From: a virus
Virus genome (UHGV): UHGV-0212524
DNA length: 64,000 nt
Direction: 5' to 3' (one strand)
Part shown: positions 1 to 64,000 of the stretch, piece after piece
How positions within the stretch are numbered: the stretch's first letter is position 1
Layout of the letters: every line of letters begins with the position of its first letter
Program-made: the position numbers and the translations under genes
The notes under the pieces: generated by a model
Told to the model about the DNA's origin: nothing
Database searches by the model: none
The model's input: only the letters and a program-made list of their open reading frames with translations

Positions 1-139
1 AAGTAGGTTCAAGGCACACATGAACGACTACGCCATGCGTGGTCTGATTACTGCCCCTGGACCACAGCCCAGCTGTGGGACTGTGAAGCGTAAAGCTTCG
101 TACAGTAACCTGCCGAGTTGGTGGTCGTAGGTGTAATAA

Positions 140-166
140 AAAGGGGTGCTGTCACACCCCTTTTTA
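140..166 (+). terminator. intrinsic terminator-like hairpin
   Basis: GGGGTG..CACCCC stem followed by TTTTT. Confidence 0.4.
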
Positions 167-249
167 CGCTTTAACTTTTCCAAAGAGAAGTTAAAGCAAG
201 GTACGCTGTTGGTGCAGCGTACCTTTTACAGCACCATTACGGAAACGTA

Positions 250-462
250 ATGGATTTCTTTAATCACCCTACAAAGAGGGCTTATACCATGAACAATGGT
301 TACTACTTTACTGACAAAATGCTTGCAGAACAATATGCAGCAAAAACCAATTTACAGCAACGTATCTACGAGTATAGTCAACTCGGTGCGAATAAACGAT
401 TAAAACCATCAACCAACCGTTTCACACAGATAATCACTGAAAAAAGGAGTGAACGCTACTAA
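250..462 (+). CDS. hypothetical small protein (70 aa)
   Basis: ORF flanked by hairpin/T-tract elements on both sides; no recognisable motifs. Confidence 0.4.
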   Translation: MDFFNHPTKRAYTMNNGYYFTDKMLAEQYAAKTNLQQRIYEYSQLGANKRLKPSTNRFTQIITEKRSERY

Positions 463-470
463 CTAATAAA

Positions 471-497
471 AGGGGGTGTGCTACCACCCCCTACTTA
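471..497. terminator. hairpin terminator, probably serving the minus-strand gene 598..2160 and/or the small + ORF
   Basis: GGGGGTG..CACCCCC stem with A/T-rich flank giving a U-tract on the minus strand. Confidence 0.4.
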
Positions 498-597
498 GTT
501 CAGTAGTTGACTTTCGTTCATAAATATTAGATGTCTTGTTTTTTTTTGCTTTTCGGGACGCATAAGGGGTCGTAGGGGGAGCCGAAGCTCCCCAGAC

Positions 598-2160
598 TCA
601 AAAGAGTTCGTCACCCATACCGCCTGTAAAGACGTTTATCGACGATGCAGTTACTGTTTCTTCTTTATCGCAATCCCATGGCAGAATGCCAACTTCACGG
701 AAAGGTATTACTGTATAATGGTAAGCTTCTTTAGTATCGATAATTGTACGGTGTTTACCACGTTGTACTTCTAAGTAACTATGCCCATTGACAACACGTT
801 TGTTAAAATACATCTCACCGTCAGCTTCGTTATCCAAGCTGGAGCAGTTATCGTAAAGACCGCGACCTGGCAAGTTCTTACAGAAACTTGCTGGGTCTAA
901 CGCTTTTAATTTTTTGCCTTCTGGTGAGATTTGGTGTGGTGCTAACAAGAAACCACGGTTACGTACTACCTGGATGTTTCGAGCGATACGATAAATTTCT
1001 TTAATGTCGCTACCGGCAATCCCGTTACCGTGACCTGCTTTACTGATAGTCCCGAAATAGTCTCCGCGAATCCCAGCTACATGATAACCTCGACGCTTTA
1101 AGTCCAGTATTAAGTCGTTTAAGTAGTGTATTTTAAAATCTGAGTTTGTGTGTTTCTGAAAGATGTACTCCCAACCGTTAGCCCGCATTTTACTACAGAG
1201 GTAGTCCGACATTTTTGTGTTGTGCAAAGCTTTCTCTTCGTCGGTAGCGTTTTCAGAAGCAACCATAACCGGCGCTTCACCTTCAAAATGACCGTAGAGC
1301 GCTTGGTACGCATACGCCAAGTTAACGTCCAGTTCGTTCTCTAAACTTAAATCGAGAATAACCGGCTGCAAATCCCCTTTAACGTTTTCCATTACTTTTT
1401 CAGGTGTATTGAATACCGGAATACTGATAGACAACAACAGACTAAAAAGTGATTTACAGTTAAAAGGCAGTGCAGGCATCAGCCAAAGTTCTTCGGTAAT
1501 CCCTTTGTTACAACCCAGCATCTGGTTAATGGCTTTCCATCCGGTACGTAAACCGTTACCCGCTGCTTTCTTACTGATTGAGTCGAACACATGTACGAAC
1601 GGTGCACGGTTATCCGTAATAAGCTCACCAACTAGTGAGGGAATCTTATTATGAGAGCGTTCACTGAACGTAGAGAGACTATCTCTGAGGTCGTTGAGCG
1701 CCGTTTGTAAATCAACGCGCGTTTCTGTTCCGTTCAGTGCGCCTAACGTACGACCTAATTTTTGTTTCAGTTGTACGCCTTGAATAGCTTGACGTAATTG
1801 GAAGTAGTATTGTGCTACTTGACGGTTAAGATGCTCGATGCGTGCTTCTGGTTCTTCTGGAATATCATCTTCCAGGAATTTGGTAATCGTATCGTATAGA
1901 GGACGTATTTGCGTAGTGGCCAACTTCAAACGTTTCATGACGTTTGTGTGGTCGTAAGGCATACCGCCGTCTATGATGGATGTGATGATATCCTTGATTT
2001 CGACGAGGGCGGCACGTTCGTCACCTTCCTCTACGTAATCAGGAAGCTTAGCCTCTAACAGCACTTTTCTTATGACCTCGTGATCCTTCTCAGGGTCGGT
2101 CAGCAGACTTTCAGTGTATAGTGTGGCTAATGCGGTTATCAACATCATTTTGTTATTCAT
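598..2160 (-). CDS. hypothetical protein (520 aa)
   Basis: long uninterrupted minus-strand ORF, only short ORFs in other frames; no motif recognised. Confidence 0.6.
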   Translation of the reverse strand: MNNKMMLITALATLYTESLLTDPEKDHEVIRKVLLEAKLPDYVEEGDERAALVEIKDIITSIIDGGMPYDHTNVMKRLKLATTQIRPLYDTITKFLEDDIPEEPEARIEHLNRQVAQYYFQLRQAIQGVQLKQKLGRTLGALNGTETRVDLQTALNDLRDSLSTFSERSHNKIPSLVGELITDNRAPFVHVFDSISKKAAGNGLRTGWKAINQMLGCNKGITEELWLMPALPFNCKSLFSLLLSISIPVFNTPEKVMENVKGDLQPVILDLSLENELDVNLAYAYQALYGHFEGEAPVMVASENATDEEKALHNTKMSDYLCSKMRANGWEYIFQKHTNSDFKIHYLNDLILDLKRRGYHVAGIRGDYFGTISKAGHGNGIAGSDIKEIYRIARNIQVVRNRGFLLAPHQISPEGKKLKALDPASFCKNLPGRGLYDNCSSLDNEADGEMYFNKRVVNGHSYLEVQRGKHRTIIDTKEAYHYTVIPFREVGILPWDCDKEETVTASSINVFTGGMGDELF

Positions 2161-2173
2161 GGAGCATCCTTAA

Positions 2174-2698
2174 ATGCAAATTCGTTTTAGTCCACCGTGG
2201 GAAGTTCAGCCTAACATAGATAAAGGCGCTGCCGTTAAAAGTGTAGAATTGCTCCAGGCAGGGTTCTTTAACTGGTTATATGACTGTCCGAATGGTTTCA
2301 GTTCTATCATTATACCTGAAGTAAGTCGTTCTGCTATTTATAAAGCGTTAATGGCTCCGCCTGTACTTCCAGGTAAATATTATGATCAGGTGTTACGTCT
2401 GGTCGAATCAGGCGAAAAGGTTTCCCTTGACGATTTATATGGGGAAACAATTCCTTGTCGCTTACGCTGGGTCTTTACCCAACGTGGTGATACGATTGTG
2501 GCGTCATTTGCAGAAGCGAAGTCCGGTTCGGGTTTTTCTTCGGGTGAAGACCACGCTGCGAAAAAGATGTTCTGCGCAGAACTTTTTAAATATATGCGTA
2601 CCAAGACTCGCGTCGTGGATGACTGCTTCAGTACCTCAACGCAGTTTGCCGCTAACGAAGTGCTGACGCAATTATACGCATGTCATTTATCTCATTAA
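2174..2698 (+). CDS. hypothetical protein (174 aa)
   Basis: ORF immediately upstream of the putative capsid gene; divergent from 598..2160 with only 13 bp between the start codons. Confidence 0.5.
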   Translation: MQIRFSPPWEVQPNIDKGAAVKSVELLQAGFFNWLYDCPNGFSSIIIPEVSRSAIYKALMAPPVLPGKYYDQVLRLVESGEKVSLDDLYGETIPCRLRWVFTQRGDTIVASFAEAKSGSGFSSGEDHAAKKMFCAELFKYMRTKTRVVDDCFSTSTQFAANEVLTQLYACHLSH

Positions 2699-2710
2699 GG
2701 TATTAAACAA

Positions 2711-4996
2711 ATGAAAGATACCCGAATCTCTAATTTAGAGAAACTCGTAGAAGCCGGTACTAGTCTGGCCCAAAACGTCATCGGCAACAACACCGCCAGC
2801 GAAATGTGGAATACGATTGTTGCAGGCGAGTCCGTACGTAGCAACGCAAAAGTATTTGGCGCTCTGCGTGACGAAGCATCACAGCACTATGCCAACGCTT
2901 TTGGCGGCAAGAAAATGTCTCATGCTGCGACTGTCGCCTCCGCAATGATTCTGGGCGCAGCTAACCACGGTAAAGACCTGCAAGAACGTGTTGCCCAGGA
3001 ATACGCTAAGCCGGAATTCCACAGCAAGTATAACCTGGATATTGGTATCCCTGGTGCGCAAGGTGGTGACTGGGGTCGTGAGCGCATGGTTGTTGCTCAG
3101 GAATACTATAGCAACAAAGACTACGACAAAAACCTGGGCCTGACCTGGACCCTGAACGTACGTGCTCTGGAAACTCAGTCCAAGTTTGCTGAAACACTGT
3201 TCCCGACCATTACCGTTGACACCAACGATGTTGGTATTACCGTACGTACTAAAGTGACTACCGTTTCTCGCGGTATCATGAACGCGCTGCTGAGCAAAGA
3301 CGTGGTTGAAGACCATCGTCGTCCGCTGCACAACGCACTGACTGACCACACCGTTCTCCAGGACGAAGCGATCAACATCGTTCCTTACGTAATGGAAACC
3401 GGTGAAAACCAGGAATACTTCGTAAGCGAAGAACTGGTTCCGAACGAAACCGTTCGCCTGGGTCGTGTACCTCCGTATCCGACTAACTACCTGAGCTTTG
3501 CAAACGACACGCTGAACCTGTTCCAGCTGTCTGCGCATCCGGGTATCGTTCAGGAAGGTTACGATGAAACTGATGAAATCGCACCGGGTTGTGCTCTGGG
3601 CAGCCTGCTGATTTCTGTACGTAAACCGACCGAAGAAGCGAGAGCGGGTAAATTCATCAAACTGCACGTTCGTGACATGCAGTTCGCAACCTTCCAGCGT
3701 CCTGCTGAAGGTGACGGCCGTGAACTGGTTCTGCAATTCCGTCGTACCGCGTTCTCTCTGAATGCGAAAACCACCGACTGGACTGGTGCAGCTATTCCGG
3801 CTCTGCAAGCACTGGGTCAGAACTCCTACACCCTGCGCTACGTTATCACCATCACCATGTCCCTGTTCACCAGCGGCCAGTTCGGTGGTAAAGTAGACAT
3901 TTCCGGCCACAAACTGGAAATCGAAGGTCTGTACGATGCAACTGGTAACAAAGTTGATACCAAGTCTGGCACCGGTAAAGTTATCCTGGACGGCCTGAAG
4001 CTCGAACTGATGGGCTGGCGCTTCGATGGTACTCGTACCAACGAAAACCGTCGTACCCAGGGTCTGCTGCTTGACCCAATTTGGGAACAGGAAAACTACA
4101 AACTGCAATACGGTTCTCCGATTCTGACCAAGTCTCCAGTTGGTGTTGAATACGACGACACTGAACGTCTGGACGACCTGATCTCTGCGGTGAACATCCG
4201 TAACGAACAGCTGGCGATTACTCAGACGCTGTCTTACACCGAAGCAGTACGTAACGCAGCCGCTGCGATGATCACTCCGTGGGACAAACCGGCCATCCGT
4301 GGTCTGGGCCGTCACTGGGTTGCTCCGTGGTTCAAAGAGTCTGACTACAAAGTCGATGAAGTTGTTCAGTCTCTGGATACCAAAGAAGCGCTGATCAACG
4401 CTCGTCAGGGTCTGTTGCAGCGTATCGGTAGCCAGGTAACTCAGGCTATCCAGGATTCTCGTTTCATTCCTGCACTGCGCCTGCTGACCGCTGATCCGGA
4501 CATTCTGCCGAAAGTTATTATCGCAACTGACGAACCGACTGCATCTATGCTGCTGCTGGTTCAGGGCGACCAACGTCTGCTGGGCGACCGTTATGAATAC
4601 GAAGTCGTTACCACCAACGATGACCGCTGGCGTATCTACAACGCAGCTGACGATTCCTGGACTCGTCGTCTGCAATGGTTCCTGAAAGTTCCGACTGCGG
4701 ACGATGGTTCCTACTGCGTACTGAACTGGGGTAACCACTTCTGGTCTCCGATCATGGTTACCAACATCAACATCCAGCGTAACGGTTCTACTTCTAAAGA
4801 ACTGGCTGTACAGCCGCGTAACGCGCATATCTGCCACTGCCCGATCACTGGTCTGATTTGGGTTAAAGGCATCACCAAACTGGTTGAAGAAAAACTGGCT
4901 TACAACGTTTCTGTAGAACAGAACGGTCAGAAACAAACCGAAGGTGGTGTAGCAGGTAATGTTGCTGGCGACGGTAAAGACAAAGCTGGTAAATAA
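2711..4996 (+). CDS. putative major capsid protein (761 aa), highly expressed structural gene
   Basis: extreme bias toward E. coli-optimal codons (CGT, CTG, GGT, AAC, ACC), strong terminator directly downstream; size matches the ~740-750 aa capsid proteins of phiKZ-like phages; a 905-aa acidic-tailed protein lies five genes downstream. Confidence 0.45.
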   Translation: MKDTRISNLEKLVEAGTSLAQNVIGNNTASEMWNTIVAGESVRSNAKVFGALRDEASQHYANAFGGKKMSHAATVASAMILGAANHGKDLQERVAQEYAKPEFHSKYNLDIGIPGAQGGDWGRERMVVAQEYYSNKDYDKNLGLTWTLNVRALETQSKFAETLFPTITVDTNDVGITVRTKVTTVSRGIMNALLSKDVVEDHRRPLHNALTDHTVLQDEAINIVPYVMETGENQEYFVSEELVPNETVRLGRVPPYPTNYLSFANDTLNLFQLSAHPGIVQEGYDETDEIAPGCALGSLLISVRKPTEEARAGKFIKLHVRDMQFATFQRPAEGDGRELVLQFRRTAFSLNAKTTDWTGAAIPALQALGQNSYTLRYVITITMSLFTSGQFGGKVDISGHKLEIEGLYDATGNKVDTKSGTGKVILDGLKLELMGWRFDGTRTNENRRTQGLLLDPIWEQENYKLQYGSPILTKSPVGVEYDDTERLDDLISAVNIRNEQLAITQTLSYTEAVRNAAAAMITPWDKPAIRGLGRHWVAPWFKESDYKVDEVVQSLDTKEALINARQGLLQRIGSQVTQAIQDSRFIPALRLLTADPDILPKVIIATDEPTASMLLLVQGDQRLLGDRYEYEVVTTNDDRWRIYNAADDSWTRRLQWFLKVPTADDGSYCVLNWGNHFWSPIMVTNINIQRNGSTSKELAVQPRNAHICHCPITGLIWVKGITKLVEEKLAYNVSVEQNGQKQTEGGVAGNVAGDGKDKAGK

Positions 4997-5011
4997 TACC
5001 GAATAAAAAGT

Positions 5012-5050
5012 GTCTAAGCCCTTCGGGGCTTAGACCTTTTATTTTTTTTT
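5012..5050 (+). terminator. rho-independent terminator
   Basis: GTCTAAGCCC-TTCG-GGGCTTAGAC hairpin followed by a long T-tract. Confidence 0.8.
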
Positions 5051-5066
5051 CTTTCTATTATTTTTT

Positions 5067-5089
5067 GGATAGATATTATCAATGGGAGA
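5067..5089 (+). promoter_or_regulatory. degenerate copy of the conserved promoter-like motif (GGATAGATATTATC..GGGAGA)
   Basis: matches the motif found at 26185, 30839, 46575 and 50194; sits after a terminator T-tract and upstream of gene 5179. Confidence 0.3.
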
Positions 5090-5178
5090 CTGTCAGTTGG
5101 TTTAAAGGAGACTTTATGGAAAAAATACATTTAAGACTAAAGATATGTACCATTATTAAAACTTAATCTGGCCCTTAC

Positions 5179-6189
5179 ATGAACCGTCTTGATATTGATG
5201 TGGTACCCAGTATTACTGACCGTTCGTTGTATCAAAGGTCAGGACTACAAAAACTCATCACTTTTGAGAATAATACTGGTGTGCCAATTTACGTCACTGA
5301 AACCAGTGGCGGTAGCTTTATTTTAACTCCGTCCAAAAGCCCGGCTGATGAGCATGGGGTTGTTGTTTATGTAACGTATCAATCGTTCGGAAATCTGGCT
5401 AACCTGAACGGCTTTGCAGAAGTCTTACCAGAAAAACAATTCACTAAATTTTGTGCAGATTTAAAGGAGAAAGGAGAGGTCACACTCCGATACGTGGTTG
5501 ACGATATCGGTGCTTTATTACGTGGGGACTTGGTTGTATTGAAGCAGCTAGGATTCGCTTTTTCAATTACACCAGTTCGATTAGAAAGTACGCCACCGAG
5601 CGTAAGACCAGGAGGTGAGAGAACTGAATTTACATTAGGTGTTATTGTTGTGCAGCGTTACGACGATCCCGAACTATATCGTTGGATTAGATTCTACGGA
5701 ACGCGCATGGAAGTACAACCGATACTATCACGGTATTACGAACCGGGTGTGTATATGGTAATCGGAGGTGGAGACAAAGTAGAAGGGAGCAGGATGATTC
5801 ACTTCGAGTTCGATGACTTATTGTCACCGTTCCGTGTTTTTAAAGATAAAGAAACAGCCACCGCGTTTCGATGGCAAGAAACGTTACCGGATATTCACGA
5901 GATAAAGGAAAAGCTGGAAAGTCAATACAGAGAAAAATTAGAAAGTTTGGATTCGGCAAAAGACAAACTGGAATTAGAACACAAAAAACAACTACAGAAT
6001 TTGGCTTTGGAAAAGGAGCGTTTGACTCTAGCGTATAAACAACAAGAACTAGAAGCAAAGTCTCGGGCAGAGGCACGAAAAGAATTCTACGAGACTCGTT
6101 CTTACATTCGTAAAGATGGGTCAGACCTATTTAAATCAGTCCCTGCGTATCTGGCGGCGGGTGTCGCATTTATAGGGATGCTAAAATAA
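5179..6189 (+). CDS. hypothetical protein, coiled-coil region plus C-terminal hydrophobic segment (336 aa)
   Basis: ORF; K/E/L-rich heptad-like region (KEKLESQYREKLESL...) and C-terminal AYLAAGVAFIGML. Confidence 0.55.
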   Translation: MNRLDIDVVPSITDRSLYQRSGLQKLITFENNTGVPIYVTETSGGSFILTPSKSPADEHGVVVYVTYQSFGNLANLNGFAEVLPEKQFTKFCADLKEKGEVTLRYVVDDIGALLRGDLVVLKQLGFAFSITPVRLESTPPSVRPGGERTEFTLGVIVVQRYDDPELYRWIRFYGTRMEVQPILSRYYEPGVYMVIGGGDKVEGSRMIHFEFDDLLSPFRVFKDKETATAFRWQETLPDIHEIKEKLESQYREKLESLDSAKDKLELEHKKQLQNLALEKERLTLAYKQQELEAKSRAEARKEFYETRSYIRKDGSDLFKSVPAYLAAGVAFIGMLK

Positions 6190-6199
6190 GGAGCGTGGC

Positions 6200-7975
6200 G
6201 TGTTTAAAGATGCAATCAGAAAGCTTAAAGAGGATGGCAAAATAGTACCCTTTAACCGAGCGATTGCGGAAGGTGTCGGTTATACACAGGCCAAAGACGG
6301 TATACACGAGCGTGTTCAGATTATCTTGAAACGTGAGCTGGATTATCATCCTGTTGATAATCCGCGTGTTCCTGAAGGGCTGGCTGTATTAGGTGTACGG
6401 TTAATGTCACCGTTTGAAACGTTCATCTATAAGCTGTCTCGTTCTGAGAGCAGCAGAATGGATAGACGTCGTGGTGTGATGTCCATTGCGAATACTGATG
6501 CGTATATGGTCATGTCAACATTCCGTATTCCAGGAGATTCTCGACCGATCTCAAGACCGATTAACTTACCCTTTATCCGTCGTGGTGGTTTAATGAACTA
6601 TTACGGTACGACGTATCACGTTGCACCGGTTATTCACCAGCCAGGTATCTGTCGCGAACACGGTGGGGTATTTGTTAACTTTGACTTTAAACGTAAAGCC
6701 TCGTTGAAATTCTGTAAGCAACCTGTCCGTGTGTTAGTCAACGGTAAAAAAGAGGAGCTATTCTTACCAGGAACCAAAAACCTGTTCAAAGCGAAGAACG
6801 CAACACATCCTGATACTGACGAGAAACCGTTAATGTATTGGTTGTTCGGACGTTACGGATTTAAAGAAGCGATTAAACGCTATACTGGTGTTGACGTAGA
6901 AATTTATCCATCGTTTAAGATCCCAGAACTCGATCTCAACGAGAAAGTTGTAATCAGTTCCGGTGAATCGAAATATAACCGTTCGATAATGTACGCGGTT
7001 GTCGTACCCGCAGAAGCATTGCCGAACGTGGATAAAGTTGGTTGGGATCAAAACGAGCATTTGTTGCTGGCCGCAATTGCTGCGTTCTTCAAAGCCGCTC
7101 ACTACTATTGCAGTAAACAATCCATTAAGAACGGTAACGTCACGCCGCTCCCGCCGCTGTTTACCGCAATTAACGAGTTAGCGATGGAAGACGATATTGC
7201 TAACCTGAACTCTGCTCCGATTTGGCGTGAGATTCTGGGAAGAAGTATCGTAGGACTGAAACCTTCCGATATTGAGTTAGCGCACAGTATGGCGAAACAC
7301 TATACTGAATGCGATCGCTACGTTAACTCAACGTTCCGTGCAGAACTGAAGATGACCGATCCTGACATTCCAGACGACATGGATATGTTTGATTTCTTCT
7401 GGTATGCAACGAAACTGATGGTACGTACCCGTTTGACTAAACAGGGTGACATTCCGTCGATGTACGGAAAACGTTTAACCGTAACTGACTACTTACTGTT
7501 AGGTGACCGTGGGTTTACACCAACGGTAGCGGCTATTCGTTTCCATCTGGGACAAACGGAGAATCGTTCGCCAGAATCCTGCGCGAATATGATTCGTAGC
7601 GCACTCAATAAAGAAATTGTCACGAGTCTGGTGTTGCGTAATATCACTGGTAACGGCGGTGTAAGTTATTTCAACGCATCAACAGAGTCCATGGTACTAG
7701 GAGTATCCACACACGCGATTAGTCAAACTGAAACGGAATCTAAACGTAACAGCAAAGGCGGTAAAACGGTTAACCTTAATGACCGTACGAAACACGCTTC
7801 TGCATCGCATCTGGAGTGCGGTAACGTTTATTACATTCCGAAATCGTCCCCGTTCAAATGGGGTATCCTTAACCCGTACATGAAAACTAGCCGTCAGTTA
7901 GTGATGGTTCGTAATCCAAAACTTGACGAGTTAATCCAAGCAACCGAAGAAGATATTGCGAAGATTGGCCGTTAA
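6200..7975 (+). CDS. hypothetical protein (591 aa)
   Basis: long ORF in operon context. Confidence 0.6.
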   Translation: MFKDAIRKLKEDGKIVPFNRAIAEGVGYTQAKDGIHERVQIILKRELDYHPVDNPRVPEGLAVLGVRLMSPFETFIYKLSRSESSRMDRRRGVMSIANTDAYMVMSTFRIPGDSRPISRPINLPFIRRGGLMNYYGTTYHVAPVIHQPGICREHGGVFVNFDFKRKASLKFCKQPVRVLVNGKKEELFLPGTKNLFKAKNATHPDTDEKPLMYWLFGRYGFKEAIKRYTGVDVEIYPSFKIPELDLNEKVVISSGESKYNRSIMYAVVVPAEALPNVDKVGWDQNEHLLLAAIAAFFKAAHYYCSKQSIKNGNVTPLPPLFTAINELAMEDDIANLNSAPIWREILGRSIVGLKPSDIELAHSMAKHYTECDRYVNSTFRAELKMTDPDIPDDMDMFDFFWYATKLMVRTRLTKQGDIPSMYGKRLTVTDYLLLGDRGFTPTVAAIRFHLGQTENRSPESCANMIRSALNKEIVTSLVLRNITGNGGVSYFNASTESMVLGVSTHAISQTETESKRNSKGGKTVNLNDRTKHASASHLECGNVYYIPKSSPFKWGILNPYMKTSRQLVMVRNPKLDELIQATEEDIAKIGR

Positions 7976-8014
7976 CCACGAAAGACGTATTAAGACCTAT
8001 TAGGAGAATTAAGA

Positions 8015-9625
8015 ATGGCAAGCTACAGCGAAACTCGTGAATTTATCTTGAAAGTTTTTATGGCTAAACAGGATCAGCTTTTGAACTATCTCGTCGACGC
8101 GATGAACGCGAAGGGGATAAAAGAAGATCCGTTTGTTAATGCAGCGTGTATTGTGGGTAACTGGTATCTGCAAAACCGTCGCCCTAGTGACCAAACTAAC
8201 GTTGCGGTTATCGAAACCTTTAAGGCAACGCTCTATAGCCGTCTGTTAGGTTTAGGTCTGACTCCGTTGCAGCCGGACATTCATAGCGCGTTAGAGAAAG
8301 CGTTTGTGCTGGCGAATCAGCTTGCAGAAGAAGCACGTCGTGCTGGGCAGGGTGGATTCGGTGTGCGTACTGAACCGGTTAACTTCGGTATTCAGAATTC
8401 GCAGAATGCGCAACCAACTGCACCGATTCAGGGTTCTTCTGTACCGATGGCCAGCTATACTCCGGCCGGTGTAACAGTGCAACCTGTACAATCCGCTCCG
8501 GTATTCGGTGGTACTCCGCAAACTCAACCGCAAACGCAAACACAGCCTGCTATTATTCAGCCGACTGTTCCGCAGGAAGTGATGAACAAAAGCAAGCCTG
8601 TGGATATGAATAAGGAAACGATGGATGATATCATTCAACGTGCTAACCGTCCTCACCATGACATTTTGCGGGTAGAAATTGTGGAAGACTATTTAGATCA
8701 CGAGCTGAAAGAAAAGATTCAGCAAAACGTTGTTTCGCCGAAAGAAGCTAACACACGCGTCAAGAATTCTGTGTATGCAGAACATCGTGACTGGGGTGAT
8801 AAGGTTAGTGAACTGGTTGAAGATAACGACAAACAATATTGCTCGTATGACGATGCGGGTATCATGGTGAAAGTCGAAAGCGAATACCGTCTGTATCCGA
8901 TGGCACAGACTGAAACTTCTGCGGTGTATCTCCAGGAGTTTTATAGTTCGGTTCGCCAGATTATCGACGATCTCGATACCGTACGTGATATTGACGATAT
9001 TGAAAAGCTGATGGAGCGTGTTTCTAATGACGTCTTCAGACTGCGTGACCTTGCACAACGTTTGTTAATGTACTTCCTCACCAAATCTGATGAGAATGAA
9101 ACGTATCGTAGCGAATGTTCAGCGTTTACTCGTCGTTTCATTGCAACATTAACCGTGCTGGTTCACAACGCCATCTCCGTGGCATCTGCTTACGGTAAAG
9201 ACGTTCCGGGTACGAAATTCGTACAGTTGGAATGCTGCCTGGATGACATGACCTACTTTAAAGAGACAGTGTATGGTCGTACCATCGGTGAAAATGGTGT
9301 GAGCAAGTCTGCGGATTATTTTCGTGAAATGTTCCTGCTGATCGCGCGTTCTCTGCGTAAGCTGCACATTCGTCTGACCTGCGATAATAAAGCTATTGAA
9401 CTGTCTCAGGTAACGTACACGATTTCTCTGCAAGCAGATTATCAATCCGCTAACGATCGCCATATCGTGGAAATCTCATCGTTTGGTAACAGCTTCGAAC
9501 CGATTGTTTCAATCTACGAAGTCATTAACCAGAAAGCACCAGAAGCGTTCATTAAACTTAAGACCCCGTCTCATGTTTATTCGCTGCTGAGCACAGGTGA
9601 CGTGACTGCACCAGTTCGTTATTAA
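8015..9625 (+). CDS. hypothetical protein with Q/P/T-rich low-complexity linker (536 aa)
   Basis: long ORF; internal PQTQPQTQTQP stretch. Confidence 0.6.
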   Translation: MASYSETREFILKVFMAKQDQLLNYLVDAMNAKGIKEDPFVNAACIVGNWYLQNRRPSDQTNVAVIETFKATLYSRLLGLGLTPLQPDIHSALEKAFVLANQLAEEARRAGQGGFGVRTEPVNFGIQNSQNAQPTAPIQGSSVPMASYTPAGVTVQPVQSAPVFGGTPQTQPQTQTQPAIIQPTVPQEVMNKSKPVDMNKETMDDIIQRANRPHHDILRVEIVEDYLDHELKEKIQQNVVSPKEANTRVKNSVYAEHRDWGDKVSELVEDNDKQYCSYDDAGIMVKVESEYRLYPMAQTETSAVYLQEFYSSVRQIIDDLDTVRDIDDIEKLMERVSNDVFRLRDLAQRLLMYFLTKSDENETYRSECSAFTRRFIATLTVLVHNAISVASAYGKDVPGTKFVQLECCLDDMTYFKETVYGRTIGENGVSKSADYFREMFLLIARSLRKLHIRLTCDNKAIELSQVTYTISLQADYQSANDRHIVEISSFGNSFEPIVSIYEVINQKAPEAFIKLKTPSHVYSLLSTGDVTAPVRY

Positions 9626-9663
9626 GTTTGGATTGGGGGTGGAAACATCCCCATTTTTAAGGA

Positions 9664-9918
9664 GTGCGTATGGCCGCTTATGTTGATTACAGTAAAGCCA
9701 AGATAGAGCTAAACGTAATTGATACCGTGGAGCGTTTAAAGCAACAACTTTCTTTGGAGTTATATCAACTTCGCGTCCGTATTCACGAGCGTGAACAACT
9801 TATTGAGAAACGTCCATTATTTATCGACGAGAAGCAGGTAAAACTTATCACTGCGGAGTTAGAAGTTATGACCGCAGAGAAACTGTTACTCGAAGAACGT
9901 ATCGCTGCTATTGGTTAA
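9664..9918 (+). CDS. hypothetical small coiled-coil protein (84 aa)
   Basis: ORF followed by terminator. Confidence 0.5.
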   Translation: MRMAAYVDYSKAKIELNVIDTVERLKQQLSLELYQLRVRIHEREQLIEKRPLFIDEKQVKLITAELEVMTAEKLLLEERIAAIG

Positions 9919-9927
9919 TCACCACAC

Positions 9928-9960
9928 AAGGAGAGCTTCGGCTCTCCTCCTTCTTTTTTA
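9928..9960 (+). terminator. rho-independent terminator
   Basis: GGAGAGC-TTCG-GCTCTCC hairpin plus T-tract. Confidence 0.75.
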
Positions 9961-10006
9961 TTCCCCAATTTATTATAGCCGCCCACTATAGTGAGGGAAT
10001 GAGGAA

Positions 10007-10306
10007 ATGATTAAATATGTTGTTATTAATGTAAACTACGAACGTAGTCCACGTTTTCGCTTCGAATTACCTGAAACCGAAGCAACCATGGAGTTTAATC
10101 GCTATTTATTAGAACACTCAAACACCAAAGTCAATCACGGTAGATACTGGCTTATCTACTATAATGCCCGTAACGAACTACTGAAAGCCGTTAAGAAATC
10201 AGGTCAGCCAGAACTGTTAGCGAAACTGATGGCGTACGATAACGATCCTTTAGCAATAGGAATTATGTTAGACCTTGCTATCAATAAAGACGAAATAGCA
10301 TGGTGA
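10007..10306 (+). CDS. hypothetical protein (99 aa)
   Basis: ORF between terminators. Confidence 0.5.
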   Translation: MIKYVVINVNYERSPRFRFELPETEATMEFNRYLLEHSNTKVNHGRYWLIYYNARNELLKAVKKSGQPELLAKLMAYDNDPLAIGIMLDLAINKDEIAW

Positions 10307-10365
10307 AAAAAGAAAGCTACCCCGACCCCAGAAGGGTCGGAGTAAGCTCGAATTATTTTTTTTGC
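10304..10365. terminator. bidirectional terminator between convergent genes
   Basis: CCGACCC-CAGAA-GGGTCGG hairpin with an A-tract upstream and T-tract downstream. Confidence 0.7.
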
Positions 10366-10368
10366 TAT

Positions 10369-13086
10369 TTAGAGAGTTTCATCGGTGTTGTCATCTGCGC
10401 CGGTATCCGTCTCGTCCGTGCCTTCAGTTGAAACGTCTTCTTCCGTCGTCGTATCGGTTTCCGTCGTTTCATCATCGGTCATGTCCAAGTCTTCATCACC
10501 GCCCAGATCGTCACCACCTAAGTCCTCATCGCCTCCTAAGCCACCATCGTCTTCAGTGCCGCCACCGAAGTCGCCGCCACCGCCGAAGTTATTGGCGTCT
10601 TCAGGATTCAGATCGGCTGCTTTTGCTAACGTCTGAACTTTACCTGTCGCACGTTTTGCTAACTGAATCAGCGTCTTCGATGCCGCTGCAATCTCATCAG
10701 AAATCATCTTGACGTTTTCACCACGTTTATCTTCATCGTAGATCAAATCAAACAGATCGGTTTCGATGCCCTGATTACGTAGCCAGTTGCGCGCGTAGAA
10801 GGTCTTAACCATCGTCTTGAGGTCATCAGGTGACATTTCAATACCTTCGTTCTGAAGCATATTAGCAATGTCATCCGTGACCACCAGATCTGCAAGTTTC
10901 TCGATAAATTCATAGCGTTTATCGAAGAGATCAGCTTGAGATGCTGTTGCAGAAGTATCAGGCGGTGGCAAGGTGACCTTCATACCGTTGATAAACTTCG
11001 CCATATACTCTGACGTTTGTTTTGTCATCTCTTCGCTAGATACATCCGGATTCTGCTCACGGATATACTCAACGATAATACGGATGAGTTCTGCTTGCAG
11101 TTTCGGTGAAGCTTGCAGACTGTTTGTAACGTAGCGCGTAAGCGGGGTTGAGAGGATTTCCTGTTTCTTCACAATCTGTTGAGTGACCAACAGCGATTTA
11201 GAATAAATCTGAGAAGCAAACTCCAGGTTCTCCGGGGTAAGTACAAGGTCAGGATCAACACACGCGATGTGACATGTACGGCGTAACAGGTTCTCGTCGA
11301 TTTGTTGATCAGGAACTTTATACTCCGGCGTGGTATCAGACACAGACACTTTGTGGCTGGCGTAGTAATCGTTACCCGTTACGTTAAAGGCAATCCCCGC
11401 GTTAGCCCCCATTGACCAGGCGTCGTTGATATCGCCCCACATCGGCAGGCGTCGATTGTAGGAATTAAGGATATCTGATTTAACTTGGTCAACGGTTTTT
11501 TGACCGTTTGCATCATCTGGTGACAGCTCAATGTCGTACTGCATGTGACGTGCCGAGTTCAGTACAGATGAGTTCATCGTTGCGAACAGCAGCGCCATCC
11601 TGACAGTAGAGATAATAAAGGAGCGCTCAGTAATAGAAACCCCGATACCATCTTCGTTAAAGTCGGTTGCAAAATAGCAAAGGTTATTAACCGGAATGTA
11701 AACCACCTGAGTATGACGTTTTGCGAGATGACGCGCTAACAGAATACGACCGAAAGTTTCGGTAATATTCATGCTGATTTCTGCGCCACCTAGTGCCTGA
11801 CTTAATGCGCGGGCAAATTCGTTTTCAGCGATTTCACCACAACGTGCACTTAAACGGTTGGCGATTTCCGGGGTAATACGAGAAGTGTTCCCTAAGCCCA
11901 GATTAGAACGGTTAATGATGCTGTCCGTCATCCCGTCGTTATTCAGGTAGTTCATAAAGTTCGCATCGCCGTACAGCGAGGAGCGAGCATTGATGAAGTT
12001 ACCCATGTCATCTACGATGGTCAGATAACCGATAGGGTTACGAACGTCATCGCCAATTACCAGTGGCAGCGTTGACTCTGCGGGCAGTAAACGTTCGATG
12101 TATTCGATTTTGTTATTCTCATCCATTGAGATAATAGGAATATCACCGTACGTTTGTGTTTTCGGTGTTGACTTATACGCCTCGTTTAAATCACCCAAGT
12201 TAATGAACCCTTTTTCAGCAGCGTCACGCTGACGGTCATCGAAAGATTGGTTAGGGTCGAACGGACTGCCACCGTTTGGTGTAGACGGCTTTTCATATGC
12301 GGCTTGCTCTAATTGCCCGTACAATCCCGTACGTGCGTTCTCATGCGCAATACGACGATACAAATCCGGTAGCATGGTAATGCGCGGGTTATCGGTAATC
12401 GTGATTTCCATCTGGAATTTATCCGAGAACATCGAATCGTGTTTACCGAAATCGATTTTCAACGTTTGAGGACCAGTAACGGCTCCGTGTAAACGGTTGA
12501 GAATTGATTCTACACCAACTCGCTGCCCTTCTTTCGGCGCATTAATAGGCCCGAGAATACCAAGCTGTTGTTCGAAGAACGCCGTTTGGGAACGACGAAC
12601 AGATTCAGTAGCGACCTTTGTATTCAGACCGAATAATTGGTCGAAGCCGGTATCCGAGATTATCATCACTGGACTTGCGCCTTTGGTTTTTAACGCATCG
12701 TAAATCCACTGATATAATTTCTTAGGTAGCTGACGAATGTTATCGTGATAATCACGGGTCGGTGTCAGTAGTGCGTTACGCAGATCAATGGGGATGTCCG
12801 CGATGTTGTCGTAAATCAACGTCGTGTTGATTAAGTCTTTTGTTGATAGCAGGCTCGAAGTTGCAATAGTAACGATTGTTTCGAGTTCAGGTAACGCATC
12901 AAAGATACGTTCCGCATTTTTGATAGTACGAATACGTGAACTCGCAATTGCCGTGAGTTCTTGACGTGTTGGCGTAGAACCACCCTCGCTACGCGTACCG
13001 CGTTGTTGCTGAGGTGCTGGGCCCGTAGTTTTACGAAGAATTGCAGCTACGGCGGGGTCGCCCGTTAATTTACTAATATCGTCCAT
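10369..13086 (-). CDS. large virion-associated protein candidate (possible portal), 905 aa, with acidic Gly/Asp/Thr-rich C-terminal tail
   Basis: long minus-strand ORF; C-terminal ~70 aa low-complexity acidic tail; position relative to putative capsid gene. Confidence 0.5.
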   Translation of the reverse strand: MDDISKLTGDPAVAAILRKTTGPAPQQQRGTRSEGGSTPTRQELTAIASSRIRTIKNAERIFDALPELETIVTIATSSLLSTKDLINTTLIYDNIADIPIDLRNALLTPTRDYHDNIRQLPKKLYQWIYDALKTKGASPVMIISDTGFDQLFGLNTKVATESVRRSQTAFFEQQLGILGPINAPKEGQRVGVESILNRLHGAVTGPQTLKIDFGKHDSMFSDKFQMEITITDNPRITMLPDLYRRIAHENARTGLYGQLEQAAYEKPSTPNGGSPFDPNQSFDDRQRDAAEKGFINLGDLNEAYKSTPKTQTYGDIPIISMDENNKIEYIERLLPAESTLPLVIGDDVRNPIGYLTIVDDMGNFINARSSLYGDANFMNYLNNDGMTDSIINRSNLGLGNTSRITPEIANRLSARCGEIAENEFARALSQALGGAEISMNITETFGRILLARHLAKRHTQVVYIPVNNLCYFATDFNEDGIGVSITERSFIISTVRMALLFATMNSSVLNSARHMQYDIELSPDDANGQKTVDQVKSDILNSYNRRLPMWGDINDAWSMGANAGIAFNVTGNDYYASHKVSVSDTTPEYKVPDQQIDENLLRRTCHIACVDPDLVLTPENLEFASQIYSKSLLVTQQIVKKQEILSTPLTRYVTNSLQASPKLQAELIRIIVEYIREQNPDVSSEEMTKQTSEYMAKFINGMKVTLPPPDTSATASQADLFDKRYEFIEKLADLVVTDDIANMLQNEGIEMSPDDLKTMVKTFYARNWLRNQGIETDLFDLIYDEDKRGENVKMISDEIAAASKTLIQLAKRATGKVQTLAKAADLNPEDANNFGGGGDFGGGTEDDGGLGGDEDLGGDDLGGDEDLDMTDDETTETDTTTEEDVSTEGTDETDTGADDNTDETL

Positions 13087-15281
13087 TGGGGTCTCCGATG
13101 CAGAGATTTAACATATTTCGTGAACAGAACATCGCGTTGGCGAAATCACTGATTATTAAATCAGAATCAATCGCACAACAGATGAATCTGGCAATAACCG
13201 AGAACGGCGGTTTCGTTTCCGATAACCGAAGTACGTGGCGATACTACCTGCATTTAGCAGGACAACGTCACGAATGGGATAAGCCCATTTACATAACGTC
13301 GCTCGACACGCAAGAGCAGATAGAATTAACGACAGCCAACCTGTCCCGTCATAAAAAGACCTCAAACGTATTTCGTTCGAACGGCGGGTACATTGAGGAG
13401 CTGATCAGAACGTATCCTGACTACGCGATTTATATCCGGGGTGTGTTTAATCCGGTGGATATAAACTACGCCATCCGTGTGGCTGACTGCTCTATCCTCT
13501 ATTACGACAGTTCATTAGTGGAGTCGCAAGAGACGTCACTGATGTCGAGATTGGAAGACAGAATAAGGGCAGCTCACGTTCGCTATATGTCAGAAGGGTG
13601 GAAAGTTCACAACGATGCGTTCGTGTTAGCATTCTACTGTATTCTGTATCCGCAGTTACCCGGCATCATCGGGTATATTCGTTCTTCTTTACAGCATACC
13701 ACGGAAACGCATTCGTTTTACGTGACAGAGTTCTTAGCATCACACCAAGAACTTCACGAGTTTATGCCGTATTTGACCCAGAAACAGAAATTCATTCTTT
13801 ATCGGAATATTCGTTACTGGGAACGTAACTCAGGGAAAGAGGAGATTTTCGACTGGCAGATTGATGCGCTACTGACAGGTTGGGGGATGCCTGCGGTTGG
13901 GTATAATGTTGCGCAGCAAATACACGAACCGAAGGATGATGACGATTCCACGTTAACGCCGTTACCGATCGGTTATCAGCAATCGCTTAACTATACGGAA
14001 AAGGACTCTGGTCGAGACCTTGACATTGTAACAACGACGGACATCATCCAGAAGGAAGTCGCGTTAGCGTACAATAACCCGGCGTACGAACCGGAGTATC
14101 AGGAAGACTTAGATACCCGTTTAAGTTTAACGCAATACCCTAACCTGAAAACCAAACTCATTGAAGTTACAGCAGTCGACCCAGAAGCGATTGAGCGCTT
14201 CGAGTATCTGCATAACCTCTTTAACGAATGGGTACATCTCGTCGCGAAAGGGAAATACAACATTTACCACGAGATTCTTAACCCAACAAACGGGGATACC
14301 TTAAAGCTTAGCTCAAAAGAGTTATTGGCGCTGTTCTTGTACGCGGCGTATAAAGGGTATTCTGACGTTGCGTTAGAAAAGATTCCTGTGTTCAACGTGT
14401 TCGGGGTGTTAATCAAACGCTGGGTTTCATTCGATGAAATGGAACAACATTTAATCCCGAGCTGGGAAAACCGTTTCGATGCGTTGATTAACTATTATAC
14501 CGATACGCACACAGAAGTCGTCGGAACGATTCTTAGTGCTGATGAACTTTACGACACGGTTAATGAAATCATTACCCAGAAACGACGTCGTTGGCGTTAT
14601 AGCCAAAACCGTCGGAAGATTCCTGACCGTGCAGCGGGTATGATGCTGTTTAACTACCATTACCGTGATTATCGTTGCGATTTAAAACTGAACTATCGTA
14701 ACTACGATGAGTTCTTTAAAACGTTTGGGTTAGACTATACGTTGGTTTCGGCGGAGACGTGGCAAGACATTGCTATTGACGCATTTAACACCGCAACTAA
14801 CCTGGAAACCCGCGCAACGATTTCACAGTCTGAGATTCAGCGTGCAATGGTACGACTGATGACGAAGTTGTCATCCTACACCGTACATTTTGCTGCACGA
14901 ATGGGGTCAGATTCTTACGACGTTATGGACCCGCTCTGTCCTATCTTAGGGGATATCCCTATGAGTGGGGAGGGGTCGATTACCATTATTGAACCCCTCT
15001 TAGGCGTACAGCAAGTTACGCGTCACCAGTATATGTCCACCGACACTGTGTTACCGGCAGCGCCTGTTATTAAAGAACTGTCGATGCCACAGCACATCAA
15101 ACTCAGGATGAACATTTACATGGGTATCCGAGTGAAAGTAACACAGCAGGTTGTGGTGGATATTAACGAGCCGACTACCGGGGTTGTTAAAGTGAAATCT
15201 TCGCTTGACGATTGGACGTTAAACGAACAGGTGAAAATTAACGATCTGGACGGCTTCACGCTTGACCAGCTACCTAAGTGA
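13086..15281 (+). CDS. hypothetical protein (731 aa)
   Basis: long ORF, divergent from 10369..13086; no Walker A motif found. Confidence 0.6.
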   Translation: MGSPMQRFNIFREQNIALAKSLIIKSESIAQQMNLAITENGGFVSDNRSTWRYYLHLAGQRHEWDKPIYITSLDTQEQIELTTANLSRHKKTSNVFRSNGGYIEELIRTYPDYAIYIRGVFNPVDINYAIRVADCSILYYDSSLVESQETSLMSRLEDRIRAAHVRYMSEGWKVHNDAFVLAFYCILYPQLPGIIGYIRSSLQHTTETHSFYVTEFLASHQELHEFMPYLTQKQKFILYRNIRYWERNSGKEEIFDWQIDALLTGWGMPAVGYNVAQQIHEPKDDDDSTLTPLPIGYQQSLNYTEKDSGRDLDIVTTTDIIQKEVALAYNNPAYEPEYQEDLDTRLSLTQYPNLKTKLIEVTAVDPEAIERFEYLHNLFNEWVHLVAKGKYNIYHEILNPTNGDTLKLSSKELLALFLYAAYKGYSDVALEKIPVFNVFGVLIKRWVSFDEMEQHLIPSWENRFDALINYYTDTHTEVVGTILSADELYDTVNEIITQKRRRWRYSQNRRKIPDRAAGMMLFNYHYRDYRCDLKLNYRNYDEFFKTFGLDYTLVSAETWQDIAIDAFNTATNLETRATISQSEIQRAMVRLMTKLSSYTVHFAARMGSDSYDVMDPLCPILGDIPMSGEGSITIIEPLLGVQQVTRHQYMSTDTVLPAAPVIKELSMPQHIKLRMNIYMGIRVKVTQQVVVDINEPTTGVVKVKSSLDDWTLNEQVKINDLDGFTLDQLPK

Positions 15282-15288
15282 GAAAACC

Positions 15289-15816
15289 ATGGCATATCGC
15301 GTCGACTTAACGAAAACTCCGAAACAAATTCTGGTAGATCGTATTAACTACGTTTTCGGGGTATCCTATACCACTGACAACATCGATTTTAACGATAAAG
15401 GTGTGCAACCACTGACGAAAGACGAAGCCCGTCGTTACGGACTGGAATCGAAAGTGGCGGCCGACTTTAAAAACGGTGTTACAGGGAACCAGGAATTCAT
15501 CTTAACCCGTGTTGACCTGGCAACGTTCTTAGCTGACGAACCGGTTACAGTACCGAAAGGCGAAGTAACCAGCAGCCAAGAACTGGCAGACTATATCGTT
15601 GCTCAGACCGGTATTGATTTGACCCAAGACGACATTATGATCGAGCCTATCAGTGAGGAACTCGATTCTTATGATGTTCGCTTAGTCCCGAATCACTTAT
15701 CTTTTAAAGGAACGATTCCGGTCGTATTTACTGACCCCACACCACGTACGTTGGCGTCTCTTGTGACGAAACTTGCGTTGGACGGGTTCCGCCCTGGAGA
15801 ATTAATCAATGTCTAA
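15289..15816 (+). CDS. hypothetical protein
   Basis: ORF; ATG at 15289 preferred over the upstream TTG at 15262, which would overlap the preceding gene. Confidence 0.5.
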   Translation: MAYRVDLTKTPKQILVDRINYVFGVSYTTDNIDFNDKGVQPLTKDEARRYGLESKVAADFKNGVTGNQEFILTRVDLATFLADEPVTVPKGEVTSSQELADYIVAQTGIDLTQDDIMIEPISEELDSYDVRLVPNHLSFKGTIPVVFTDPTPRTLASLVTKLALDGFRPGELINV

Positions 15817-16696
15817 TGTCAAAGTTTACGACGGTAAACTCTCGACGGTAACACTTAATGCGATGCGTCTGGCTACCGCATTAATTACCGGTGCCGATGT
15901 GCAATACCCACAGAAGTCCACACTGAATGAGTTTTATAAGCTCATGCAAACCCCAGTGCCGGATGGTAAAGCACGTCCCCATTTGCAGTACATGGCGATT
16001 GGTAACCGTGGCCACATGGTCGACACATCAGATGTTGTTGCTGATGTTGTTCCTGTAGCTAAAGAACCTATCGCGTCCGGGATGTTTTCACGCGTTCCGT
16101 TTGTCCTGCGTACTAAAGACAACGATTTGTCTGATGAGCAGCGTAAGAACTACGCTTTCCGTACTCTGGAAACCATCAACAAACGTGAGTATTGGGCGTA
16201 CTACTTAAAACGCATTGACATGCGTGCAGTAAAAACCACCGACTACGACATTAAGCGTGAGAACGGTGTTGAAACTGTAGAAGACTTTGTTTATACGGAT
16301 ACTGAACTGAACCCGGTACCGAAAGTGCTGCCGGATTACGATTACGACGATGACGGTACCGTTGCAATCCCTGATGGCCGTTATGTGGAGTCAGGTGCAG
16401 ACCTGGTTATCCCGTGGACGGACTTCGACGTTCAGGAGTACATGAACGTAACCAGCATTATGCGCGGTAGCCCTCGTAGTTCGATTATCTCTGAACTGGC
16501 ACTGTGCTCCGGTTTAGACCAGGTAACGTCTGGTGACTCTGCCACAGGTTCGAAGTTCAGCTACACTGAAGCTATCGGTGTACAAGCCCTGTATTACATT
16601 TCGATGTTTACTAACCTGGCGCAGACGAACGATAAACTGTCACTGACAATCCGTATCGGTCAACCTGCACCGTTCTTCTTAGGGACAGCGAATTAA
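15809..16696 (+). CDS. hypothetical protein (295 aa)
   Basis: ORF in operon. Confidence 0.55.
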   Translation: MSNVKVYDGKLSTVTLNAMRLATALITGADVQYPQKSTLNEFYKLMQTPVPDGKARPHLQYMAIGNRGHMVDTSDVVADVVPVAKEPIASGMFSRVPFVLRTKDNDLSDEQRKNYAFRTLETINKREYWAYYLKRIDMRAVKTTDYDIKRENGVETVEDFVYTDTELNPVPKVLPDYDYDDDGTVAIPDGRYVESGADLVIPWTDFDVQEYMNVTSIMRGSPRSSIISELALCSGLDQVTSGDSATGSKFSYTEAIGVQALYYISMFTNLAQTNDKLSLTIRIGQPAPFFLGTAN

Positions 16697-17340
16697 TGTT
16701 GATTCCTGAGCCGAGACTTCCCGATAAAATGGTCAGGATCGCGGCGATAGACCCCGGTACGAGCCATCTCGGGATGGCGGTGCTGGATTGGGAATATGGC
16801 AGCGACCAAGCCGAAGTGGTGTGGGCTGATACCATGCACGTATTAGACCCAACACATCCAAGTGCGTTTGCAGAGTGTGTCGGTAAACGCGACGATCGCT
16901 TAGTAAAACTCGAAGCGTGCTACCGTGAGTTTCTTCGGATTGCGCGTCCGACGTTTGTTGCAACAGAAACGCCGTTTATGCGGCGAGCAAAACTCTCCGC
17001 GTATGAGTCTGGCGTAGAGTTACAGCTGATGTTAAGACGAGCGTTATGGGACGTGTTTCCAGAGAAAGTCTTACACGGGTTCAATCCGATTATTGTAAAA
17101 TCATTCGTCGGTGTGGAAGCGAAAGGAACGGACAAAACAGATATGTTTCGTGCCGTAACGAAGTTGTATCGCGACCACGCGTTGTTTGATATTACAACGT
17201 TGGATGAGCACAGTATCGATGCCGTGGCGGTGGGGAATATCTTTGTCAGGGTAAACCTGTTAAACTTGAATAGTCTCCTACCGCCAAAACAAAAGTCTGC
17301 TAAGGCAGCAAAACGGCGGAGAAGACGTCGGAGGAAATAG
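16696..17340 (+). CDS. RuvC-like Holliday junction resolvase with poly-Arg C-terminus
   Basis: N-terminal RIAAIDPGTSHLGMAVLD resembles the RuvC catalytic Asp motif; ATETPF and LDEHSIDAVAVG match the later acidic motifs; C-terminal KRRRRRRRK. Confidence 0.6.
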   Translation: MLIPEPRLPDKMVRIAAIDPGTSHLGMAVLDWEYGSDQAEVVWADTMHVLDPTHPSAFAECVGKRDDRLVKLEACYREFLRIARPTFVATETPFMRRAKLSAYESGVELQLMLRRALWDVFPEKVLHGFNPIIVKSFVGVEAKGTDKTDMFRAVTKLYRDHALFDITTLDEHSIDAVAVGNIFVRVNLLNLNSLLPPKQKSAKAAKRRRRRRRK

Positions 17341-17342
17341 CG

Positions 17343-17921
17343 ATGTCGCAACCAACACAAGACGTGTCAGCCGCAATTCTTGACATTCTTATCCAAGCAG
17401 GAAACAGAAAGTTAAGTAAAGAGCAGTCCGAAGAACTGTCTAAGATTCTCAAAGACAACTTCGGTGACGACGTCTCTGTAGACGTAACGCGGTCAGGTAC
17501 AAAGATTCTGTCGGAGCTACGTCCAACGCTTCTTGAGAACATTGGAAAGATGGCGGAAAACTTTCAGCAGCAAGCCACAAATGCTGTAGAGAGTTTAGGT
17601 GACGAAGTAAGCAAAGAAACGATGTTGACGCTGTGGCCAAAACTTGCCGGTGCACAGAAGTTCATTATTGTTCTGCTTGCACTCGCCACTGTGGTCGTGA
17701 CAGGCTTCTTAGCGTACGACACGCATCAGAACTTTCCAAAAGACAGCATGGAAGTGTTGTTTGTATCCTTACTTCCGCTGTTTGGACTGGTAGTATTCGC
17801 AACGTGGCCGATTAAAACATTGGCTTACAAGTCGTTGGAGATTGCTACCAAAGTTGTCGAGAAGAAACTTGAGAAATCAGGTCAGGTCGTCGCGAAGACG
17901 GAAACAAAGACAACGAAATAA
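17343..17921 (+). CDS. hypothetical membrane protein (192 aa)
   Basis: two hydrophobic segments (FIIVLLALATVVVTGFLAY, LLPLFGLVVFATWPI). Confidence 0.55.
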   Translation: MSQPTQDVSAAILDILIQAGNRKLSKEQSEELSKILKDNFGDDVSVDVTRSGTKILSELRPTLLENIGKMAENFQQQATNAVESLGDEVSKETMLTLWPKLAGAQKFIIVLLALATVVVTGFLAYDTHQNFPKDSMEVLFVSLLPLFGLVVFATWPIKTLAYKSLEIATKVVEKKLEKSGQVVAKTETKTTK

Positions 17922-17926
17922 AACCA

Positions 17927-17967
17927 ACCTCTACCTTCGGGTAGAGGTTTTCTTCTTTTTATTTTAC
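17927..17967 (+). terminator. rho-independent terminator
   Basis: ACCTCTACC-TTCG-GGTAGAGGT hairpin plus T-tract. Confidence 0.8.
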
Positions 17968-18009
17968 AATTTTTGATCATACTGTGAGACTTGAACATGG
18001 AGACTTATC

Positions 18010-18663
18010 ATGGAACCACTACGTTTAATGACCAGAACGCTACTGATTCCTATCTGGGAATTGAAGCTTGCCCCGTTGTCCGCCTCTAATGGGGAGGTCA
18101 TCGATTTTATTAAAGACGAGGAATTTGTGCTGACGGCTTTCCAGGAGACGCTGCATCGTTATTATAATGCAGTACCTTTATCTGGCGGATTAGATTGCCC
18201 TGGTGTAGAAGGGAGTACGTCTGCGTTAATCGCAGAGTATTTAGAACAGAAAGGAATCGGGGTTGGGAAAGGTCGGGTTTATGTGGACGTCGATAAACTG
18301 AAGAGTTATCAGATTGAGCTGACGTTTCAGATAAGAAAATTACTCACCCGCTACGGCCTTTTCTCAATTAACTGTAAATTTGATGACGTACGGATGTTAG
18401 ACCACGGTTTTACCACCACCCTCAAAATTTGTCGCGGTAAAAGATTCGTACAGTTTGCTTGGTGGGTACCAGTATTGCGTGGTGAGAGAAAAACGGTGGA
18501 GGGGTTGTACGGCTGGGCGCTATGGAGCGAAGTTCCAGTAAATAAACTCGATGCGGTTATTCCAAAACACCGAAATGTTCCGCTTAGCAGTTTATTTACT
18601 TCCGGCGAGAACACTACGTGGGCTGAATTCGTTAATAACGTTATGTCAATTGGGGAACAATAA
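18010..18663 (+). CDS. hypothetical protein (217 aa)
   Basis: ORF. Confidence 0.55.
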   Translation: MEPLRLMTRTLLIPIWELKLAPLSASNGEVIDFIKDEEFVLTAFQETLHRYYNAVPLSGGLDCPGVEGSTSALIAEYLEQKGIGVGKGRVYVDVDKLKSYQIELTFQIRKLLTRYGLFSINCKFDDVRMLDHGFTTTLKICRGKRFVQFAWWVPVLRGERKTVEGLYGWALWSEVPVNKLDAVIPKHRNVPLSSLFTSGENTTWAEFVNNVMSIGEQ

Positions 18664-19139
18664 TGCAGCAGTTAGATATTACTGAAGACAAAATCTCCGC
18701 TAAATTTCCACAATTACGCGAATACATCAAGGACTTAAACTCGATACGCGAAACACCTGTTCGTATTACGTTAGCGATAGAAGACGACATTACGCACGGT
18801 ATCGCGATTTGGGAACCGGGCAATCTTATCTATCTGGTGGTAGCAGAAGGTTCTCGACGTTTCGGTGTGGGTTCGTTCTTATTGCAGTACGTTCAACTGA
18901 ATTCCGATCGTCAAATGGTGACGTGTCGTGTCCACCCTTCGAACATTGACGGCCTGTGTTTCTTTTCGAAAAAAGGCTACCAGATTGACCGTTGGTATAT
19001 CGCCAGCGACTCTCGTCGGTATTTTCGTATGACGAACGGTAACGTTGTTTCGTCATACGCCCCGCCGGAAGAAGGATATTTGGTGGATTTTATCGAAAAC
19101 ACGCCCATCTTTCTCTCTGTTGCGGATAAAATTTATTAA
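18663..19139 (+). CDS. possible GNAT-fold acetyltransferase (158 aa)
   Basis: RRFGVGSFLLQYV and FFSKKGYQ resemble the GNAT acetyl-CoA binding motifs; weak. Confidence 0.35.
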   Translation: MQQLDITEDKISAKFPQLREYIKDLNSIRETPVRITLAIEDDITHGIAIWEPGNLIYLVVAEGSRRFGVGSFLLQYVQLNSDRQMVTCRVHPSNIDGLCFFSKKGYQIDRWYIASDSRRYFRMTNGNVVSSYAPPEEGYLVDFIENTPIFLSVADKIY

Positions 19140-19155
19140 CCGTTGAGAGTCTAAA

Positions 19156-19632
19156 ATGATACGTGTCGAATATGAGACGCGGTGCTTAGAAGACAATCGA
19201 GCAAAAGCATTACGTTGTGTTGAAATCGTTCCCGAACACGAACTGGATATTCATGCTGGTAAGGTTCGGGGCGTTCCGGTTAAGATCGTACAACACAGCC
19301 ATTGTTCGCAATATAAAGAGAAAGCTGTCCCAGTAGTACGTTCCAGTAAACGAGAAGACTTTTCAGAACTCCGTAAGTGTTTTCAACGACACTACCGCCG
19401 GAGTAAATGGAAAGTGCTGGTGTTAATGTTAGTTGACGATTTCATTAAAGACCTGGTTTGGGAAGAAGTGCTTAAAGAGCGTGGTTTTCAACCCAAACCG
19501 TTCTCGTATCACTGGGAACGTTTCAAAAAGAAATACCACGAGTCATTGCGTTGGTCTCCGAACACACGGAATATGATGCCACGTTTAGAGTCAATGCCTT
19601 GGCTTCGTGTTTATCTCGATGAGGTAAACTGA
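19156..19632 (+). CDS. hypothetical protein (158 aa)
   Basis: ORF. Confidence 0.5.
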   Translation: MIRVEYETRCLEDNRAKALRCVEIVPEHELDIHAGKVRGVPVKIVQHSHCSQYKEKAVPVVRSSKREDFSELRKCFQRHYRRSKWKVLVLMLVDDFIKDLVWEEVLKERGFQPKPFSYHWERFKKKYHESLRWSPNTRNMMPRLESMPWLRVYLDEVN

Positions 19633-20021
19633 TGAAACGTTTTATTACCCCATTTCTAATGTTACTTTCGTTTTCTGTATTAGCGGATTTTAAACCTTAC
19701 GATATCAGTCGTTACGAACCCGCTGTCCCTGGCGATAAACCGGTTGTGTTTAAAGCAGATGACCAACCCGTCACTGTGGTTCAAAACGATGAGTTTGCGG
19801 TGGTGAATTACGGCAAAACGGACTTATGCCCTGCGGGTGGATTTTATCTGGTGAACATCAAACGTCGAACTTATCAGTTTGTTGATCCGGGTAGCTGCTC
19901 TGCAATGGTTAAGGTGACGTTAGAAACCGTACCTTATACGAATAAAAACATTAATATACAACGTTTAACCTTTTATGCGGGTGATGAAATCACAGCACGT
20001 TATCCGTTATACGGGTATTAG
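19632..20021 (+). CDS. secreted/periplasmic protein candidate with N-terminal signal peptide (129 aa)
   Basis: N-terminal MKRFITPFLMLLSFSVLADF signal-peptide-like segment. Confidence 0.5.
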   Translation: MKRFITPFLMLLSFSVLADFKPYDISRYEPAVPGDKPVVFKADDQPVTVVQNDEFAVVNYGKTDLCPAGGFYLVNIKRRTYQFVDPGSCSAMVKVTLETVPYTNKNINIQRLTFYAGDEITARYPLYGY

Positions 20022-20683
20022 TGATTAGCCCCCACGGAGTTCGTATGTCTTTTGTAATTGATTTCGACGTTGGCCACAGACAGAACTTACTTAATCTCGT
20101 TAGTTATTGTAACAGCGACAGTGTACGGAAAAAGCTTTCGGCTGAAAAGGTAGACGTTACGCTTGTCGGTGCCCCAACACCTGAAGGGCGCTATAAGGTA
20201 AAGTTAACGAACCGTAACGACATAAACGATGCGGTACTGATTACCTACACAAAGCTTCAACTGAACGACTTCCTTGAGATTCCTGCCAAGTATCTGGATT
20301 GGTTTGATTTCGAAAACGGTCAACCTAAGAACTACGATACGTGGGCAGCTTCCGCTAAAGTCGCCGTAGAGAAAATGTGCCAAGACCGAGGTATGGTGTT
20401 GTCGCGCGCTTGGGACACCGGTTCACAGTGTCACGTTGAGTTTGACGAGTCTATCGAACGCTATGTGGTTGTTTACGAGTGCGACTCTTTTATTTATAGT
20501 GCGAGAAACCGATTCATCTTACCTCTACACTTAGGGCAGGTGATTAACGACACGACATTAGACGGTCTTAATTACAATAACGAACTGAACAAGAAACCAT
20601 TGGCGGATTTGGACGGTGAGTTAGAAGTGTGGATGGGCCAGGCGTTGGTTGAGACAGTCGTCTTAAGCGGCCTGGAGATGTAA
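20021..20683 (+). CDS. hypothetical protein (220 aa)
   Basis: ORF followed by strong terminator. Confidence 0.55.
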   Translation: MISPHGVRMSFVIDFDVGHRQNLLNLVSYCNSDSVRKKLSAEKVDVTLVGAPTPEGRYKVKLTNRNDINDAVLITYTKLQLNDFLEIPAKYLDWFDFENGQPKNYDTWAASAKVAVEKMCQDRGMVLSRAWDTGSQCHVEFDESIERYVVVYECDSFIYSARNRFILPLHLGQVINDTTLDGLNYNNELNKKPLADLDGELEVWMGQALVETVVLSGLEM

Positions 20684-20693
20684 TAGTAACGGT

Positions 20694-20738
20694 GGGTAGA
20701 GAGAGCTTTCGGGCTCTCTCTACTTTTCTTTTTTTTCA
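20694..20738 (+). terminator. rho-independent terminator
   Basis: GGGTAGAGAGAGC-TTTCG-GGCTCTCTCTAC hairpin plus T-tract. Confidence 0.8.
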
Positions 20739-20753
20739 TTATCGACGGTCTTT

Positions 20754-21320
20754 ATGGAGGTGACCATGAAAGAATACAAAATCGCGATCATCGGGTCTCG
20801 AGAAACACCGGAAGACGTTATGCAGGAAATGTTAGACACGTTACGGGAAGGGTTTCGAATCTTACGAAAGAAAGGCTACACGATTACCACCCGTTCTGGA
20901 GGGTGTTATAAAGGCCCAGACCAACTTCAGTTCATGTTAGCACGCACCGAGGACGTTAAGAGCGTTTGTTACCTGCCGGATGAAAAGAAAATGTGGTTAG
21001 GGAAAATACACCCTAAGGTAGAGTTTCGTTATATCCCACAAGACGTGCAGTACCGAGCAGTTGTTGCTTCACTCCACCCAAACCCAGATAATCTCTCACC
21101 GATTGCCTGGGCGTTACACGGTCGTAATCTGAACATCATCGCAGGTGACCGCTTAGACGAACCGGTAGACGCAGTATATTACTTTAGCGACCACGACAAA
21201 CACGGGAACGCAAAAGGTGGCACCGCAATGGGTGTAAAATACGCGAAGTCAATCGATGTTCCTTGTTATTATCATACCGCCGATCGGGATAAGTGGTTGG
21301 AAAGTCTTCGTTTATTATGA
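20754..21320 (+). CDS. SLOG-type Rossmann-fold protein (DprA/YpsA-like) candidate
   Basis: KIAIIGSR near the N-terminus and TTRSGGCYKGPDQLQ resemble DprA/LOG/YpsA nucleotide-binding motifs. Confidence 0.35.
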   Translation: MEVTMKEYKIAIIGSRETPEDVMQEMLDTLREGFRILRKKGYTITTRSGGCYKGPDQLQFMLARTEDVKSVCYLPDEKKMWLGKIHPKVEFRYIPQDVQYRAVVASLHPNPDNLSPIAWALHGRNLNIIAGDRLDEPVDAVYYFSDHDKHGNAKGGTAMGVKYAKSIDVPCYYHTADRDKWLESLRLL

Positions 21321-21356
21321 ACTTGACTTTAACCGTTTTACAAAGGAAATCTTGAT

Positions 21357-22241
21357 ATGCGTCGTAGTTGGATTGGCCAACAGGTGGGACAGGAGTCTCG
21401 CGATCGCACCGACTCTTCTGCCTCGTATGGCCACCAGGTCTATTTGGAAATTATCGGTTTAGTGAACAACCGATTACACGATGCTAAGCGTGTCGTCACC
21501 GGCAAAATGAAAACGATGAAAGAAGACGCTGACCGATTAGAAGATCGGTTGAAAGACGTCAAAACGTTTTCTGCCAAAGTGGTTCCTGCGGGCACCTGGT
21601 GTGCGCGTGTGTGTTACGAAGACGTCCCTGATTTAAAAGAATGTCTTAAGTTAGTCGATTCCGTAAACGGGTTCGAGGCGGCTGCGAAGAAATTCCTGGT
21701 TGTGACTAACCCGATGGCTATCGGTCCTAAAGAAGTTCACCGTAAAGTTGAAGACGGGATGTTAAAAGAATTGAGCTACTCCAGTAGTTCAGCGATTCAT
21801 CGTGCGATGGGGTATATCCCTAATTTGATGGGCACGGAAGTTACTGCGTATCCGTTAGCAGGAAACGTCTACGTCGTTACGCAGGGTGAACTGGGTAAAA
21901 GTAAGACTACGTTCGGTATCGGTAACGGCGGGATGTATAAAGACACTATTGCCGCACTCACCGAGCGTGAATGTCACCAGGCATTAAAAGCGGTGCGTAA
22001 GATTGCAGACATCATGGAATCCCGCAACGCGAAAAACGGACTTTTTGGCTACAGCGGTATTTACCAAGAAGCTGAAAAGATTAAAGATAAAATGTACAAA
22101 GTCGATCGGGATGAAATCTCCGAGGTTAAACGCGCTTACAAAAACGTTATTAAGTTGGAAGACGCGGTGACCACTGCACTCGACCGAGTAGCGGATGGGT
22201 TGTTAGCCTGGGTGAAAGCGACGATCAAAGCAAACGAGTAA
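21357..22241 (+). CDS. hypothetical protein, paralog of 22248..23381
   Basis: C-terminal YKNVIKLEDAVTTALDRVADGLLAWV matches YKNALRLEDAFTTSLVRVAEGLLEWC in the next gene. Confidence 0.55.
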   Translation: MRRSWIGQQVGQESRDRTDSSASYGHQVYLEIIGLVNNRLHDAKRVVTGKMKTMKEDADRLEDRLKDVKTFSAKVVPAGTWCARVCYEDVPDLKECLKLVDSVNGFEAAAKKFLVVTNPMAIGPKEVHRKVEDGMLKELSYSSSSAIHRAMGYIPNLMGTEVTAYPLAGNVYVVTQGELGKSKTTFGIGNGGMYKDTIAALTERECHQALKAVRKIADIMESRNAKNGLFGYSGIYQEAEKIKDKMYKVDRDEISEVKRAYKNVIKLEDAVTTALDRVADGLLAWVKATIKANE

Positions 22242-22247
22242 ATTATC

Positions 22248-23381
22248 ATGTCAACGTTAGATAGCGACTTAGAAGTGCTTTGTGACGATTACGACCGACT
22301 CGTAGCGTTAGAATCCATTGGAGTAAAAGACAATTATCCGGCTATCGTTGCTATCCGTAAACGTTGGCTTTTGGATGATGTGGTTGTTGCGTCAGAGTCT
22401 GCGGCCATGATGCACCGTGCGCAGTTTTTGTCAGACACGGAACCTGATAAAGGGATAGGCAAAGCGGCTGCACGACTCACCGGACGTGCGGTTCGTGGCG
22501 TAAGTCGGGTAGCAGGGCGTGCTGCCAGTGCAGGTGCAAAAGCATCAGCGAATTTCGCAGGTAAACATTCCAAACAACTTGCTTTACGTTTTGTGGATTT
22601 TGCCGAAGTTGCGGGTAAAGAAGTCATTAAGGAATTAAAAGAAGCGACGTCTAAAGCAACGACCTTAGAGCGCAAACTGCAAAAGTTAAATGCTCGTCTA
22701 AGTTTAATCGGTGACAAAGACACCTTAAAACCGGTTGACTGCGACACGGGAAGCTGGACGACCAAAGTTTGTTTAGAAGACAAACCTAACGTAAAAGCGT
22801 GTATTGAGTTCAGTAAGAACCTGAACGCAATGGATGCGATGGTCAACGAGTATACCGTTAAAACGCGCACCATTATCGGTAAGAGCAAGAAAGTTACTGA
22901 GAGTGGCTTGGAGAAAGTAGGCCGCTCAACGAACTGGGCGATTAAACGTAGTGCAGGGTTGTTCGGTATTATCGATCCGTTTAAAACGGTGAAAGCGTAT
23001 CCGTGGCCAGGTAACGTGGTGGTCGTTGAACACGACAACGGTAAGATTGAGTGGGCGATTGCCCGTGATGGTGATTTTGGCCACACAATCAAATCTCTGA
23101 ACTTACACGAAATCGGTTCAGCTCTCGAAGCCGTTGAAAAAATTATCCGAGCTTTACGTCAGCGTGGTACGAAGCGACGTAGCGTTGGTTATACCGGTAT
23201 TTACGATGAAGTTCAGCGAATGAAAAAAGAGCTGAAGTCGTTAGACGGTCGTGAGTTACGCGATGCTACCGTTCGGTATAAGAACGCACTGCGTTTAGAA
23301 GATGCGTTTACTACCTCGTTAGTGCGTGTTGCGGAAGGCTTACTGGAATGGTGCAGGTTGTCGCTGATTGAGGTTAAATAA
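22248..23381 (+). CDS. hypothetical protein, paralog of 21357..22241
   Basis: shared C-terminal domain with the preceding gene. Confidence 0.55.
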   Translation: MSTLDSDLEVLCDDYDRLVALESIGVKDNYPAIVAIRKRWLLDDVVVASESAAMMHRAQFLSDTEPDKGIGKAAARLTGRAVRGVSRVAGRAASAGAKASANFAGKHSKQLALRFVDFAEVAGKEVIKELKEATSKATTLERKLQKLNARLSLIGDKDTLKPVDCDTGSWTTKVCLEDKPNVKACIEFSKNLNAMDAMVNEYTVKTRTIIGKSKKVTESGLEKVGRSTNWAIKRSAGLFGIIDPFKTVKAYPWPGNVVVVEHDNGKIEWAIARDGDFGHTIKSLNLHEIGSALEAVEKIIRALRQRGTKRRSVGYTGIYDEVQRMKKELKSLDGRELRDATVRYKNALRLEDAFTTSLVRVAEGLLEWCRLSLIEVK

Positions 23382-23848
23382 TGCGTATTACTATTATTCT
23401 CAAACCCGACAGTAAATACGGAAAGTTATACGGCGACCAGGTACTCAAACTGCACAACATGTTGTTCGCAGAAGAGAAAGTGCGTATTAGTCAGTTAACT
23501 GGACGTGACACGTTCAACCCCATCGAACGTTTAGAAGAGATTTGGCCTCAAGATTATCTCTGTGCGTGTGCGGTGGATGATAACGAACAGCTTCTGGGCT
23601 TTATGACGTTCTCATTGGGTTCTTGCTCAAAAGACACGTTCGTTTACATCGGGAATTACTATGTGGTTCCTGAAGCACGTTCTCAAGGGGTAGGGCGTGC
23701 GCTTATGGACAAAGTCCGTGAATACGGAAAGTCCAAAGGTTGTGGTTGGATGAGTCTGGATGTGTTAGACAACAACGTTAAAGCTATCTCCTTGTATGAG
23801 AAAATGGGATTCCGTACCGAATGCAGGGAAATGATAAAGGAAATCTAA
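23381..23848 (+). CDS. GNAT family N-acetyltransferase
   Basis: VVPEARSQGVGRALMDKV...ISLYEKMGF are typical GNAT acetyl-CoA binding motifs. Confidence 0.6.
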   Translation: MRITIILKPDSKYGKLYGDQVLKLHNMLFAEEKVRISQLTGRDTFNPIERLEEIWPQDYLCACAVDDNEQLLGFMTFSLGSCSKDTFVYIGNYYVVPEARSQGVGRALMDKVREYGKSKGCGWMSLDVLDNNVKAISLYEKMGFRTECREMIKEI

Positions 23849-23849
23849 A

Positions 23850-24482
23850 ATGGCTGCAAGATTCGTACCGTTTCACGACGGGTCTAGATATACTTTTGGT
23901 GTAGAGCGTTACGCTGTGGGTTTTCGTCCTGGTTGGAGAGTGGTGCGAATCGATAAAGCGTGTTGGTGTTTACCGACCGGCATTTTTGATTACTTTACAC
24001 CTGAAGCTTTAACGCGGTTTGTTTCTCTGGGTTCTCCCACGCAACGTGCTGCGTGGGAAAAGAATATTCGTTGCCGTTATTTGGGTAAAACACGAAACGC
24101 GACGGTACGTGGTGTTTATCACGTAGGGAGTCGTTGGTTACACGTTGAGCCAACACATCCCCGTTGTGCCGTCACGCCCTTTAACGGTGAATATCACGGT
24201 CAGGTGTATACCGGAATACATTTTGCATTCCCAGATAACCCTGACCTTAATTACTTTCTGGCTACCCCGAAAGACGTTACATTAGCCACGTTCTATAAAT
24301 ACCTTTTGTTCTATCCTGCCTACGTCGTTGCAGAATACGAACACAAAGCATTTCCTCTGCCTTATGGTAGAGACAGGAGATTAGCAGGATGTTCTATCGA
24401 GAACTTCAGCAATACACCGACGCTCTCCGAAAAGCGACCATTGATGCTCACAACAACCTCAGAGATGTCGTTAGCGTTATAG
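23850..24482 (+). CDS. hypothetical protein (210 aa)
   Basis: ORF. Confidence 0.5.
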   Translation: MAARFVPFHDGSRYTFGVERYAVGFRPGWRVVRIDKACWCLPTGIFDYFTPEALTRFVSLGSPTQRAAWEKNIRCRYLGKTRNATVRGVYHVGSRWLHVEPTHPRCAVTPFNGEYHGQVYTGIHFAFPDNPDLNYFLATPKDVTLATFYKYLLFYPAYVVAEYEHKAFPLPYGRDRRLAGCSIENFSNTPTLSEKRPLMLTTTSEMSLAL

Positions 24483-24760
24483 AACAGTGTTCGGATGTAT
24501 TGTATGCGGAAACGATTGAAACGCCAACCCGTGACGGTGTGAAATCGCTCCAGCTACACGTTTGTAGTAAACACGGCAGTTTGTCGTTAAACTTCCGTGT
24601 AGGTTTAGATTATTACATGGTTCGTAAGAGCTATTTAAGTTGTGACGGTGACCTCTATCCGGTTGTCTGGAACAACGATTATTCTAAGTTTGTTTATCCA
24701 CTTGAAGAACACCGACGCACGGTTTATGAATTTGTGAAAGCTGTTCTCGAGGGGTTCTAA
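24389..24760 (+). CDS. hypothetical protein (123 aa), overlaps preceding gene by 94 nt
   Basis: ORF with AGGAGA RBS about 8 nt upstream of the ATG. Confidence 0.4.
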   Translation: MFYRELQQYTDALRKATIDAHNNLRDVVSVIEQCSDVLYAETIETPTRDGVKSLQLHVCSKHGSLSLNFRVGLDYYMVRKSYLSCDGDLYPVVWNNDYSKFVYPLEEHRRTVYEFVKAVLEGF

Positions 24761-24770
24761 AGAGGGTATT

Positions 24771-25379
24771 GTGATGTCAGAGATGATTCTCGACTCATTA
24801 CTGCTGATTACGGTGGCGTATATCAACAAAACCGGTAAGCTACCAAAGCGTGGGGTGACGATTGAACGGGAGGGGTTTAAGCACCGCTACCCGTTAACGA
24901 AAGTTCTCGATTTGGCAGCGCGGTTAGCGAAGATGCGTAGACCGACGTCAGACGCAGCACCGAAGTACGTATTAGTGGTACTCCAACGTGCGATTTCTGA
25001 AGTCCGTCGTGCGCGTCGTCGTGCCTCGTTTCGCTTTTATCCAAACTCTACGCAACAGGTTGTGGGGGTCTATAACGAAATGGTTGTTGATTTACGTACC
25101 GAACACTGTAACGTTACAGGACTTGCGTATAACCGCCTCAAACGCATTCTGGACGACTCAGACGCGTTTACCACACCGCAAGAAGGCCAAGCGGCTTTAG
25201 CGCTTCTACGTGGCGCTGAGCTCGTTATTGTGGACACCGCAGTACAGGCCGCAAGAATGCAGCACTATCTTGCTAAGCAAGGGTTAGTTTTACTGTGTGT
25301 ACCGTCAGCACAGGCGGCTAATCTTACCGCACCGGAAACGTCAGAAGTGTGGAGTGGTCCGATTGTTGACCATCAATAA
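24771..25379 (+). CDS. hypothetical protein (202 aa)
   Basis: ORF followed by terminator. Confidence 0.5.
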   Translation: MMSEMILDSLLLITVAYINKTGKLPKRGVTIEREGFKHRYPLTKVLDLAARLAKMRRPTSDAAPKYVLVVLQRAISEVRRARRRASFRFYPNSTQQVVGVYNEMVVDLRTEHCNVTGLAYNRLKRILDDSDAFTTPQEGQAALALLRGAELVIVDTAVQAARMQHYLAKQGLVLLCVPSAQAANLTAPETSEVWSGPIVDHQ

Positions 25380-25385
25380 AACCTT

Positions 25386-25421
25386 ACCCCTACCAATCGG
25401 TAGGGGCGGGTTTCTTTTTTA
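25386..25421 (+). terminator. rho-independent terminator
   Basis: CCCCTACC-AATCG-GTAGGGG hairpin plus T-tract. Confidence 0.75.
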
Positions 25422-25517
25422 TCCTAAAATTTATTACAACCAATAGCTATTATGTGAACGCCGGTATGGAATAAAGAAGTATCGGTTTAAATTTTTGTGC
25501 GTAAAGGTAAAACGATA

Positions 25518-26141
25518 ATGCTTAAGACAGTGTCTATTGATGGCCCTGACTTTTCTGGGAAATCGACGTTGTGCAAAATAGTAAAAGGTATGCTGGAATC
25601 TGCGGGGTTAAAGGTCTGCATCCGTAATCACCCTACGACGGAGACCGAGGCGGGTATCCGTGCACGCAGTTTAGTCATTCAGTCCGCAGCAAAAGCAAAA
25701 ATTGCCGAAGCGATGTGCGACGATTTCCTTCACACGTTAGACCATGTTGTTGACGATTACGATGTTGTTATTTTCGACAGGTTCTGTCCCTCTACAGTCG
25801 TTTACCAGGGCGTCGACGGTAAAGACGAAGTTTTCCGACGTAAGCTAACGCGTCATTTCCACGCACCAGATTTGTACGTTTGGACAGATGTGGATTACGA
25901 CGGCGCAGTAGCACGCTTTAAGAAACGGGTAGAAGAACAAGGTAAGAATTGGGACGATGAAGTCCTTACCGTTAAGTATTTAAAAGATAACCAAAGCTGG
26001 GAAGCGTTACGTGACCACTACCGCTTTGCCCACCACATCCTCACTGAAGGTGGTTGTCTGCACCATTTATTACCCGTGAAGCAAGACGACGATTACCGGT
26101 TAAAAGCGGCTGAAATCGTTGCTTGTATTTTAGAGAATTAA
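25518..26141 (+). CDS. P-loop nucleotide kinase (thymidylate/dNMP kinase-like)
   Basis: SIDGPDFSGKST resembles the Tmk P-loop IEGxxGAGKST; ATG at 25518 with AAAGG RBS preferred over GTG at 25497. Confidence 0.5.
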   Translation: MLKTVSIDGPDFSGKSTLCKIVKGMLESAGLKVCIRNHPTTETEAGIRARSLVIQSAAKAKIAEAMCDDFLHTLDHVVDDYDVVIFDRFCPSTVVYQGVDGKDEVFRRKLTRHFHAPDLYVWTDVDYDGAVARFKKRVEEQGKNWDDEVLTVKYLKDNQSWEALRDHYRFAHHILTEGGCLHHLLPVKQDDDYRLKAAEIVACILEN

Positions 26142-26147
26142 TCACAT

Positions 26148-26184
26148 ACCCCTACCTTCGGGTAGGGGGTTATTTAATTTTTTC
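26148..26184 (+). terminator. rho-independent terminator
   Basis: CCCCTACC-TTCG-GGTAGGGGG hairpin plus T-tract; same hairpin family as 25386. Confidence 0.8.
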
Positions 26185-26209
26185 TCAGATAGATATTACC
26201 TTAGTGAGA
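26185..26209 (+). promoter_or_regulatory. conserved promoter-like motif TCAGATAGATATTACCTTAGTGAGA
   Basis: near-identical to copies at 46575 and 50194; follows a terminator and precedes gene 26260; followed by an inverted repeat. Confidence 0.45.
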
Positions 26210-26259
26210 TTACATCGTAATCTCTTTACGACTTGTTCTACAGATGAGGATTAAATATC

Positions 26260-26943
26260 ATGGCACCGAGAACTAAGAAAACTGAAGTTAAAGAAACTGT
26301 AGAAAAACCGATTGATACTAAGGAAGCAGAAGTTAAACAGGGTGGGCCTAGCAAGAAGCTTGCGCTTATGCCGCCCGCCACAGAAATACACGGGGATAAA
26401 ATCTTAAGTTACACTCCGCGTGCGAGTTTAACGATCGATATTTACCATTACCCGGTATTCGACCTGTACACGCTTGTCTGTCGACTCGACGATGAGGTAC
26501 TGGCAGTCGTGCCAGGTATCCACAAAGAAAAACTGCTTACGGGTTCAGTCATTAGCGAGATTTTCCTGCGCCTGATGTTTAAATCAGACGATAAGATGAT
26601 CAGCCAGATTGCTAGTAAATTGACTGACTTCTTTGTTGAGGCTTCAACGTGGTTAGGCTTTCACCCAACGGCTTATTTCGTTTTCGACACCAAAATGTTG
26701 TATGCTGAAATGGGCGATAGTGTTAAGTATCCTATCTTGCTTAATGAAGAAGTCGTTCCGTTTTCCCTTACCAGTCCTAACAAACATCTTCGCTTTCATC
26801 CGGCGTTAGAAAACCTGATTGAATACAATCGGTTGGAAAAATATTACGCTTATCATCGCATGTTCTTTGAACTTCTGCGTGATAAATTAAGAGGCAAAGT
26901 TCCAGATTCTAGTGCAGCATTCACTAGTTCTAAGCTTTGGTAG
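26260..26943 (+). CDS. hypothetical protein (227 aa)
   Basis: ORF between terminators. Confidence 0.55.
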   Translation: MAPRTKKTEVKETVEKPIDTKEAEVKQGGPSKKLALMPPATEIHGDKILSYTPRASLTIDIYHYPVFDLYTLVCRLDDEVLAVVPGIHKEKLLTGSVISEIFLRLMFKSDDKMISQIASKLTDFFVEASTWLGFHPTAYFVFDTKMLYAEMGDSVKYPILLNEEVVPFSLTSPNKHLRFHPALENLIEYNRLEKYYAYHRMFFELLRDKLRGKVPDSSAAFTSSKLW

Positions 26944-26954
26944 TTTGTAACAAA

Positions 26955-26984
26955 CAGGGAGCTTCGGCTCCCTTTTTCTTTTTA
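26955..26984 (+). terminator. rho-independent terminator
   Basis: AGGGAGC-TTCG-GCTCCCT hairpin plus T-tract. Confidence 0.8.
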
Positions 26985-27029
26985 CAACTTTTTCTTTTGT
27001 TGTGAGGAAAGCCGATAAGGAGTATTAAA

Positions 27030-28016
27030 ATGGTATATCGTAAAACGATAGAAAGAACCTCTTCTGATTTAACCGTAGGACGCTTAACCCGTAGAGATAT
27101 TCGCAATCCTCAGCTTCAGGCATGTTTAACGGGGCCTAACGGTGCGGCGATTCGTGAAGCACTGTGCAATACTGAGCTGAATACGTTCTCTTTACAAAAA
27201 GGAAAAACAATCCAAGGGTTTATCATCACAAAACACATTTACGGTGACCCAACGTTACACTGCTTGTATATGCATGAAATTGTACCTGGGTGTTTGAACA
27301 AACTGAGCCTTCTATTGGTACTTGACTATACTGGGTTTACGTACCTTAACCGAATTGCCAGAGGTGTGGAAGAAATTGCTGAGCTTAACGATTTAGGGTT
27401 TAGACATACCCACACAGCATATCGTTTAGGTACGCGTAAGCTACTGGATGTCACTTTACCGACGAACGTGAAGAACGTCTCCGGCGACTTCTATAAAGAC
27501 TTAACCAGAGCACAACGTGAACAGCTCATGACGTTGTTTGGCACTAGCGTTGTTGAAAACATCAATGCTGACCCTGTGACGCGTTCTCGACAAATAATGC
27601 CGCAAGTTGAAACGCTGGTGGAGTTAGTGCGTCACGTCAATCACTACACTTACGTTTGGATGGACGGTAACGACATTGTGGGTGTGGTGCAAGTTAAATC
27701 ACGCAATCTTAGCGAGTGCGAACTAAAAGCCATTGCGGTAAGTGAATCACACCGGGGCCGTGGGATTGGGCGTGCGTTGTTGTACCGTGCTTTACAGATT
27801 GCATCGACAACAGCAGCACCATTAGAAATAGGGTGTTACAATAACAACCCAGCATTTAGACACCTGGCTGTAGATTTGTTTAAATTCCGTCCCTACGAGT
27901 ACGAATTTGTTTTAGTGCGCGACGACGATGTCGTCAGTTGGGAGCGTCGGAAAAACCGCGTCGAGTTAGTGTTAGGCGACGAAATGTCATCGTTACAAGG
28001 CGGAATTAATGCATAA
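27030..28016 (+). CDS. protein with C-terminal GNAT acetyltransferase-like domain (328 aa)
   Basis: C-terminal IAVSESHRGRGIGRALLYRALQIA matches the GNAT acetyl-CoA binding motif. Confidence 0.5.
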   Translation: MVYRKTIERTSSDLTVGRLTRRDIRNPQLQACLTGPNGAAIREALCNTELNTFSLQKGKTIQGFIITKHIYGDPTLHCLYMHEIVPGCLNKLSLLLVLDYTGFTYLNRIARGVEEIAELNDLGFRHTHTAYRLGTRKLLDVTLPTNVKNVSGDFYKDLTRAQREQLMTLFGTSVVENINADPVTRSRQIMPQVETLVELVRHVNHYTYVWMDGNDIVGVVQVKSRNLSECELKAIAVSESHRGRGIGRALLYRALQIASTTAAPLEIGCYNNNPAFRHLAVDLFKFRPYEYEFVLVRDDDVVSWERRKNRVELVLGDEMSSLQGGINA

Positions 28017-28824
28017 ACCAATTATAAAGTGGATGGGTGGCAAATCGCGGATTATCGACACCTTATTACAAGTCTTACCTGAACGTACAACATTCGTTGA
28101 ACCGTTTGTTGGTGCAGGGTCGGTGTTTTTGAACACACGTTATAAACGTTACATTCTTGCTGACTCTAACCCTGACTTAATTCAGTTGCTGAACGTGGCG
28201 AAAGACCAACCTGAAGAACTTATCTTAAAGTCGAAACCGCTATTCGAAGACGGTAACGATTGTATTAAGTATATGGAGAGACGAGAACTGTTTAATCGCG
28301 AAACGGATATGGCTCCGTTAGACCGTGCTGCAATGTTTCTGTATTTAATGCGTCACGGTTTTAACGGGATGTGTCGTTACAACGGCAGCGGTGGTTTTAA
28401 CGTTCCGTTTGGTCGCTATCCTAACGGTGTGTATTACCCGTTAGAAGAGATTCGTGGTTGGGCTAAACGTTGTCAAGAACCGGAATACTTAGAAATTGTT
28501 TGTGAAGATTTCCGAACAGTTTTAGAGCGTACACCGGAAGACAGCGTGATTTACGCAGACCCACCTTATATACCGCTCTCAGAGACCGCTAAACACGCCC
28601 AATACCATCGGAAGGAGTTTTCCCAGGCTGACCATCGAGAACTCGCCAGAGCGCTGTTTAAGCAGGTTGAGAAGGGGAATAGCGTTGTGTTGTCCAATGC
28701 AGATACGTTACTAACGCGTGAGATTTATTACGGGTTCGAATGGCGTTCTGTAGAAGTAGGGCGATACATGGGTGCGTCAGGTGCTGCTCGTAAAACGGTA
28801 ACGGAATTGTTAGGAGTGCTCTAA
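28009..28824 (+). CDS. dam: DNA adenine methyltransferase (Dam family, GATC-type N6-adenine MTase)
   Basis: KWMGGK N-terminus, FVEPFVGAGSVFLNT SAM-binding motif, YADPPY catalytic DPPY motif and LSNADTLLTREIY; collinear with E. coli Dam. Confidence 0.85.
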   Translation: MHKPIIKWMGGKSRIIDTLLQVLPERTTFVEPFVGAGSVFLNTRYKRYILADSNPDLIQLLNVAKDQPEELILKSKPLFEDGNDCIKYMERRELFNRETDMAPLDRAAMFLYLMRHGFNGMCRYNGSGGFNVPFGRYPNGVYYPLEEIRGWAKRCQEPEYLEIVCEDFRTVLERTPEDSVIYADPPYIPLSETAKHAQYHRKEFSQADHRELARALFKQVEKGNSVVLSNADTLLTREIYYGFEWRSVEVGRYMGASGAARKTVTELLGVL

Positions 28825-29597
28825 TGCGTATAGTGGATATCCACGATTATCGTAATGACCATTTAGCGATTGGTGTAGAAGGTAAAATGGTTTCGTTAAC
28901 CCGTGTACGCAAAGGGTTAATGGAAAAGGAAATCATTCGGGAATCTGAAGACCCTACCTTTATCATCCTTTCGAATACTAACCAATTACAGGGCATCTTT
29001 TCAGGGCGTGCAGACGGTAAGATTTTCTATATGTCCGCAATCGTTGTGTTTGCGAAGAAGAACATCAACTTCGCCCAACTCAAACGTCTGTTAAACGTGA
29101 AGATGTTTGACGTTACCTACCCTGCTAATGACCTAAAACGTCGTGATCAGTTAATGACGTTTTTGGGTATGCAACCAACGTCTATCGATTATGACCTTAC
29201 GATTACTGAGAAGCCAGAAGTACGTACTGACTTACCTGACGTGGTCGACGTTGAATCCCTAACGTTAGAAGAGACGTTTACGATTCCTAAGGTTGTTAAT
29301 GTCAGCCTCGACACGCACTGTTTAGGGTTGTTAGCCGTAGGTGCGGCAGAAGGGCTGTGTTGTCGTAAAGACGGTAAGGTTGAAGGTATCTTAGTCTATT
29401 CGAAAATCAATGAAAAGACGTTTGCCACCGAAGGTTTTTTCTATAACGACTGTACTTACGGAAACGCACTGCTAACCACGTATTTCCGTATTGCTTATCT
29501 GAAAGGCGCAACTGTTCGCCTCACGTTTCCATACACAGCCCCACCGTCTATGGGTGGAGTTGAGGTAGAACCATTAACCGGCCACTTTATCTTTTAA
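28824..29597 (+). CDS. hypothetical protein (257 aa)
   Basis: ORF. Confidence 0.55.
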   Translation: MRIVDIHDYRNDHLAIGVEGKMVSLTRVRKGLMEKEIIRESEDPTFIILSNTNQLQGIFSGRADGKIFYMSAIVVFAKKNINFAQLKRLLNVKMFDVTYPANDLKRRDQLMTFLGMQPTSIDYDLTITEKPEVRTDLPDVVDVESLTLEETFTIPKVVNVSLDTHCLGLLAVGAAEGLCCRKDGKVEGILVYSKINEKTFATEGFFYNDCTYGNALLTTYFRIAYLKGATVRLTFPYTAPPSMGGVEVEPLTGHFIF

Positions 29598-29606
29598 GGA
29601 TGATGA

Positions 29607-29834
29607 ATGGAAATCAAACGTATTGTAACCAAAAACAAACAGATTGTTTACGTCGCAGGTGATAACGAATTCTCGGCGGTAATCAACAGCGAAAATGCGC
29701 TCATTATCGGTTATCCGGGTAAAGTTATTACGCGCAGTCACCAACGTGTGATTGACAAACTTATCGCAAAAGCGAAAGCGCGTGACGGTGTTGGTTCAGT
29801 ACAAACCCACACGGGGTTAACGCTGGCCCTCTAG
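29607..29834 (+). CDS. hypothetical small protein (75 aa)
   Basis: ORF. Confidence 0.45.
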   Translation: MEIKRIVTKNKQIVYVAGDNEFSAVINSENALIIGYPGKVITRSHQRVIDKLIAKAKARDGVGSVQTHTGLTLAL

Positions 29835-29873
29835 TCAGCAGGTAATATGACCTCTTAACTGGAGACTTTAATA

Positions 29874-30380
29874 ATGAGTGAGACTCTGGATTTTAATCAG
29901 CTCGAACAACACGATTTCGACCTCGGTGTTCGTGATATCGATGCTGATTATGAAACACGTTGTAAAGAGCTGTTTAACCGTTACGGTCAGCTCATCACCG
30001 GTGCCTCTGACGACACCGAATTCAGTTTAGATGAGTTTGAAAAAGCTCTGTCGTGTTTTATCACTGACTGTCTGGCGAAGAAAGCGTTGCTGGTCGAACT
30101 GAACTTAGACTCCGTCGAACCTACTGATGCCCATGCTGTGTTGAAAGAATCCATCATCCCAACTGATGAGATTATGGACACTGTCGCAGGTATTCGTGGT
30201 ACGTTTGAAACTGCCGTAGAAGAGTACACGGAACAGCTTCGTGAATCAGGACTGACGTTGTGTGCGCCAGCAGGTGAGCCATTACCGTCCGACGAAGAAA
30301 CTGAAGAAGCGCGTAGTCGCTTAGCGCGTTATGTCATTACGTCTATCTTGGTAGATGATCGCGAAGAGAATCTGCTGTAA
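29874..30380 (+). CDS. highly acidic protein (168 aa), DNA-mimic/anti-restriction candidate
   Basis: about 40 Asp/Glu versus about 14 Lys/Arg by manual count; lies 3' of the Dam gene. Confidence 0.5.
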   Translation: MSETLDFNQLEQHDFDLGVRDIDADYETRCKELFNRYGQLITGASDDTEFSLDEFEKALSCFITDCLAKKALLVELNLDSVEPTDAHAVLKESIIPTDEIMDTVAGIRGTFETAVEEYTEQLRESGLTLCAPAGEPLPSDEETEEARSRLARYVITSILVDDREENLL

Positions 30381-30385
30381 GCTGC

Positions 30386-30424
30386 CCCTCTCTCCGTTTG
30401 GAGAGAGGGTGTATTTATTTTACG
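30386..30424 (+). terminator. rho-independent terminator
   Basis: CCCCTCTCTCC-GTTT-GGAGAGAGGG hairpin plus T-rich tract. Confidence 0.8.
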
Positions 30425-30461
30425 CGTATAGCCGTAGTTATGCACAAGTAAACAAAATTAA

Positions 30462-30794
30462 TTGAGGAACAATCTGATGTGGTTAAGTGCTATTCACCGT
30501 GATTTGCCAAAACGTGACGTGTCGTTTACTGTTGATGACGCACCGATCGCGGTAGGCGTCGCGAAATTCGAAAGAATCGAAGAAGGGCAGTTTGTTGTAA
30601 TGGATGGCAACGACAACGAATTTATGTTGTATCATCCAGAAGTGGATACCTCTGAAATTTGTGACGGTGTTCTTTTGTTGTCCTGGCAAAAACCTGAAAC
30701 CAAAGAATGGATGTGGTGTGTTGCTAAACCGACGAATGAAGCCGGAACCGCATACGTGTTTGGGGAAATTTATGTCGAACCAGAACCACACTAA
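30462..30794 (+). CDS. hypothetical protein (110 aa)
   Basis: ORF. Confidence 0.5.
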   Translation: MRNNLMWLSAIHRDLPKRDVSFTVDDAPIAVGVAKFERIEEGQFVVMDGNDNEFMLYHPEVDTSEICDGVLLLSWQKPETKEWMWCVAKPTNEAGTAYVFGEIYVEPEPH

Positions 30795-30838
30795 TTTCGA
30801 TATAACTTCAGCATTGTGTTGTTAATGGTCTAAAAAAT

Positions 30839-30880
30839 TTAAGATATATTTCATCTATGTGAGAATTCTCACTTAACTAA
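30839..30880 (+). promoter_or_regulatory. promoter-like motif variant (TAAGATATATTTCATCTATGTGAGAATTCTCAC)
   Basis: shares GATATAT..TGTGAGA plus palindrome plus CTTAACTAA with the 50194 copy; upstream of gene 30896. Confidence 0.35.
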
Positions 30881-30895
30881 ATGGAGTAATCTAAA

Positions 30896-31165
30896 ATGGC
30901 TAAGATTTACATTGTTGAGAAACGTGCGGGTAATGTTCTTTCCTATTACGAAGAAGGTAAACCTGAAAAAGTTAAAACACTCAAACTCGACGGGTATGAA
31001 GTGAAGAGTTTACGCAAGGGTGTGAAGATTACCTTTAAAGGTCTGGTTCGCGCAGGTAACTTACACATTGTTAAGGCCGATGGTACGATGGCTGCGTTAG
31101 CACCTGTCAGTGCTGCGAAAACGACAGCCGGTCGTGGCTGCTACGGTAGCAGTCGTAAGATTTAA
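30896..31165 (+). CDS. hypothetical protein (89 aa)
   Basis: ORF followed by terminator. Confidence 0.5.
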   Translation: MAKIYIVEKRAGNVLSYYEEGKPEKVKTLKLDGYEVKSLRKGVKITFKGLVRAGNLHIVKADGTMAALAPVSAAKTTAGRGCYGSSRKI

Positions 31166-31171
31166 GCAGTG

Positions 31172-31210
31172 CCCCTCTCTCCTAATGGAGAGAGGGTACT
31201 TTTATTTTTC
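31172..31210 (+). terminator. rho-independent terminator
   Basis: CCCCTCTCTCC-TAAT-GGAGAGAGGG hairpin plus T-tract; near-identical stem to 30386. Confidence 0.8.
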
Positions 31211-31223
31211 TTCGAGGTGTGTG

Positions 31224-31712
31224 ATGACAACGGTATTAGTAACAAAGGATTACATTTTAGCTGATCGGTTGGTTGATTACGGCGGCACAGTTAAAGAGCT
31301 TCCTAAATTACACAAATACAAAAACAAATTCGTTGTTTACACTGGGGAACGTGTATTGGACTCGGATCTCTGGAAAACGACGATAATGTCCGGAGCAGAA
31401 AAATATTTGATCGAAGAAAAGCGAACTAAGGTTGAAGAGATATTTAAAGATCTTATCGAAAAAGAACAACTTTTCGATCAGGTTATCATTTTTACAGCTA
31501 AGGAAACACACTGGCTCGGGCTGCTAGAGGGTAAATTTGAATCTCGTGTACTGAATAAAAACACGGTTTGGGCAACGGGTTCGGGTCAAGGTTTTGCTCG
31601 AGCAGCATGGGCAACAGGTATAACCGAAAAGAATATCATTCCCTTAGTAGGTTCGATTGATACAGCTTCATCACAAACGTACGACTTATTTTACAGGAAG
31701 CACTTACGATGA
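31224..31712 (+). CDS. HslV/proteasome-like Ntn-hydrolase candidate (162 aa)
   Basis: Met-Thr-Thr N-terminus (MTTVLVTKDYILADRLV) and ATGSGQGFARAAWA resemble the HslV N-terminal Thr nucleophile and GSGG motif; start placed after the terminator. Confidence 0.4.
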   Translation: MTTVLVTKDYILADRLVDYGGTVKELPKLHKYKNKFVVYTGERVLDSDLWKTTIMSGAEKYLIEEKRTKVEEIFKDLIEKEQLFDQVIIFTAKETHWLGLLEGKFESRVLNKNTVWATGSGQGFARAAWATGITEKNIIPLVGSIDTASSQTYDLFYRKHLR

Positions 31713-32230
31713 AGATAAACGCTGTCTTAATTGGCGATGAAATTTTCGTTAATACAAAAACACAATATCTGTATTACGAAGGTATTACTGTAGTAGACGA
31801 CTATTACAGTAAATACGGTTGGTGGATTCCGACTCCTAACTCTTTACGATTAGAAGAAGCATTAACTGCTGAAGAGAATAAACTGGAAGATGACTGGACT
31901 TATATCAGTTCCGTAATTGACGTCAGTGGTCGAATTAAAGACGTCTACTGGGCTAAAGAGTCAGGGTGGCGTGTTACGCTACACCAATCTACACCAGTAA
32001 GATTGTTGTACGACCACTCGGATAGTTCAGAGTTAGCGTTTACCATTGAGACGCTCTCGGTACGTAAAGATTTGGATAACGTGGGTAAAGGGAAGTGGTC
32101 TATTGAACGCGTAGAGGAGATTCTCGGCCACTTTAAAGCCAACAACAAATTTAAACGTTGGTGTACATTACCTGAGTTAGTAGAAGAGTTGAAAAAGCGG
32201 GATTGCAAGCCGCTACCTTTTAACCCGTAG
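31709..32230 (+). CDS. hypothetical protein (173 aa)
   Basis: ORF. Confidence 0.5.
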   Translation: MKINAVLIGDEIFVNTKTQYLYYEGITVVDDYYSKYGWWIPTPNSLRLEEALTAEENKLEDDWTYISSVIDVSGRIKDVYWAKESGWRVTLHQSTPVRLLYDHSDSSELAFTIETLSVRKDLDNVGKGKWSIERVEEILGHFKANNKFKRWCTLPELVEELKKRDCKPLPFNP

Positions 32231-32276
32231 TCTTTTTTACAACTGCGGCTATTTTAATGATTAGGAGAATATAGAG

Positions 32277-32672
32277 ATGACCGCAATATTAGGTATAATG
32301 TCAAGAAAAGCTGATGTCATTGAGACATTTATTGACCAATATAACAACTCACCGTATACGCGTCTTAGATTGCGTATACCCCAGAATAGCACAGAATGGG
32401 TTCGTTGGTTTAGGATTTGGGATAAAACAATAAGTAAAATTGATCCGTTATTTAGAATTAGGGTTGAACCTGCTTATTGGATTGTAATGGAAATTTCGCT
32501 ACTACGTATTATCGAAAAACGTCCTATTGACACCATGACGATGTTTGGGAAAGATACGTATAAAATGTTGACCAACGGTTTTGTAGGTAATGGAGAACAC
32601 ACCTTGTATCAGGCAATGCTGGAAATGTGTTTGTTCGATTTAGTTACTTACGAATTGGGGATTTCAAAATGA
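32277..32672 (+). CDS. hypothetical protein (131 aa)
   Basis: ORF. Confidence 0.5.
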   Translation: MTAILGIMSRKADVIETFIDQYNNSPYTRLRLRIPQNSTEWVRWFRIWDKTISKIDPLFRIRVEPAYWIVMEISLLRIIEKRPIDTMTMFGKDTYKMLTNGFVGNGEHTLYQAMLEMCLFDLVTYELGISK

Positions 32673-33133
32673 ATTGCTTCGAATCTAAAGAAATTGTTGA
32701 GTTGTTTAAACAGCGTGAGAAAACCACTTTCCGTGACTTGTACGATTCCGATTACCGTCCTCTGTTTGCGGTATTGCTGAAACTGGATAAAGAACCCGAA
32801 ATTGCATTAGCAGAAGTTCAACATCACCACATCAGTTTCGTATTAACTGAAAACAAGGAACGTTGGGTAGATGACATACTGGGTCGTATTGCGCTTTTGG
32901 AAACACCACATCGTTGGGAAGTGGTTATTCAGAAATCGCTGTTCCCACGGGAAGATATTTTCAACAATTATCGTCCGAAACAGTATTACAACCACGACGG
33001 GTCGCCAAAACGTGCTTTCCTGGCACCGCAACACTTCGTAACCTACGTAACGTTGCGTTATAAAGACACCGTGGTGCCGTTTGACACCTACCTGGAAATG
33101 CGTGAGATAATTTTAGGGAAGAGTCCGTCATGA
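32669..33133 (+). CDS. hypothetical protein
   Basis: ORF; ATGA start/stop overlap with preceding gene. Confidence 0.5.
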   Translation: MNCFESKEIVELFKQREKTTFRDLYDSDYRPLFAVLLKLDKEPEIALAEVQHHHISFVLTENKERWVDDILGRIALLETPHRWEVVIQKSLFPREDIFNNYRPKQYYNHDGSPKRAFLAPQHFVTYVTLRYKDTVVPFDTYLEMREIILGKSPS

Positions 33134-33612
33134 TTCAATTTTCTGTTGGCGCAGAAAGACTGGCGTCGTTTAAAGAACGTGCTCAGTCTGCAATCAAAAA
33201 CGGTTACATTGAGAAAGGTGTTCGTGATACCTGTAAACTAATCAACGACCATCCGCACCTGGCGACAATGTGGAGCTGTGAAGGTCACGGTATGTATTCT
33301 AAGTCACCTGGAAATCTGCATATCGTTTTTGCAACAGACGCTATTGGAAGTCAGATTCCAATGCAGGTTATGACCGAACTTGCAAAATCAGATTTACCGA
33401 ATTTCTGGAATCTTAGTTTGTGTCGTCTTTATATACCAGACGCATACACGGATTTGGTATATCTTGAACCTGACTATGGATTAAATACCGATGACACGTC
33501 TTACTGGTCTTGGAAAATCGGATACATGTGCTTGATTAATCGGCCTGTATTAATTGAAGCACGTCAAGCTCTTTACAAAGCATTTCACACAGTATTAGTT
33601 GAGAATAAATAA
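33130..33612 (+). CDS. hypothetical protein (160 aa)
   Basis: ORF with ATGA overlap. Confidence 0.5.
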   Translation: MIQFSVGAERLASFKERAQSAIKNGYIEKGVRDTCKLINDHPHLATMWSCEGHGMYSKSPGNLHIVFATDAIGSQIPMQVMTELAKSDLPNFWNLSLCRLYIPDAYTDLVYLEPDYGLNTDDTSYWSWKIGYMCLINRPVLIEARQALYKAFHTVLVENK

Positions 33613-34304
33613 TGGCTACCAAACAAAAGAAACCTCGTAACAAAAAGTATAACCCGAAAGCGGCTGCTAACCGTACTGCGCACACCATTGCTGAAAATGC
33701 GCTAAACCGTATTACTTTCGTCGGTAGCTCTATTCGTCCTATTGGTCCGTACGCAGGTCGTGGTTTCCAGTTCACAACGTCACCGCGTATGCGCATGGCA
33801 GCGACTGATATGTTAATCGGTGGTTTGTTTGACGAACCACGTAACTGGAAACTCTGGGTTGCGCATCTGTACGAAACAGATAATGGTGTACAAGCAGAAA
33901 CCGTCGTGGCCACGCTTGACGACTACACGTTAAGTGACTTCTGTCAGCACGGCGACAAAATCATCAAGTCGCTACGTGAGACAGAAGAAAACTACTTCGG
34001 CTATGCTTTCGTTGCTGCGCCTAATGAACGCTATGATTTCGACCAGGGAGAAGAACGCTTACTGGAAAACTTCATGCATTCTGGACTATTAGACAAATCC
34101 TTACACTTACCTGAAGAGGAACTGATGGTTTCGCGTAAGGATATGGTAACGTTGCTGTTAGCCGACCGTGGTCGTTTTGATATCACCGAGCCACATGTAC
34201 GTAAAGTACAGAAACTCGTGGATAAAGTAGACGAAACTGACCTGGACACTAATGAAGTCGCAACACGTATTCAAAGTGTAGTAAACCAGATTGAGGATTA
34301 CTAA
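33612..34304 (+). CDS. hypothetical protein with basic N-terminus (230 aa)
   Basis: ORF; N-terminal KQKKPRNKKYNPK. Confidence 0.5.
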   Translation: MATKQKKPRNKKYNPKAAANRTAHTIAENALNRITFVGSSIRPIGPYAGRGFQFTTSPRMRMAATDMLIGGLFDEPRNWKLWVAHLYETDNGVQAETVVATLDDYTLSDFCQHGDKIIKSLRETEENYFGYAFVAAPNERYDFDQGEERLLENFMHSGLLDKSLHLPEEELMVSRKDMVTLLLADRGRFDITEPHVRKVQKLVDKVDETDLDTNEVATRIQSVVNQIEDY

Positions 34305-34306
34305 AC

Positions 34307-34837
34307 GTGATAGCACGACTTGTGGGTTGGTTTAAGCAATGTCGTGCAAAGGCGGTCGAATGGCCGCCTATTACGCATGACGAGAAAGTGGCTCTTTTTT
34401 TGAGATATAACAAAGACTTGAAGAGATTAGGTGGATTAATGCGCTTAACGGAACGTCAGGTTTTTGCTAAGATTTCGAGCAGCGAGTTGCGTAAAGAAGT
34501 AATTCCACACCTATCCTTTTTAGGGCAGGTTTATGCAATGACGACAGAGGAATTTTTATCAACCCAAGGTAGCGAACGGCCACATATTCGGTTTTCCGTC
34601 GTAGGTGAACCTGATACGGTAGGTGAAATCGATTTTAAGATGCTGTATCGCAGAATAAAAGATGATGGGTTTATACATGTTAAACGATTATCAGAAACTT
34701 CTGTGGTGATTTATCATCGCACTGATCAGGATTTGTTAGGGTGTGTTATAAGGCTAACAAATTTACGTAGTTTTTACGTTGATTTACTTACAGACTTTTA
34801 TCCGGAACCTTGGTGTTTTATAGATGAAAATAAATGA
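34307..34837 (+). CDS. hypothetical protein (176 aa)
   Basis: ORF. Confidence 0.5.
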   Translation: MIARLVGWFKQCRAKAVEWPPITHDEKVALFLRYNKDLKRLGGLMRLTERQVFAKISSSELRKEVIPHLSFLGQVYAMTTEEFLSTQGSERPHIRFSVVGEPDTVGEIDFKMLYRRIKDDGFIHVKRLSETSVVIYHRTDQDLLGCVIRLTNLRSFYVDLLTDFYPEPWCFIDENK

Positions 34838-35036
34838 CGGATATATCATTTCAGCAATCGTTTCAACTGCGTTGATTGTAGCGATGTTGATGTTCTACGT
34901 TAAGACGTCTGACGAATCACGTAGAGACTCCCTTTATCGTGAATGTATGTCAGGCACTACTGTAGATAATCCACGCTACGCTGAATTAGTAATGGCGTGT
35001 ACGGAATACGCTAATCGAATGGGAGGAGGGAAATGA
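34824..35036 (+). CDS. small membrane protein (70 aa)
   Basis: hydrophobic segment ISAIVSTALIVAMLMFYV. Confidence 0.45.
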   Translation: MKINDGYIISAIVSTALIVAMLMFYVKTSDESRRDSLYRECMSGTTVDNPRYAELVMACTEYANRMGGGK

Positions 35037-35230
35037 AAATTTGGTTGCCGATTCTAGTTTTTATCGTTATTGCAGGGGCACTCGCAAGTGCTGAGTTAGA
35101 TAGCCGTACTTTAGAAACGAAACGTGAATTGTACCAGGACTGTATAAAGGATTATACACCGGGTACAGAGCTTCATGCACAAGCTGTAAAAAGTTGTGCG
35201 TTGATGGCTGAATCGCAGACTCGCTCCTAA
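35033..35230 (+). CDS. small secreted/membrane protein (65 aa)
   Basis: N-terminal MKIWLPILVFIVIAGALASA. Confidence 0.45.
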   Translation: MKIWLPILVFIVIAGALASAELDSRTLETKRELYQDCIKDYTPGTELHAQAVKSCALMAESQTRS

Positions 35231-35604
35231 TGCGTATCTGGACGCTACAACTCGCTAAGTGGCGGTTAGCTAAGCAGAAAGGATTTCACGCGGTGGATAT
35301 CACCGTGAAGTCAGGTCGAAAGGAACTCGCCCCCGACTGGGATTTCCTAATGGCGTATAAATCTTCTGTCAAGGACGCTGCCGCTGAACGTGAGTACACG
35401 ATAAAGTATTTGTACAAACTCGAACGACTGTTAGATACTGATGCCGAAGTTTTAGTGTCGTTACTCAGACACGATGACTTGGTTTTGATGTGTTATTGTC
35501 CCGCAGGTAAGTTTTGTCATCGACACTTACTGGCGAACAAACTTCAAGAAGTGGGAATGATGTTTGGTATCGACGTTGTGTTGTGTGGAGAATTAACCGA
35601 ATAA
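35230..35604 (+). CDS. DUF488-like protein candidate (124 aa)
   Basis: CYCPAGKFCHRHLLA motif resembles the CxC...CHR signature I associate with DUF488/YeaO-like proteins; from memory only. Confidence 0.3.
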   Translation: MRIWTLQLAKWRLAKQKGFHAVDITVKSGRKELAPDWDFLMAYKSSVKDAAAEREYTIKYLYKLERLLDTDAEVLVSLLRHDDLVLMCYCPAGKFCHRHLLANKLQEVGMMFGIDVVLCGELTE

Positions 35605-35669
35605 AAAATTCTATCGAAATCTTCCGGAAAAATCACTAATCATTCTTGATTTTTAACTACAGAATAGTC

Positions 35670-35716
35670 TCCTACCGCCCGATTCTATGGGCGGTAGGTG
35701 TTTTATTTTTTTTTGA
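35670..35716 (+). terminator. rho-independent terminator
   Basis: CCTACCGCCC..GGGCGGTAGG hairpin followed by a long T-tract. Confidence 0.8.
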
Positions 35717-35730
35717 TCTCGGAGGGTTAA

Positions 35731-36294
35731 GTGGCCACACCATACGTACCTGATTTGAGTCTGACCTCAGCAGAGCTAGTGGTCGCTTTAATCAATCACG
35801 ATAATGGGTTACAGCTTACGCTAAACGAAATACGTATTAGCGGGACCGTAACAAACTCATCTCCAACAACTTCGCGTCGTAACACCATTACCGAAATCAG
35901 TAAAATCAGAAAACCAGATGGTGCGTCTGTTGTGGTTTATTACGACAGACTCGACGCAGATGAAGTATTAACGTATGAACCCATTCTGATTTCGTTAGAC
36001 GGTACTGAAGACAACGTTCGTGACATTCTTAGTGTTGTAAATGAATTCTGCGGAACGAACTTACAACCCGAGGATTTACGTGCTTCAGATATCACTTTAG
36101 GTAACGATCCCATTTCCGTTAACGTTGCCGACGATTCTCCTGCGTGGATGAACGCGTTTATGGTGACGTTGTTTGATACAACCGAACGGGCATTAGCAAA
36201 CGAAGAAGATGCAATCTTCTGTATTGGTGACAATGCCGTTCTTACATTCGAGGTTACAGATGGCGACAGCACTGAAGAAGACGAGACTCCATGA
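35731..36294 (+). CDS. paralog-family protein (187 aa), first gene of the tail-fibre module
   Basis: GTG start with GGAGGG RBS; shares PDLSLTS...YYxRL...CGxNLQPxDL with 45858..46370. Confidence 0.55.
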   Translation: MATPYVPDLSLTSAELVVALINHDNGLQLTLNEIRISGTVTNSSPTTSRRNTITEISKIRKPDGASVVVYYDRLDADEVLTYEPILISLDGTEDNVRDILSVVNEFCGTNLQPEDLRASDITLGNDPISVNVADDSPAWMNAFMVTLFDTTERALANEEDAIFCIGDNAVLTFEVTDGDSTEEDETP

Positions 36295-36721
36295 GCTCGA
36301 AAGCTACGCAGGCACACCGCAGGGCGGGGTACTGCTGTATAGCAAAGACAATAAAGAATATAAAATTGATGTTGATAAGTTAGCCCCGGTTGCGACAGTC
36401 ACCACGGTTAACGGTTCGAATAATGCCGCCACGTTGGATTTCAATACCAGCACTGACATTATTCTGGTGTTAAACGATCCCACTACTACGGTGACGTTCG
36501 CAGCCCTTACTAACGTTGCGGAAAATACCCGTTTCGAAGTAATGCTAACGTTTAAGCAGGGAACAGGGGCGAATAAAGTAACCTGGCCTGAAAACGTTAA
36601 GTGGCCTCACGGTGCAAAACCGGTTTTATCCTACACGGCAAATGCGGAAGACACTCTGTCGCTTTATACCCTTGACGGGGGTGCCACTTGGAAAGGTTCT
36701 CTTCTTGCAGCGGGTTACTAA
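36260..36721 (+). CDS. small protein with tail-fibre-like N-terminal domain
   Basis: MATALKKTRLHELESYAG..GVLLYSKDNKEYK resembles the N-terminus of the 1488-aa fibre (MAKAVKKIRLHDLRPYTG..GVLLFSKDEKDYK); internal ATG chosen. Confidence 0.5.
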   Translation: MATALKKTRLHELESYAGTPQGGVLLYSKDNKEYKIDVDKLAPVATVTTVNGSNNAATLDFNTSTDIILVLNDPTTTVTFAALTNVAENTRFEVMLTFKQGTGANKVTWPENVKWPHGAKPVLSYTANAEDTLSLYTLDGGATWKGSLLAAGY

Positions 36722-39700
36722 ATGAGAAAACATTTTCAGCGTCACGCGATTAGCTACGCGTTATCGTTAGCTTACGGTCACCAATCCTTCGTTACCCGGA
36801 ATACGGGAACGACTAACGACGCACATATCGATCATTACATTCAAAACGAAGAAGGTGTTCTGTCGAATAACCGTCATTTCATCGCTGATACCATGGCGGA
36901 ATACCAACCGAACGGTGACGCAACGACCGAGGGTCAGTCGTTACACATTATCGGTTATTGCCACATGTATATCGCAACAAAAGACGAAAGATGGTTAGAT
37001 GCTGCGAAACACGCCTGGGATGCGTACAACACGTACTTCTACGCCGGACAGCCTATTCCGACAACACCCCAGCGTCGGATTTGTAACTGGTTAGTAAACG
37101 GGAAAGAACCGGTATTAGCACACTATCCTATTCACCCTACGGAACCTACCAACGGCGGGTATAAATGTGTTCCTGTAAGGTTTACAAATGGCCAATGTAA
37201 GATACCGCACGGTGCACCTTTCTGGGGAGAGTATTTGGATATCTGTACGTTTGCATATCGTGGCCACCCTGCCTGGGCCGCGATTAACGCAGATGTACAG
37301 ATTATCAAGGAAGACAAAGAAGGGTCGATTAATTGGGAAGACGTTTTAACTCACGTTATTACTAATCCTGATAAGCCTTACGAAAGCACAGCTTGGGTCG
37401 ATTGGCCAACACTGCTAAATAATACTACAGGTTACACCCCGCTTTGGGGCGGCTCTGCAACAAAAGCTCCTAAACACGACGTTGACTGGATAATTGCCTG
37501 GACGGGTAACAAAATCCAGGATGGTGAAATTATTGAGACGGGATTAGCAGACGCTGATAAAGGTACCGTACAGTTAAAAGACACACAGTTAAACGGTGTC
37601 TATTTAATTAACTACGCGGTAAAACTTCCTGTCGAACACGGCGGTTACGAATTTAAACGTAATGAGCCGTGGCACAACCGTCCGGTCCACACACCGTTCT
37701 TAGGGTCGAAAAACCAATACGGTAACGCCGCTGATGCTGAACTGTGGTTTATCGACGCCTGTTATTTGCTGTGGCGAATCACAGGTGAAGAGAAATACAA
37801 ACAAGCATTAGACTGTGCTTTCTACACCGCACATGAGTACACGTATATTGATGCGACAGATAAATTCTTCCGTCGTTCTACCGCTGCGGATACACCGTTT
37901 ACTGACGGTATTTCGTACGATTTCGATTACCCAGATACCGTAAGTGCCACCTACGGCCGTGATGAGAATGGAGACATTACCATCCACGTGCCTGAAGCGG
38001 CGCAGCACTTTATGGAGCAAAAAGCGGTTAGGTTCAGGATTAACAAAGACTCTAAACTACGTGTCACGTACGGTGGAGTTTGTAAGAATGGCGATCCTGT
38101 CTACTGTAAAGTGATGGTGAACATTAACCCTGCGAAAGCTGATACCGAGGAGGTAAACTGGTACGGTTTAACCTTACCTCGGTCTACGGTAAATACCGTT
38201 AAACAGTACGATGTTGACTTAGGCCAACTTTCCCGTATTACCACCCCAGAAGGGGGAGACTACCTGATAGCTGAAGCCCGTGCGTGTTCGGACTACGGTG
38301 GTTGTACGTGGGAAGAACGTTTTGAGGATAGCATTTACGATGGTCGCGCGGGTACCGTGGTAGAAGCGGAATTTCCTGATGACAGTGCCGGGTTTATTAT
38401 CGGGTTTTGGTTAACCGCTGAAGAGAAGGTAAAACCCGTTTCTATTGTTTACCGTGCAGACGCAGATTTTAACTTGCGTTTAGTCGACAGTGATAACTGG
38501 CTTTGGTGGTGGATGTTACCCAACACAAACAACGAATGGCGTCAGGTAACGTTGAATCCGGATGAAGCCACACTTTCCGGTTATCAGCCAGACCACACAG
38601 ACGCTGACCCTAAACCTTCAGCACCGAATTTCGATAAGGTGGATCAGGTCACGATTCTTCCTGACTCCACAGTTGACCATGCACACTTTGCTTACTATTG
38701 TGTTAACGATGTCCCACCGGTCTTTAATAAAGACGATGGTTATATTTTAACCTTCCGTATTGCCTTACGCGGTGGTGCAGAGTTTGATGCAAAGGTGGGT
38801 GATTGTACGATTGTAGATTACCGATTGGATTCGTTAGCGTACTGTCCGGGTACGATACCGTTCACGAACAGCTACTTAGAAGGTTCAGAACAGTTAGGTG
38901 CTTGGCACGGGATGCCTTATCCAGGTTATCAGTATCCGTTTATGTACAGTATCCACAAAGACGACCGGTATAAGTTGTGGTTAGATAACCAGATTCAATT
39001 CCTGCACGATTCGCAGTTGGCTTACCAACAGCAAATTGGGGAATTAGGACCTGGTTGCGCAGCTTATATCTGGAACCGTTGGGACAACTACAGCTACGGA
39101 GAAGCGGATACCTGGACGACGTTCCATTGGGGTGATGACCATCCTTGGGCAGGGTATCAGCCTCGCGCGTTTCATGCTGCGTGTCGGTGTTGGTACGAAC
39201 TGAAACTGCGAGGTAAAGACGTTCCCGAGGCGTTAACAACCTATATTGACAACTGGGTGAATTGGCTAGGTGGGTTTGTGGATCGGTTTAACGGCCACAC
39301 TCCTAACGAGTTCCCTACAGCACCGGATAAAGCTGTTTGGGTGGAAAACGACTTCACCGCACATATGTGTGGGTTGTGGTTAGCAGGGTGTTGCTGGGCA
39401 TTACTCGCCGGTGCAACGAATCCGAACTACGAAAAAGTGGTTAATGCGGCAATTAAGGAGTTAGGTGAAGGGTTTACGATTACCTCAATTCCGAATAAGC
39501 CGATTAATGGAGCGTGGTCTCCAGCCGCTCGAGAGTCTTCTGATAACGGAATGGCTTATGGGTTCTACACTGGAGAAGTGCTACGTGCGTTAGGTCTCTA
39601 CGTTACTTATAAAACCTACGGACCCAACGCTAATATTTATCGTGACTTAGCGATTACTGACCACAGTCAAGCGGTCTTAGACGTTACGTTAACGATAGAA

Positions 39701-39727
39701 GATGTTCCATTAAAACCGGAGCAATAA
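36722..39727 (+). CDS. large tail-associated protein (1001 aa), possible tailspike/enzymatic fibre component
   Basis: long ORF inside the fibre module, Trp/Tyr-rich; function not recognisable from sequence. Confidence 0.55.
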   Translation: MRKHFQRHAISYALSLAYGHQSFVTRNTGTTNDAHIDHYIQNEEGVLSNNRHFIADTMAEYQPNGDATTEGQSLHIIGYCHMYIATKDERWLDAAKHAWDAYNTYFYAGQPIPTTPQRRICNWLVNGKEPVLAHYPIHPTEPTNGGYKCVPVRFTNGQCKIPHGAPFWGEYLDICTFAYRGHPAWAAINADVQIIKEDKEGSINWEDVLTHVITNPDKPYESTAWVDWPTLLNNTTGYTPLWGGSATKAPKHDVDWIIAWTGNKIQDGEIIETGLADADKGTVQLKDTQLNGVYLINYAVKLPVEHGGYEFKRNEPWHNRPVHTPFLGSKNQYGNAADAELWFIDACYLLWRITGEEKYKQALDCAFYTAHEYTYIDATDKFFRRSTAADTPFTDGISYDFDYPDTVSATYGRDENGDITIHVPEAAQHFMEQKAVRFRINKDSKLRVTYGGVCKNGDPVYCKVMVNINPAKADTEEVNWYGLTLPRSTVNTVKQYDVDLGQLSRITTPEGGDYLIAEARACSDYGGCTWEERFEDSIYDGRAGTVVEAEFPDDSAGFIIGFWLTAEEKVKPVSIVYRADADFNLRLVDSDNWLWWWMLPNTNNEWRQVTLNPDEATLSGYQPDHTDADPKPSAPNFDKVDQVTILPDSTVDHAHFAYYCVNDVPPVFNKDDGYILTFRIALRGGAEFDAKVGDCTIVDYRLDSLAYCPGTIPFTNSYLEGSEQLGAWHGMPYPGYQYPFMYSIHKDDRYKLWLDNQIQFLHDSQLAYQQQIGELGPGCAAYIWNRWDNYSYGEADTWTTFHWGDDHPWAGYQPRAFHAACRCWYELKLRGKDVPEALTTYIDNWVNWLGGFVDRFNGHTPNEFPTAPDKAVWVENDFTAHMCGLWLAGCCWALLAGATNPNYEKVVNAAIKELGEGFTITSIPNKPINGAWSPAARESSDNGMAYGFYTGEVLRALGLYVTYKTYGPNANIYRDLAITDHSQAVLDVTLTIEDVPLKPEQ

Positions 39728-39747
39728 TAACCCGCTTATAAAAATGT

Positions 39748-39780
39748 TGGGGGAGGTGCTTTACCTCCCCCAGATCTTTT
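39748..39780 (+). terminator. rho-independent terminator
   Basis: GGGGGAGGT-GCTTT-ACCTCCCCC hairpin plus T-tract. Confidence 0.75.
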
Positions 39781-39805
39781 AGCTCCCGATAGAGAATTAA
39801 ATATC

Positions 39806-42800
39806 ATGGCTAAAGCGGTAAAGAAAATTCGTTTACACGATTTACGTCCATACACCGGGGATATAGGTGAAGGTGTTTTACTTTTTTCCAAGGATGAGAA
39901 AGATTATAAGTTACCTGTCCGTGAGATCGTTGCAGATATTGACACCGTACGTAATGCGGTGTCTGATGCACAAACAGCAGCAACACAATCACAAGAAGCT
40001 GCAACTCAGGCTACACAAGCAAAGAATTTAGCAGAAACAGCAAAACAACAAACTGACACCGTTGCGGCTACAGTTGCTCAACAAGCGCAAACTGTAACCG
40101 AAAAAGCAACTGAAGTCGGTACAAAACACACTGAAGTGTTAGCCGCGAAAACGGCGGTAGATACCCAGGTTGTGTCCGTTAATGAGAAAGCGCAAGCGGT
40201 AGCGGCAAGCGAGGCCAACGTCACACAAGCGGTGACTACCGTTACGAAGAAAGCAGAAACTGTTGCCACACAAGCCGGTCAAGTCGAACAGTCGCTTACG
40301 GCAGTTAACGAAGCTGTCGCGTCGGTAGAGTCGTCAAAAGCCGCTGTAGAAGCTACAGCAACGCAAGTTACCACAGACAAAGAAACCGCAGAGAATGCGG
40401 CAACGCGTTCTGAGGCAGCGGCTAAGCGTGCAGAAGAAATCGCTGCAAAAGGTAACGTTGATGCAACAACGACCAGTAAAGGTATCGTTAGACTTAATAA
40501 TACCTTAAGCAGTGACTCTGTTACTGAAGCGGCTACGCCGTCAACGGTTAAGCAGTTAAATGAAGATTTGCAGTTAAAAGCAAACCGTCACAACCCAACT
40601 TTTACCGGTGTGGTAAAAGCACCAACACCTGCTTCGGATTCTAACGACACGAGCGTCTCAACGACCGCATGGGTACGGCAAGCGATTGCTGAATTAGTGG
40701 ACTCTTCACCCGAGACGTTAGATACGTTATCAGAAATTGCAGCTGCGTTAGGAAACGATCCTAACTTTGCGACAACGATGACGAACCAACTCGCGGGTAA
40801 ACAGCCGTTAAGTCCGTTACTGACAGCGATTGCCGCAGTCACCACCGCTGCAAACAAACTCCCTTACTTTACCGGTAGTAATCAGGTAGGGTTAGCGGAT
40901 TTCACCTCGACTGCGCGTGATTTGTTAGCGAAAGGGTCGACGGCAGATATCATTAACTTCCTGGGTTTGAAAACCACTGTTGATAAAGCTGCGGGTGCTA
41001 TGCAACGCAGTTCTAACGGTGCCGATATTCCAGATAAAGTCACCTTCGCGAAGAACATCGGGTTGTCAGCAGAGACGTATTTGAAGTTTAATGGGGAAAT
41101 GGCAGTAGATGCGGATATCAACACCTTCGGCCCAGTCGAAGCGTTTATGGGTGTCTGGTCTAAAGCCACGTCTACGAATGCAACAATTGCAAAGAACTTC
41201 CCGGAAGACGATGCAGTTGGTTACTTAGAGGTATTCAAAGCAGGTAACTACAGCGGAAGCCAACGTTTTACCATACGTAACGGTAACGTCTATACTCGTC
41301 GTTTAACAGGAACCTGGAACGGTACTAACGGCCCTTGGTCGCCCTGGAGAATGACAACTACCGCGAACCGTCCGCTCTCCACCACTATTGACCTTAACAC
41401 TTTAGGTGGTGTTGAACACATGGGTCAGTGGCGTAACTCCAGTTCTTCTCTTGCGACGTTCGATCGTCATTATCCCGAAGAAGGTGGTAATGCTCAAGGT
41501 GTATTAGAAGTAATGGAAGGTGGTCTCTACGGACGTATGCAACGTTACACCACTCGTCGTGGTACGATGTATGTCCGTGGGTTGACTGCGACTTGGGATG
41601 CGTCTAATCCACAGTGGGAAGATTGGATTCAAGTTGGGTATCAGGTAGACGGTGCCTACTATAAGGGTAGCTTTAATGACTTAACTAAACCTGGTCGTTT
41701 TAGTGTTACCGGTGAGGCTACTGACGGTCCGTTAACAGACTCTGCTGGCGCAACCTTGTTAGGTGTTTGCGAAGTTACCTTACGCTTAGACGGTTCAGGC
41801 GTTGAACAAAATTATACCACATACGGTACAGGCGCAACTACGAAAGGTCGCAAGTTCCAACGAATTCGTACAGGAAACGCCTGGAGCGAATGGCGAGAGA
41901 TTTTCACATCCTATTCACTCCCGTTGGCTTTAGGGATCGGTGGGGTTGCTGCCAAGGTCGATCCGTTAGACTGGCAAACCTTCGATTTCGTTCCTGGCCA
42001 GATGATAAGTACACCGTTGAATACCATGAAAAACATTCCTGCGGGAATGGATTGGGGTGTTATTGACGGTAACTTGGTCAGTATTCTCGTAGGGGCGTCA
42101 GAGGACACCGGTACTGGTCGGAGTATGTTGGTCTGGCGCGGTACAGTGTCTACTGCTAACTATCGCTTCTTTGCAGTACGTATCGCTGGCGAGAAGGGTA
42201 GCCGTACGATTACGCCACGACAGATGCCTGTGTTGAACGCAGCCCACACTTGGGCAGAGAAACAGACCTTTGCAAAAGGGTTAGCAGGTGAGTTAACCGG
42301 CAATGCTTCAACCGCCACTAAGCTCCAGACTGCGCGTAGAATTGGCGGGGTCGCTTTCGACGGCAGCGGCGACGTTAACCTCCCAGGTGTTAACCAACAA
42401 GGTAATCAAAACACCACAGGTAACGCCGCGACAGCCACTAAACTTCAAACCGCCAGAAATATTAACGGTGTGAAATTCGATGGCTCTGGAGACATCAATA
42501 TCAACACCTTGGTAGGTCGTGGACGGGTTACCGCTCTGACCGGGTCGAACAAGGGTACACCTGGTATCCAGATGTACGAAGTTTACAATAACGGTTATCC
42601 AACCGCCTATGGTAACTTGCTGCACTTAGGTGGTGCTAATGCGCTAGGCGAAGGTGAGTTGTTAATTGGTTGGTCGGGCACGAGTGGTGCACACGCACCC
42701 GTTTATATTCGTAGTCGACGCGATACGGCTGATGCGCCGTGGTCAGATTGGGCACAAGTTTATACTGCCCGTGACAGTATTCCTGGTGTAAATACCACCG

Positions 42801-44272
42801 GTAATCAGGATACTACTGGCAATGCCGCTACCGCGACGAAACTGAAAACCGCTCGCAGAATCGGCGGCGTTACCTTTGACGGTACTGGGGATATCAATTT
42901 ACCGGGGGTTAACCAGCAAGGCAACCAGAATACGACAGGTAATGCAGCGACCGCTACTAAGTTACAAACAGCACGTAAGATCGGCGGTGTTAACTTTGAC
43001 GGTTCGCAAGACATTAGTCTGCCCGGTGTAAACCAGACGGGTAATCAGTCGACTACCGGAAACGCAGCCACGGCAACAAAGTTGCAGACAGCGCGTACCA
43101 TTAACGGTATCGCATTTGACGGTACTAGAAATATATCGTTAGGGCCTGCCGATATAGGTTGTCCGGCTTCGCCCACTGGTTGGTTGGAGACTGGTAAAGA
43201 CGGCGGCGCAATAACTACAGCACAGCTAGTGACGTTATTGCAAAATAACGGCGCGTTTACCACAAAATCATGGGTTGCTCGCTGTGCATGGGCTTATGCT
43301 GCTAGTGCGTCCATACCGAACAGCGAGACGGGTTGTGGTGTTATTCCGTTAGCTGGGGCTGTTATAGAAGTGATTAGTAACAGCGCAAACAACTACACGA
43401 TCCGTATAACGACCCCCACAACGACGAGCGTCGGCGGCGCACTCACTAATGCGGAGTTTATCTACGTAAATAACGGTGATGCTTACTCACCAGGTTGGCG
43501 TCGCGCTTACAATACGAAAAACAAGCCAACTGCTGCGGATGTTGGGGCGTTGCCATTATCTGGCGGTCAATTGAATGGTGTGCTGACGCTGCAAAATGTG
43601 AGTCAGCCTCTCAAGACGCCGGGTGGCGGCATTCTGGCAAATGATGGAAATTTATACATCAATAAGTCAGGATTTGCAGGCTGGATTGATGCGCTGTTTT
43701 TGAAGAACAGCGGCGGTACTGTCACTGGCGATTTAACGGTTAACGGTAAACTGGTTACGAAGTATGCTGATTTCCGAATCGCTTACGGTAGCTGCGGTTT
43801 CATTTTACGTAATGATGGTGCCAATACCTATTTCTTAGTAACCGACTCCGGACAAGCCGCAACGGGTTCCTGGAACGGACTACGTCCGTTGTATTTTAAT
43901 AACTCTAACGGTCAAGTAACCTTTGGTCATAACATTTCTAGCAACGGTAACGGTTCGTTTAACGACGTACAGATTCGTTCTGACCGTCGCAACAAACGTA
44001 ATCTGGTGAAGCTGGATAAGGCTTTGGATCGGTTAGAAGCGCTTACCGGCTATCTGTACGAGGTTCAACATCCAGACGACGGTTGGAACACTTCGGTAGG
44101 TCTAATTGCTCAAGACGCATTAGAAGCGTTACCTGAACTTGTGTCTGAGGATGATGATGCCATTTCAGGCGAAAAACGTTTACGTCTAAACTACAATGGC
44201 GTTATTGCGCTGTTAGTAGAGGGTATGAAAGCGTTGCGTCAAGAGGTTAACGAAATTAAAGGAAGATCCTAA
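39806..44272 (+). CDS. long tail fibre protein (1488 aa) with phage tail-fibre repeats and C-terminal S74-type intramolecular chaperone domain
   Basis: Ala/Thr/Gln-rich N-terminal shaft; five or six copies of GNAATATKLQTARxIGGVxFDGSGDINL; C-terminal SDRRNKRNLVKLDKALDRLEALTGYLYE...NYNGVIALLVEGMKALRQEV typical of auto-cleaving chaperone domains (T5 pb1 / K1F endosialidase type). Confidence 0.85.
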   Translation: MAKAVKKIRLHDLRPYTGDIGEGVLLFSKDEKDYKLPVREIVADIDTVRNAVSDAQTAATQSQEAATQATQAKNLAETAKQQTDTVAATVAQQAQTVTEKATEVGTKHTEVLAAKTAVDTQVVSVNEKAQAVAASEANVTQAVTTVTKKAETVATQAGQVEQSLTAVNEAVASVESSKAAVEATATQVTTDKETAENAATRSEAAAKRAEEIAAKGNVDATTTSKGIVRLNNTLSSDSVTEAATPSTVKQLNEDLQLKANRHNPTFTGVVKAPTPASDSNDTSVSTTAWVRQAIAELVDSSPETLDTLSEIAAALGNDPNFATTMTNQLAGKQPLSPLLTAIAAVTTAANKLPYFTGSNQVGLADFTSTARDLLAKGSTADIINFLGLKTTVDKAAGAMQRSSNGADIPDKVTFAKNIGLSAETYLKFNGEMAVDADINTFGPVEAFMGVWSKATSTNATIAKNFPEDDAVGYLEVFKAGNYSGSQRFTIRNGNVYTRRLTGTWNGTNGPWSPWRMTTTANRPLSTTIDLNTLGGVEHMGQWRNSSSSLATFDRHYPEEGGNAQGVLEVMEGGLYGRMQRYTTRRGTMYVRGLTATWDASNPQWEDWIQVGYQVDGAYYKGSFNDLTKPGRFSVTGEATDGPLTDSAGATLLGVCEVTLRLDGSGVEQNYTTYGTGATTKGRKFQRIRTGNAWSEWREIFTSYSLPLALGIGGVAAKVDPLDWQTFDFVPGQMISTPLNTMKNIPAGMDWGVIDGNLVSILVGASEDTGTGRSMLVWRGTVSTANYRFFAVRIAGEKGSRTITPRQMPVLNAAHTWAEKQTFAKGLAGELTGNASTATKLQTARRIGGVAFDGSGDVNLPGVNQQGNQNTTGNAATATKLQTARNINGVKFDGSGDININTLVGRGRVTALTGSNKGTPGIQMYEVYNNGYPTAYGNLLHLGGANALGEGELLIGWSGTSGAHAPVYIRSRRDTADAPWSDWAQVYTARDSIPGVNTTGNQDTTGNAATATKLKTARRIGGVTFDGTGDINLPGVNQQGNQNTTGNAATATKLQTARKIGGVNFDGSQDISLPGVNQTGNQSTTGNAATATKLQTARTINGIAFDGTRNISLGPADIGCPASPTGWLETGKDGGAITTAQLVTLLQNNGAFTTKSWVARCAWAYAASASIPNSETGCGVIPLAGAVIEVISNSANNYTIRITTPTTTSVGGALTNAEFIYVNNGDAYSPGWRRAYNTKNKPTAADVGALPLSGGQLNGVLTLQNVSQPLKTPGGGILANDGNLYINKSGFAGWIDALFLKNSGGTVTGDLTVNGKLVTKYADFRIAYGSCGFILRNDGANTYFLVTDSGQAATGSWNGLRPLYFNNSNGQVTFGHNISSNGNGSFNDVQIRSDRRNKRNLVKLDKALDRLEALTGYLYEVQHPDDGWNTSVGLIAQDALEALPELVSEDDDAISGEKRLRLNYNGVIALLVEGMKALRQEVNEIKGRS
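42298..43140 (+). repeat. in-frame ~120-nt tandem repeats encoding the tail-fibre repeat units (two clusters)
   Basis: repeated DNA and peptide units inside the fibre gene; they also generate antisense ORFs on the minus strand. Confidence 0.8.
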
Positions 44273-45054
44273 TGGCAGTTGTCGGCGTAGGTGGTTGGAT
44301 TGGTTCTTCAGCAAAAGCTGAAACTGGTAACGATTGGATGTCTGGCGCGATGCGCACACTTGGTGTGCCGGTTCCAGGCTGGATGTCGCAATTGGCGGGA
44401 AAATCAAAAGAGGTTCAGTATTCGATCGGGGCTAATCACAATTACAATAAAGATACGCTTATTAACTATTTACGTTCTATAGGCTCTAATGCTGTCGTTG
44501 TGACCATTACAGGGGATTTAGTGTCTTATAGTAGCGGGGTTCCTTGTTTAGAATTCCCTAGCAATCTTCCAAATTCGTATATTACACTCATCATCAATCC
44601 TGGGGTTACAGTATACGGCAGAGGAGGCAACGGCGGTTCTAACTCACCAGGCGGTGCAGGTGGAACCGCAATACAGAACGGAATAGGAAACAGACTGCGT
44701 ATAACCAACCGTGGCGCTATTGCCGGAGGCGGTGGCGGCGGTGGCGGCGGTAACAGGGGTAGACTAATATTTGGTGGTGGCGGTGGTCGCCCATTCGGTG
44801 CTGGTGGGTCTTCCTCACATATGAGTTCCGGTGCAGCTGCTGGTACTATTTCCGCTCCTGGTAGAGGATCTGTTGGTGAGGGGTCTCTTAGTGCATATAC
44901 AGGCGGTTCGGGTGGTAATGTCGGTGCTGCTGGAGGAAGATGTAATACTCATGGTAACGGTACAGAATATAACGGCGGAGCCGCTGGTGCAGCCGTTAGA
45001 GGTAATGCGCCAAGATGGGACGCAGTAGGTGCAATATATGGTTCACGTGTTTAA
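44272..45054 (+). CDS. glycine-rich protein (260 aa), adhesin/fibre-tip candidate
   Basis: ATGA-type overlap with the fibre gene; poly-Gly runs (GGGGGGGGGN, FGGGGGRPFGAGG); N-terminus shared with 45115..45618. Confidence 0.5.
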   Translation: MAVVGVGGWIGSSAKAETGNDWMSGAMRTLGVPVPGWMSQLAGKSKEVQYSIGANHNYNKDTLINYLRSIGSNAVVVTITGDLVSYSSGVPCLEFPSNLPNSYITLIINPGVTVYGRGGNGGSNSPGGAGGTAIQNGIGNRLRITNRGAIAGGGGGGGGGNRGRLIFGGGGGRPFGAGGSSSHMSSGAAAGTISAPGRGSVGEGSLSAYTGGSGGNVGAAGGRCNTHGNGTEYNGGAAGAAVRGNAPRWDAVGAIYGSRV

Positions 45055-45114
45055 TTTGAAAAAGTATGGGGATACTCACTCCCCTCCTCACACCTTTCAA
45101 AAGGATAGGGTATA

Positions 45115-45618
45115 ATGGGGGTAGCATCTGGATGGGTCGGTTCTTCGGCCAAGAACGAAACGGGCGAACAATGGATGAGTGCTGCTGGTAGTAAATTAGG
45201 ATTGGGTAGACCTTTTATGATGAGTCAAATGGTGGGCCGATCTCTTGGCTGTAAAATCGCAACTGCTGCATATAGCGATTCAATGGCTAAATTTTGGGGT
45301 GCGGTGGGACCAAACTGGCCGTTAGCGCAGAAAAATAAAGGGACTATTCAGAATCCTGGTAGCTGCGGCGTAGGCACACTTATTGGTATCCAACTACTAT
45401 TGATCACATTGGCTGCTGATGCAAAACCAAGTTTAGCGGTCTATTTACAAGGTGGGAGAGCTTCTAACATCACCGTAAATCTAGGCGGCAACACTTGTAC
45501 GGTAGCCTATCAGCAGGTTATTAATGGTCAACATTATTACTGGACCTCTAACATTAGCACTGCTTTCCAAAACGTGATGAAATCAACCGGCACATTAAGA
45601 GATTTGAAGATTAGTTAA
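45115..45618 (+). CDS. hypothetical protein sharing an N-terminal domain with the Gly-rich protein
   Basis: MGVASGWVGSSAKNETGEQWMS versus MAVVGVGGWIGSSAKAETGNDWMS. Confidence 0.5.
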   Translation: MGVASGWVGSSAKNETGEQWMSAAGSKLGLGRPFMMSQMVGRSLGCKIATAAYSDSMAKFWGAVGPNWPLAQKNKGTIQNPGSCGVGTLIGIQLLLITLAADAKPSLAVYLQGGRASNITVNLGGNTCTVAYQQVINGQHYYWTSNISTAFQNVMKSTGTLRDLKIS

Positions 45619-45648
45619 TAATTTTCAAGCGAATGTGCTTGAAAACGT

Positions 45649-45895
45649 AATCGGGGGGGGGGGTGAAATGTTTTTAGCCACCATTTTATGTCTCCCCAAG
45701 CATAGGAGGTAACCATACGTGGAACATTTCACGCCTGTTTGGGCGTTAACTTAAGTAAAAAACGATCACTCGAATCTGCTATAAAAAGCAATCGGGGGGT
45801 GGTGAAATGTTTATAGACAACTTTTTATGTCTCTCCAATCATAGGAGGTAACCATACGTGGAACAATTCACGCCTGATTTGTCGTTAACTTCACT
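45649..45895 (+). repeat. tandem duplication (~105 bp units, ~139 bp period) of the promoter/RBS/first codons of gene 45858
   Basis: copy 1 at ~45649-45752 and copy 2 at ~45789-45895 share AATCGGGGGG..GTGAAATGTTT..TTTTATGTCTC..CATAGGAGGTAACCATACGTGGAACA.TTCACGCCTG; copy 1 retains a GTG-initiated 11-codon remnant ORF (45719..45754). Confidence 0.7.
45653..45663 (+). repeat. G11 homopolymeric tract
   Basis: eleven consecutive G in copy 1 of the duplicated upstream region; copy 2 has GGGGGGTGG. Confidence 0.8.
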
Positions 45896-46370
45896 TAACA
45901 TGGTTATTTCACTGGTTAACCATGACCTCCAGCTCGACCTGCAAGAGAACGAGGTTGAAGTCAGCGACGTAAAGACCAGTAACGAAATGGATCGTGACAC
46001 CACTGCTGTTGTAAAGATAAAACGTCCTGGTAACAGAACGTTACAAATCTATTACAACCGTTTAACCGCAGAGCGGTGGTTAAACCAGCAACCTATTCTG
46101 GTAAAGGTTTCCGGTAATGGTTTTACCGCACACGATCTAATCGACGGAATTAACGCGGCTTGCGGTTGTAATTTACAACCCGACGATCTTACCGACGAAT
46201 CATTTACCGTAGGGAAAGACGCTGTAACGTTACAGGTTTCACCCAACTCGTTAGGTTATAAAGGCCAATTCTCCGTTCTGGTTTTCGGTAACGACGAAGA
46301 AGCCGCTGTAGTAAAAGACAACGATTTAATCGTTACCGCAGATAATCGCGTCTTAACCTTTGGTGGTTAA
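45858..46370 (+). CDS. paralog-family protein (170 aa), paralog of 35731..36294
   Basis: GTG start with TAGGAGGT RBS; conserved PDLSLTS, YYNRL and CGCNLQPDDL motifs. Confidence 0.55.
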   Translation: MEQFTPDLSLTSLNMVISLVNHDLQLDLQENEVEVSDVKTSNEMDRDTTAVVKIKRPGNRTLQIYYNRLTAERWLNQQPILVKVSGNGFTAHDLIDGINAACGCNLQPDDLTDESFTVGKDAVTLQVSPNSLGYKGQFSVLVFGNDEEAAVVKDNDLIVTADNRVLTFGG

Positions 46371-46528
46371 TAGTGGCTGAACTGGTAGGAAAGGTACGCA
46401 TTCGCGAGCTACCGACACTTTCAGAAGACATCACTGGTGTGGTGGTGTTAGCGTCTATTGCCTGTTAAGATCGTTATTACGCATCTTACAGGGACAACGC
46501 TTTCTCAGAACGGAATGAAATAAATATT

Positions 46529-46576
46529 AGGTAGTAGGGGCTAAGCCCCTACTACCTTTCTTTTTTATTTTTTCTC
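46529..46576 (+). terminator. rho-independent terminator
   Basis: AGGTAGTAGGGG-CTAA-GCCCCTACTACCT hairpin plus T-tract. Confidence 0.8.
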
Positions 46577-46599
46577 AGATATATATTACCTAGGGGAGA
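46575..46599 (+). promoter_or_regulatory. conserved promoter-like motif TCAGATATATATTACCTAGGGGAGA
   Basis: contains TATATTAC; directly after a terminator T-tract; followed by an inverted repeat (GAGAGCGAA..TTCGCTCT). Confidence 0.45.
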
Positions 46600-46744
46600 G
46601 CGAAATTTACATTCGCTCTATTAGTTATAGCCGAAAGGAGGATTAGTTCTATCACCCGTATTATCTGTTCTGGTGAATTGGGTGAAGATAAAAAATCGTG
46701 TTTGATAAATTAGTTGAAGACTACGTTAAGAAAGAGGGACAATT

Positions 46745-47188
46745 ATGAAACCAAATACTACTAACGGCATTATGTTACTTTGTGATTCTGAAACGTTAGC
46801 AAATCGTATTCGTGGTTTGATGCAAGTACGTTGGCAGCAAAAGGTTTGCGTGGACTATGCTGCACCGTTTGTTCACGTTACCTGGCTACCAGAAGCTAAC
46901 GATTTTAAAGAGAGTATAACCACGAGAAGAATTAAAGATTGGTTAATGGCAATCATTAACAAACGGATTACCGTTATCAATTTCCAGTTGTTCGGTAGTA
47001 AAGAAGAACACGATACCTTAAAACGCTGTTTAAGGGGATTGGATCTTGCCTTTTCTGTTCGTGGAAACTGTTACACAGCGTTCTTCATCGGTTCTCTTGA
47101 GTTATTTCAGGGAACATTAAACATTCAACTAAAAGAAGATTACGGGATCGTAAATAAGATTGATTTCGAATTCCCAGCAATGATTTAA
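46745..47188 (+). CDS. hypothetical protein (147 aa)
   Basis: ORF with AAGAAAGAGGG RBS region. Confidence 0.55.
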   Translation: MKPNTTNGIMLLCDSETLANRIRGLMQVRWQQKVCVDYAAPFVHVTWLPEANDFKESITTRRIKDWLMAIINKRITVINFQLFGSKEEHDTLKRCLRGLDLAFSVRGNCYTAFFIGSLELFQGTLNIQLKEDYGIVNKIDFEFPAMI

Positions 47189-47199
47189 GGAGGAGTAGC

Positions 47200-48042
47200 A
47201 TGTTTCAGTTCGAACTCACCGAAGAAGAAAAGGTTATCAACAAGTTTAAAATTTCCCCTATCCCTACTGAGGATCAAATTAAAGAAATCACTGAGCTACA
47301 AAACACGTACACGTTTTACTATAAAGTTAAATCAGAAGCGTTTAACATTTTCTGGGTAGAAGGCGAGGTCGATTTCCCTAACAAGCTCATTAGTGCGGTT
47401 ATGGATATTTTAGTACGGGCTGTTGAGACGCCTAAAGATCCAGAAATTCCGGATCAAATGACTTGTAGGCTAAAAGACAAGCCAACTGCGAAAGACGTCG
47501 CTTACTTCACAGACGAGATTCCACTTACCCCCAAACAGGCAGGTAAAATCGGTTCGATATTATACCTTTTTTACAACGACAAATTCACTTATCTGGTTGA
47601 AAACAACGTGCTTAAAGTGAACTATGAAGGTGCTACTTATCGCGCTTTTTTAAATAACCTATTGAATGACATAGAGAAAGAAAATATTCTGCTATTTACA
47701 GTTGAGGATATTAGCGAGGCCGATGCTGCCGAGTTTATTCGCGCAGTGAAAGATGAACACGAACACCATCTATTTATAATTTATCAAAGCAAATATCTTG
47801 AAGGTAACCTGAATCTCTTGATCCCAAACAAACCATGGGTTCTTAAAGTTCTGGAACCCCTTGCGCAGAAAATTAAGAGAGATGGTGAATATTTTAAACA
47901 CGTTCTCAAGAAATACGAAAAAGAAATCAGCGAACGACTTTCACGCCACTTTTTTGGACAGCTAGAAGCTCACGTTGGCGAATACGCCCAGCTGTTTGAT
48001 AGATTTTGTAACGAGATGAGAGAAGTTCGGAATCTTAAATAA
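47200..48042 (+). CDS. hypothetical protein (280 aa) with EADxFIR-type module
   Basis: ILLFTVEDISEADAAEFIRAVKDEHEHH resembles modules repeated in 52001..53167. Confidence 0.55.
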   Translation: MFQFELTEEEKVINKFKISPIPTEDQIKEITELQNTYTFYYKVKSEAFNIFWVEGEVDFPNKLISAVMDILVRAVETPKDPEIPDQMTCRLKDKPTAKDVAYFTDEIPLTPKQAGKIGSILYLFYNDKFTYLVENNVLKVNYEGATYRAFLNNLLNDIEKENILLFTVEDISEADAAEFIRAVKDEHEHHLFIIYQSKYLEGNLNLLIPNKPWVLKVLEPLAQKIKRDGEYFKHVLKKYEKEISERLSRHFFGQLEAHVGEYAQLFDRFCNEMREVRNLK

Positions 48043-48084
48043 CGAAGGCTTAATTACCCCACTATTTACCTAAAGGAGCATTAA

Positions 48085-48600
48085 ATGTCTGTAACAATCA
48101 ACATGAATCTTTATACCAAACGTGAACGTCAAATCTTGGCTAATCAGCCAGGTGTTACTACGATTGACGGTAAACCTATCGACCCATTAAAAGTCGTTGT
48201 CGCACACAACTGTTTCGAGAAAGACTGGGACATCATGTATTTCCGTTGCCGTTCTGTCGCCAACGCACTTACCCAGCTCTCGAATTATCATCCTGGCCCA
48301 GTATTAAAAGACTGGGTTTGGTTAGTCCCTAAAACACCTTCAGCGATTGAGTATCCGTCGGGTATGGTCTATATTCGTCCTGTCGCTTATCCAGAACGTT
48401 TAAAAGAATATCTGGAGGTTATCTGGGACCGACCTCGTAAAGAGCTGGTGACGATTATCCGTTTACTTCAAATGTGCGATATCCCCAATGTTTCGAATCT
48501 GAAACTTACGTCTCGCGATATTAACCAGGCTTACTGGGAACTAGAGTGGACAGAACCGAAATTCGAAAACACTAACCGTATTTTCTTGCACCGGGGGTAA
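48085..48600 (+). CDS. hypothetical protein (171 aa)
   Basis: ORF. Confidence 0.55.
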   Translation: MSVTINMNLYTKRERQILANQPGVTTIDGKPIDPLKVVVAHNCFEKDWDIMYFRCRSVANALTQLSNYHPGPVLKDWVWLVPKTPSAIEYPSGMVYIRPVAYPERLKEYLEVIWDRPRKELVTIIRLLQMCDIPNVSNLKLTSRDINQAYWELEWTEPKFENTNRIFLHRG

Positions 48601-48602
48601 AA

Positions 48603-48884
48603 ATGTTAGATTGGTTGTTGGGTTTAATTAACTCACGTCAACAGGAGCTTTATAAAGAAAACACGCGGTTACGGCAGCAGCTTAGTAACAATCGTCAAAC
48701 CAAACGACAGTTAATTCGGATGGTAAAACAACAGGCGCGCTGTATACGCGATATCGATTATCAGTATCACCGTCTGAATACCTTAGACCCAACAACAAAA
48801 GCTTTAGGCAGTACGATTGGACACGCACGGAAAGTCAGTCACGACGCGTTAGTTCGAATCGACACAATAGAAGAGAAGCTGTGA
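48603..48884 (+). CDS. hypothetical protein (93 aa)
   Basis: ORF followed by a perfect palindrome. Confidence 0.5.
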   Translation: MLDWLLGLINSRQQELYKENTRLRQQLSNNRQTKRQLIRMVKQQARCIRDIDYQYHRLNTLDPTTKALGSTIGHARKVSHDALVRIDTIEEKL

Positions 48885-48926
48885 TATAACCCCTCTCAGG
48901 AATTCCTGAGAGGGTGGAGTAACAAT

Positions 48927-49301
48927 ATGTCATTACTGTTATACAAATTCAGATGTTGGCTAGACACCTCGTTTAAAACCTGGGCTTGTGGTGAGAATGT
49001 CAGAACGATCGTTAAAGCAACAGACTGGTATACCGAAATTGTGGTACTCCCTGACGGTAAACTAATTAATGTTCAGGTACGCAATATCACCGTCAGGATA
49101 GGTCGTAAAGGCGGTGCTATTTTTCTTCCCGAACTCTATCTGGTTTCTGCATTGGAACTGAAAGCAGGACCGATGTTATTTGGTCGAACAGCGCAACACT
49201 ATTTCGATACGCTTATTAAACTTAGTAATAGTGTAAAGAAATTAGGTGAGTCGGTCCATAGATTTATTAAAGAAACTGAACGAACTACGGTGGAGATTTA
49301 A
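48927..49301 (+). CDS. hypothetical protein (124 aa)
   Basis: ORF. Confidence 0.5.
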   Translation: MSLLLYKFRCWLDTSFKTWACGENVRTIVKATDWYTEIVVLPDGKLINVQVRNITVRIGRKGGAIFLPELYLVSALELKAGPMLFGRTAQHYFDTLIKLSNSVKKLGESVHRFIKETERTTVEI

Positions 49302-49304
49302 AAG

Positions 49305-49613
49305 ATGGAAAGTAAAATCACGAACACATCAGCACCTGAGAACATTGTCAACTATATTCTCAGTGGCGGATTGTTAGAAGACAATAAAGAAACGTGCGAT
49401 AAACTCGTTTCTCAACTACTGCCGATTCGTTCAGAATACTGCGAAGTCGTTATCTTGGGTTCTGAGTATTGCGTACGTTCTTACTGTCGTCGTTTCGAAG
49501 CCTTACGTGTTCCACGTACGTTAGGTGGCGTGATACTCTTAGTCTCTAACTTTCACAATGCACACGTTCGTGTTGCAACCTGGATTGCTAACGGTGGTAA
49601 CAATGGTTTTTAA
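49305..49613 (+). CDS. hypothetical protein (102 aa)
   Basis: ORF. Confidence 0.5.
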   Translation: MESKITNTSAPENIVNYILSGGLLEDNKETCDKLVSQLLPIRSEYCEVVILGSEYCVRSYCRRFEALRVPRTLGGVILLVSNFHNAHVRVATWIANGGNNGF

Positions 49614-49911
49614 ATTGTTAGGTTTCGGAAAATGCAAAGAGTGTGCAAAGCACGAAGAATATATCAAGTTATTAGAAGAAACAGTTGAAACGCAAAAAGA
49701 ACTTATCTCTGAATACCGCGCGAAAACCGGTTCAGTGGAATATCTGACCATCCTTGTTTGTGCTATTGCTGAATTGGGTTGTGAGGGAAAATTACCTAAA
49801 GAAGAGATATTAAAATTATTAAAAGAAAAAACAGAGTTCTACCGTAAAGAAATTGATGATTATAAACGTGAAGTTATAAGAGCGAATTGGGAGGTTATTA
49901 ATGAAGCGTGA
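49603..49911 (+). CDS. hypothetical protein (102 aa, internal ATG start)
   Basis: ATG at 49603 with GGTGG RBS; CxxC near N-terminus (GKCKEC). Confidence 0.45.
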   Translation: MVFKLLGFGKCKECAKHEEYIKLLEETVETQKELISEYRAKTGSVEYLTILVCAIAELGCEGKLPKEEILKLLKEKTEFYRKEIDDYKREVIRANWEVINEA

Positions 49912-50182
49912 AACGGTTGTATTTCGTAGTAATGGTGATGTGGTTTTGTATCGTGGTAAGAAACGTATTCGTACGTTAGAATACCGAGAAGCAAAACGTT
50001 TTGTTGAAGAGTGTGCATGGTTAATGCATTACGAAGGGAACTATCGTGCTATCTTAGAAGCACCGCGTTTAGAACGTGCGGTTGCACAGATGGCGATAGG
50101 TAATCCTAAGAACTGTTACCTGGCACGTAAGCCAAAATACCTACAGCGGCTTTCGTTAGGTAGCTTTATTGCGGGGTTTTAA
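49901..50182 (+). CDS. hypothetical protein (93 aa)
   Basis: ORF. Confidence 0.5.
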   Translation: MKRETVVFRSNGDVVLYRGKKRIRTLEYREAKRFVEECAWLMHYEGNYRAILEAPRLERAVAQMAIGNPKNCYLARKPKYLQRLSLGSFIAGF

Positions 50183-50193
50183 TAAAAATAATT

Positions 50194-50218
50194 TCAGATA
50201 TATATTACCTAGGTGAGA
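50194..50218 (+). promoter_or_regulatory. conserved promoter-like motif TCAGATATATATTACCTAGGTGAGA
   Basis: contains TATATTAC; followed by inverted repeat GTGAGAG..CTCTCAC and CTTAACTAAA; upstream of gene 50265. Confidence 0.45.
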
Positions 50219-50264
50219 GTTCAGCTACTCTCACTTAACTAAAACCATTTTAGGAGCATATACC

Positions 50265-50759
50265 ATGAACTTCACTAGACTTGATTACACTAACGAATTA
50301 GTTGACAAAGAAAAATACAAATTCACCGTTGACTTGGGTTACGGATTACTGGACGTAGAAAAAGATGTTCTGCACAAAGAATTCCGTGAGCAGTTCGGTG
50401 CTTTGTTCTGCGCAGGTTTCCGCAGAAACACTATTGATATCGGTTACAGCGCAACAGCGTATACCGATGAAGAAATGTTTAAGCTGGTAACACAGATTAT
50501 CGGAACGCGTGGAGCTAATCGTCTTAATTATTCCAACGAACTTGTTTCGAAAGAGCATTACAAGTTCACCGTTAGACTACCTGCACACCTCACAGAAGAA
50601 GATAAGAACATCCTCTACAAAGCCCTCCAAACCGAATTCGGTAAATCGCTCAAAGTAGGGTTCCGTAGTCGTAGTATCGATATCGGAATTAGTGTGGATG
50701 TGTGTAGTGACGATGACCTTTACGAATTAGTTTCGGAAGTTATCGGAAAACATCTCTAA
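50265..50759 (+). CDS. hypothetical protein made of two tandem ~80-aa repeats (164 aa)
   Basis: LDYTNELVDKEKYKFTV...GFRRNTIDIGYS...FKLVTQIIG repeated as LNYSNELVSKEHYKFTV...GFRSRSIDIGIS...YELVSEVIG. Confidence 0.55.
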   Translation: MNFTRLDYTNELVDKEKYKFTVDLGYGLLDVEKDVLHKEFREQFGALFCAGFRRNTIDIGYSATAYTDEEMFKLVTQIIGTRGANRLNYSNELVSKEHYKFTVRLPAHLTEEDKNILYKALQTEFGKSLKVGFRSRSIDIGISVDVCSDDDLYELVSEVIGKHL

Positions 50760-50805
50760 ACCTAAATTAACACTTCGACTTGTAAATCTAAAAGGAAAAA
50801 TAAAA

Positions 50806-51570
50806 ATGAAAACTATCGAATTCAAAAACAGCAACGTACGCGAGCAAGGACACATTATCACGAGCTTCCTGAAAAATTCTACACCGCATTTAGCTTATCA
50901 ATTCTACGGGAACGAACTTAAGATTGCCGGTTTTGATGAAGTTGAATTAAATAGGGCAAACGAATTCATTACCGACGTTATTGCCGACGAAGCTACCTGT
51001 TTAGTTCTGAACTTTGTTAAACCTGGAGAAGACATAAAGTCTGCCGAGAAGTTATTTATGGCAGTTTCTGAGAAACTATACGGTATCGTTGAGGTTGATA
51101 GCAATAACTATATTGTTTATTTTAAGCATTCTCCAAAGAAAAACCTCACTAAACTCAGAGAGTTTTTTGAACACAACCCTTCATACTGCGTAGATCTTTA
51201 CACCCTCGCTTACGACGGAAAAGTACATCCTAACAACCTTATTCGTTATGACTATATTCCGCATGTACCGGGAAGATTCGAGGCTACGGAATGGTTCTTA
51301 TTACACAAAGATCGGATTGCTTATTACAATTACGAAGAGATCAAAGGAATTGTAGACAAAATCAATGACGACTACTTACAAACTCGCGAAATGTTTTGCG
51401 TGACTGTAAGAGCTAACGGATTAACTTCGTTCACTTGTGACAACCGCGTCGGTCGTCGCGTCTACGATCTGCTAATAAAGGAACTCGACAAACTTACTCC
51501 GGTAAAAGTTGGTGTTAACTATTTAAATTGGATAAAGGCAGGATTAATTGATGAAAACCCTAAATTCTGA
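50806..51570 (+). CDS. hypothetical protein (254 aa)
   Basis: ORF. Confidence 0.55.
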   Translation: MKTIEFKNSNVREQGHIITSFLKNSTPHLAYQFYGNELKIAGFDEVELNRANEFITDVIADEATCLVLNFVKPGEDIKSAEKLFMAVSEKLYGIVEVDSNNYIVYFKHSPKKNLTKLREFFEHNPSYCVDLYTLAYDGKVHPNNLIRYDYIPHVPGRFEATEWFLLHKDRIAYYNYEEIKGIVDKINDDYLQTREMFCVTVRANGLTSFTCDNRVGRRVYDLLIKELDKLTPVKVGVNYLNWIKAGLIDENPKF

Positions 51571-51979
51571 TTTGCGTGATTACATTCGTAAATACCCAGC
51601 CAGTATTCCGGTACTGGCTTCACTCTCTTTATCGGGTATGGACCTTAATACCTTAACGGTAGAAAAATTCCACGAAGTGGTGAAGTCGTCGTATCAAATT
51701 GTTACCGATATGTCAGTGCGGAAACGTGCTGACTACCCAGACGGCGATTTCGGTACAGAGATGTTCACAGACTACGCAGTTGCGTATCTGATGGGACGTC
51801 ACTTTATCGATAAACTCAATACGGCTGTAGAAGGAGAAACAGTCACGGAAATTGTTAATGCTTGGCAGCAACGTATTGTGAGTGACGCTTACTGTCGTCA
51901 AGCCTTAAAGAAAATGTCGGCGGTAGCATTAACCAATGACCAACGTGCTTTAGAGTTCCTTAAGCACAACTACGAATAA
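51548..51979 (+). CDS. hypothetical protein (143 aa), paralog of 53237..53668
   Basis: LNSDLRDYIRKYPASIPVLASL versus LKDDIRNYIRNNPIALGVLAGF; identical length. Confidence 0.5.
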   Translation: MMKTLNSDLRDYIRKYPASIPVLASLSLSGMDLNTLTVEKFHEVVKSSYQIVTDMSVRKRADYPDGDFGTEMFTDYAVAYLMGRHFIDKLNTAVEGETVTEIVNAWQQRIVSDAYCRQALKKMSAVALTNDQRALEFLKHNYE

Positions 51980-52000
51980 TTTACCAAAAGGAAAAGTACC

Positions 52001-53167
52001 ATGTTTAATATTGAGATTACACCGCTCGTTAAAACTGAAATCCGTCCGGTTCCTGAAGCACAGTTACTCGATCAACTTTATCGTATATTCCTGGATAAAG
52101 GTGTGCATTTCCGTGTAGAACAAGTCAACGATGAAAGCATCGTGTTCTACTGGACTCACAGCAACGATTACCTTTGCGACACTATCGCGGTGGAAATCGG
52201 TGAGTTGCTCAACCCGGTAGAAACAACCGAGACAGAGCAACCGAAAGTCGAAGAGCAGCAGAAAGACGAACCGCACGTCCTCTGGTACGAAGGCGAAAAG
52301 ATTAAGGATATTAAAGAGGCGTTAGAGACCTTCTATCCCGATGATTTAGGCATTTACTGGGATAACAGCAAACTCGTCGTTCGATTGAAGAATGACGATC
52401 GTAACCTCATGGAAGAAGTACGTTCTGTCGCTGAGCTGATCGATAACGACACCGTTCGACTTATTTCGTTTCAAGGTATCGGAAAAGGTGAAGCGGACGA
52501 ATTCATGCGTATAGTTGTTCACGAACACAAGGAGAAAATTCGCCAGTCTAATTATGCTGGCGATACTCTAACTGTGCTTGTTGATAATGACCCTGTTGTT
52601 ATTAATCAACTGAACATCTGTATGCGTAAGTTAACAAAGAAAATTTTTCTTAACCAACTCGAAGAAGGGGAGCAACCGCGTGAAGAGTCCGATGTGTTGA
52701 AAGCCTTTACATACACTGGTCCAGATGCCGAAGCGATTAATGACACTTTGACAGCATTCTATTCTACCAAGGTAGAGACCAAACTCGAGGGCGAAAAACT
52801 CACCTTTAAATGGAAATGGTGGAACATTGCTTTTGAAGAAGAAATTCATAGTCTCATTAATGAGATTGTTGACAACCGTCTACGTCTTCTAACAATCACT
52901 ACTATTGGGAAAGAAGATGCCGATACGTTTATGCGTGATATCACTCGTTGGTTTCCTGAGAAAGTCCGTCAGTGGACTTACAAAAACGATACACTTACCA
53001 TTCTACTCAACTATGAACCCGGTATTATTGGAAAGTTAAAAACTCATCTGCGTGACTTGTGGTCAGTTCGTTTTCTTAATAATAACGAGCACTTACTCGA
53101 CGCGTACTTTAGAGAAATATCTTCTGGCGTAGGTTGCAACTGCCCTAACTGTCAGAAGCATCGCTAA
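52001..53167 (+). CDS. hypothetical protein with internal repeated modules and C-terminal CxC..CxxC motif (388 aa)
   Basis: modules RLISFQGIGKGEADEFMRIVVHEHKEKIRQ and RLLTITTIGKEDADTFMRDITRWFPEKVRQ; C-terminal GVGCNCPNCQKH. Confidence 0.55.
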   Translation: MFNIEITPLVKTEIRPVPEAQLLDQLYRIFLDKGVHFRVEQVNDESIVFYWTHSNDYLCDTIAVEIGELLNPVETTETEQPKVEEQQKDEPHVLWYEGEKIKDIKEALETFYPDDLGIYWDNSKLVVRLKNDDRNLMEEVRSVAELIDNDTVRLISFQGIGKGEADEFMRIVVHEHKEKIRQSNYAGDTLTVLVDNDPVVINQLNICMRKLTKKIFLNQLEEGEQPREESDVLKAFTYTGPDAEAINDTLTAFYSTKVETKLEGEKLTFKWKWWNIAFEEEIHSLINEIVDNRLRLLTITTIGKEDADTFMRDITRWFPEKVRQWTYKNDTLTILLNYEPGIIGKLKTHLRDLWSVRFLNNNEHLLDAYFREISSGVGCNCPNCQKHR

Positions 53168-53184
53168 TTAACTAAAATCGTCCA

Positions 53185-53218
53185 AGGGGTGGTAAACCAC
53201 CCCTCTATTATTGTATTT
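53185..53218 (+). terminator. rho-independent terminator
   Basis: AGGGGTGG-TAAA-CCACCCCT hairpin followed by a T-rich tract. Confidence 0.7.
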
Positions 53219-53236
53219 ACCTAAAGGAGCATTAAA

Positions 53237-53668
53237 ATGTTTTTCGTATTAAAAGATGATATCCGTAACTACATTCGCAACAACCCGATTGCCCTGGGCG
53301 TTTTAGCAGGTTTCTGTCGTCCAAATACTGATTTCGATTTAGTTAAGTTAGAAGAATATCAGGAAATTGTGAATACTAACTACATGCACATCTGTAGCTG
53401 GGGTAAACGTCCTCGTGAAGAGTATCCCGCAGGTGAATTAGGCGACTCTATGCATCGTGACCAGAATCTGATGCACGAATTCGTTGAATACACACTGGAA
53501 AATCTTAACTATCCGCTTTTAGTCGACACTGTACCAGAAATGGTTGACGAGTGGTTAAGTCGTGTTTACAACGACCCTACTGCCAGCACTCTACTGAGTC
53601 AGATGTCGCAAACTTCTCGTGATATCGACACCCGGACCCTGATGTACCTAGCACACAACGTTCGCTAA
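53237..53668 (+). CDS. hypothetical protein (143 aa), paralog of 51548..51979
   Basis: shared N-terminal motif and length. Confidence 0.5.
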   Translation: MFFVLKDDIRNYIRNNPIALGVLAGFCRPNTDFDLVKLEEYQEIVNTNYMHICSWGKRPREEYPAGELGDSMHRDQNLMHEFVEYTLENLNYPLLVDTVPEMVDEWLSRVYNDPTASTLLSQMSQTSRDIDTRTLMYLAHNVR

Positions 53669-53674
53669 CCTCTC

Positions 53675-53735
53675 TCCGCTATAGGCTTCGGTCTATAGCG
53701 GAATTAATTTTCTTTCCCTTTTCTTTTTTGTTATT
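53675..53735 (+). terminator. rho-independent terminator
   Basis: CCGCTATAG-GCTTCGGT-CTATAGCGG hairpin plus extended T-rich tract. Confidence 0.75.
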
Positions 53736-53834
53736 TTGACGCTACTTTACTTACACCCTACCCGACTATTCCTATGCTGGCTGAGGGATGTAAAACGACC
53801 TCTTAAACCTTTTTACTTACTGTGAGTTAACGCG

Positions 53835-54683
53835 ATGTCTCTTACGTCAAAACAGAAACTGCTAAAACTCATCAACACTGAAAACAATATTAGTCCACCG
53901 TTGACTTTCAGTGATGTTGATATCGGAGAACCTACCGGTACTGGGGTTGATACCCAGGTGGTTCTGACCTCTAAACTCAAAGGCGATGAGTCTACTACTT
54001 TAACAGTGACTTACCACCGTCGTAATTTACCTGACTACTTAACCGGTGAGTTGGTATTCGGTAACGACAGTGTGGTAACCGCATCAGATTTGCTTAATGC
54101 GATCAACGCAAAATACAGCCTAAATATTTTACCCTCGGATATCGTTGACGCAAAAGTTGAAGGCGAAACCCATCAGCTTACCGCTAACGAGAAATCTTAC
54201 GAGTGGTGCGGTGTAGTAACGCTTACGCTGCATGATCCTATTGACCTGACTGAACTTTTACCAGTTACTCAATTAGAGAATCTGGTAGAGTATCCGTCCA
54301 CTAAGAAAGGTAACGCTGCGGTTTATTCACACCCGATTGATTTCACCGCAGAAAAAGATTACCTTGACCCGATTACTATCAACGACACCGTAGACTTGGT
54401 AGAGTTAGCCTCTAAACTGGATGGCGTCGTTGATGAGAAATGGGTAAGTGTACCTAAGAACGCGGCTAACAACCTGTACGGTGCTAAAGTTATTTACGAT
54501 GGTCCAACCGCAGGTTACGAAGGCGCAAATACGAAGTTCACTCGTGTGTTGGTGCTAACGCTCAGCCCGCTGTGTTCTAACCTGACCGGTAACCTGTTAA
54601 TTCACTTTAACGGTACCGATCGTCCGAAGTCGAAGATTGAATTAGCACAGACTAATCCGGTCTTACCGGGATTCTTAGATTAA
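53835..54683 (+). CDS. paralog-family protein (282 aa), probable virion protein
   Basis: TTLTVTYHRRNL and SDLLNAINAKYSLNILPSDI motifs shared with 54697, 35731, 45858. Confidence 0.55.
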   Translation: MSLTSKQKLLKLINTENNISPPLTFSDVDIGEPTGTGVDTQVVLTSKLKGDESTTLTVTYHRRNLPDYLTGELVFGNDSVVTASDLLNAINAKYSLNILPSDIVDAKVEGETHQLTANEKSYEWCGVVTLTLHDPIDLTELLPVTQLENLVEYPSTKKGNAAVYSHPIDFTAEKDYLDPITINDTVDLVELASKLDGVVDEKWVSVPKNAANNLYGAKVIYDGPTAGYEGANTKFTRVLVLTLSPLCSNLTGNLLIHFNGTDRPKSKIELAQTNPVLPGFLD

Positions 54684-54696
54684 GAGGATTACAGTA

Positions 54697-55176
54697 ATGA
54701 CCAATCAAGAAACTATCTTCGACCTTATTAAAAAGGCTAACCCGGACGCTGAGTTCGACACCACCAAAGTCACGCTGGGCGATCCGGTTGTGACCACCGG
54801 TACTTACAATACCGAAATCACAGTTGCGTCAATTAAGAATCTCGGTTACACTAACGAACAAACGTTCCAGTATAACCGCATTGACGCAGGTTTGTATTTC
54901 CTGAACGTATTACCGAAACTGTTGGTAGAATCTGCAACGACTACCGCTGACTTACTGCCCGTCATTAACGAGCAGTACAGCCTAACCCTTACAGAAGACG
55001 ACGTGTGGGTAGAACAGGTTGGTGAGTTACCGTTGGACGGTAGCGCAATCGAACACGGTATTTTCTTCCGTCCTGAGTGTCTGACTTGGGTCGGCGGTTT
55101 TACGGTGCGTGTTGCACGTAAACCGGCTGTTGAAACACCGCCAGCTAAGCCATCACGCGCTAAGAAGAAAAAATAA
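54697..55176 (+). CDS. paralog-family protein (159 aa) with basic C-terminal tail
   Basis: TFQYNRIDAG and ADLLPVINEQYSLTLTEDDV motifs; C-terminal SRAKKKK. Confidence 0.55.
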   Translation: MTNQETIFDLIKKANPDAEFDTTKVTLGDPVVTTGTYNTEITVASIKNLGYTNEQTFQYNRIDAGLYFLNVLPKLLVESATTTADLLPVINEQYSLTLTEDDVWVEQVGELPLDGSAIEHGIFFRPECLTWVGGFTVRVARKPAVETPPAKPSRAKKKK

Positions 55177-55179
55177 TTA

Positions 55180-55217
55180 CAGGGTGGGGGTAATCCCCAC
55201 CCTCTTTTCTTTTTTGT
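55180..55217 (+). terminator. rho-independent terminator
   Basis: AGGGTGGGG-GTAAT-CCCCACCCT hairpin plus T-tract. Confidence 0.8.
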
Positions 55218-55239
55218 GTAAAAGAGGAGTTAAACGAAA

Positions 55240-55830
55240 ATGGCTGAACGTTGGTCTAAAGAAGGTATCATTGAATCCAAAACCGATTTGGAAGGCGGGT
55301 ACGTCAACGACCCTGACGACTTAGGTGCAGAAACGAACCACGGTATCACGGTAACGACTGCACGTGAGTACGGTTACACAGGGAAGATGAAAGACCTTAC
55401 CCGTGCACAAGCATTCGATATCTACGATCGCGGTTGGTGGAAGAAGCTCAAACTTGATGAGATTTTCGCTATCTCACCGTTACTCGCGGACCGGATGTTT
55501 GATTTTGGTATTAACGCAGGTCGTGCCAACTGCGTGAAATCGCTACAGCGTATTCTCAACGTGTTGAACAACGAAGGTAAACTCTACGCGGACATCGATA
55601 CCGACGGCGGTATGGGGCCTAAAACGCTGGGCGCGTTGAACGCGTACCTGAAATATCGTAAAGATGAAGGGCTAAGCATTTTAATCTTTGCGTTAATCTC
55701 GCACCAAGTAACTTACTACACGGAAATCTCCGAAAAACGTAAGAGAAACGAGAAATACACCTACGGTTGGTACGGCCGCGTCTTCAGAGAAATGGCAGAT
55801 TATGCGGTAAAAGCGGGGTTAGTAAAATGA
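55240..55830 (+). CDS. endolysin, GH108-type muramidase with C-terminal peptidoglycan-binding domain
   Basis: N-terminal EGGYVNDPDDLGAETNHGIT matches the GH108 signature (EGGY..DP.D..G.T..GIT); C-terminal DTDGGMGPKTLGALNAYL resembles PG_binding_3; strong AAGAGGAG RBS. Confidence 0.7.
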   Translation: MAERWSKEGIIESKTDLEGGYVNDPDDLGAETNHGITVTTAREYGYTGKMKDLTRAQAFDIYDRGWWKKLKLDEIFAISPLLADRMFDFGINAGRANCVKSLQRILNVLNNEGKLYADIDTDGGMGPKTLGALNAYLKYRKDEGLSILIFALISHQVTYYTEISEKRKRNEKYTYGWYGRVFREMADYAVKAGLVK

Positions 55831-55931
55831 ACTGGTTTGCTAAACTCTTAGCGTTATTGTGGAAAGCGTTAACGTCTGGACGGAAACGTAAAGACGAAAA
55901 ACGTGGACAAGAGTTCTTCTGGTTTTTGTAA
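55827..55931 (+). CDS. small ORF (34 aa) overlapping the endolysin stop (ATGA); amphipathic/basic peptide, lysis-accessory candidate
   Basis: MNWFAKLLALLWKALTSGRKRKDEKRGQEFFWFL; not in the supplied ORF track because it is under 60 aa; speculative. Confidence 0.25.
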   Translation: MNWFAKLLALLWKALTSGRKRKDEKRGQEFFWFL

Positions 55932-55937
55932 GGAAAG

Positions 55938-56612
55938 GTGTGGGTAATGGAAAAGCTTCAATATAAACGTTTAGATAATAAGTGGTTTGTATTAACGGAG
56001 GATTACCATTATCCGTTTACGTTACGTGAGATTTATCACGACCACGTACACTTAGACCGTGCGGTTTATTTAACCGGTGTATTACCTGACACGCAACTGT
56101 GGTTAACCGCTCCGAAAGGGTTCGTTACCGATTTAGCGTCAATTCCTGAACACTTACAGGGAATTTTCCATCCTGACGGACCGTGGGCACCTGCGGCCTG
56201 CATTCACGACTTACTCTATCAAAAATGTAACACGGAGCGTAGCTATCCCATGACACCGGGTGGTAACGTTTCGCGTATTATCGATAAAGAGTTCTCTGAC
56301 TTAACATTCCTGCGTATTATGCAGTCGTTGGAAATCTCGCCGTATATCTGCCAAACATTTTATAAAGCCGTGGCGGGGTTCGGTTGGGATGCTTACGTAG
56401 ACCCTAACGCGAAGCCGTCTTATACCACTAACGATTACCGTACGTTAGATTACAATCGAAACTATTTGTTCGTTCGTGAGTTTAAGGAGCCTGCTATTCC
56501 TGACCACGAACGTGTTGATATCACCACAGGTTGTCCCGTTAATGTCAAATACTTGAACATCAAACGGGCTTTTCTGTCTGGGAGGGAAGATGTTTCATCC
56601 AAATCCGAGTAA
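55938..56612 (+). CDS. DUF1353-like phage protein candidate (224 aa)
   Basis: GFVTDLASIPEHL and AACIHDLLYQ resemble the TD.AS.P / HD.LY motifs I associate with DUF1353; from memory only. Confidence 0.35.
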   Translation: MWVMEKLQYKRLDNKWFVLTEDYHYPFTLREIYHDHVHLDRAVYLTGVLPDTQLWLTAPKGFVTDLASIPEHLQGIFHPDGPWAPAACIHDLLYQKCNTERSYPMTPGGNVSRIIDKEFSDLTFLRIMQSLEISPYICQTFYKAVAGFGWDAYVDPNAKPSYTTNDYRTLDYNRNYLFVREFKEPAIPDHERVDITTGCPVNVKYLNIKRAFLSGREDVSSKSE

Positions 56613-57105
56613 CTTTAAACTCAAAGAGTTAGTACCACAATCGTACATCGCCAAATACGGTGATTCTGCAATTCGGTTTATGAACCCGTTGTTAATGATT
56701 TCGCTACAACAGATTCGTAACCGTTTCGGCAGAATGGTGATTAACTCGTCTGCTGCGCAACAGCGTGGCCTAAGAACCTTAGACTTTTTCATCAACCAAG
56801 AAAAGCCTAAGGGTGGTAACTATAAACAACGTGCGTTACAACTCTACTCTGATTCAGGGAGTCAGCACAAGTTCGGTAATGCATTTGACGCAACACTGTT
56901 AGACTCAACGGTAAAACAAGTCCACGACTATATCGCCGCTAATCCTGACGAATTTCCGTTCATTCACTTTATCGAATGCGACATCAGTTGGTTACATATC
57001 GACGTTCGTAACCAACCGAATATCACGTTCTGGTCACCGAATCGCGGTACTGTGAAAGTCGTGAAACAAAGCCCTATCGATTGGAGCGCCTTAGTTAAAA
57101 TCTAA
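56590..57105 (+). CDS. peptidase M15-like (hedgehog/DD-peptidase fold) zinc peptidase, likely second cell-wall hydrolase
   Basis: SQHKFGNAFDAT fits the HxxGxAxD zinc-binding motif and WLHIDVR the distal His/Asp motif. Confidence 0.5.
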   Translation: MFHPNPSNFKLKELVPQSYIAKYGDSAIRFMNPLLMISLQQIRNRFGRMVINSSAAQQRGLRTLDFFINQEKPKGGNYKQRALQLYSDSGSQHKFGNAFDATLLDSTVKQVHDYIAANPDEFPFIHFIECDISWLHIDVRNQPNITFWSPNRGTVKVVKQSPIDWSALVKI

Positions 57106-57189
57106 GCGCATAATCCTTAACTTAGGGTGATTGTACATTATTTTGTATAAACTGTCTTAGAACGCATTCTAGAGCGTTTTACGGACAAA

Positions 57190-57230
57190 ATAAGCCTACC
57201 CTCCTGCTAAGCAGGAGGGTATTTATTATT
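57190..57230. terminator. bidirectional terminator between convergent genes
   Basis: ACCCTCCTGC-TAA-GCAGGAGGGT hairpin with A/T-rich flanks on both sides. Confidence 0.75.
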
Positions 57231-57705
57231 CTACCGGGTGCAACATAGTGCCGGTATCCGGAATGCTGCCTTCGTGACATCTGAAGAACGTTACACCTTT
57301 ACCTTCACCCGTTTTGTAGTTGACGGTAGAATACGCAAACGTTGGGGTTTTCGACAGTAACCCGTTTACACGGTAATAGCGCTCACCGGTAACAACGTTT
57401 AAGTTACCGTCCACCTTGCCTAACAGGTCTTTATAAAGTTGCGGAGATTCAATTTTACCTTCGTCCCATGTAGCGACCCAATTCGCCCCTGTATCCATGA
57501 CTAACACCGAAAGGGGCATCAGTTTTAGGCTAGACGGTACCGGTTTAAAATCGTCGAATTCTTGAGAAGCAGCTGTACAGGTGTAAATGACCATATCGTG
57601 TTGGTCAACAGGTACGGTGGAGAACTGACCTTCTGCGTTCGGCTGAATAGCACAACTTGCCAATGTCATTACAAAAGCAACGACCACGAGAATGCGTTTT
57701 AGCAT
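57226..57705 (-). CDS. lipoprotein (about 160 aa) on the opposite strand; superinfection-exclusion or lysis-associated candidate
   Basis: N-terminal MLKRILVVVAFVMTLASC with lipobox-like LASC; AAGGGTGAG RBS before the ATG at 57705; flanked by terminator and a divergent promoter region. Confidence 0.55.
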   Translation of the reverse strand: MLKRILVVVAFVMTLASCAIQPNAEGQFSTVPVDQHDMVIYTCTAASQEFDDFKPVPSSLKLMPLSVLVMDTGANWVATWDEGKIESPQLYKDLLGKVDGNLNVVTGERYYRVNGLLSKTPTFAYSTVNYKTGEGKGVTFFRCHEGSIPDTGTMLHPVE

Positions 57706-57843
57706 AATCTCACCCTTATTAAAATTAAGAAAAATTAATTTTTTCAGGTTAGCGCCTACTGCCAACCGTCATATCTATATTTTAGGAAATGTCTAAAATA
57801 ACATTCTTATGCAATCCACCCCTACCACTTACGAGGTAAAAAG

Positions 57844-58380
57844 ATGGCTAAAACCTTCAAACTGCAGTTCGTCGAAGCTGTAATTGCTAAAAACCCAGGA
57901 ACCGCTTCTAATCTGACGGTTGATGATGTCGATTTTGGTGCTGTCGAAGCGCACAGCGGTACCGGTGGTCGTAACACCAAAATTACGCTGACCGCCAAGG
58001 CAGAAAGCCAGAACTTCAAAGGCGAGAAAGAATTCCACTACATTCGTCTGGCTTCTCAAGACCTGATCGGTGCCAAAGCTTACGAAAAAGCCGGTAGCCT
58101 CGATCTGGAAAACTCTGCCATTGTAACCAAACTGAACGAAGAAATGGTTACTAAAGGTTATGTCGATGACTATTTCGCTGAAAGCGAACTGACCATTGAG
58201 AAAACTGACGGGGATAGTGGTGCTAAAGTTTACACTGTCAAAGTAAACGATGCACACATTAAATTCCTGGCTGGTACTATTGCCACCTTCACTTATTCCA
58301 ACCCAGCTCCTGAGAAGGTAGCGCTGAGCGGTCTGGAAGGTGAACTTGATGGCTTCACTGCACCGGGTGTCGGTGGCTAA
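57844..58380 (+). CDS. paralog-family protein (178 aa), probably abundant virion protein
   Basis: optimal-codon bias; NTKITLTAKAESQNFKGEKEFHYIRL and C-terminal ELDGFTA shared with 58450..58980. Confidence 0.6.
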   Translation: MAKTFKLQFVEAVIAKNPGTASNLTVDDVDFGAVEAHSGTGGRNTKITLTAKAESQNFKGEKEFHYIRLASQDLIGAKAYEKAGSLDLENSAIVTKLNEEMVTKGYVDDYFAESELTIEKTDGDSGAKVYTVKVNDAHIKFLAGTIATFTYSNPAPEKVALSGLEGELDGFTAPGVGG

Positions 58381-58388
58381 GTAAGTTA

Positions 58389-58420
58389 AATCGGGGGGGG
58401 TGACCTCCCCCGATATTTCT
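58389..58420 (+). terminator. terminator hairpin containing a G8 run
   Basis: ATCGGGGGGGG-TGACC-TCCCCCGAT hairpin. Confidence 0.6.
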
Positions 58421-58449
58421 CTAACTTGTTCTATTAAGGACCTAAGATA

Positions 58450-58980
58450 ATGGCCGCTACTAACCAGATGATGTTGGTCGCGCTTTATAATGCTGCTAAC
58501 GCTGAGCTACCGCATCAGATTACAGATAAAGAAGTGTCCTTTGGTCTCCCTACTGCGCTGGAAGGCGAAAGTAAGAATACCAAAGTTACCATGACCGCAC
58601 TACCGGGTTCTGAGAATTTCAAAGGCGAAATCGAACTGCATTACGATCGTCTGGAGCCGGGTGTTGTAGGACGGATTGAACTAACTGACGATCTGTCTCG
58701 TTGGGTTCAAGAAAATGAACTCCGCGCTTGGTTACAGCTATACATCAACAAAGTAAAACCTGACGACGCTATCGCGCCAGGTGACGTTGTGTACAGCACC
58801 GAAGACCAGAAAGACGAACATGAAAACGTCACTCTGCGTACCGTGACATGCACCGTTACTGAACAGAACCTCCGTTATAAACCGGGTGTAATGGCAACTT
58901 TCGTAATTACACCGAAGGTAGTCGATAATCGTATTGACCTGGCCACCACCGACGGTGAATTGGACGGTTTTACTGCTTAA
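58450..58980 (+). CDS. paralog-family protein (176 aa), paralog of 57844..58380
   Basis: NTKVTMTALPGSENFKGEIELHYDRL and C-terminal ELDGFTA. Confidence 0.6.
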   Translation: MAATNQMMLVALYNAANAELPHQITDKEVSFGLPTALEGESKNTKVTMTALPGSENFKGEIELHYDRLEPGVVGRIELTDDLSRWVQENELRAWLQLYINKVKPDDAIAPGDVVYSTEDQKDEHENVTLRTVTCTVTEQNLRYKPGVMATFVITPKVVDNRIDLATTDGELDGFTA

Positions 58981-59000
58981 CCGCTAAGTCAACTACTATA

Positions 59001-59052
59001 ACAAAAAATAATAAGTTTACCTACCTCCTTTACGGAGGTAGGTATTTTTTAT
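59001..59052. terminator. bidirectional terminator marking the boundary of the reverse-strand island
   Basis: TACCTACCTCC-TTTAC-GGAGGTAGGTA hairpin with A-tract upstream and T-tract downstream. Confidence 0.8.
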
Positions 59053-59723
59053 TCTAATCCCATTTCCAGCGCAAGTGCACGGATCGTGTCGTAGTCACGC
59101 TGTTCGGCGTACTGACGAATTTCACTTTTCTGGGCAGACATCGCGTTGTGTAGCTGTTGGTCACGTTTCACAATAGCCGCCATTAACGCTTTACATTGCT
59201 CCAGCGTAAACGGTTCTATACGTGTATTCGACGTGTCCAGCCAATAATCCGGTGCAGTTTCAGACTGGATATATTGACCCAGCATCTGACGAGAGGTTTC
59301 ATCCGCTTGGAAATGATGGCCGTCAACTTCGATATAACCGTGACGCTGGTCTTCGTATCGGTGTTCAATTTCCAACATGATTTTCTGGATATCTAAATAG
59401 ATATAGCGAGACGTCGAGCGCATATTCGAACGAATCTCGTCCAGGTTAATCTCCAGAACGTCAGTAATGAATTCTTTTGCTTTGTTCAGTGTAAACTTCG
59501 CCTCAATAGGAGACATTTCGTAAGTTTGCATCTGAGCTAAAGCTTCTTCATCACTCATCCCTTCAATCAACTTATAGTGCAGTAATGCACAGAACCCCGT
59601 ACGACCACGGTCTTCGTTACCTACACGTTCCATGTAGTTACCGTGGCGGTCAATTGGCAGATCGTGCGCGAAATAACGCGCCCGAATCTCTTCTTTCGTT
59701 AAGCTTTTGTTAGAAGCAGACAT
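59049..59723 (-). CDS. hypothetical protein (224 aa), last gene of the radical-SAM island
   Basis: minus-strand ORF co-oriented with the radical SAM genes. Confidence 0.5.
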   Translation of the reverse strand: MSASNKSLTKEEIRARYFAHDLPIDRHGNYMERVGNEDRGRTGFCALLHYKLIEGMSDEEALAQMQTYEMSPIEAKFTLNKAKEFITDVLEINLDEIRSNMRSTSRYIYLDIQKIMLEIEHRYEDQRHGYIEVDGHHFQADETSRQMLGQYIQSETAPDYWLDTSNTRIEPFTLEQCKALMAAIVKRDQQLHNAMSAQKSEIRQYAEQRDYDTIRALALEMGLE

Positions 59724-60265
59724 TCTTCTTCTCCAACCATACCTAATTCTTGCAGCAAGCCAAAATCAACCAACTGGAAGGTTTCAGAGAGATCGTTTGA
59801 CCACACCACGTTTGCAATGTCGCGTTCTTCATCCGTTAACTGTGGTAACACATTTTCGTTGAACGTCTGATGCTCTACGTAATAAGCATCGTAGATAGAC
59901 GTAGAACGCAAGCAACGGATTGGCAGACGCGGGAAAGACACCGCTAATGCAGCAATAGATGCGCTACTCGGATTCTCCGCAGAATAACGAAGCAATTCGA
60001 TCTTGTGGCGTGGGTAATCCAGTACGCGTTGTTCGAAACCCGGATTACGTTTTTCGATTTCCACAACGGACTCATGGCCTGTCTCTGTACAGTAAACGGG
60101 AATCATCACGTTTAGCCCGTACTTAATCAACAGAGGTTTAATCTCATCTGTAAAGTCTTCACCAGGGATAATGGCGTGAACGTTATAGAGTTTGTGTTTG
60201 CGCAGAAAACGCTCAACCAGGTGGAGTTTACGCTTCGTAAAATTGTGGATCAGAATTGATTTCAT
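59699..60265 (-). CDS. hypothetical protein (about 188 aa)
   Basis: minus-strand ORF; ATG at 60265 preferred (GAGG RBS) over 60289. Confidence 0.5.
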   Translation of the reverse strand: MKSILIHNFTKRKLHLVERFLRKHKLYNVHAIIPGEDFTDEIKPLLIKYGLNVMIPVYCTETGHESVVEIEKRNPGFEQRVLDYPRHKIELLRYSAENPSSASIAALAVSFPRLPIRCLRSTSIYDAYYVEHQTFNENVLPQLTDEERDIANVVWSNDLSETFQLVDFGLLQELGMVGEEECLLLTKA

Positions 60266-61562
60266 TATTTGCCTCAGTAGGTTGTGCATTTAACGCACGT
60301 TTAGCTTGCTCACGCTCACGCGTACATTTCGGACAGTAACAAACAGACGAATCGTGCAGTGACGATGCGTGGACGGTGCCTGTACGTTGACGCCAGTATT
60401 CTGCCGCCATCAGTTTTGCGGTCGTCCAACCACATTGACGTCGTTCAGCGTGGTACGCCTTACGGTCTTCCAGTGTCCCTTCACCGTTTTCGTAGGAAGC
60501 AGCTGCACAGCTCCCACAACCGTGTTTCATCGGACAACCTAAGCACGTTTCAGGATAGTTGGTGTATTGCGTCTGAATCTCTTCCAGCAGTTTCCCGCCG
60601 TCTAAGCTAACAAACTCACGACCGACTAACTCAAACACCGCAGAGCGTGACGTTACCGTTGACATGAATCGGTTACAACCATACACCTTACGGTCAAAAC
60701 CTAAACAAGTCATAAACGTCAACGTCCCACAGAACGGACGTAAACGTTCAGGGTTATAACGGTGCGTGTCGTCGTACAGCAGTTTATCACGCCAATCTGG
60801 GTCCCAAATCTGACGGAAATCCAGACCTTCAGGAATGATGTGGGACAACACGTTACGTGGATTGGTGTGCAGCCCTTTCTCAATCCAATAATCCATCACC
60901 TCGATCATCTGCAACGCAATATCCGTTGCCATGCTCCGTGGAAGGATATCTTCGTACGTCACGTTACCCGAAATCGTACCACCACCCGCAATATCGATTA
61001 ACGACTTCATACTCGCCGCGTAATGCGGGAGGGTTTCGGTTGTAAAGGTTGCCTTGATACCCAGTTCAGCAATACCCACTTCTTTTAAGTAGTTATAGCC
61101 ACGAACAGCGGCTTCGTAAGAACCCTGACGCGTCGTGGTAAAGATACGATAACGGTCATGGACTTCTGGCAGCCCGTCGATAGACACACCGATGGAGAGT
61201 TTGTCTTTCCAACGCTCGACGATCTCACGGTTTAACGGACGGTCTAACAACGTCCCGTTCGTGGAGATACTGAACATATACGGTCGATTATGCTCCTTAC
61301 ACAACTGTTCTGCGGTTTCAAACGCCGCTAACAGCAGTTTCGGTTGCATAAAAGGTTCGCCGCCGATGATATCAATAATGACGTCGATGTTCGGAATATC
61401 TTTATCACGCTCAAAACAGGCGTGTAAGAAATCCACGATATCCGCCGCTTTGTTATTACGCGGATACTTACGTTCGTAACAATACTCACAGTCTAAGTTA
61501 CAAGACAGGTTCGTTACCACCTGGTAAGTACGTTGTGAACGTGGTGCTTCATTATTGCTCAT
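60228..61562 (-). CDS. radical SAM enzyme with C-terminal SPASM-like Cys cluster (444 aa), peptide maturase candidate (ScfB/anSME-like)
   Basis: N-terminal CNLDCEYC (CxxxCxxC), IIGGEPFMQ (GGEP), C-terminal TCLGCPMKHGCGSC plus further Cys (QCGW, VCYCPKC). Confidence 0.8.
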   Translation of the reverse strand: MSNNEAPRSQRTYQVVTNLSCNLDCEYCYERKYPRNNKAADIVDFLHACFERDKDIPNIDVIIDIIGGEPFMQPKLLLAAFETAEQLCKEHNRPYMFSISTNGTLLDRPLNREIVERWKDKLSIGVSIDGLPEVHDRYRIFTTTRQGSYEAAVRGYNYLKEVGIAELGIKATFTTETLPHYAASMKSLIDIAGGGTISGNVTYEDILPRSMATDIALQMIEVMDYWIEKGLHTNPRNVLSHIIPEGLDFRQIWDPDWRDKLLYDDTHRYNPERLRPFCGTLTFMTCLGFDRKVYGCNRFMSTVTSRSAVFELVGREFVSLDGGKLLEEIQTQYTNYPETCLGCPMKHGCGSCAAASYENGEGTLEDRKAYHAERRQCGWTTAKLMAAEYWRQRTGTVHASSLHDSSVCYCPKCTREREQAKRALNAQPTEANNEINSDPQFYEA

Positions 61563-62469
61563 CTTTGCTTATCCTTTTACGCTCTGCATAAATCACGCGT
61601 TTAATGTACTCGTAAGCACCTACCCCGATAGAGCAAGCAAGCTGATTGCACCCACCGTTTAAGATAGCCGGTGCATTCTGAAGCTGATGTTCTGTTCCAT
61701 CTGCGTTCAAATACAACTCTTCGCTACAGACATTACACTCGTTTTCGAAAATCTTGCTGACAGACACGCCGCACGATTCTCCGGTTTGGACGTTCAGCCG
61801 TTCCATATTCTCCTGAATCTTTAAATAACCATAAACGAAGTTCATGATGTGATCGGGAGACAACGGTTTTGGCATTTGGGCATCAAACATCAGAGAAAAC
61901 GCACGGGGACGATAGTGGTACATCGCACGATGTAAATCCACAATATCTTCATACCAGCGCTTATCGGCTAACTGGTCACGCGTAATCACAGCCCAGGTTT
62001 GGAAGTTATCGAGTTCGTATAACGCTTCCAGTGCTTCGTGGCTATCCTCTTCAATAAAGCGCATAAAAGGGCGCTCAGAACGTTTGTAGCCATCAATTGA
62101 TACAAACACATGCTCAAAGTCTTTTAGCAGCGTAAGATGCGATTTACGCAGTTTTAAGCCGTTGGTATACAAGTGATGCTCAAGGTGCGGATGAGACACT
62201 TTCAGTTCGTTAACGAAATCCTCAATCTTACGTTGGACGAGTAGCGGTTCACCACCCGTCCAATGTATTTCCTTAATAGCTGGATTCTCTTGTAGTAATT
62301 CCAGGATACGTTCGCGTTGAAAAGCACGAGACGAATCTTCACGATTCATGTAGTAGGCTCCACCGCAGAAACTACAGTCTAGGTTACACTTAGACGTCGT
62401 AACTACGGACAATATAGTGGGTTTATCGTACAACTTCGTCGAGATCCTGGATTCCACATTGTCTATCAT
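61552..62469 (-). CDS. second radical SAM enzyme (305 aa) with C-terminal auxiliary Cys cluster
   Basis: KCNLDCSFCGG (CxxxCxxC), IHWTGGEPLLV (GGEP), C-terminal CGVSVS..ECNVCSE..GGCNQLACSIG. Confidence 0.75.
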   Translation of the reverse strand: MIDNVESRISTKLYDKPTILSVVTTSKCNLDCSFCGGAYYMNREDSSRAFQRERILELLQENPAIKEIHWTGGEPLLVQRKIEDFVNELKVSHPHLEHHLYTNGLKLRKSHLTLLKDFEHVFVSIDGYKRSERPFMRFIEEDSHEALEALYELDNFQTWAVITRDQLADKRWYEDIVDLHRAMYHYRPRAFSLMFDAQMPKPLSPDHIMNFVYGYLKIQENMERLNVQTGESCGVSVSKIFENECNVCSEELYLNADGTEHQLQNAPAILNGGCNQLACSIGVGAYEYIKRVIYAERKRISKDEQ

Positions 62470-62489
62470 TGCAGGTTGCTCCAGTATTT

Positions 62490-63377
62490 TTAAATATAAT
62501 CGATGGCGAATAAAGGATCTTCGTCGAAGTTAACACCGGGTTTTAAAATCAGTGGCGAATTATACGCTTCCAGTAAACGGTTAAGTTCGTTGTAGCGGCT
62601 ATTCATCCGTTTGAGGTCTTCTAAGGTCACAACACGGTCAAGCATCGGCTTAACTGCTTCGGCTTCTTCGTCAGTCAGTTTAACTTTCGACAGCAAGAAG
62701 CTGACGAGTTTGGAAATGTCCGCTTCGGTAGCTGGGCTCTGACCAAAACGTACCTGAACCATATGCTGCATCCACGGTTTACGAATGCGTTTCGTAATCA
62801 CGTGTTCGTCAGTGATGGCTTTCCAAACCGAACGTTCACGAATCCATTCGAACTTATAGCTGTACGCCATTAAGTCGGCCAGATGCGTAATTCCGAGTTC
62901 TTGATAGCCTTCAATATCGATATACGGTTCCGTATCAAAATACTCTTTGGTATCTTTTTCAACCAACGCGTAATAGTTAGGGAACGCACCCAGGTAGTCT
63001 GGACTCCACCAACGACGGGCCATTGGTTTAGCATCGAGTTCTTCAAACGGTGTGAACATAAGTTCTAAGTCAACTGTATTATTTAACACACCGTCGCTAA
63101 AGAAATATTTACCGTCGATAAGTTTACCGCGTTGTGAGTTGTCACCGGTAAAGACAACGATGCTTTCGCCAACCATATCACGAATTTTGAACGTATTCTC
63201 AACCGTAAAGTTGTCACGATTAGCGATATGACGACCACGCACTTTCGGCCATTCCCCAGGAATCATGGCAATTAAGCGTACATCATCAGCAAGATGGTGA
63301 CGTACCGAATCAGGGGAAGAGATGTGAAGTGGATGATTGAACGTTGTCGTATATGCAAGATGTAGATCGTTCTTCAT
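62490..63377 (-). CDS. hypothetical protein (295 aa) between the precursor genes and the radical SAM genes
   Basis: minus-strand ORF in the island; no recognisable motif. Confidence 0.55.
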   Translation of the reverse strand: MKNDLHLAYTTTFNHPLHISSPDSVRHHLADDVRLIAMIPGEWPKVRGRHIANRDNFTVENTFKIRDMVGESIVVFTGDNSQRGKLIDGKYFFSDGVLNNTVDLELMFTPFEELDAKPMARRWWSPDYLGAFPNYYALVEKDTKEYFDTEPYIDIEGYQELGITHLADLMAYSYKFEWIRERSVWKAITDEHVITKRIRKPWMQHMVQVRFGQSPATEADISKLVSFLLSKVKLTDEEAEAVKPMLDRVVTLEDLKRMNSRYNELNRLLEAYNSPLILKPGVNFDEDPLFAIDYI

Positions 63378-63498
63378 TGATTACTCCAATTATTTCACGG
63401 GTAGTATCTTTAGCGTCTAGCTCAGACCCAACATAAACAGCAGCTTTGTTATCAAGGATGGTTTCGAAGGGCTTGGTATGGAACCACCACCAGAAGAC

Positions 63499-63708
63499 TT
63501 ACCTGCCTCCCCCTGCACCTTTACTACAGCTACCACTGCACGCCCAGCTACAACTCCCATTACAGTTATAGTGAGTTAACGGTAATCCTGCCAAGTTATT
63601 CGTTGAGGACACCGTACCCTGATTAGCAATATAGTTATTCGCATCTGTGGTTTTAATGTAGCCTTCAACCTGACCGATTCTGTCTCGAATATTTTTGAGG
63701 GAAATCAC
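63499..63708 (-). CDS. Cys-rich small ORF (69 aa), RiPP precursor candidate
   Basis: GTG start with strong GGAGGT RBS; 46-aa Cys-free leader then C-terminal core HYNCNGSCSWACSGSCSKGAGGGR with C-x3-C spacing. Confidence 0.5.
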   Translation of the reverse strand: MISLKNIRDRIGQVEGYIKTTDANNYIANQGTVSSTNNLAGLPLTHYNCNGSCSWACSGSCSKGAGGGR

Positions 63709-63718
63709 TTCTCACCTC

Positions 63719-64000
63719 CTATCGTCCTGTGCACGACGAGCAGCCACCGGTACAGCTACTGGAGCACGATGCTGTACAGCCGCCCGTACAAGTGCCCGAG
63801 CACGCATTAGCGCACCCACCCGAACAACTCCCCGAACACCCTGAACAGCTACTTGAACACCCTGACGTACAGTTTGCAGAGCATGAAGAACCGCAACCAC
63901 CAGACGCGTTCCCTGTACAGCCACCAGAGCAACTCGAGCAGGTAAAGGAACACGTGCCCGCACAGTCATAATGCGCACGATTCCGACCACCGAACAGGTC
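63719..64000 (-). CDS. Cys-rich repetitive ORF (5' end beyond the window), second precursor candidate
   Basis: hand translation of the minus strand gives ..DLFGGRNRAHYDCAGTCSFTCSSCSGGCTGNASGGCGSSCSANCTSGCSSSCSGCSGSCSGGCANACSGTCTGGCTASCSSSCTGGCSSCTGR-stop; shares HY(N/D)CxGxCS(W/F)xCS and GR-stop with the 69-aa ORF; frame absent from the supplied ORF track. Confidence 0.45.
   Translation of the reverse strand, partial: DLFGGRNRAHYDCAGTCSFTCSSCSGGCTGNASGGCGSSCSANCTSGCSSSCSGCSGSCSGGCANACSGTCTGGCTASCSSSCTGGCSSCTGR

Follow-up and report, generated by a model that had tools for sequence, protein, structure and literature searches.

The paralogous proteins encoded in this 64,000-nucleotide stretch of viral DNA (UHGV-0212524, hereafter the window) almost certainly belong to a known chimallivirus family, Pfam PF25613 (DUF7941), which is the "paralog family B" of phage SPN3US. 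The window comes from an SPN3US/phiEaH2-like chimallivirus, a nucleus-forming jumbo phage, that occurs in Salmonella assemblies. Because the proteins match a family already described under these two names, they are new members of it and do not constitute a new family. As an explanation of the whole set, we lean towards the reading that these are virion proteins that chain head-to-tail into host-finding filaments rooted at the baseplate. The genes concerned are listed in Table 1 and are named by the positions at which they start.

Table 1. DUF7941 members and neighbouring genes in the window; bit scores are for Pfam DUF7941 unless stated otherwise.
Coordinates	Strand	Feature	Evidence	Tail
10369..13086	-	portal gene, divergent from the wedge/DUF7941/gp139-like cassette	PDB 9xpe PHIKZ129, E 2e-43; Goslar portal gp36	
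13086..15281	+	baseplate wedge protein (phiKZ gp128 / SPN3US gp82 homologue)	PDB 9xqs PHIKZ128, E 6e-82	KINDLDGFTLDQLPK
15289..15816	+	seventh member, SPN3US gp83 orthologue	52.5 bits (15262 ORF)	LVTKLALDGFRPGELINV
15809..16696	+	phiKZ gp139 / Goslar gp32 homologue	PDB 9xpg/9xqd PHIKZ139, E 3e-34	
20045..20683	+	candidate eighth member, gp91 type	hhalign 87%, E 4e-6	
35731..36294	+	gp122-type member, GTG start	72 bits	EEDAIFCIGDNAVLTFEV
36260..36721	+	SPN3US gp123 homologue	47% identity to gp123 from residue 18 onwards	
36722..39727	+	SPN3US gp124 "tail-associated protein" homologue	71% amino acid identity	
39806..44272	+	long tail fibre, 1488 aa, acquired	Pfam, tblastn	
44272..45618	+	T4-type gp38 adhesin (44272-45054) and Gp38_N-only protein (45115-45618)	Pfam	
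45858..46370	+	second gp122-type member, GTG start	61.7 bits	DNDLIVTADNRVLTFGG
53835..54683	+	full-length DUF7941 protein, SPN3US gp138 orthologue, Goslar gp22 type	174.2 bits	
54697..55176	+	N-terminal-domain-only member, gp141-like	99.1 bits	PAVETPPAKPSRAKKKK (basic)
55240..55830	+	endolysin (GH108 + PG_binding_3), between the two DUF7941 pairs	Pfam	
57844..58380	+	gp160 / Goslar gp23-type member	31.5 bits; N-terminal domain and tail	LEGELDGFTAPGVGG
58450..58980	+	second gp160-type copy, tandem	35.8 bits	TDGELDGFTA

The six open reading frames of the initial annotation (35731, 45858, 53835, 54697, 57844 and 58450) are all present on the plus strand and encode proteins of 187, 170, 282, 159, 178 and 176 amino acids, respectively. 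A family of six was too low a count, as 15289 is a seventh member, and 20045 is probably an eighth, highly divergent one of the SPN3US gp91 type. The seven proteins all exceed the PF25613 gathering threshold, a whole-protein score of 27 bits, and the earlier remark that no named family was obviously matched was therefore wrong. Pfam matches precomputed for a near-identical contig agree with these assignments, and matches were also found to PHROGs 1037, 2935, 3589 and 4862, labelled "virion structural protein". The alignment of eight homologues of 20045 with the family profile by hhalign (Table 1) covers 146 columns; its hmmsearch match is weak (E 0.006), the DUF7941 threshold was not reached in the comparison with Pfam, and a linker-like motif, TLDGLNY, is present.

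The paralogy itself was borne out by MAFFT alignment, Pfam, BLASTP and hhalign, with similarity beyond chance. Among the 225 open reading frames of the window, BLASTP related 35731 to 45858 (E 8e-34, 35% identity), each of these two to 53835 (E 1e-5 to 4e-4), and 57844 to 58450 (E 3e-14, 29% identity), and hhalign joined this last, most divergent pair to the other members over the whole domain (99.2%, E 3e-19, 155 columns). The motifs noticed at the outset are collinear in the MAFFT alignment, where T-x-(V/I)-T-(L/V)-T precedes (Y/H)Y-x-R and the arginine is invariant. The DLL..IN motif that had been ascribed to four members is found in its strict form, DLL..IN..YSL.L..(S/D)D, in 53835 and 54697, but only in the degenerate form D(I/L)(L/I)..(V/I)N..CG.NLQP(E/D)D in 35731 and 45858.

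The shared module, which had been called beta-rich, is an alpha+beta N-terminal domain of ~140 amino acids that arose as an internal duplication of a ~65-70-amino-acid unit, giving two helix-plus-three-strand units. In most members the domain is followed by a flexible linker or tail carrying the peptide D-L-x3-phi-x4-L-x-G-(F/L)-x-(Y)-P. The tails of 35731 and 45858 differ from this LxGF class (D..IF..GDnaVLTF), and a search of the 54697 product for the linker motif [LM][DN]G[FL] found none. Only 53835 has an added C-terminal globular domain, the others consisting of the N-terminal domain and a short tail, as in Goslar gp23 or phiKZ gp126. The DUF7941 match of 53835 covers profile positions 5-275 of 276, and its AF2 model has a pLDDT of >90 for residues 1-145, <50 for residues 151-179 (a disordered linker) and 79-92 for residues 180-262; the tail of 57844 was modelled at pLDDT ~91.

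AF2 models of the family matched only phiKZ gp127, a peripheral-baseplate protein and the only solved member (PDB 9xqd, chain 0), whose fold the N-terminal domain shares. For the 53835 model this was the sole significant PDB fold match in Foldseek (9xqd_0, E 2e-6), and 9xqd was not among the Foldseek matches of the 57844 model. Of the 149 top-ranking representatives of the 2122 related clusters, 45 have two modules in a single polypeptide and 16 have three, joined by LxGF-type linkers. In its strict form, L[DN]G[FLIY], the linker motif is present in 21% of post-domain segments versus 2.3% of background windows. There are also relatives in which the module is fused ahead of a lectin, glycosidase or propeller domain.

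The major capsid protein is 78-80% identical to those of SPN3US and phiEaH2, and the window is syntenic gene by gene with SPN3US gp73-gp163. Paralog family B of SPN3US has been described as gp83, possibly gp122, gp138-154, gp160 and gp237 (Thomas 2016, Ali 2017). The types represented in the window are gp83, gp122 (twice), gp138, a gp141-like type and gp160 (twice), in conserved order (15289, gp83; 35731, gp122; 53835, gp138; 54697, closest to gp141; 57844, gp160), and SPN3US gp83, gp122, gp138, gp141 and gp160 were themselves found to be DUF7941 proteins when scanned. Identities to these orthologues are 63% for 15289 (the alignment begins at M10; the frame opens with TTG at 15262, and the ATG at 15289 is the probable start), 45% for 35731, 46% for 53835, 37% for 54697 with the N-terminal domain of gp141, and 44% and 36% for 57844 and 58450. 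Unlike SPN3US, which has one gp160 copy only and has no counterpart of 45858 at the equivalent position, the window carries duplicates of both the gp160 and the gp122 types, and it has two genes where SPN3US has a tandem array of 17, gp138-gp154. The gp161 that is printed in the list of Ali 2017 is a DUF4376 protein, and Table 1 of that paper has gp160.

A cryo-EM preprint on Goslar (April 2026; bioRxiv 10.64898/2026.04.21.720040) described the DUF7941 family and does not cite the SPN3US family B work. Goslar gp22, gp23 and gp31/33/34/86/91/92/93/161 belong to the same Pfam family as the proteins of the window. [quoted passage not shown] Common neighbourhoods are the endolysin, the wedge and gp139-like baseplate genes, and a P1-S-like fibre gene. 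The window differs from Goslar in holding at least seven to eight members in 64 kb versus 10 in the whole Goslar genome, in the tandem duplication of the gp23 type, and in having no member with a lectin, glycosidase or LRR fusion.

Phage phiKZ has three members only, with identities of 16-17% to those of the window; phiKZ gp127 was matched by the family profile (E 8e-8) and by 53835 alone (E 2.6e-5, C-terminal domain included). The 147-residue gp126 consists of the N-terminal domain only, like 54697. The phiKZ gp127/gp126 genes lie beside the wedge and portal genes, as in the window, where 15289 is their positional equivalent between the wedge and gp139-like genes. This portal, wedge, DUF7941, gp139-like cassette, with the portal gene divergent, is common to SPN3US, phiKZ, Goslar and the window. 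The gene order is also that of Phobos, Yaphecito and Special G, their small downstream genes lying outside the DUF7941 scan. According to the phiKZ structural study (Nat Commun 2026; PMC13250141), dimers of gp139 form a band from the wedge protein gp128 to gp127.

The C-terminus of the wedge protein in the window bears the linker motif of the family at 15246-15257, unlike that of phiKZ gp128, and the motif was absent from the wedge tails of both phiKZ and Phobos. The pattern [LM]xG[FL] occurs 12 times in 630 amino acids of wedge C-terminal tails versus six times in 4725 amino acids (Poisson 7e-11), in a comparison devised after the motif was noticed in the window. The wedge protein is proposed as a possible anchor or initiator of the chain.

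As stated initially, 35731 and 45858 bracket the fibre genes, 35731 directly upstream of the gp123/gp124-like genes and 45858 following an inserted T4/P1/P2-like fibre and gp38 cassette. The frame of the gp123 homologue opens at 36209, and the ATG at 36260 is its probable start. Its N-terminal ~48 amino acids are common to the large fibre 39806, whose N-terminus is 52% identical to residues 18-67 of the 36209 frame and which continues with a P1/P2/Goslar gp90-like shaft, a T4 Gp34_trimer domain and a Peptidase_S74 chaperone domain. At the corresponding position SPN3US lacks such a fibre. The gp38 genes (Pfam GP38, 233.6 bits; Gp38_N, 57 and 72 bits) have ~80% DNA identity to RB49/JSE gp38. The gp122-type members are paired with fibres having a common gp123-type N-terminus, and no DUF7941 module was found at the N-terminus of 36722 or 39806.

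Of the members near the endolysin gene, two of which had been described as flanking it, 53835 and 54697 are both located on its upstream side, and 57844 and 58450 lie 2 kb downstream, past three genes; this neighbourhood is the same as that of Goslar gp22-gp23-gp24. Two genes had been called strongly codon-biased. This holds only for 57844, which has the second-highest bias in the window after the major capsid gene (Nc 36.3; MCP-referenced CAI 0.60), but 58450 is only moderately biased (Nc 46.1, CAI 0.44). Such a bias fits a protein made in large amounts, and the 57844 product is probably the major subunit.

The SPN3US orthologues were found in virions by mass spectrometry (PMC5694885), with counts above 300 per capsid for both gp141 and gp160 (PMC5105663, PMC5694885, PMC10052503). 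The type to which 35731 and 45858 are orthologous, gp122, was undetected in wild-type SPN3US virions (PMC5694885). The Goslar preprint (bioRxiv 10.64898/2026.04.21.720040) reports ~580 copies of gp22 and ~2140 copies of gp23 per virion, filaments formed in vitro by purified gp22, head-to-tail docking predicted by AF3, and a fit of the gp126-gp127 dimer to phiKZ density. In the same preprint, Goslar's own maps have no DUF7941 density, and phiKZ gp127 and the fitted gp126, a chain of two proteins, are the only members located; the phiKZ study places gp127 in the outer peripheral baseplate (PDB 9xqd; PMC13250141). Between Goslar and the window, filament formation and copy number are measurements on Goslar only. 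From these orthologues we infer that the window's members are probably incorporated into the virion, some perhaps in hundreds to thousands of copies. The initial view of an expanded virion- or fibre-associated family is supported in this respect, with "fibre-accessory" being one of several likely roles.

The filament mechanism is taken from the Goslar preprint (bioRxiv 10.64898/2026.04.21.720040). The linker peptide (LxG[F/L]) of one protomer would dock on the N-terminal domain of the next, so that the proteins would assemble head-to-tail as flexible filaments. The virion would carry these filaments rooted at its peripheral baseplate and use them in finding the host. The root may be the product of 15289, encoded between the wedge and gp139-like genes, and the C-terminal LDGF peptide of the wedge protein may also serve as root. 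The highly expressed 57844, its tandem copy 58450, and 53835 would be chain subunits; 54697 is a candidate cap, with the N-terminal domain only, like phiKZ gp126; and 35731 and 45858 may be fibre connectors, each paired with a fibre protein bearing the gp123-type N-terminus. Indirect support for chaining comes, at the sequence level, from the fusions of two to three modules, the post-domain motif enrichment, the codon bias of 57844 and the wedge-tail motif. The proposed attachment at the peripheral baseplate is favoured by gene neighbourhood and by the phiKZ structure, and is contradicted by the proteomics of SPN3US tailless particles.

The SPN3US literature files all 21 members of paralog family B as head proteins, and the proteins might accordingly be ejected from within the capsid, or decorate the capsid or neck, or form collar filaments, instead of filaments rooted at the baseplate. 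This reading, which we consider unlikely, is supported by the finding of all family B members when tailless particles were purified from two different mutants of SPN3US, by the copy numbers of gp141 and gp160 per capsid, and by the missing density at the baseplate in the Goslar maps. Self-assembling filaments could, however, co-purify with heads, and the eight SPN3US head proteins for which cleavage by the prohead protease was reported include none of the members. Moreover, the modelled position of phiKZ gp127, the encoding of one member between baseplate genes in all four phages, and the fusions of relatives to lectin, glycosidase and propeller domains of the kind usual in receptor binding argue for the baseplate.

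For 35731 and 45858 alone, a role as assembly or attachment chaperones of the neighbouring fibre genes, and not as virion components, appears quite improbable. Each gp122-type copy adjoins a fibre gene set, both tails are unlike the LxGF class, and gp122, missing from wild-type SPN3US virions, was seen only in a mutant particle preparation. On the other hand, their N-terminal domain is that of the abundant virion members, the fibre already has an intramolecular Peptidase_S74 chaperone and a gp38 adhesin, and virions of Goslar contained gp91, a small DUF7941 protein encoded beside a fibre gene. In a comparison of all seven proteins with Pfam models of fibre assembly chaperones or accessory proteins (Caudo_TAP, T4 gp38, gp57-like), there was no match at E <= 1. 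That unrelated small phage proteins share the motifs by chance or composition has virtually no probability left: pairwise identities are low (15-30%) and some pairs are non-significant in BLASTP (58450 versus 35731, E 9.7), but the Pfam scores of all seven proteins, the hhalign link between subfamilies, the match of folds to one PDB chain (9xqd), and the orthologues and synteny kept in SPN3US, Goslar and phiKZ refute it.

Extending the filament reading, we tentatively suggest that the family could be a polar modular building kit of initiators, elongators, terminators and fibre adaptors, a scheme not found in the available text of the phiKZ (PMC13250141) or Goslar papers. A wedge protein with one to six C-terminal LxG(F/L) peptides would start the chain, proteins with an N-terminal domain and linker would elongate it, and domain-only proteins, or a domain fused to an effector, would terminate it. 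The gp122-type members, with the ~48-amino-acid gp123-type N-terminus, would form a plug-in adaptor by which, if this is true, this phage came to carry a foreign T4/P1/P2-like long fibre together with a gp38 adhesin.

A likeness to cellular proteins was also observed. Surface lipoproteins of Mollicutes (Entomoplasma freundtii, Mycoplasma BspA-type, Spiroplasma Spaid-like; PMC13375240) consist of tandem ~70-amino-acid repeats whose unit matches the DUF7941 half-domain, the likeness being confined to this unit. These proteins are secreted or lipid-anchored and form long covalent arrays of a single unit which, unlike the phage family, have no LxGF linker or C-terminal domain. For Mollicutes P0076 the Pfam DUF7941 score is 171 bits, spread over eight stretches, and the window-derived profile matches P0046 13 times.

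All six open reading frames (ORFs) that the initial annotation had grouped as paralogs, 35731, 45858, 53835, 54697, 57844 and 58450 (named by start coordinate), were present on the plus strand, and multiple alignment showed that their shared motifs are collinear, with the arginine of (Y/H)Y-x-R invariant. In a BLASTP comparison with all window ORFs, 35731 matched 45858 (E 8e-34), both of these matched 53835 (E 1e-5 to 4e-4) and 57844 matched 58450 (E 3e-14); a seventh ORF, 15262-15816, also emerged, matching 45858 (E 2e-5) and 54697 (E 4e-4). Profile-profile comparison connected the divergent 57844/58450 pair with the other members over the whole domain (99.2%, E 3e-19). All seven proteins scored above the curated cut-off of Pfam PF25613 (DUF7941), whose 276-position model was matched along its entire length by 53835, and also matched PHROG 4862 and the "virion structural protein" PHROGs 1037, 2935 and 3589. 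Membership of these proteins in DUF7941, or paralog family B of phage SPN3US, is settled, and chance likeness of the motifs is excluded. The six proteins are thus related as proposed, but they are joined by a seventh and probably an eighth member, and the family, initially judged not obviously to match a named one, is already named and described.

An HMM built from the window proteins flagged ORF 20021-20683 weakly and detected no further strong members in the window. When a profile of 20045-20683 was made with eight homologues gathered from annotated genomes of related phages, hhalign gave a match of 87% (E 4e-6, 146 columns), and the tail carries the motif TLDGLNY; judged by its sequence, this protein is a probable eighth member. 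Its homologue in Erwinia phage Kwan, gp110 (362 aa), continues past an LVGFQF motif into the apparent beginning of a canonical DUF7941 module (…WDLLIGLVNFENGFTFDKNQF…), a layout that supports linking the gp91 type to the DUF7941 family.

Coordinates of DUF7941 genes and neighbouring features in the window, with SPN3US counterparts
Position	Strand	Feature	SPN3US counterpart	Identity
2711-4996		Major capsid protein		78-80% (SPN3US, phiEaH2, Asesino)
13086-15281		Baseplate wedge protein	gp82	
15246-15257		LDGF linker motif in wedge C-terminus		
15289-15816 (ORF 15262-15816)		DUF7941	gp83	63%
15809-16696		gp139-like gene		
20045-20683 (ORF 20021-20683)		Probable DUF7941		
35731-36294	+	DUF7941	gp122	45%
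36209-36721		ORF of gp123 homologue (likeliest start ATG 36260)	gp123	
39806-45618		Inserted fibre cassette	none at this position	
39806-44272		Fibre		
45858	+	DUF7941, gp122 type, second copy	none at this position	35% to 35731
53835	+	DUF7941	gp138	46%
54697	+	DUF7941	gp141, N-terminal domain	37%
57844	+	DUF7941	gp160	44%
58450	+	DUF7941	gp160, second copy	36%
53675-53702, 55181-55203, 57197-57221, 58390-58414, 59018-59044		GC-rich hairpins with T runs, two bidirectional		
59049-59723	-	DUF4376 protein	gp161	
60228-61562	-	Radical SAM protein		

Both the capsid identities and the gene order, which parallels SPN3US gp73 to gp163, place the source close to SPN3US, and near-copies of 53835 (96-98% identity) are encoded by contigs of 221-228 kb from Salmonella enterica assemblies and from IMG/VR; therefore, the window derives from an undescribed SPN3US-like chimallivirus of ~225 kb. 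Megablast of the region against the phage genome collection recovered small mosaic pieces and no close relative. The near-identical phage copies (P0006, L005 and L014-L017) came from IMG/VR and from assemblies of S. enterica, among them serovars Dublin, Enteritidis and Kedougou, and could represent a carrier state or contaminated isolate sequencing.

Paralog family B was reported to have about 20 members in SPN3US, with gp141 and gp160 each exceeding 300 copies per particle (Thomas et al. 2016, Ali et al. 2017). Our Pfam scan assigned SPN3US gp83, gp122, gp138, gp141, gp148 and gp160 to DUF7941, and did not assign gp161. DUF7941 is paralog family B, a small bridging result that equates two named families. 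The text of Ali et al. 2017 names gp161 as a member; judging by Table 1 of that paper and by the Pfam scan, gp160 is meant. Few virion components of nucleus-forming jumbo phages are as abundant or as variable as this family. The number of members identified ranges from three in phiKZ, through at least 7-8 in the 64 kb window and 10 in Goslar, to 21 in SPN3US. The SPN3US tandem array gp138-gp154 comprises 17 genes over ~18 kb (115393-133154 of that genome), whereas the window has two genes (53835-55176), a reduction that explains the greater part of the ~15 kb by which the two genomes differ in size; the gp160 type is, in turn, tandemly duplicated in the window. This copy-number pattern is a lineage variant, and the window offers a natural minimal SPN3US set.

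The AF2 model of 53835 (74-sequence alignment) has two confident domains, N-terminal (residues 1-145) and C-terminal (180-262), separated by a disordered linker (151-179) and followed by a disordered end; this is the domain-linker-domain layout described for Goslar gp22. Its sole significant PDB match, phiKZ gp127 of the outer peripheral baseplate (9xqd chain 0), was also found by sequence searches. The model of 57844 was very confident, most of the tail included (pLDDT 94, pTM 0.82). Each model contains two helix-plus-three-strand units, and the two halves of the N-terminal domain align in profile-profile comparison (95.4%, E 2e-8, 53 columns); the domain is an internal duplication, and the two motifs noted initially are equivalent parts of its repeats. 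Surface lipoproteins of Entomoplasma freundtii (P0076) and a Mycoplasma sp. (P0046; BspA/DUF285 type) are made up of the ~70-aa half-domain repeated in long tandem arrays, and DUF7941 has been reported in Spaid-like proteins in a Spiroplasma paper (PMC13375240); therefore, the claim that only chimalliviruses have the module is not strictly correct.

Searching a library of 1.84 billion proteins with a profile built from the seven members in the window retrieved 2122 clusters, and among the best 149 of these, two modules were present in 45 and three in 16. The fused modules are linked by peptides of the L-x-G-F/L-x-Y-P type, which also terminate most single-module proteins and occur in the window as ELDGF (57844 and 58450), ALDGF (15289-15816) and LENLVEYP (53835). 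No such motif was found in 54697, which, like phiKZ gp126, consists of the N-terminal domain only. A second tail class, DDGSxFxLDDGSxLxL-like, terminates many multi-module proteins and is resembled by the tails of 35731 and 45858.

The best-supported mechanism that we infer is that DUF7941 proteins would chain head-to-tail into filaments rooted at the baseplate. In a cryo-EM preprint of April 2026 on Goslar, in which DUF7941 is presented as a chimallivirus family and SPN3US is unmentioned, the copy numbers of gp22 and gp23 were ~580 and ~2140 per virion, gp22 formed filaments once purified, AF3 predicted docking of the linker of one protomer on the next N-terminal domain, and a gp126-gp127 dimer fitted unexplained density in the phiKZ peripheral baseplate (bioRxiv 10.64898/2026.04.21.720040). 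The natural module fusions lend independent, indirect support to such chaining. The location and role of the family are disputed by two literatures without mutual citation, and the main alternative, which we regard as unlikely, is that these proteins are located in the head, as reported from SPN3US tailless particles; self-assembling filaments might co-purify with heads, which could reconcile the data. A narrower alternative, somewhat less probable again, is that gp122-type members are non-virion assembly factors, as gp122 went undetected in virions of wild-type SPN3US.

Rooting of head-to-tail filaments at the baseplate would involve the cassette in which 15289-15816 lies, in the order portal (divergent), wedge, DUF7941 and gp139-like gene. 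The same order was found in phiKZ, Goslar and SPN3US, and Phobos, Yaphecito and Special G had matching gene order, their small downstream genes lying outside the DUF7941 scan. In the phiKZ structure, gp139 dimers extend from wedge gp128 to gp127 (PMC13250141). The window wedge ends in KINDLDGFTLDQLPK, which carries the LDGF linker motif, and SPN3US wedge gp82 ends in DRDMDGFRLDQLPK. Across seven wedge proteins, 12 occurrences of [LM]xG[FL] fell within the C-terminal 90 residues versus 6 within the other 4725 (Poisson 7e-11), with 3-6 copies at ~20-residue spacing in the C-terminal extensions of the Goslar, Yaphecito and Special G wedges; the LxGF motif was absent from the C-termini of phiKZ gp128 and Phobos gp79. 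This distribution suggests that wedge tails may present docking peptides for DUF7941 proteins.

Compared with SPN3US, the window contains a cassette inserted past the gp124 homologue. Its 1488-aa fibre is a mosaic in which a P1/P2/Goslar gp90-like shaft occurs together with two further domains, for T4 Gp34 trimerisation and Peptidase_S74 chaperone. Next come the gene for a T4-type gp38 adhesin (~80% DNA identity with RB49/JSE gp38) and a second gp38-related gene, which has the Gp38_N domain only. No N-terminal DUF7941 module was detected in 36722-39727, the fibre or the wedge (hmmsearch, Pfam). The first ~48 aa of the fibre (39806-39950) share 52% identity with the N-terminus of the gp123 homologue (36260-36410), and the two probably represent a shared attachment module; with its likeliest start, the gp123-homologue gene has a 35-nt overlap with the end of 35731-36294. 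SPN3US-like phages have one gp123-type N-terminus per genome; both this N-terminus and the gp122-type DUF7941 gene occur once in SPN3US and twice in the window, suggesting a possible 1:1 pairing on the basis of two genomes. Neither Goslar gp91 and 45858 nor the N-termini of Goslar gp90 and 39806 showed significant similarity, so that at the sequence level the adaptor pairing does not extend to Goslar. Related loci from the gp122-type alignment search came from the same lineage and SPN3US only, too narrow a set for co-occurrence with the gp123-type N-terminus. The internal duplication, fusions, wedge-tail motifs, adaptor pairing and Mollicutes repeats are added observations offered as hypotheses; the LxGF docking peptide, wedge-tail motifs and fibre-adaptor pairing are open to test in the window, and knowledge of foreign-fibre attachment would be useful for jumbo-phage host-range engineering.

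The endolysin gene, said to be flanked by family members, has 53835 and 54697 upstream, but 57844 and 58450 lie downstream with three genes between; Goslar gp22-gp23-gp24 have a matching endolysin neighbourhood. Strong codon bias, attributed initially to two members, held for 57844, which is second in the window to the capsid gene. A scan for sigma-70 promoters was at chance level (8 sites versus 9.4 expected). Terminator-like hairpins delimit 53835-54697, 57844 and 58450 as separate units, and terminator-like sites were enriched in 53000-59500 (17 versus 6.4 +/- 2.5 expected). Just past the DUF7941 genes, on the opposite strand, lie the genes for the DUF4376 and radical SAM proteins.

Follow-up and report, generated by a model that had tools for sequence, protein, structure and literature searches.

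A diverged tandem repeat with a G-tract hairpin at the gp38-type adhesin cassette border of an SPN3US-like jumbo phage

Intercistronic mRNA stem-loops, such as the REP hairpins of malEFG and the RNase III sites of T7, stabilise the cistron before them or reduce read-through into the next. The host range of a phage is set by its tail-fibre adhesin cassettes, and their exchange matters for phage evolution as well as for phage engineering. At the distal tail-fibre locus of T-even phages, adhesins are swapped when conserved motifs recombine (Tetart 1998; Trojet et al. 2011, PMC3157838). We found a similar arrangement in an SPN3US-like jumbo phage, where gp38-type adhesin genes are hypervariable and flanked by conserved sequence and where relatives are mosaic, with breakpoints at the border between conserved and variable DNA. 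Unlike in the T-even locus, the border here is an intergenic hairpin, not a motif inside a protein, and a single unequal exchange appears to have left a 140-bp tandem duplication. The locus offers a concrete exchange boundary in an SPN3US-like jumbo phage with T-even-type gp38 adhesins, at which an unequal event seems to be preserved as a decaying tandem duplicate.

In Campylobacter phages, polyG tracts reportedly lie inside reading frames, where frameshifts turn receptor-binding proteins on and off. Hypermutable polyG tracts of these phages are the subject of Sorensen et al. 2021 (Cell Rep 35:109214), a paper in the reference list of PMC10877375. Like them, the locus described here has a long G homopolymer in a host-recognition module, with a length that differs between otherwise identical genomes; unlike them, its tract is intergenic and is a predicted hairpin arm, its natural lengths all fall on a predicted plateau, and no switch is evident. 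Caution is needed, as a polymorphic long homopolymer in a receptor-binding module resembles a contingency locus. Overall, we consider it likely that recombination made the duplication, that its two units then decayed in complementary ways, and that the G tract is a drifting hairpin arm and not a switch. The event is of an ordinary kind, a tandem-duplication scar plus homopolymer drift, in an informative place.

Genomic setting and layout of the repeat

The window, meaning the whole 64,000-nt stretch of virus genome UHGV-0212524 that was analysed, belongs to an SPN3US-like jumbo phage genome of ~222 kb, whose major capsid protein (761 aa) shares 78-80% identity with its counterparts in SPN3US, phiEaH2 and Proteus phage 7. 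Positions 22000-46000 (24 kb) matched an Enterobacter ludwigii "plasmid" record at 94.7% identity over 89%. This closest public relative (L001, NZ_CP134650.1) is described as a 222-kb circular, non-mobilizable E. ludwigii plasmid, yet it is a jumbo-phage genome, and its deposit as a plasmid may reflect a carrier state or a co-assembled phage.

A tail fibre gene (1488 aa) and then two gp38-type adhesin genes precede the repeat (Table 1). The interval 39806-45618 thereby presents an SPN3US/phiEaH2-like jumbo phage with a T-even-style fibre tip and two tandem gp38-type adhesins, both with the Gp38_N attachment domain. DNA identity to Straboviridae phages (RB49, JSE and others) is ~77-92% for adhesin 1 and the fibre tip, and falls in the same range for E. 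coli and Citrobacter plasmid records of ~106-122 kb, while the 5' end of adhesin 2 is 91.5% identical to phage CMS-2020a. These identities across phages imply cassette exchange between phage families.

On the 3' side, gene X opens with a GTG at the position of the PGAP start in the closest relative, which there is ATG, and its N-terminus is conserved among relatives, with synonymous changes. A sequence comparison of gene X with the PDB was uninformative. The preliminary description had called it a receptor-binding-module gene, a label that goes too far for a DUF7941 virion protein that is not a demonstrated receptor-binding protein. The terminator downstream of gene X probably ends a transcription unit running from the fibre gene through the adhesins to gene X. 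Two relatives differ in this part of the module. In L005 (1576-3510), the DUF7941 domain forms the C-terminus of a 644-aa ORF and not a free-standing 170-aa protein. In L012 (2700-3000), gp38 adhesins are replaced by a gene for a Tfa-like tail-fibre chaperone (ending ..WEGYTVMISRVDTNNPVWPEKPLI and a stop), which gene X follows, so that a different receptor-binding module sits on the same backbone, without the G-tract hairpin.

Table 1. Positions in the window of the genes, repeat parts and terminators discussed in the text (HP1 and HP2, first and second hairpin of a unit; dG, predicted folding energy)
Feature	Start	End	Strand	Evidence or remarks
Adhesin 1	44272	45054		GP38 plus Gp38_N
Adhesin 2, 167 aa, Gp38_N; hypervariable cassette ending just before the repeat	45115	45618	+	PF21721, phrog_1121
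HP1, unit 1, directly 3' of the adhesin stop: TTTTCAAGC-gaatgt-GCTTGAAAA	45622	45645	+	MFE fold in window, L002, L010 and L014
G11 tract, predicted 5' arm of HP2, unit 1	45653	45663	+	G9 to G13 or interrupted in relatives
HP2 copy 1, predicted conserved RNA hairpin	45653	45697	+	dG -20.2 kcal/mol, against -10.2 on the minus strand
AGGAGG Shine-Dalgarno, unit 1	45704	45709	+	Identical to the unit 2 copy
11-codon stub VEHFTPVWALT and a stop, apparent duplicated 5' end of gene X	45719	45754	+	4 private substitutions in 34 nt
Duplication junction	45752	45753	.	Breaks in relatives' alignments and in-register comparison
Degenerate stop/HP1 copy, unit 2	45754	45789	+	12 mismatches in 36 nt against unit 1; HP1 fold gone
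HP2 copy 2, interrupted tract GGGGGGTGG at 45794-45802	45794	45836	+	dG -12.8 kcal/mol; 5 changes without match in any canonical relative
AGGAGG Shine-Dalgarno of live gene X	45843	45848	+	No private changes in SD/spacer or in first 34 nt of ORF
Gene X, 170-aa DUF7941, annotated virion structural protein; conserved backbone	45858	46370	+	PF25613, phrog_2935
Canonical intrinsic terminator, 13-bp stem then T run	46529	46557	+	Terminator scan
Comparator terminator ATCGGGGGGGG-tgac-CTCCCCCGAT then T run	58390	58414	+	Terminator scan

Where adhesin 2 meets gene X we detected two head-to-tail units of 139-141 bp, at ~45613-45752 (unit 1) and ~45753-45891 (unit 2), both of which contain AATC, a G tract, a hairpin, AGGAGG and GTG. 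The repeat search returned two direct repeats: one of 105 nt at 87% identity with a spacing of 139 (45655-45759 and 45794-45898), and one of 49 nt at 73% identity with a spacing of 141 (45613-45661 and 45754-45802). Their spacings are offset by 2 nt because the G tracts of the two copies differ in length. The 25-mer ATAGGAGGTAACCATACGTGGAACA, which spans the Shine-Dalgarno, the GTG and five bases beyond it, has exactly two occurrences (45702 and 45841), where shuffles expect 0. The units diverge by 13% in the HP2 core and by 33% in the spacer, and Tandem Repeats Finder did not call the array because units and spacer are too diverged. Runs of G8 or longer gave 5 overlapping matches at 2 sites against 0.44 expected, and the 64 kb holds only three runs of G6 or longer on both strands (the tract at 45653, the copy 2 tract and 58393). 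The layout proposed in the preliminary description is borne out by these results: two ~105-bp copies lie ~139 bp apart, each with a ribosome-binding site and a GTG; copy 1, with an uninterrupted G11, ends in an 11-codon remnant opened by its GTG, and copy 2, with an interrupted tract, starts the real gene.

Origin of the duplication and decay of its units

Related loci were recovered by protein-guided and exact-protein look-ups, and 17 of them carry the element (L001-L011, L013, L014 and L033-L036). All 17 have it once, and the duplication was seen only in the window genome (1/18). Each of the 13 loci compared by blastn (L001-L011, L013 and L014) matches both window units, with alignments that break at 45750-45752 and resume at 45771-45794, and these breaks place the junction at 45752|45753. 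To its left, homology to gene X runs through codon 11 (..GTTAACTT); to its right, homology to the adhesin stop region begins (AGT..). Adhesins in this group are of two types, type A being followed by HP1 and type B by an AT-rich spacer. The 36 nt before copy 2 align without gaps and in register to the type-A stop/HP1 region, with a score that 1 of 2000 shuffles matched. A cassette swap from a type-B genome at a GTTAACT microhomology was also considered; the spacer resembles type-B intergenic DNA weakly (41-388 of 2000 shuffles equal). Duplication of a whole type-A unit of 139-141 bp is therefore preferred.

From the sequence comparison, the repeat appears to be a tandem segmental duplication, a derived state in the window genome. 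The preliminary description had offered a footprint of recent recombination as one reading. Recombination holds up well, given a duplicate missing from all 17 element-bearing loci, a mosaic breakpoint and decaying redundant parts; "recent" is doubtful for units with 13% divergence in the core and 33% in the spacer. Either the duplication is not very recent or the units derive from genomes that had already diverged. The excess of spacer divergence over that of the HP2 core means that the units may stem from two diverged genomes and not from duplication in situ.

Other routes to a repeat were examined and set aside. A diversity-generating retroelement (TR/VR) would confine mismatches to the adenines of one copy and set its variable repeat at the 3' end of a target ORF, and the mismatches observed are mixed (T/A, C/A, C/T and G/T), in copies that are both mostly non-coding. 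Target-site duplication by a mobile element is rejected, with nothing between the units and no ORF there on either strand, and the same empty interval speaks against an intron or homing-endonuclease insertion. Searches for the repeat elsewhere returned little: among phages, megablast and blastn turned up nothing homologous to the repeat, the sole match there being 153 bp in adhesin 2 (phage CMS-2020a), and against plasmids only the Enterobacter ludwigii record matched. A scan of genome contigs gave only an unrelated Ruminococcaceae match. The degenerate pattern AATCGGRGGGGGTRARATG hit 10 further loci in viral contigs (L020-L029), which on inspection were unrelated G-rich SD/start regions.

The duplication lies where the ancestry of the region changes. 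Over its 3' half, adhesin 2 matches L007 at 98% identity and other relatives at 79-84%; gene X is 97% identical at the nucleotide level to L001, L002 and L003 and 92% to L007. Both adhesin types are found with both HP2/SD types, a type-B tract is joined to the canonical inner stem in L034, and the homology of L005 to the window stops at 45658, within the G tract. The duplication is best read as one unequal exchange at the border of the gp38 cassette. In the mechanism that we propose, unequal or illegitimate recombination would have duplicated one 139-141-bp unit where the gp38-type adhesin cassette meets the conserved backbone, comprising the adhesin-2 stop region, HP1, HP2, the SD and codons 1-11 of gene X. 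One copy of each part would suffice, and the extras would then decay in complementary fashion, with the upstream unit keeping its hairpins and losing its ORF and the downstream unit keeping its SD and ORF and losing its hairpins. The G-tract hairpin might itself be a recombinogenic, hypermutable cassette boundary that drives adhesin exchange, with tract length tuning the ratio of adhesin to gene X in the RNA. Here the G run would slip or stall replication and cause template switching at the edge of the adhesin cassette, with occasional unequal events. In three independent comparisons (type A against type B, L005 and L034), breakpoints coincide with the tract or hairpin or lie within it, which is compatible with such a role but is not proof of it, and we regard it as improbable.

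Private changes, scored per copy against seven canonical relatives, suggest how the units have fared since. Copy 1 has 1 in the hairpin, 1 in the spacer and 4 in the 34-nt stub, and copy 2 has 4 in the hairpin plus a T in the tract and 0 in the SD, spacer or ORF. The contrast between hairpin and ORF across the copies gave a Fisher p of 0.048 from few substitutions. Within unit 2, 17 of 83 hairpin-region positions have changed, against 0 of 55 in the SD plus ORF (p = 1e-4); for unit 1 alone, the decay contrast was not significant (p = 0.18). Complementary degeneration of the units is thus suggestive. The pattern recalls duplication-degeneration-complementation, a model reportedly due to Force et al. 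1999, in that each copy keeps a different sub-part (hairpins, or SD and ORF). Unlike in that model, the duplicated piece is 140 bp of regulatory and 5'-end sequence where the model deals with whole genes, and the statistics are weak (p about 0.05).

Two other accounts of the repeat deny either that it is real or that it is idle. Faulty assembly, or a chimera formed from two co-assembled strains, would fit the exact-protein look-up of adhesin 2, which found no match. It is very hard to square with units that differ at 13-33% of positions and with a unit 2 whose diverged HP1 region and private HP2 changes are absent from every relative; moreover, assemblers collapse repeats and do not create diverged tandem copies, and we think an artefact highly improbable. 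The duplication could instead be adaptive, with serial hairpins that strengthen attenuation or insulation between adhesin and gene X, or with the 11-codon ORF as a leader peptide for gene X. Unit 1 does retain a perfect SD and a GTG that opens an 11-codon frame, and folding is still possible in both HP2 copies. Adaptation seems quite unlikely all the same: the duplication occurs in one genome among 18, HP1 of unit 2 is destroyed and its HP2 is among the weakest seen, and the stub carries 4 private changes, some of them non-conservative (DLS to VWA), at sites nearly invariant in relatives. Additionally, the stop codon of the stub lies 105 nt from the gene X start, which makes translational coupling unlikely.

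The G-tract hairpin and its possible role

HP1, the first hairpin of unit 1, is also found after A-type adhesins in relatives. In HP2, the G tract pairs with (U/C)GUCUCCCC around an inner stem of UGAAAUG(UU):(AA)CAUUUUA, and all homologues show the same plan: a C/U-rich run, CGUCUCCCC or CCCCC, is the partner of the tract, an AU-rich stem lies inside, and the whole hairpin has 10-17 bp. Predicted energies were -17 to -24.6 kcal/mol in 13 relatives and -12.3 in L034, a range against which the two window copies can be set (Table 1). Five sequence-distinct types reached z-scores of -3.1 to -5.4, and none of 200 shuffles folded as well; for the two copies in the window the scores were -1.95 and -2.4, and both are weaker than most single copies. 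RNAalifold found compensatory double changes at 2 of 12 pairs, from few close sequences in a MAFFT alignment that is not structure-aware, and in L014 one G.U pair has become A-U. Folding of the canonical type favours the plus strand over the minus strand by 6-10 kcal/mol, an advantage owed to G.U pairs, and this asymmetry points to a sense-strand RNA structure. Judged by these predicted folds, the G tract is probably the 5' arm of a conserved sense-strand RNA stem-loop.

A search of Rfam with 45600-45900 returned no matching family (best E = 8.4). HP2 was considered as a canonical rho-independent terminator and rejected: its stem-loop is GC-rich, at -20 to -24.6 kcal/mol in copy 1 and most relatives, but a U-rich tail is absent after the stem, where the sequence reads AAGCAUAGGAGG or AAUCAUAGGAGG, and the terminator scan called 46529 and 58390 and not HP2. 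It does share features with the terminator at 58390, including an AATCG(n)TGA start, a CTCCCC 3' arm and a G tract that is length-variable and longer than its partner; unlike that terminator, HP2 has an extra AU-rich inner stem and lacks the T run.

We infer that HP2 works at the RNA level between cistrons, mainly on behalf of the fibre/adhesin transcript upstream, for example by protecting its 3' end or by attenuating read-through into gene X in part. As in known intercistronic stem-loops, HP2 is a stable sense-strand hairpin of 15-17 bp without a U tail between co-oriented genes of what is apparently one operon; unlike the REP and T7 RNase III hairpins, it is known here from sequence and predicted fold. 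Three observations favour this role: L005 keeps the hairpin after its adhesin although the 5' end of the next gene differs, L012 lacks it where gene X follows the Tfa-like gene, and in the window the unit adjoining the adhesin keeps the better hairpins. Taken with L005 and L012, the complementation pattern suggests that the hairpin travels with the adhesin cassette.

HP2 could alternatively act as an operator in the 5'-UTR of gene X that governs translation or stability, with the G tract keeping the C-rich arm (CUCC) off the GGAGG Shine-Dalgarno. The spacing agrees just as well with this, as the CGUCUCCCC run lies about 8-11 nt upstream of the SD of the next gene and the distance from HP2 to the SD stays roughly constant at ~8-11 nt across lineages, where that from HP2 to the adhesin stop ranges from ~31 to ~95 nt; the MFE structure of the weakened copy 2 also pairs CUCC with GGAG. 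Against it, gene X does without any such hairpin in L012, the hairpin of L005 precedes a different 5' gene end, and in the window the degraded copy is the one that adjoins the live gene. Predicted SD pairing, moreover, stays at 0.31-0.40 from G5 to G15 in the titration. An operator role for gene X is thus unlikely, and an intercistronic element of the fibre/adhesin transcript is favoured.

Tract length and the question of a switch

Uninterrupted tracts measured 9, 9, 10, 10, 10, 10, 11, 11, 11 and 13 (one G11 being that of the window), and several other lineages have interrupted tracts (GGAGGGGG, GAGGGGGGG and GGGGGAGGGG) with the hairpin kept. Over 780 nt, three loci whose runs have neighbouring SRA accession numbers (L033, L035 and L036) differ only in the tract, with G11, G10 and G11, so the tract either mutates at a high rate or is prone to sequencing error. 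The length differences probably arise by slipped-strand mispairing, though errors in sequencing or assembling homopolymers could account for part of those among metagenome assemblies. In silico titration of the tract left HP2 energy and SD accessibility flat from G9 to G15, both weakening below G9; nine G is both the length of the pairing partner and that of the shortest natural uninterrupted tract. As a control, the tract in the terminator at 58390 is G8 in the window, G9 in L030, G10 in L031 and A+G8 in L032, which shows that G-tract drift is general in this lineage. The tract would slip readily, nine G would saturate the pairing, extra G are predicted to be neutral, and length would drift.

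The preliminary description had proposed that slippage of the tract could make it a phase-variable switch, in which changes in promoter spacing or in the strength or register of an RNA structure alter expression of gene X or the adhesin and yield mixed virions. Its view of the tract as slippage-prone stands, with lengths of G9 to G13 among relatives, all above the ~8 nt at which slipping is expected, and with G10 and G11 in otherwise identical genomes; an invariant tract, which it had named as the observation that would count against a switch, is not what the relatives have. The location in a host-recognition module, the precedent of the polyG tracts in receptor-binding genes of Campylobacter phages, and a TTGAAA hexamer that by eye precedes TGAAAT by 17-21 nt, according to the length of the tract, also favour a switch. 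The on/off part of the proposal, however, finds no support. The tract is intergenic, so no reading frame depends on it, and it lies outside a recognisable promoter spacer: TGAAAT lacks the key A at position 2, no sigma-70 promoter spans the tract, and the promoter claimed for each copy did not emerge, as the sigma-70 scan found no site common to both (TAGACA-17-AATCAT in copy 2 only; TTAAGA-16-AATAAT overlapping the adhesin stop). The phage is moreover SPN3US/phiKZ-like, and such phages transcribe with their own RNA polymerases. The phage-specific ATATATTAC motif was not enriched (15 matches against 16.5 expected), with none in the repeat. Every natural uninterrupted tract sits on the G9 to G15 plateau, the terminator tract drifts equally, and interruption, which would abolish switching, has occurred in several lineages that retain the hairpin. 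In the window, G11 precedes the dead stub and the tract of the live gene is interrupted. A phase-variable switch therefore has a low probability; the tract is not part of a promoter and does not switch a reading frame, and on the predicted folds it is better explained as a structurally buffered hairpin arm that drifts above a length threshold.

Other intergenic signals in the region were recorded in passing. GC-rich hairpins without a clear U tail occur within the fibre module and beyond it, at 45068-45084, 48885-48926 (intergenic) and 39760-39786, just upstream of the ribosome-binding site of the next gene, and may be of the same intercistronic class as HP2; most other units in the region close with canonical terminators. 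Additionally, a 26-nt motif, TCAGATATATATTACCTAGG(T/G)GAGAG, lies just after terminators at 46575-46600 and 50194-50219, with a similar copy near 26185, where 0 are expected by chance. To judge from its sequence, it looks like a phage-specific promoter, and the TATATTAC core within it is presumably the core of phiKZ early promoters.

What the first reader, a model, noticed from the sequence alone, without database searches (positions are those of the whole stretch)
57226..57705. Reverse-strand lipoprotein inserted between forward operons
A lipobox protein (LASC) is transcribed opposite to its neighbours and sits between a bidirectional terminator and a divergent promoter region. This moron-like arrangement recalls phage lipoproteins that block the receptor (T5 Llp, Cor) or act as outer-membrane spanin components.
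Basis: partly seen in the sequence, partly recalled or inferred. Interest (0 to 1): 0.45.

Follow-up and report, generated by a model that had tools for sequence, protein, structure and literature searches.

The report
Conserved jumbo-phage outer-membrane lipoprotein gene
This is a real, stand-alone gene for a small lipid-anchored envelope protein (the counterpart of Salmonella phage SPN3US gp159) that giant nucleus-forming phages of enteric bacteria all carry; its job is untested, it is probably not a lysis spanin, and it most plausibly alters the host envelope to block further phage attachment or entry.

Summary
Window 57226-57705 (-) encodes a 159-aa protein with a canonical lipoprotein signal (MLKRILVVVAFVMTLASC|A), the only such ORF in the 64-kb window. 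It is the lone reverse-strand gene between forward genes. A strong hairpin terminator lies 4 nt after its stop, and a 138-bp divergent promoter region lies upstream.

The window is an SPN3US-like jumbo phage, and the gene is the orthologue of SPN3US gp159 (phrog_9559, function unknown). The family is small, with 14 clusters among 1.84 billion proteins. It was found only on jumbo-phage-sized contigs and always carries the lipobox plus two further invariant cysteines. The model is a beta-barrel-like all-beta domain (pLDDT 84) with no specific structural relative.

Its promoter is not sigma-70-like. An invariant TATGAC, the phiKZ late-promoter type, is followed by a 5' hairpin.

The spanin reading is disfavoured: no transmembrane partner gene, no C-terminal anchor, and a folded rather than proline-rich domain. 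There is no homology to Llp or Cor. Functional analogy remains the best guess (about 0.35). In every lineage the gene sits among DUF7941 virion-protein genes, some fused to LRR-type or TIM-barrel domains, and in phage Goslar it directly follows the tail fibre and its assembly gene. Interest is modest.

The parts
57226..57705 (-). Lipoprotein CDS, 159 aa (mature 142 aa, 15.6 kDa, pI 5.0); orthologue of SPN3US gp159 (SPN3US_0159 / ACQ60_gp107); phrog_9559
   Evidence: dN/dS 0.13
57652..57705 (-). Signal peptide plus lipobox (MLKRILVVVAFVMT-LASC). Cys18 codon is 57652-57654; the +2 residue is Ala, so outer-membrane sorting is expected under the E. coli Lol +2 rule.
   Evidence: The lipobox Cys is invariant in 17 diverse members and in all 17 SPN3US-like loci.
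57709..57717 (-). Shine-Dalgarno AAGGGTGAG, 3 nt before the ATG
   Evidence: read from sequence
57768..57773 (-). Invariant TATGAC, a phiKZ-type late-promoter motif T(-3)ATG(+1). Predicted transcription start is G at 57770, giving a 65-nt 5' UTR.
   Evidence: Invariant in 17 loci (15 distinct sequences), 35-68 nt before the ATG, with unconserved flanks. Motif definition from PMC4666361.
57747..57767 (-). Predicted 5'-terminal stem-loop of the mRNA (7 bp, -9.8 kcal/mol) followed by an A-rich tract
   Evidence: A hairpin at +1 to +4 is present in every lineage with a different sequence. Mean z against mononucleotide shuffles is -2.0 over 11 sequences. No Rfam match.
57197..57221 (.). 11-bp GC-rich hairpin, 4 nt after the lipoprotein stop. 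It is terminator-like on both strands.
   Evidence: an equivalent hairpin follows the stop in all 18 family loci checked
57808..57811 (+). TATG motif of the divergent partner gene, 33 nt before its ATG and 41 nt from the lipoprotein start site
   Evidence: the complementary CATA is conserved in all orthologous intergenic regions
57844..58380 (+). Divergent partner gene: a small DUF7941 paralogue, homologue of SPN3US gp160. gp160 has high spectral counts in SPN3US virion preparations, including the column I read as tailless particles. It is the only invariant neighbour within the SPN3US-like clade.
   Evidence: SPN3US mass-spectrometry table in the PMC5105663 supplement

Best explanation
Shown or strongly supported. 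The gene encodes a bona fide bacterial-type lipoprotein made by a virulent, nucleus-forming jumbo phage of the SPN3US group. After signal peptidase II cleavage at LAS|C it would be triacylated. With Ala at +2 it would be carried by Lol to the inner leaflet of the outer membrane. There a roughly 10-20-residue tether holds a compact all-beta, barrel-like domain in the periplasm. Two invariant cysteines lie near the start and end of that domain, so a disulphide is likely. A short variable tail follows. The gene is its own transcription unit, with a phiKZ-type TATG promoter, a 5' hairpin and a strong terminator. The protein is absent from the SPN3US virion mass-spectrometry table checked.

Inferred, about 0.35. 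It acts on a host envelope component from the periplasmic side to stop further phage attachment or DNA entry. That means superinfection exclusion and/or sparing the progeny from adsorbing to infected cells and debris. This is the job done by T5 Llp and Cor, performed here by an unrelated fold. Expression is probably late, alongside virion genes.
For: Lipoprotein features
- Signal peptide, lipobox and +2 Ala.
- Lipobox Cys plus C43 and C143 invariant over 17 members down to 26% identity.
- AlphaFold model at pLDDT 83.9 with a core above 90; all-beta, with the first long strand and the last strand each carrying one Cys.
- Purifying selection.
- gp159 is absent from the SPN3US virion mass-spectrometry table, while gp155 and gp160 are present.

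Transcription unit
- Invariant TATGAC plus 5' hairpin, matching the phiKZ late-promoter definition.
- No early-type extended motif, although the window has four such motifs elsewhere.
- In two lineages the gene is the last cistron of a virion-gene array.
- Terminator hairpin in all loci.

Functional inference
- In every lineage the gene lies inside or at the edge of the DUF7941 virion-protein array. Members of that array are fused elsewhere to LRR_5, DUF285 and TIM-barrel modules, which I interpret as adhesin- or enzyme-like.
- In Goslar (gp088) it directly follows a P1 S-like tail fibre and its assembly protein.
- The family was found only on jumbo-phage-sized contigs. Named hosts are enterobacteria, plus one MAG labelled Shewanella. 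No relative was found in one genome for each of 185,579 bacterial and archaeal species, although that scan used only two peptide patterns.
- In close relatives the lipoprotein allele is swapped for a deeply diverged one (dS saturated), while flanking genes are 90-99% identical. This is typical of host-interface genes.
- T5 Llp is likewise a periplasm-facing outer-membrane lipoprotein with a termini-stapling disulphide, encoded next to the receptor-binding protein gene (PMC9586334).
Against: - No sequence or fold relationship to Llp, Cor or any characterised exclusion protein.
- Exclusion proteins such as Llp are made early, whereas this promoter looks late.
- SPN3US is reported to use flagella as receptor (PMC11428620), so an outer-membrane target is not obvious.
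- In SPN3US the DUF7941 paralogues were assigned to the head, not the tail (PMC5105663), which weakens the 'next to receptor-binding genes' argument.
- The tail-fibre adjacency is seen in one lineage only.
- Neighbourhood is circumstantial, and no phenotype is known.
- In the window and in SPN3US the gene is also within 2 kb of the GH108 endolysin, so a lysis-related role is not excluded.
Confidence: 0.35

Rival explanations
1. Outer-membrane spanin component or other lysis accessory. The lipoprotein would help disrupt the outer membrane at the end of infection, alone or with a partner encoded elsewhere.
For: - It is an outer-membrane lipoprotein with a late-type promoter.
- In the window and in SPN3US it lies three genes after the GH108 endolysin and next to an M15-like peptidase.
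- It has a variable, partly Pro/Ala/Thr-rich C-terminal tail.
- In the window's own clade, the homologue of the other candidate o-spanin of these phages has lost its lipobox. This protein may therefore be the only lipoprotein there.
Against: - No ORF with an N-terminal transmembrane segment is adjacent, overlapping or embedding it. The gene is monocistronic between a terminator and a divergent promoter.
- No C-terminal transmembrane segment; the maximum 19-residue hydropathy in the C-terminal third is 0.11.
- The mature part is a folded domain of about 120 residues with 6% proline, not a short proline-rich peptide.
- Linkage to the endolysin is not kept in Goslar, L022, L024, L026 or L027.
- SPN3US and four other genera carry a separate, adjacent pair of transmembrane protein plus lipoprotein with spanin-like architecture.
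Confidence: 0.2
2. Periplasmic inhibitor or regulator of a peptidoglycan hydrolase, working like MliC/PliC or like T4 Spackle. It would protect the infected cell from the tail lysins of superinfecting phages, or restrain the phage's own lysins until lysis.
For: - A weak BFVD match to an RB49 protein named LprI-like lysozyme inhibitor (E 2e-4, TM 0.46).
- Neighbours in the window are a GH108 muramidase and an M15-like peptidase. The SPN3US homologue of the latter (gp158) was detected in some virion preparations and judged not to be a head component.
Against: - No Pfam hit for any of 17 members, even at E <= 10. From memory, the MliC signature motifs are not among the conserved columns of this family.
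- The M15-like gene is absent next to the lipoprotein in Erskinevirus, and the lysin genes are not adjacent in Goslar, L022 or L026.
Confidence: 0.1
3. Another envelope function not covered above. Examples are remodelling outer-membrane or flagellar components to aid infection, or countering a host envelope-level defence.
For: - The family has no characterised relative.
- Its distribution is restricted to jumbo phages, mostly of enteric hosts.
- SPN3US is flagellotropic.
Against: No positive evidence; this is the residual category.
Confidence: 0.3
4. Chance ORF or mis-called gene.
For: None beyond the absence of any annotation.
Against: - Conserved at 26-99% identity in 14 clusters.
- dN/dS 0.13.
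- Invariant lipobox, promoter, Shine-Dalgarno sequence and terminator.
Confidence: 0.01

Closest known systems
Salmonella phage SPN3US gp159 (SPN3US_0159, YP_009153453.1) and its orthologues (Erwinia phage Asesino gp174, Wellington gp172, Goslar gp088); PHROG 9559
   Same: True homologues, 54% identical for SPN3US and 33% for Goslar. They share the lipobox, the two extra cysteines and the predicted barrel. Within the SPN3US-like clade the synteny is the same.
   Different: Nothing substantive. All are annotated hypothetical protein or 'Lipoprotein', and none has been studied. gp159 does not appear in the main text of PMC5105663 or in the virion mass-spectrometry table in its supplement.
T5 Llp and the Cor lipoproteins of T1, phi80 and N15 (receptor-blocking superinfection exclusion)
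   Same: A phage-encoded outer-membrane lipoprotein facing the periplasm, with a small domain and a pair of cysteines near its ends. It has its own transcription unit and is encoded among virion or host-recognition genes. In Goslar it is right after the tail fibre, as llp is next to the pb5 gene.
Two-component spanins (lambda Rz/Rz1) and unimolecular spanin (T1 gp11)
   Same: An outer-membrane lipoprotein signal, late expression, and proximity to an endolysin in this window.
   Different: No partner gene with a transmembrane segment, no C-terminal transmembrane segment, and a folded barrel rather than a short proline-rich peptide. Linkage to lysis genes is not conserved.
MliC/PliC-type lysozyme inhibitors (for example Brucella PhiA, PDB 7dpy)
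   Different: No Pfam match for any member. The similarity is no better than to unrelated barrels.

Membership tests
Bacterial-type (Lol-sorted) lipoproteins | N-terminal signal with a positive n-region, a hydrophobic core and the lipobox [LVI][ASTVI][GAS]C | tested here: met
   MLKR-ILVVVAFVMT-LASC. It is the only match among all ORF starts of the window. The Cys is invariant in 17 members.
Bacterial-type (Lol-sorted) lipoproteins | Actual diacylglyceryl modification and signal peptidase II cleavage | not testable with these tools
   Needs globomycin or palmitate labelling.
Bacterial-type (Lol-sorted) lipoproteins | No Asp at +2 (the outer-membrane sorting rule of E. coli) | tested here: met
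   +2 is Ala in the window, and Ala, Val or Ser in the homologues.
Two-component spanin, o-spanin subunit | Gene embedded in, overlapping or adjacent to an i-spanin gene (N-terminal transmembrane segment plus a periplasmic helical domain) | tested here: not met
   The neighbours are a convergent M15-like gene and a divergent DUF7941 gene. No same-strand ORF with a transmembrane segment is present.
Two-component spanin, o-spanin subunit | Short, proline-rich, largely unstructured periplasmic domain | tested here: not met
   142-aa mature part with 6% Pro; confident all-beta fold.
Unimolecular spanin (T1 gp11 type) | Lipobox at the N-terminus plus a C-terminal transmembrane segment | tested here: not met
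   The maximum 19-residue Kyte-Doolittle score beyond residue 100 is 0.11.
Llp / Cor exclusion lipoproteins | Sequence or fold homology to T5 Llp or Cor | tested here: not met
Llp / Cor exclusion lipoproteins | Blocks the phage's own receptor when expressed | not testable with these tools
   Needs plating and adsorption assays.
Moron (Hendrix sense) | Own promoter and terminator, inserted between genes of other units | tested here: met
   Predicted TATG promoter and hairpin terminator, both conserved. Prediction only.
Moron (Hendrix sense) | Sporadic presence among otherwise similar genomes | tested here: not met
   Present in all 55 matching phage records and 13 IMG/VR relatives at the same position.
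MliC/PliC lysozyme inhibitors | Match to the family profile and its signature motifs | tested here: not met
   No Pfam hit at E <= 10 for any of 17 members. Only a generic barrel similarity.

The most novel reading that the evidence does not exclude
A previously uncharacterised, structurally new family of outer-membrane lipoproteins is the envelope-level superinfection-exclusion (or progeny-protection) factor of nucleus-forming jumbo phages of enteric bacteria. It would act from the periplasmic face on a still unknown host receptor or entry component, and would be exchanged between phages as an allele cassette together with surface-exposed virion proteins.
Probability: 0.3. Interest if true: 0.55.

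Novelty: new variant of a known kind. Interest (0 to 1): 0.33.

Why it matters
Nucleus-forming jumbo phages are studied intensely for how they shield their DNA inside the cell. Almost nothing is known about how they deal with the cell envelope: their entry receptor at the surface, exclusion of competitors, and lysis.

This gene is one of only two predicted lipoprotein genes found in the whole SPN3US genome. It is clade-conserved, has its own transcription unit, and shows signs of allele exchange. That makes it a cheap, well-defined handle on this question, since a single plasmid-expression experiment could be informative. If it blocks adsorption or entry, it would also point to the unknown secondary receptor of these flagellotropic phages. 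It would also matter for designing phage cocktails that include SPN3US-like phages.

If it does nothing of the kind, it remains one more conserved hypothetical.

Tried and rejected
Searches that found nothing
- Megablast of 55-60 kb against 50,697 phage records: no match. The window phage itself is not in that collection.
- Pfam, NCBIfam and PADLOC on the protein: no hits. Pfam at E <= 10 on 17 members gave only noise.
- PDB profile search: only the signal peptide matched, to the TrwH lipoprotein at E 0.07.
- Scan of one genome for each of 185,579 bacterial and archaeal species: no relative. The scan used only two peptide patterns, so it is not exhaustive.
With P0012 and P0013 alone it found nothing.
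- Rfam on the locus: nothing.

Structure
- The first AlphaFold model (9 sequences, pLDDT 66) was too weak. The second (17 sequences, pLDDT 84) was used.
- Foldseek against AFDB50 was unavailable.

Literature
- The time-resolved SPN3US proteome paper (PMC6384053) that could give expression timing is not held.
- Searches for SPN3US with gp159, spanin or lipoprotein, and for Goslar with lipoprotein, found nothing relevant.

Rejected on the evidence
- The longer TTG start at 57765 begins 5 nt after the predicted transcription start and has no Shine-Dalgarno sequence. All homologues align from the ATG.
- Sigma-70 promoters are at background.

An argument that had to be weakened
- The argument 'the spanins are elsewhere' holds for SPN3US and four genera. 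In the window's own clade, however, the lipoprotein half of that pair has a Cys-less signal peptide.

Full report
**1. What is at the coordinates**

The minus-strand ORF at 57226-57705 encodes 159 aa. It begins MLKRILVVVAFVMTLASC|AIQ. That is a +2 n-region, a 10-residue hydrophobic core, the lipobox L-A-S-C (57652-57663) and Ala at +2. The ATG is preceded by AAGGGTGAG at a 3-nt spacing.

A lipobox scan over every ATG, GTG or TTG start in all six frames of the window finds this gene only. The same scan of the complete 240-kb SPN3US genome finds two genes, one of which is the orthologue.

The gene is the single minus-strand gene between a long plus-strand block and two more plus-strand genes. 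An 11-bp GC-rich hairpin (57197-57221) lies 4 nt after its stop and scores as a terminator in both directions.

**2. Where the window comes from, and the family**

The DNA has no near match among 50,697 phage records. The protein, however, matches 55 jumbo phages of Salmonella, Erwinia, Escherichia and Proteus at 47-60% identity. The neighbourhood is that of SPN3US-like phages (genera Seoulvirus, Erskinevirus, Machinavirus and Wellingtonvirus):
- GH108 endolysin, DUF1353 and M15-like genes on one side;
- small DUF7941 paralogues, DUF4376 and two radical-SAM genes on the other.

The orthologue is SPN3US gp159. PHROGs files it as phrog_9559, function unknown. Pfam, NCBIfam and PADLOC have nothing.

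A profile search of 1.84 billion representative proteins returns only 14 clusters. The members whose sources I looked up lie on contigs of up to 220-250 kb, or on short fragments. A pattern scan of one genome for each of 185,579 bacterial and archaeal species finds none. The family was thus found only in jumbo phages. Its hosts are mostly enteric bacteria, with one member in a MAG labelled Shewanella.

**3. The protein**

Across 17 members down to 26% identity, only ten columns are invariant. Three of them are cysteines: the lipobox Cys18, Cys43 and Cys143. None of the members has Asp at +2.

With the 17-sequence alignment, AlphaFold gives pLDDT 83.9, with more than 90 over residues 31-100 and 121-140. 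The model has:
- a signal helix;
- a low-confidence tether (residues about 19-30);
- ten beta strands;
- a disordered tail after Cys143.

Cys43 lies in the first long strand and Cys143 in the last. A disulphide closing the domain is therefore plausible, but I could not measure it because no coordinates were available.

dN/dS against a 97%-identical relative is 0.13. gp159 is not in the SPN3US virion mass-spectrometry table, whereas its neighbours gp155 and gp160 are.

**4. The transcription unit**

The sigma-70 scan is at background, as expected for phages that bring their own RNA polymerases (general background in PMC7598289).

I aligned the upstream regions of 17 orthologous loci. A hexamer TATGAC is invariant 35-68 nt before the ATG, while every flanking position varies. 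phiKZ late promoters are defined by T(-3)ATG(+1), in which each base is required for transcription by the non-virion polymerase (PMC4666361).

Directly after the putative +1 G, every lineage can form a small hairpin of different sequence, followed by an A-rich run. The mean z is -2.0 against mononucleotide shuffles. This fits a 5'-terminal mRNA stem-loop.

On the other strand, a TATG 33 nt before the divergent DUF7941 gene is conserved in the same way.

The window also contains a long, nearly identical motif, TTTTTTCTCAGATAKATATTACCTAGGTGAGAG, at 26189, 46579 and 50198, with a weaker copy at 5069. It resembles the extended AT-rich early-promoter type described for these phages. The lipoprotein lacks it.

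In two distant lineages the gene has no promoter gap of its own and is the last cistron of a DUF7941 virion-gene array. Every one of the 18 loci examined has a strong hairpin within a few bases of the stop codon.

The gene is thus a self-contained unit, probably transcribed late. All of this is prediction. The SPN3US time-course proteome paper is not in the library.

**5. Neighbourhood across lineages**

Within the SPN3US-like clade, the only invariant neighbour is the divergent small DUF7941 gene, the homologue of SPN3US gp160. The 3' neighbour changes between M15-like, DUF1353 and others, and whole flanking blocks are rearranged.

Outside that clade the reverse orientation is lost, but the address is kept:

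| Lineage | Position of the lipoprotein gene |
|---|---|
| Goslar (gp088, 33% identical) | Immediately after a P1 S-like tail fibre (gp090) and a Caudo_TAP tail-fibre assembly protein (gp089); before a protein with DUF7941, NCTSP_N and NCTSP TIM-barrel domains (gp086) |
| L026 | Between two DUF7941 proteins; the downstream one carries DUF285, and a third, further upstream, carries a faint LRR_5 hit |
| L024, L027 | Ends a DUF7941 array |
| L025 | Divergent from a 180-aa gene (not characterised), with a GH108 gene beyond it; a DUF7941 array lies downstream |

DUF7941 therefore looks like an attachment domain that carries variable binding modules. In SPN3US the 17-member paralogue family was assigned to the head (PMC5105663). 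I therefore do not claim that these proteins are tail fibres.

In two close relatives of the window phage (L008, L009), the lipoprotein is 72% identical and the gp160-like gene 55%, while the flanking genes are 90-99% identical. For the lipoprotein, dS is saturated, whereas the flanks have dS of 0.3-1.4. That points to replacement of the allele by recombination rather than to rapid point evolution.

**6. Testing the spanin idea**

Architecture.
- There is no same-strand ORF with a transmembrane segment that is adjacent to, overlapping or embedding the gene.
- There is no C-terminal transmembrane segment.
- The periplasmic part is a folded domain of about 120 residues with 6% proline.
- Linkage to the endolysin is not kept in several lineages.

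A second candidate pair in SPN3US. The only other lipoprotein in SPN3US (180497-180976, LLTGC) lies 10 nt after an ORF (180017-180487). That ORF has an N-terminal transmembrane segment, a charged central stretch that I read as probably helical, and a proline-rich C-terminus. This is the architecture of a separated i-/o-spanin pair.
- The lipoprotein half matches 68 phage records.
- Both halves, and the lipobox, are kept in the five representatives aligned.
- Both are 'unknown function' in PHROGs, so calling them spanins is my inference.

A caveat. In the window's own clade the transmembrane protein is present at 51% identity. Its downstream partner, however, has a Cys-less, signal-peptidase-I-type signal (MKMLLFIMVVFVGLVSNSYG|DE). 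Either that pair is not a spanin, or this clade solves outer-membrane disruption differently. The 'spanins are elsewhere' argument is therefore weaker for the window phage than for SPN3US, and I leave 0.2 on a lysis-related role.

A further lysis candidate. A conserved 34-aa cationic amphipathic peptide gene overlaps the endolysin stop codon at 55827-55931. It is another unassigned candidate for a lysis role.

**7. Testing the Llp/Cor idea**

As a working analogy it fits on several counts:
- T5 Llp is an outer-membrane lipoprotein on the periplasmic side.
- Its termini are tied by a disulphide.
- It is encoded next to the receptor-binding protein gene.
- It inactivates the receptor allosterically (PMC9586334).

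The present family shares the topology, a terminal cysteine pair, an independent transcription unit and residence among virion or host-recognition genes. It also shows allele exchange and a host-restricted distribution.

Against the analogy:
- the late-type promoter, since Llp is made early;
- the reported flagellar receptor of SPN3US (PMC11428620);
- the head assignment of the DUF7941 paralogues;
- the fact that all of the supporting evidence is circumstantial.

**8. Other rivals**

A lysin-inhibitor role (working like MliC/PliC or T4 Spackle) is suggested by the PhiA match, which had the lowest rmsd and the highest identity among the top hits. The neighbouring GH108 and M15-like genes point the same way. 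However, the match is no better than to unrelated barrels, no family profile matches, and the lysin linkage is not conserved. I give it 0.1. A residual 'other envelope function' keeps 0.3.

**9. Verdict**

The finding is a real and neatly delimited feature. It is a conserved gene for an outer-membrane lipoprotein, forming its own transcription unit, in SPN3US-like jumbo phages. The gene is already present in databases as a hypothetical protein or 'Lipoprotein' and has never been characterised.

It is not a spanin by architecture and not a homologue of Llp or Cor. Its most likely role is envelope-level exclusion or progeny protection, at about 0.35. As a kind of thing, a phage-encoded outer-membrane lipoprotein unit, it is known. 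As a family and fold it is new and untested, so I rate it a new variant of a known kind, of modest interest.

Noticed in passing
SPN3US NC_027402.1 180017-180976 (L031:30017-30976); window-clade relatives L052:1962-2924, L053, L054, L063: This is an adjacent pair with separated i-/o-spanin architecture: a protein with an N-terminal transmembrane segment and a proline-rich C-terminus, followed by a lipoprotein. Both are unannotated and 'unknown' in PHROGs. The lipobox is kept in Seoul-, Erskine-, Machina- and Wellingtonvirus. In the window's own clade the second protein has a Cys-less, signal-peptidase-I-type signal instead. This is unexplained.
   Followed up: partly
window 55827-55931 (+): A 34-aa cationic amphipathic peptide gene (MNWFAKLLALLWKALTSGRKRKDEKRGQEFFWFL) whose ATG overlaps the GH108 endolysin stop codon (ATGA). 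It is conserved at the same place in SPN3US, STsAS, Asesino (annotated gp172) and phiEaH2. It could be a membrane-active lysis peptide.
   Followed up: partly
window 26189, 46579, 50198 (and a weaker copy at 5069), + strand: A nearly identical extended motif, TTTTTTCTCAGATA(G/T)ATATTACCTAGGTGAGAG, sits in intergenic regions, three of the four just after terminator-like hairpins. It probably represents this phage's early (virion RNA polymerase) promoter consensus.
   Followed up: partly
L019/L021 (Goslar) 7343-9955; L026 84-4520 and 7623-9341; window 53835-55176 and 57844-58980: The DUF7941 N-terminal domain is shared by many virion paralogues. In other jumbo lineages it is fused to LRR_5 (faint hit), DUF285 or a 'non-contractile tail sheath' TIM barrel. 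This suggests a common virion-attachment domain that carries variable binding or enzymatic modules.
   Followed up: partly
window 56590-57105 (+): This M15-like peptidase (phrog_894 endolysin; faint Peptidase_M15_3 hit in a relative) is 80% identical to SPN3US gp158. gp158 was detected in some SPN3US virion preparations and judged not to be a head component. It is a candidate tail-associated cell-wall hydrolase, in addition to the GH108 endolysin. It is absent at this position in Erskinevirus.
   Followed up: partly
window 34824-35036 and 35033-35230 (+): Two adjacent, overlapping small genes (70 and 65 aa). Each has one N-terminal transmembrane or signal segment and a similar Cys-containing C-terminal part. 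They may be paralogous small membrane proteins of unknown role.
   Followed up: no
window 59049-60289 (-) compared with L006, L007, L009; window 57226-58380 compared with L008, L009: The region is strongly mosaic between otherwise near-identical relatives. The 196-aa hypothetical gene drops to 51% identity and DUF4376 to 70% in some relatives. The lipoprotein (72%) and the gp160-like gene (55%) drop in others, while flanking genes stay at 90-100%.
   Followed up: partly
window 17343-17921 (+): A 192-aa ORF with two strong predicted transmembrane segments (around residues 107 and 136). It was not examined and is one possible holin-type candidate in a genome with no annotated holin.
   Followed up: no
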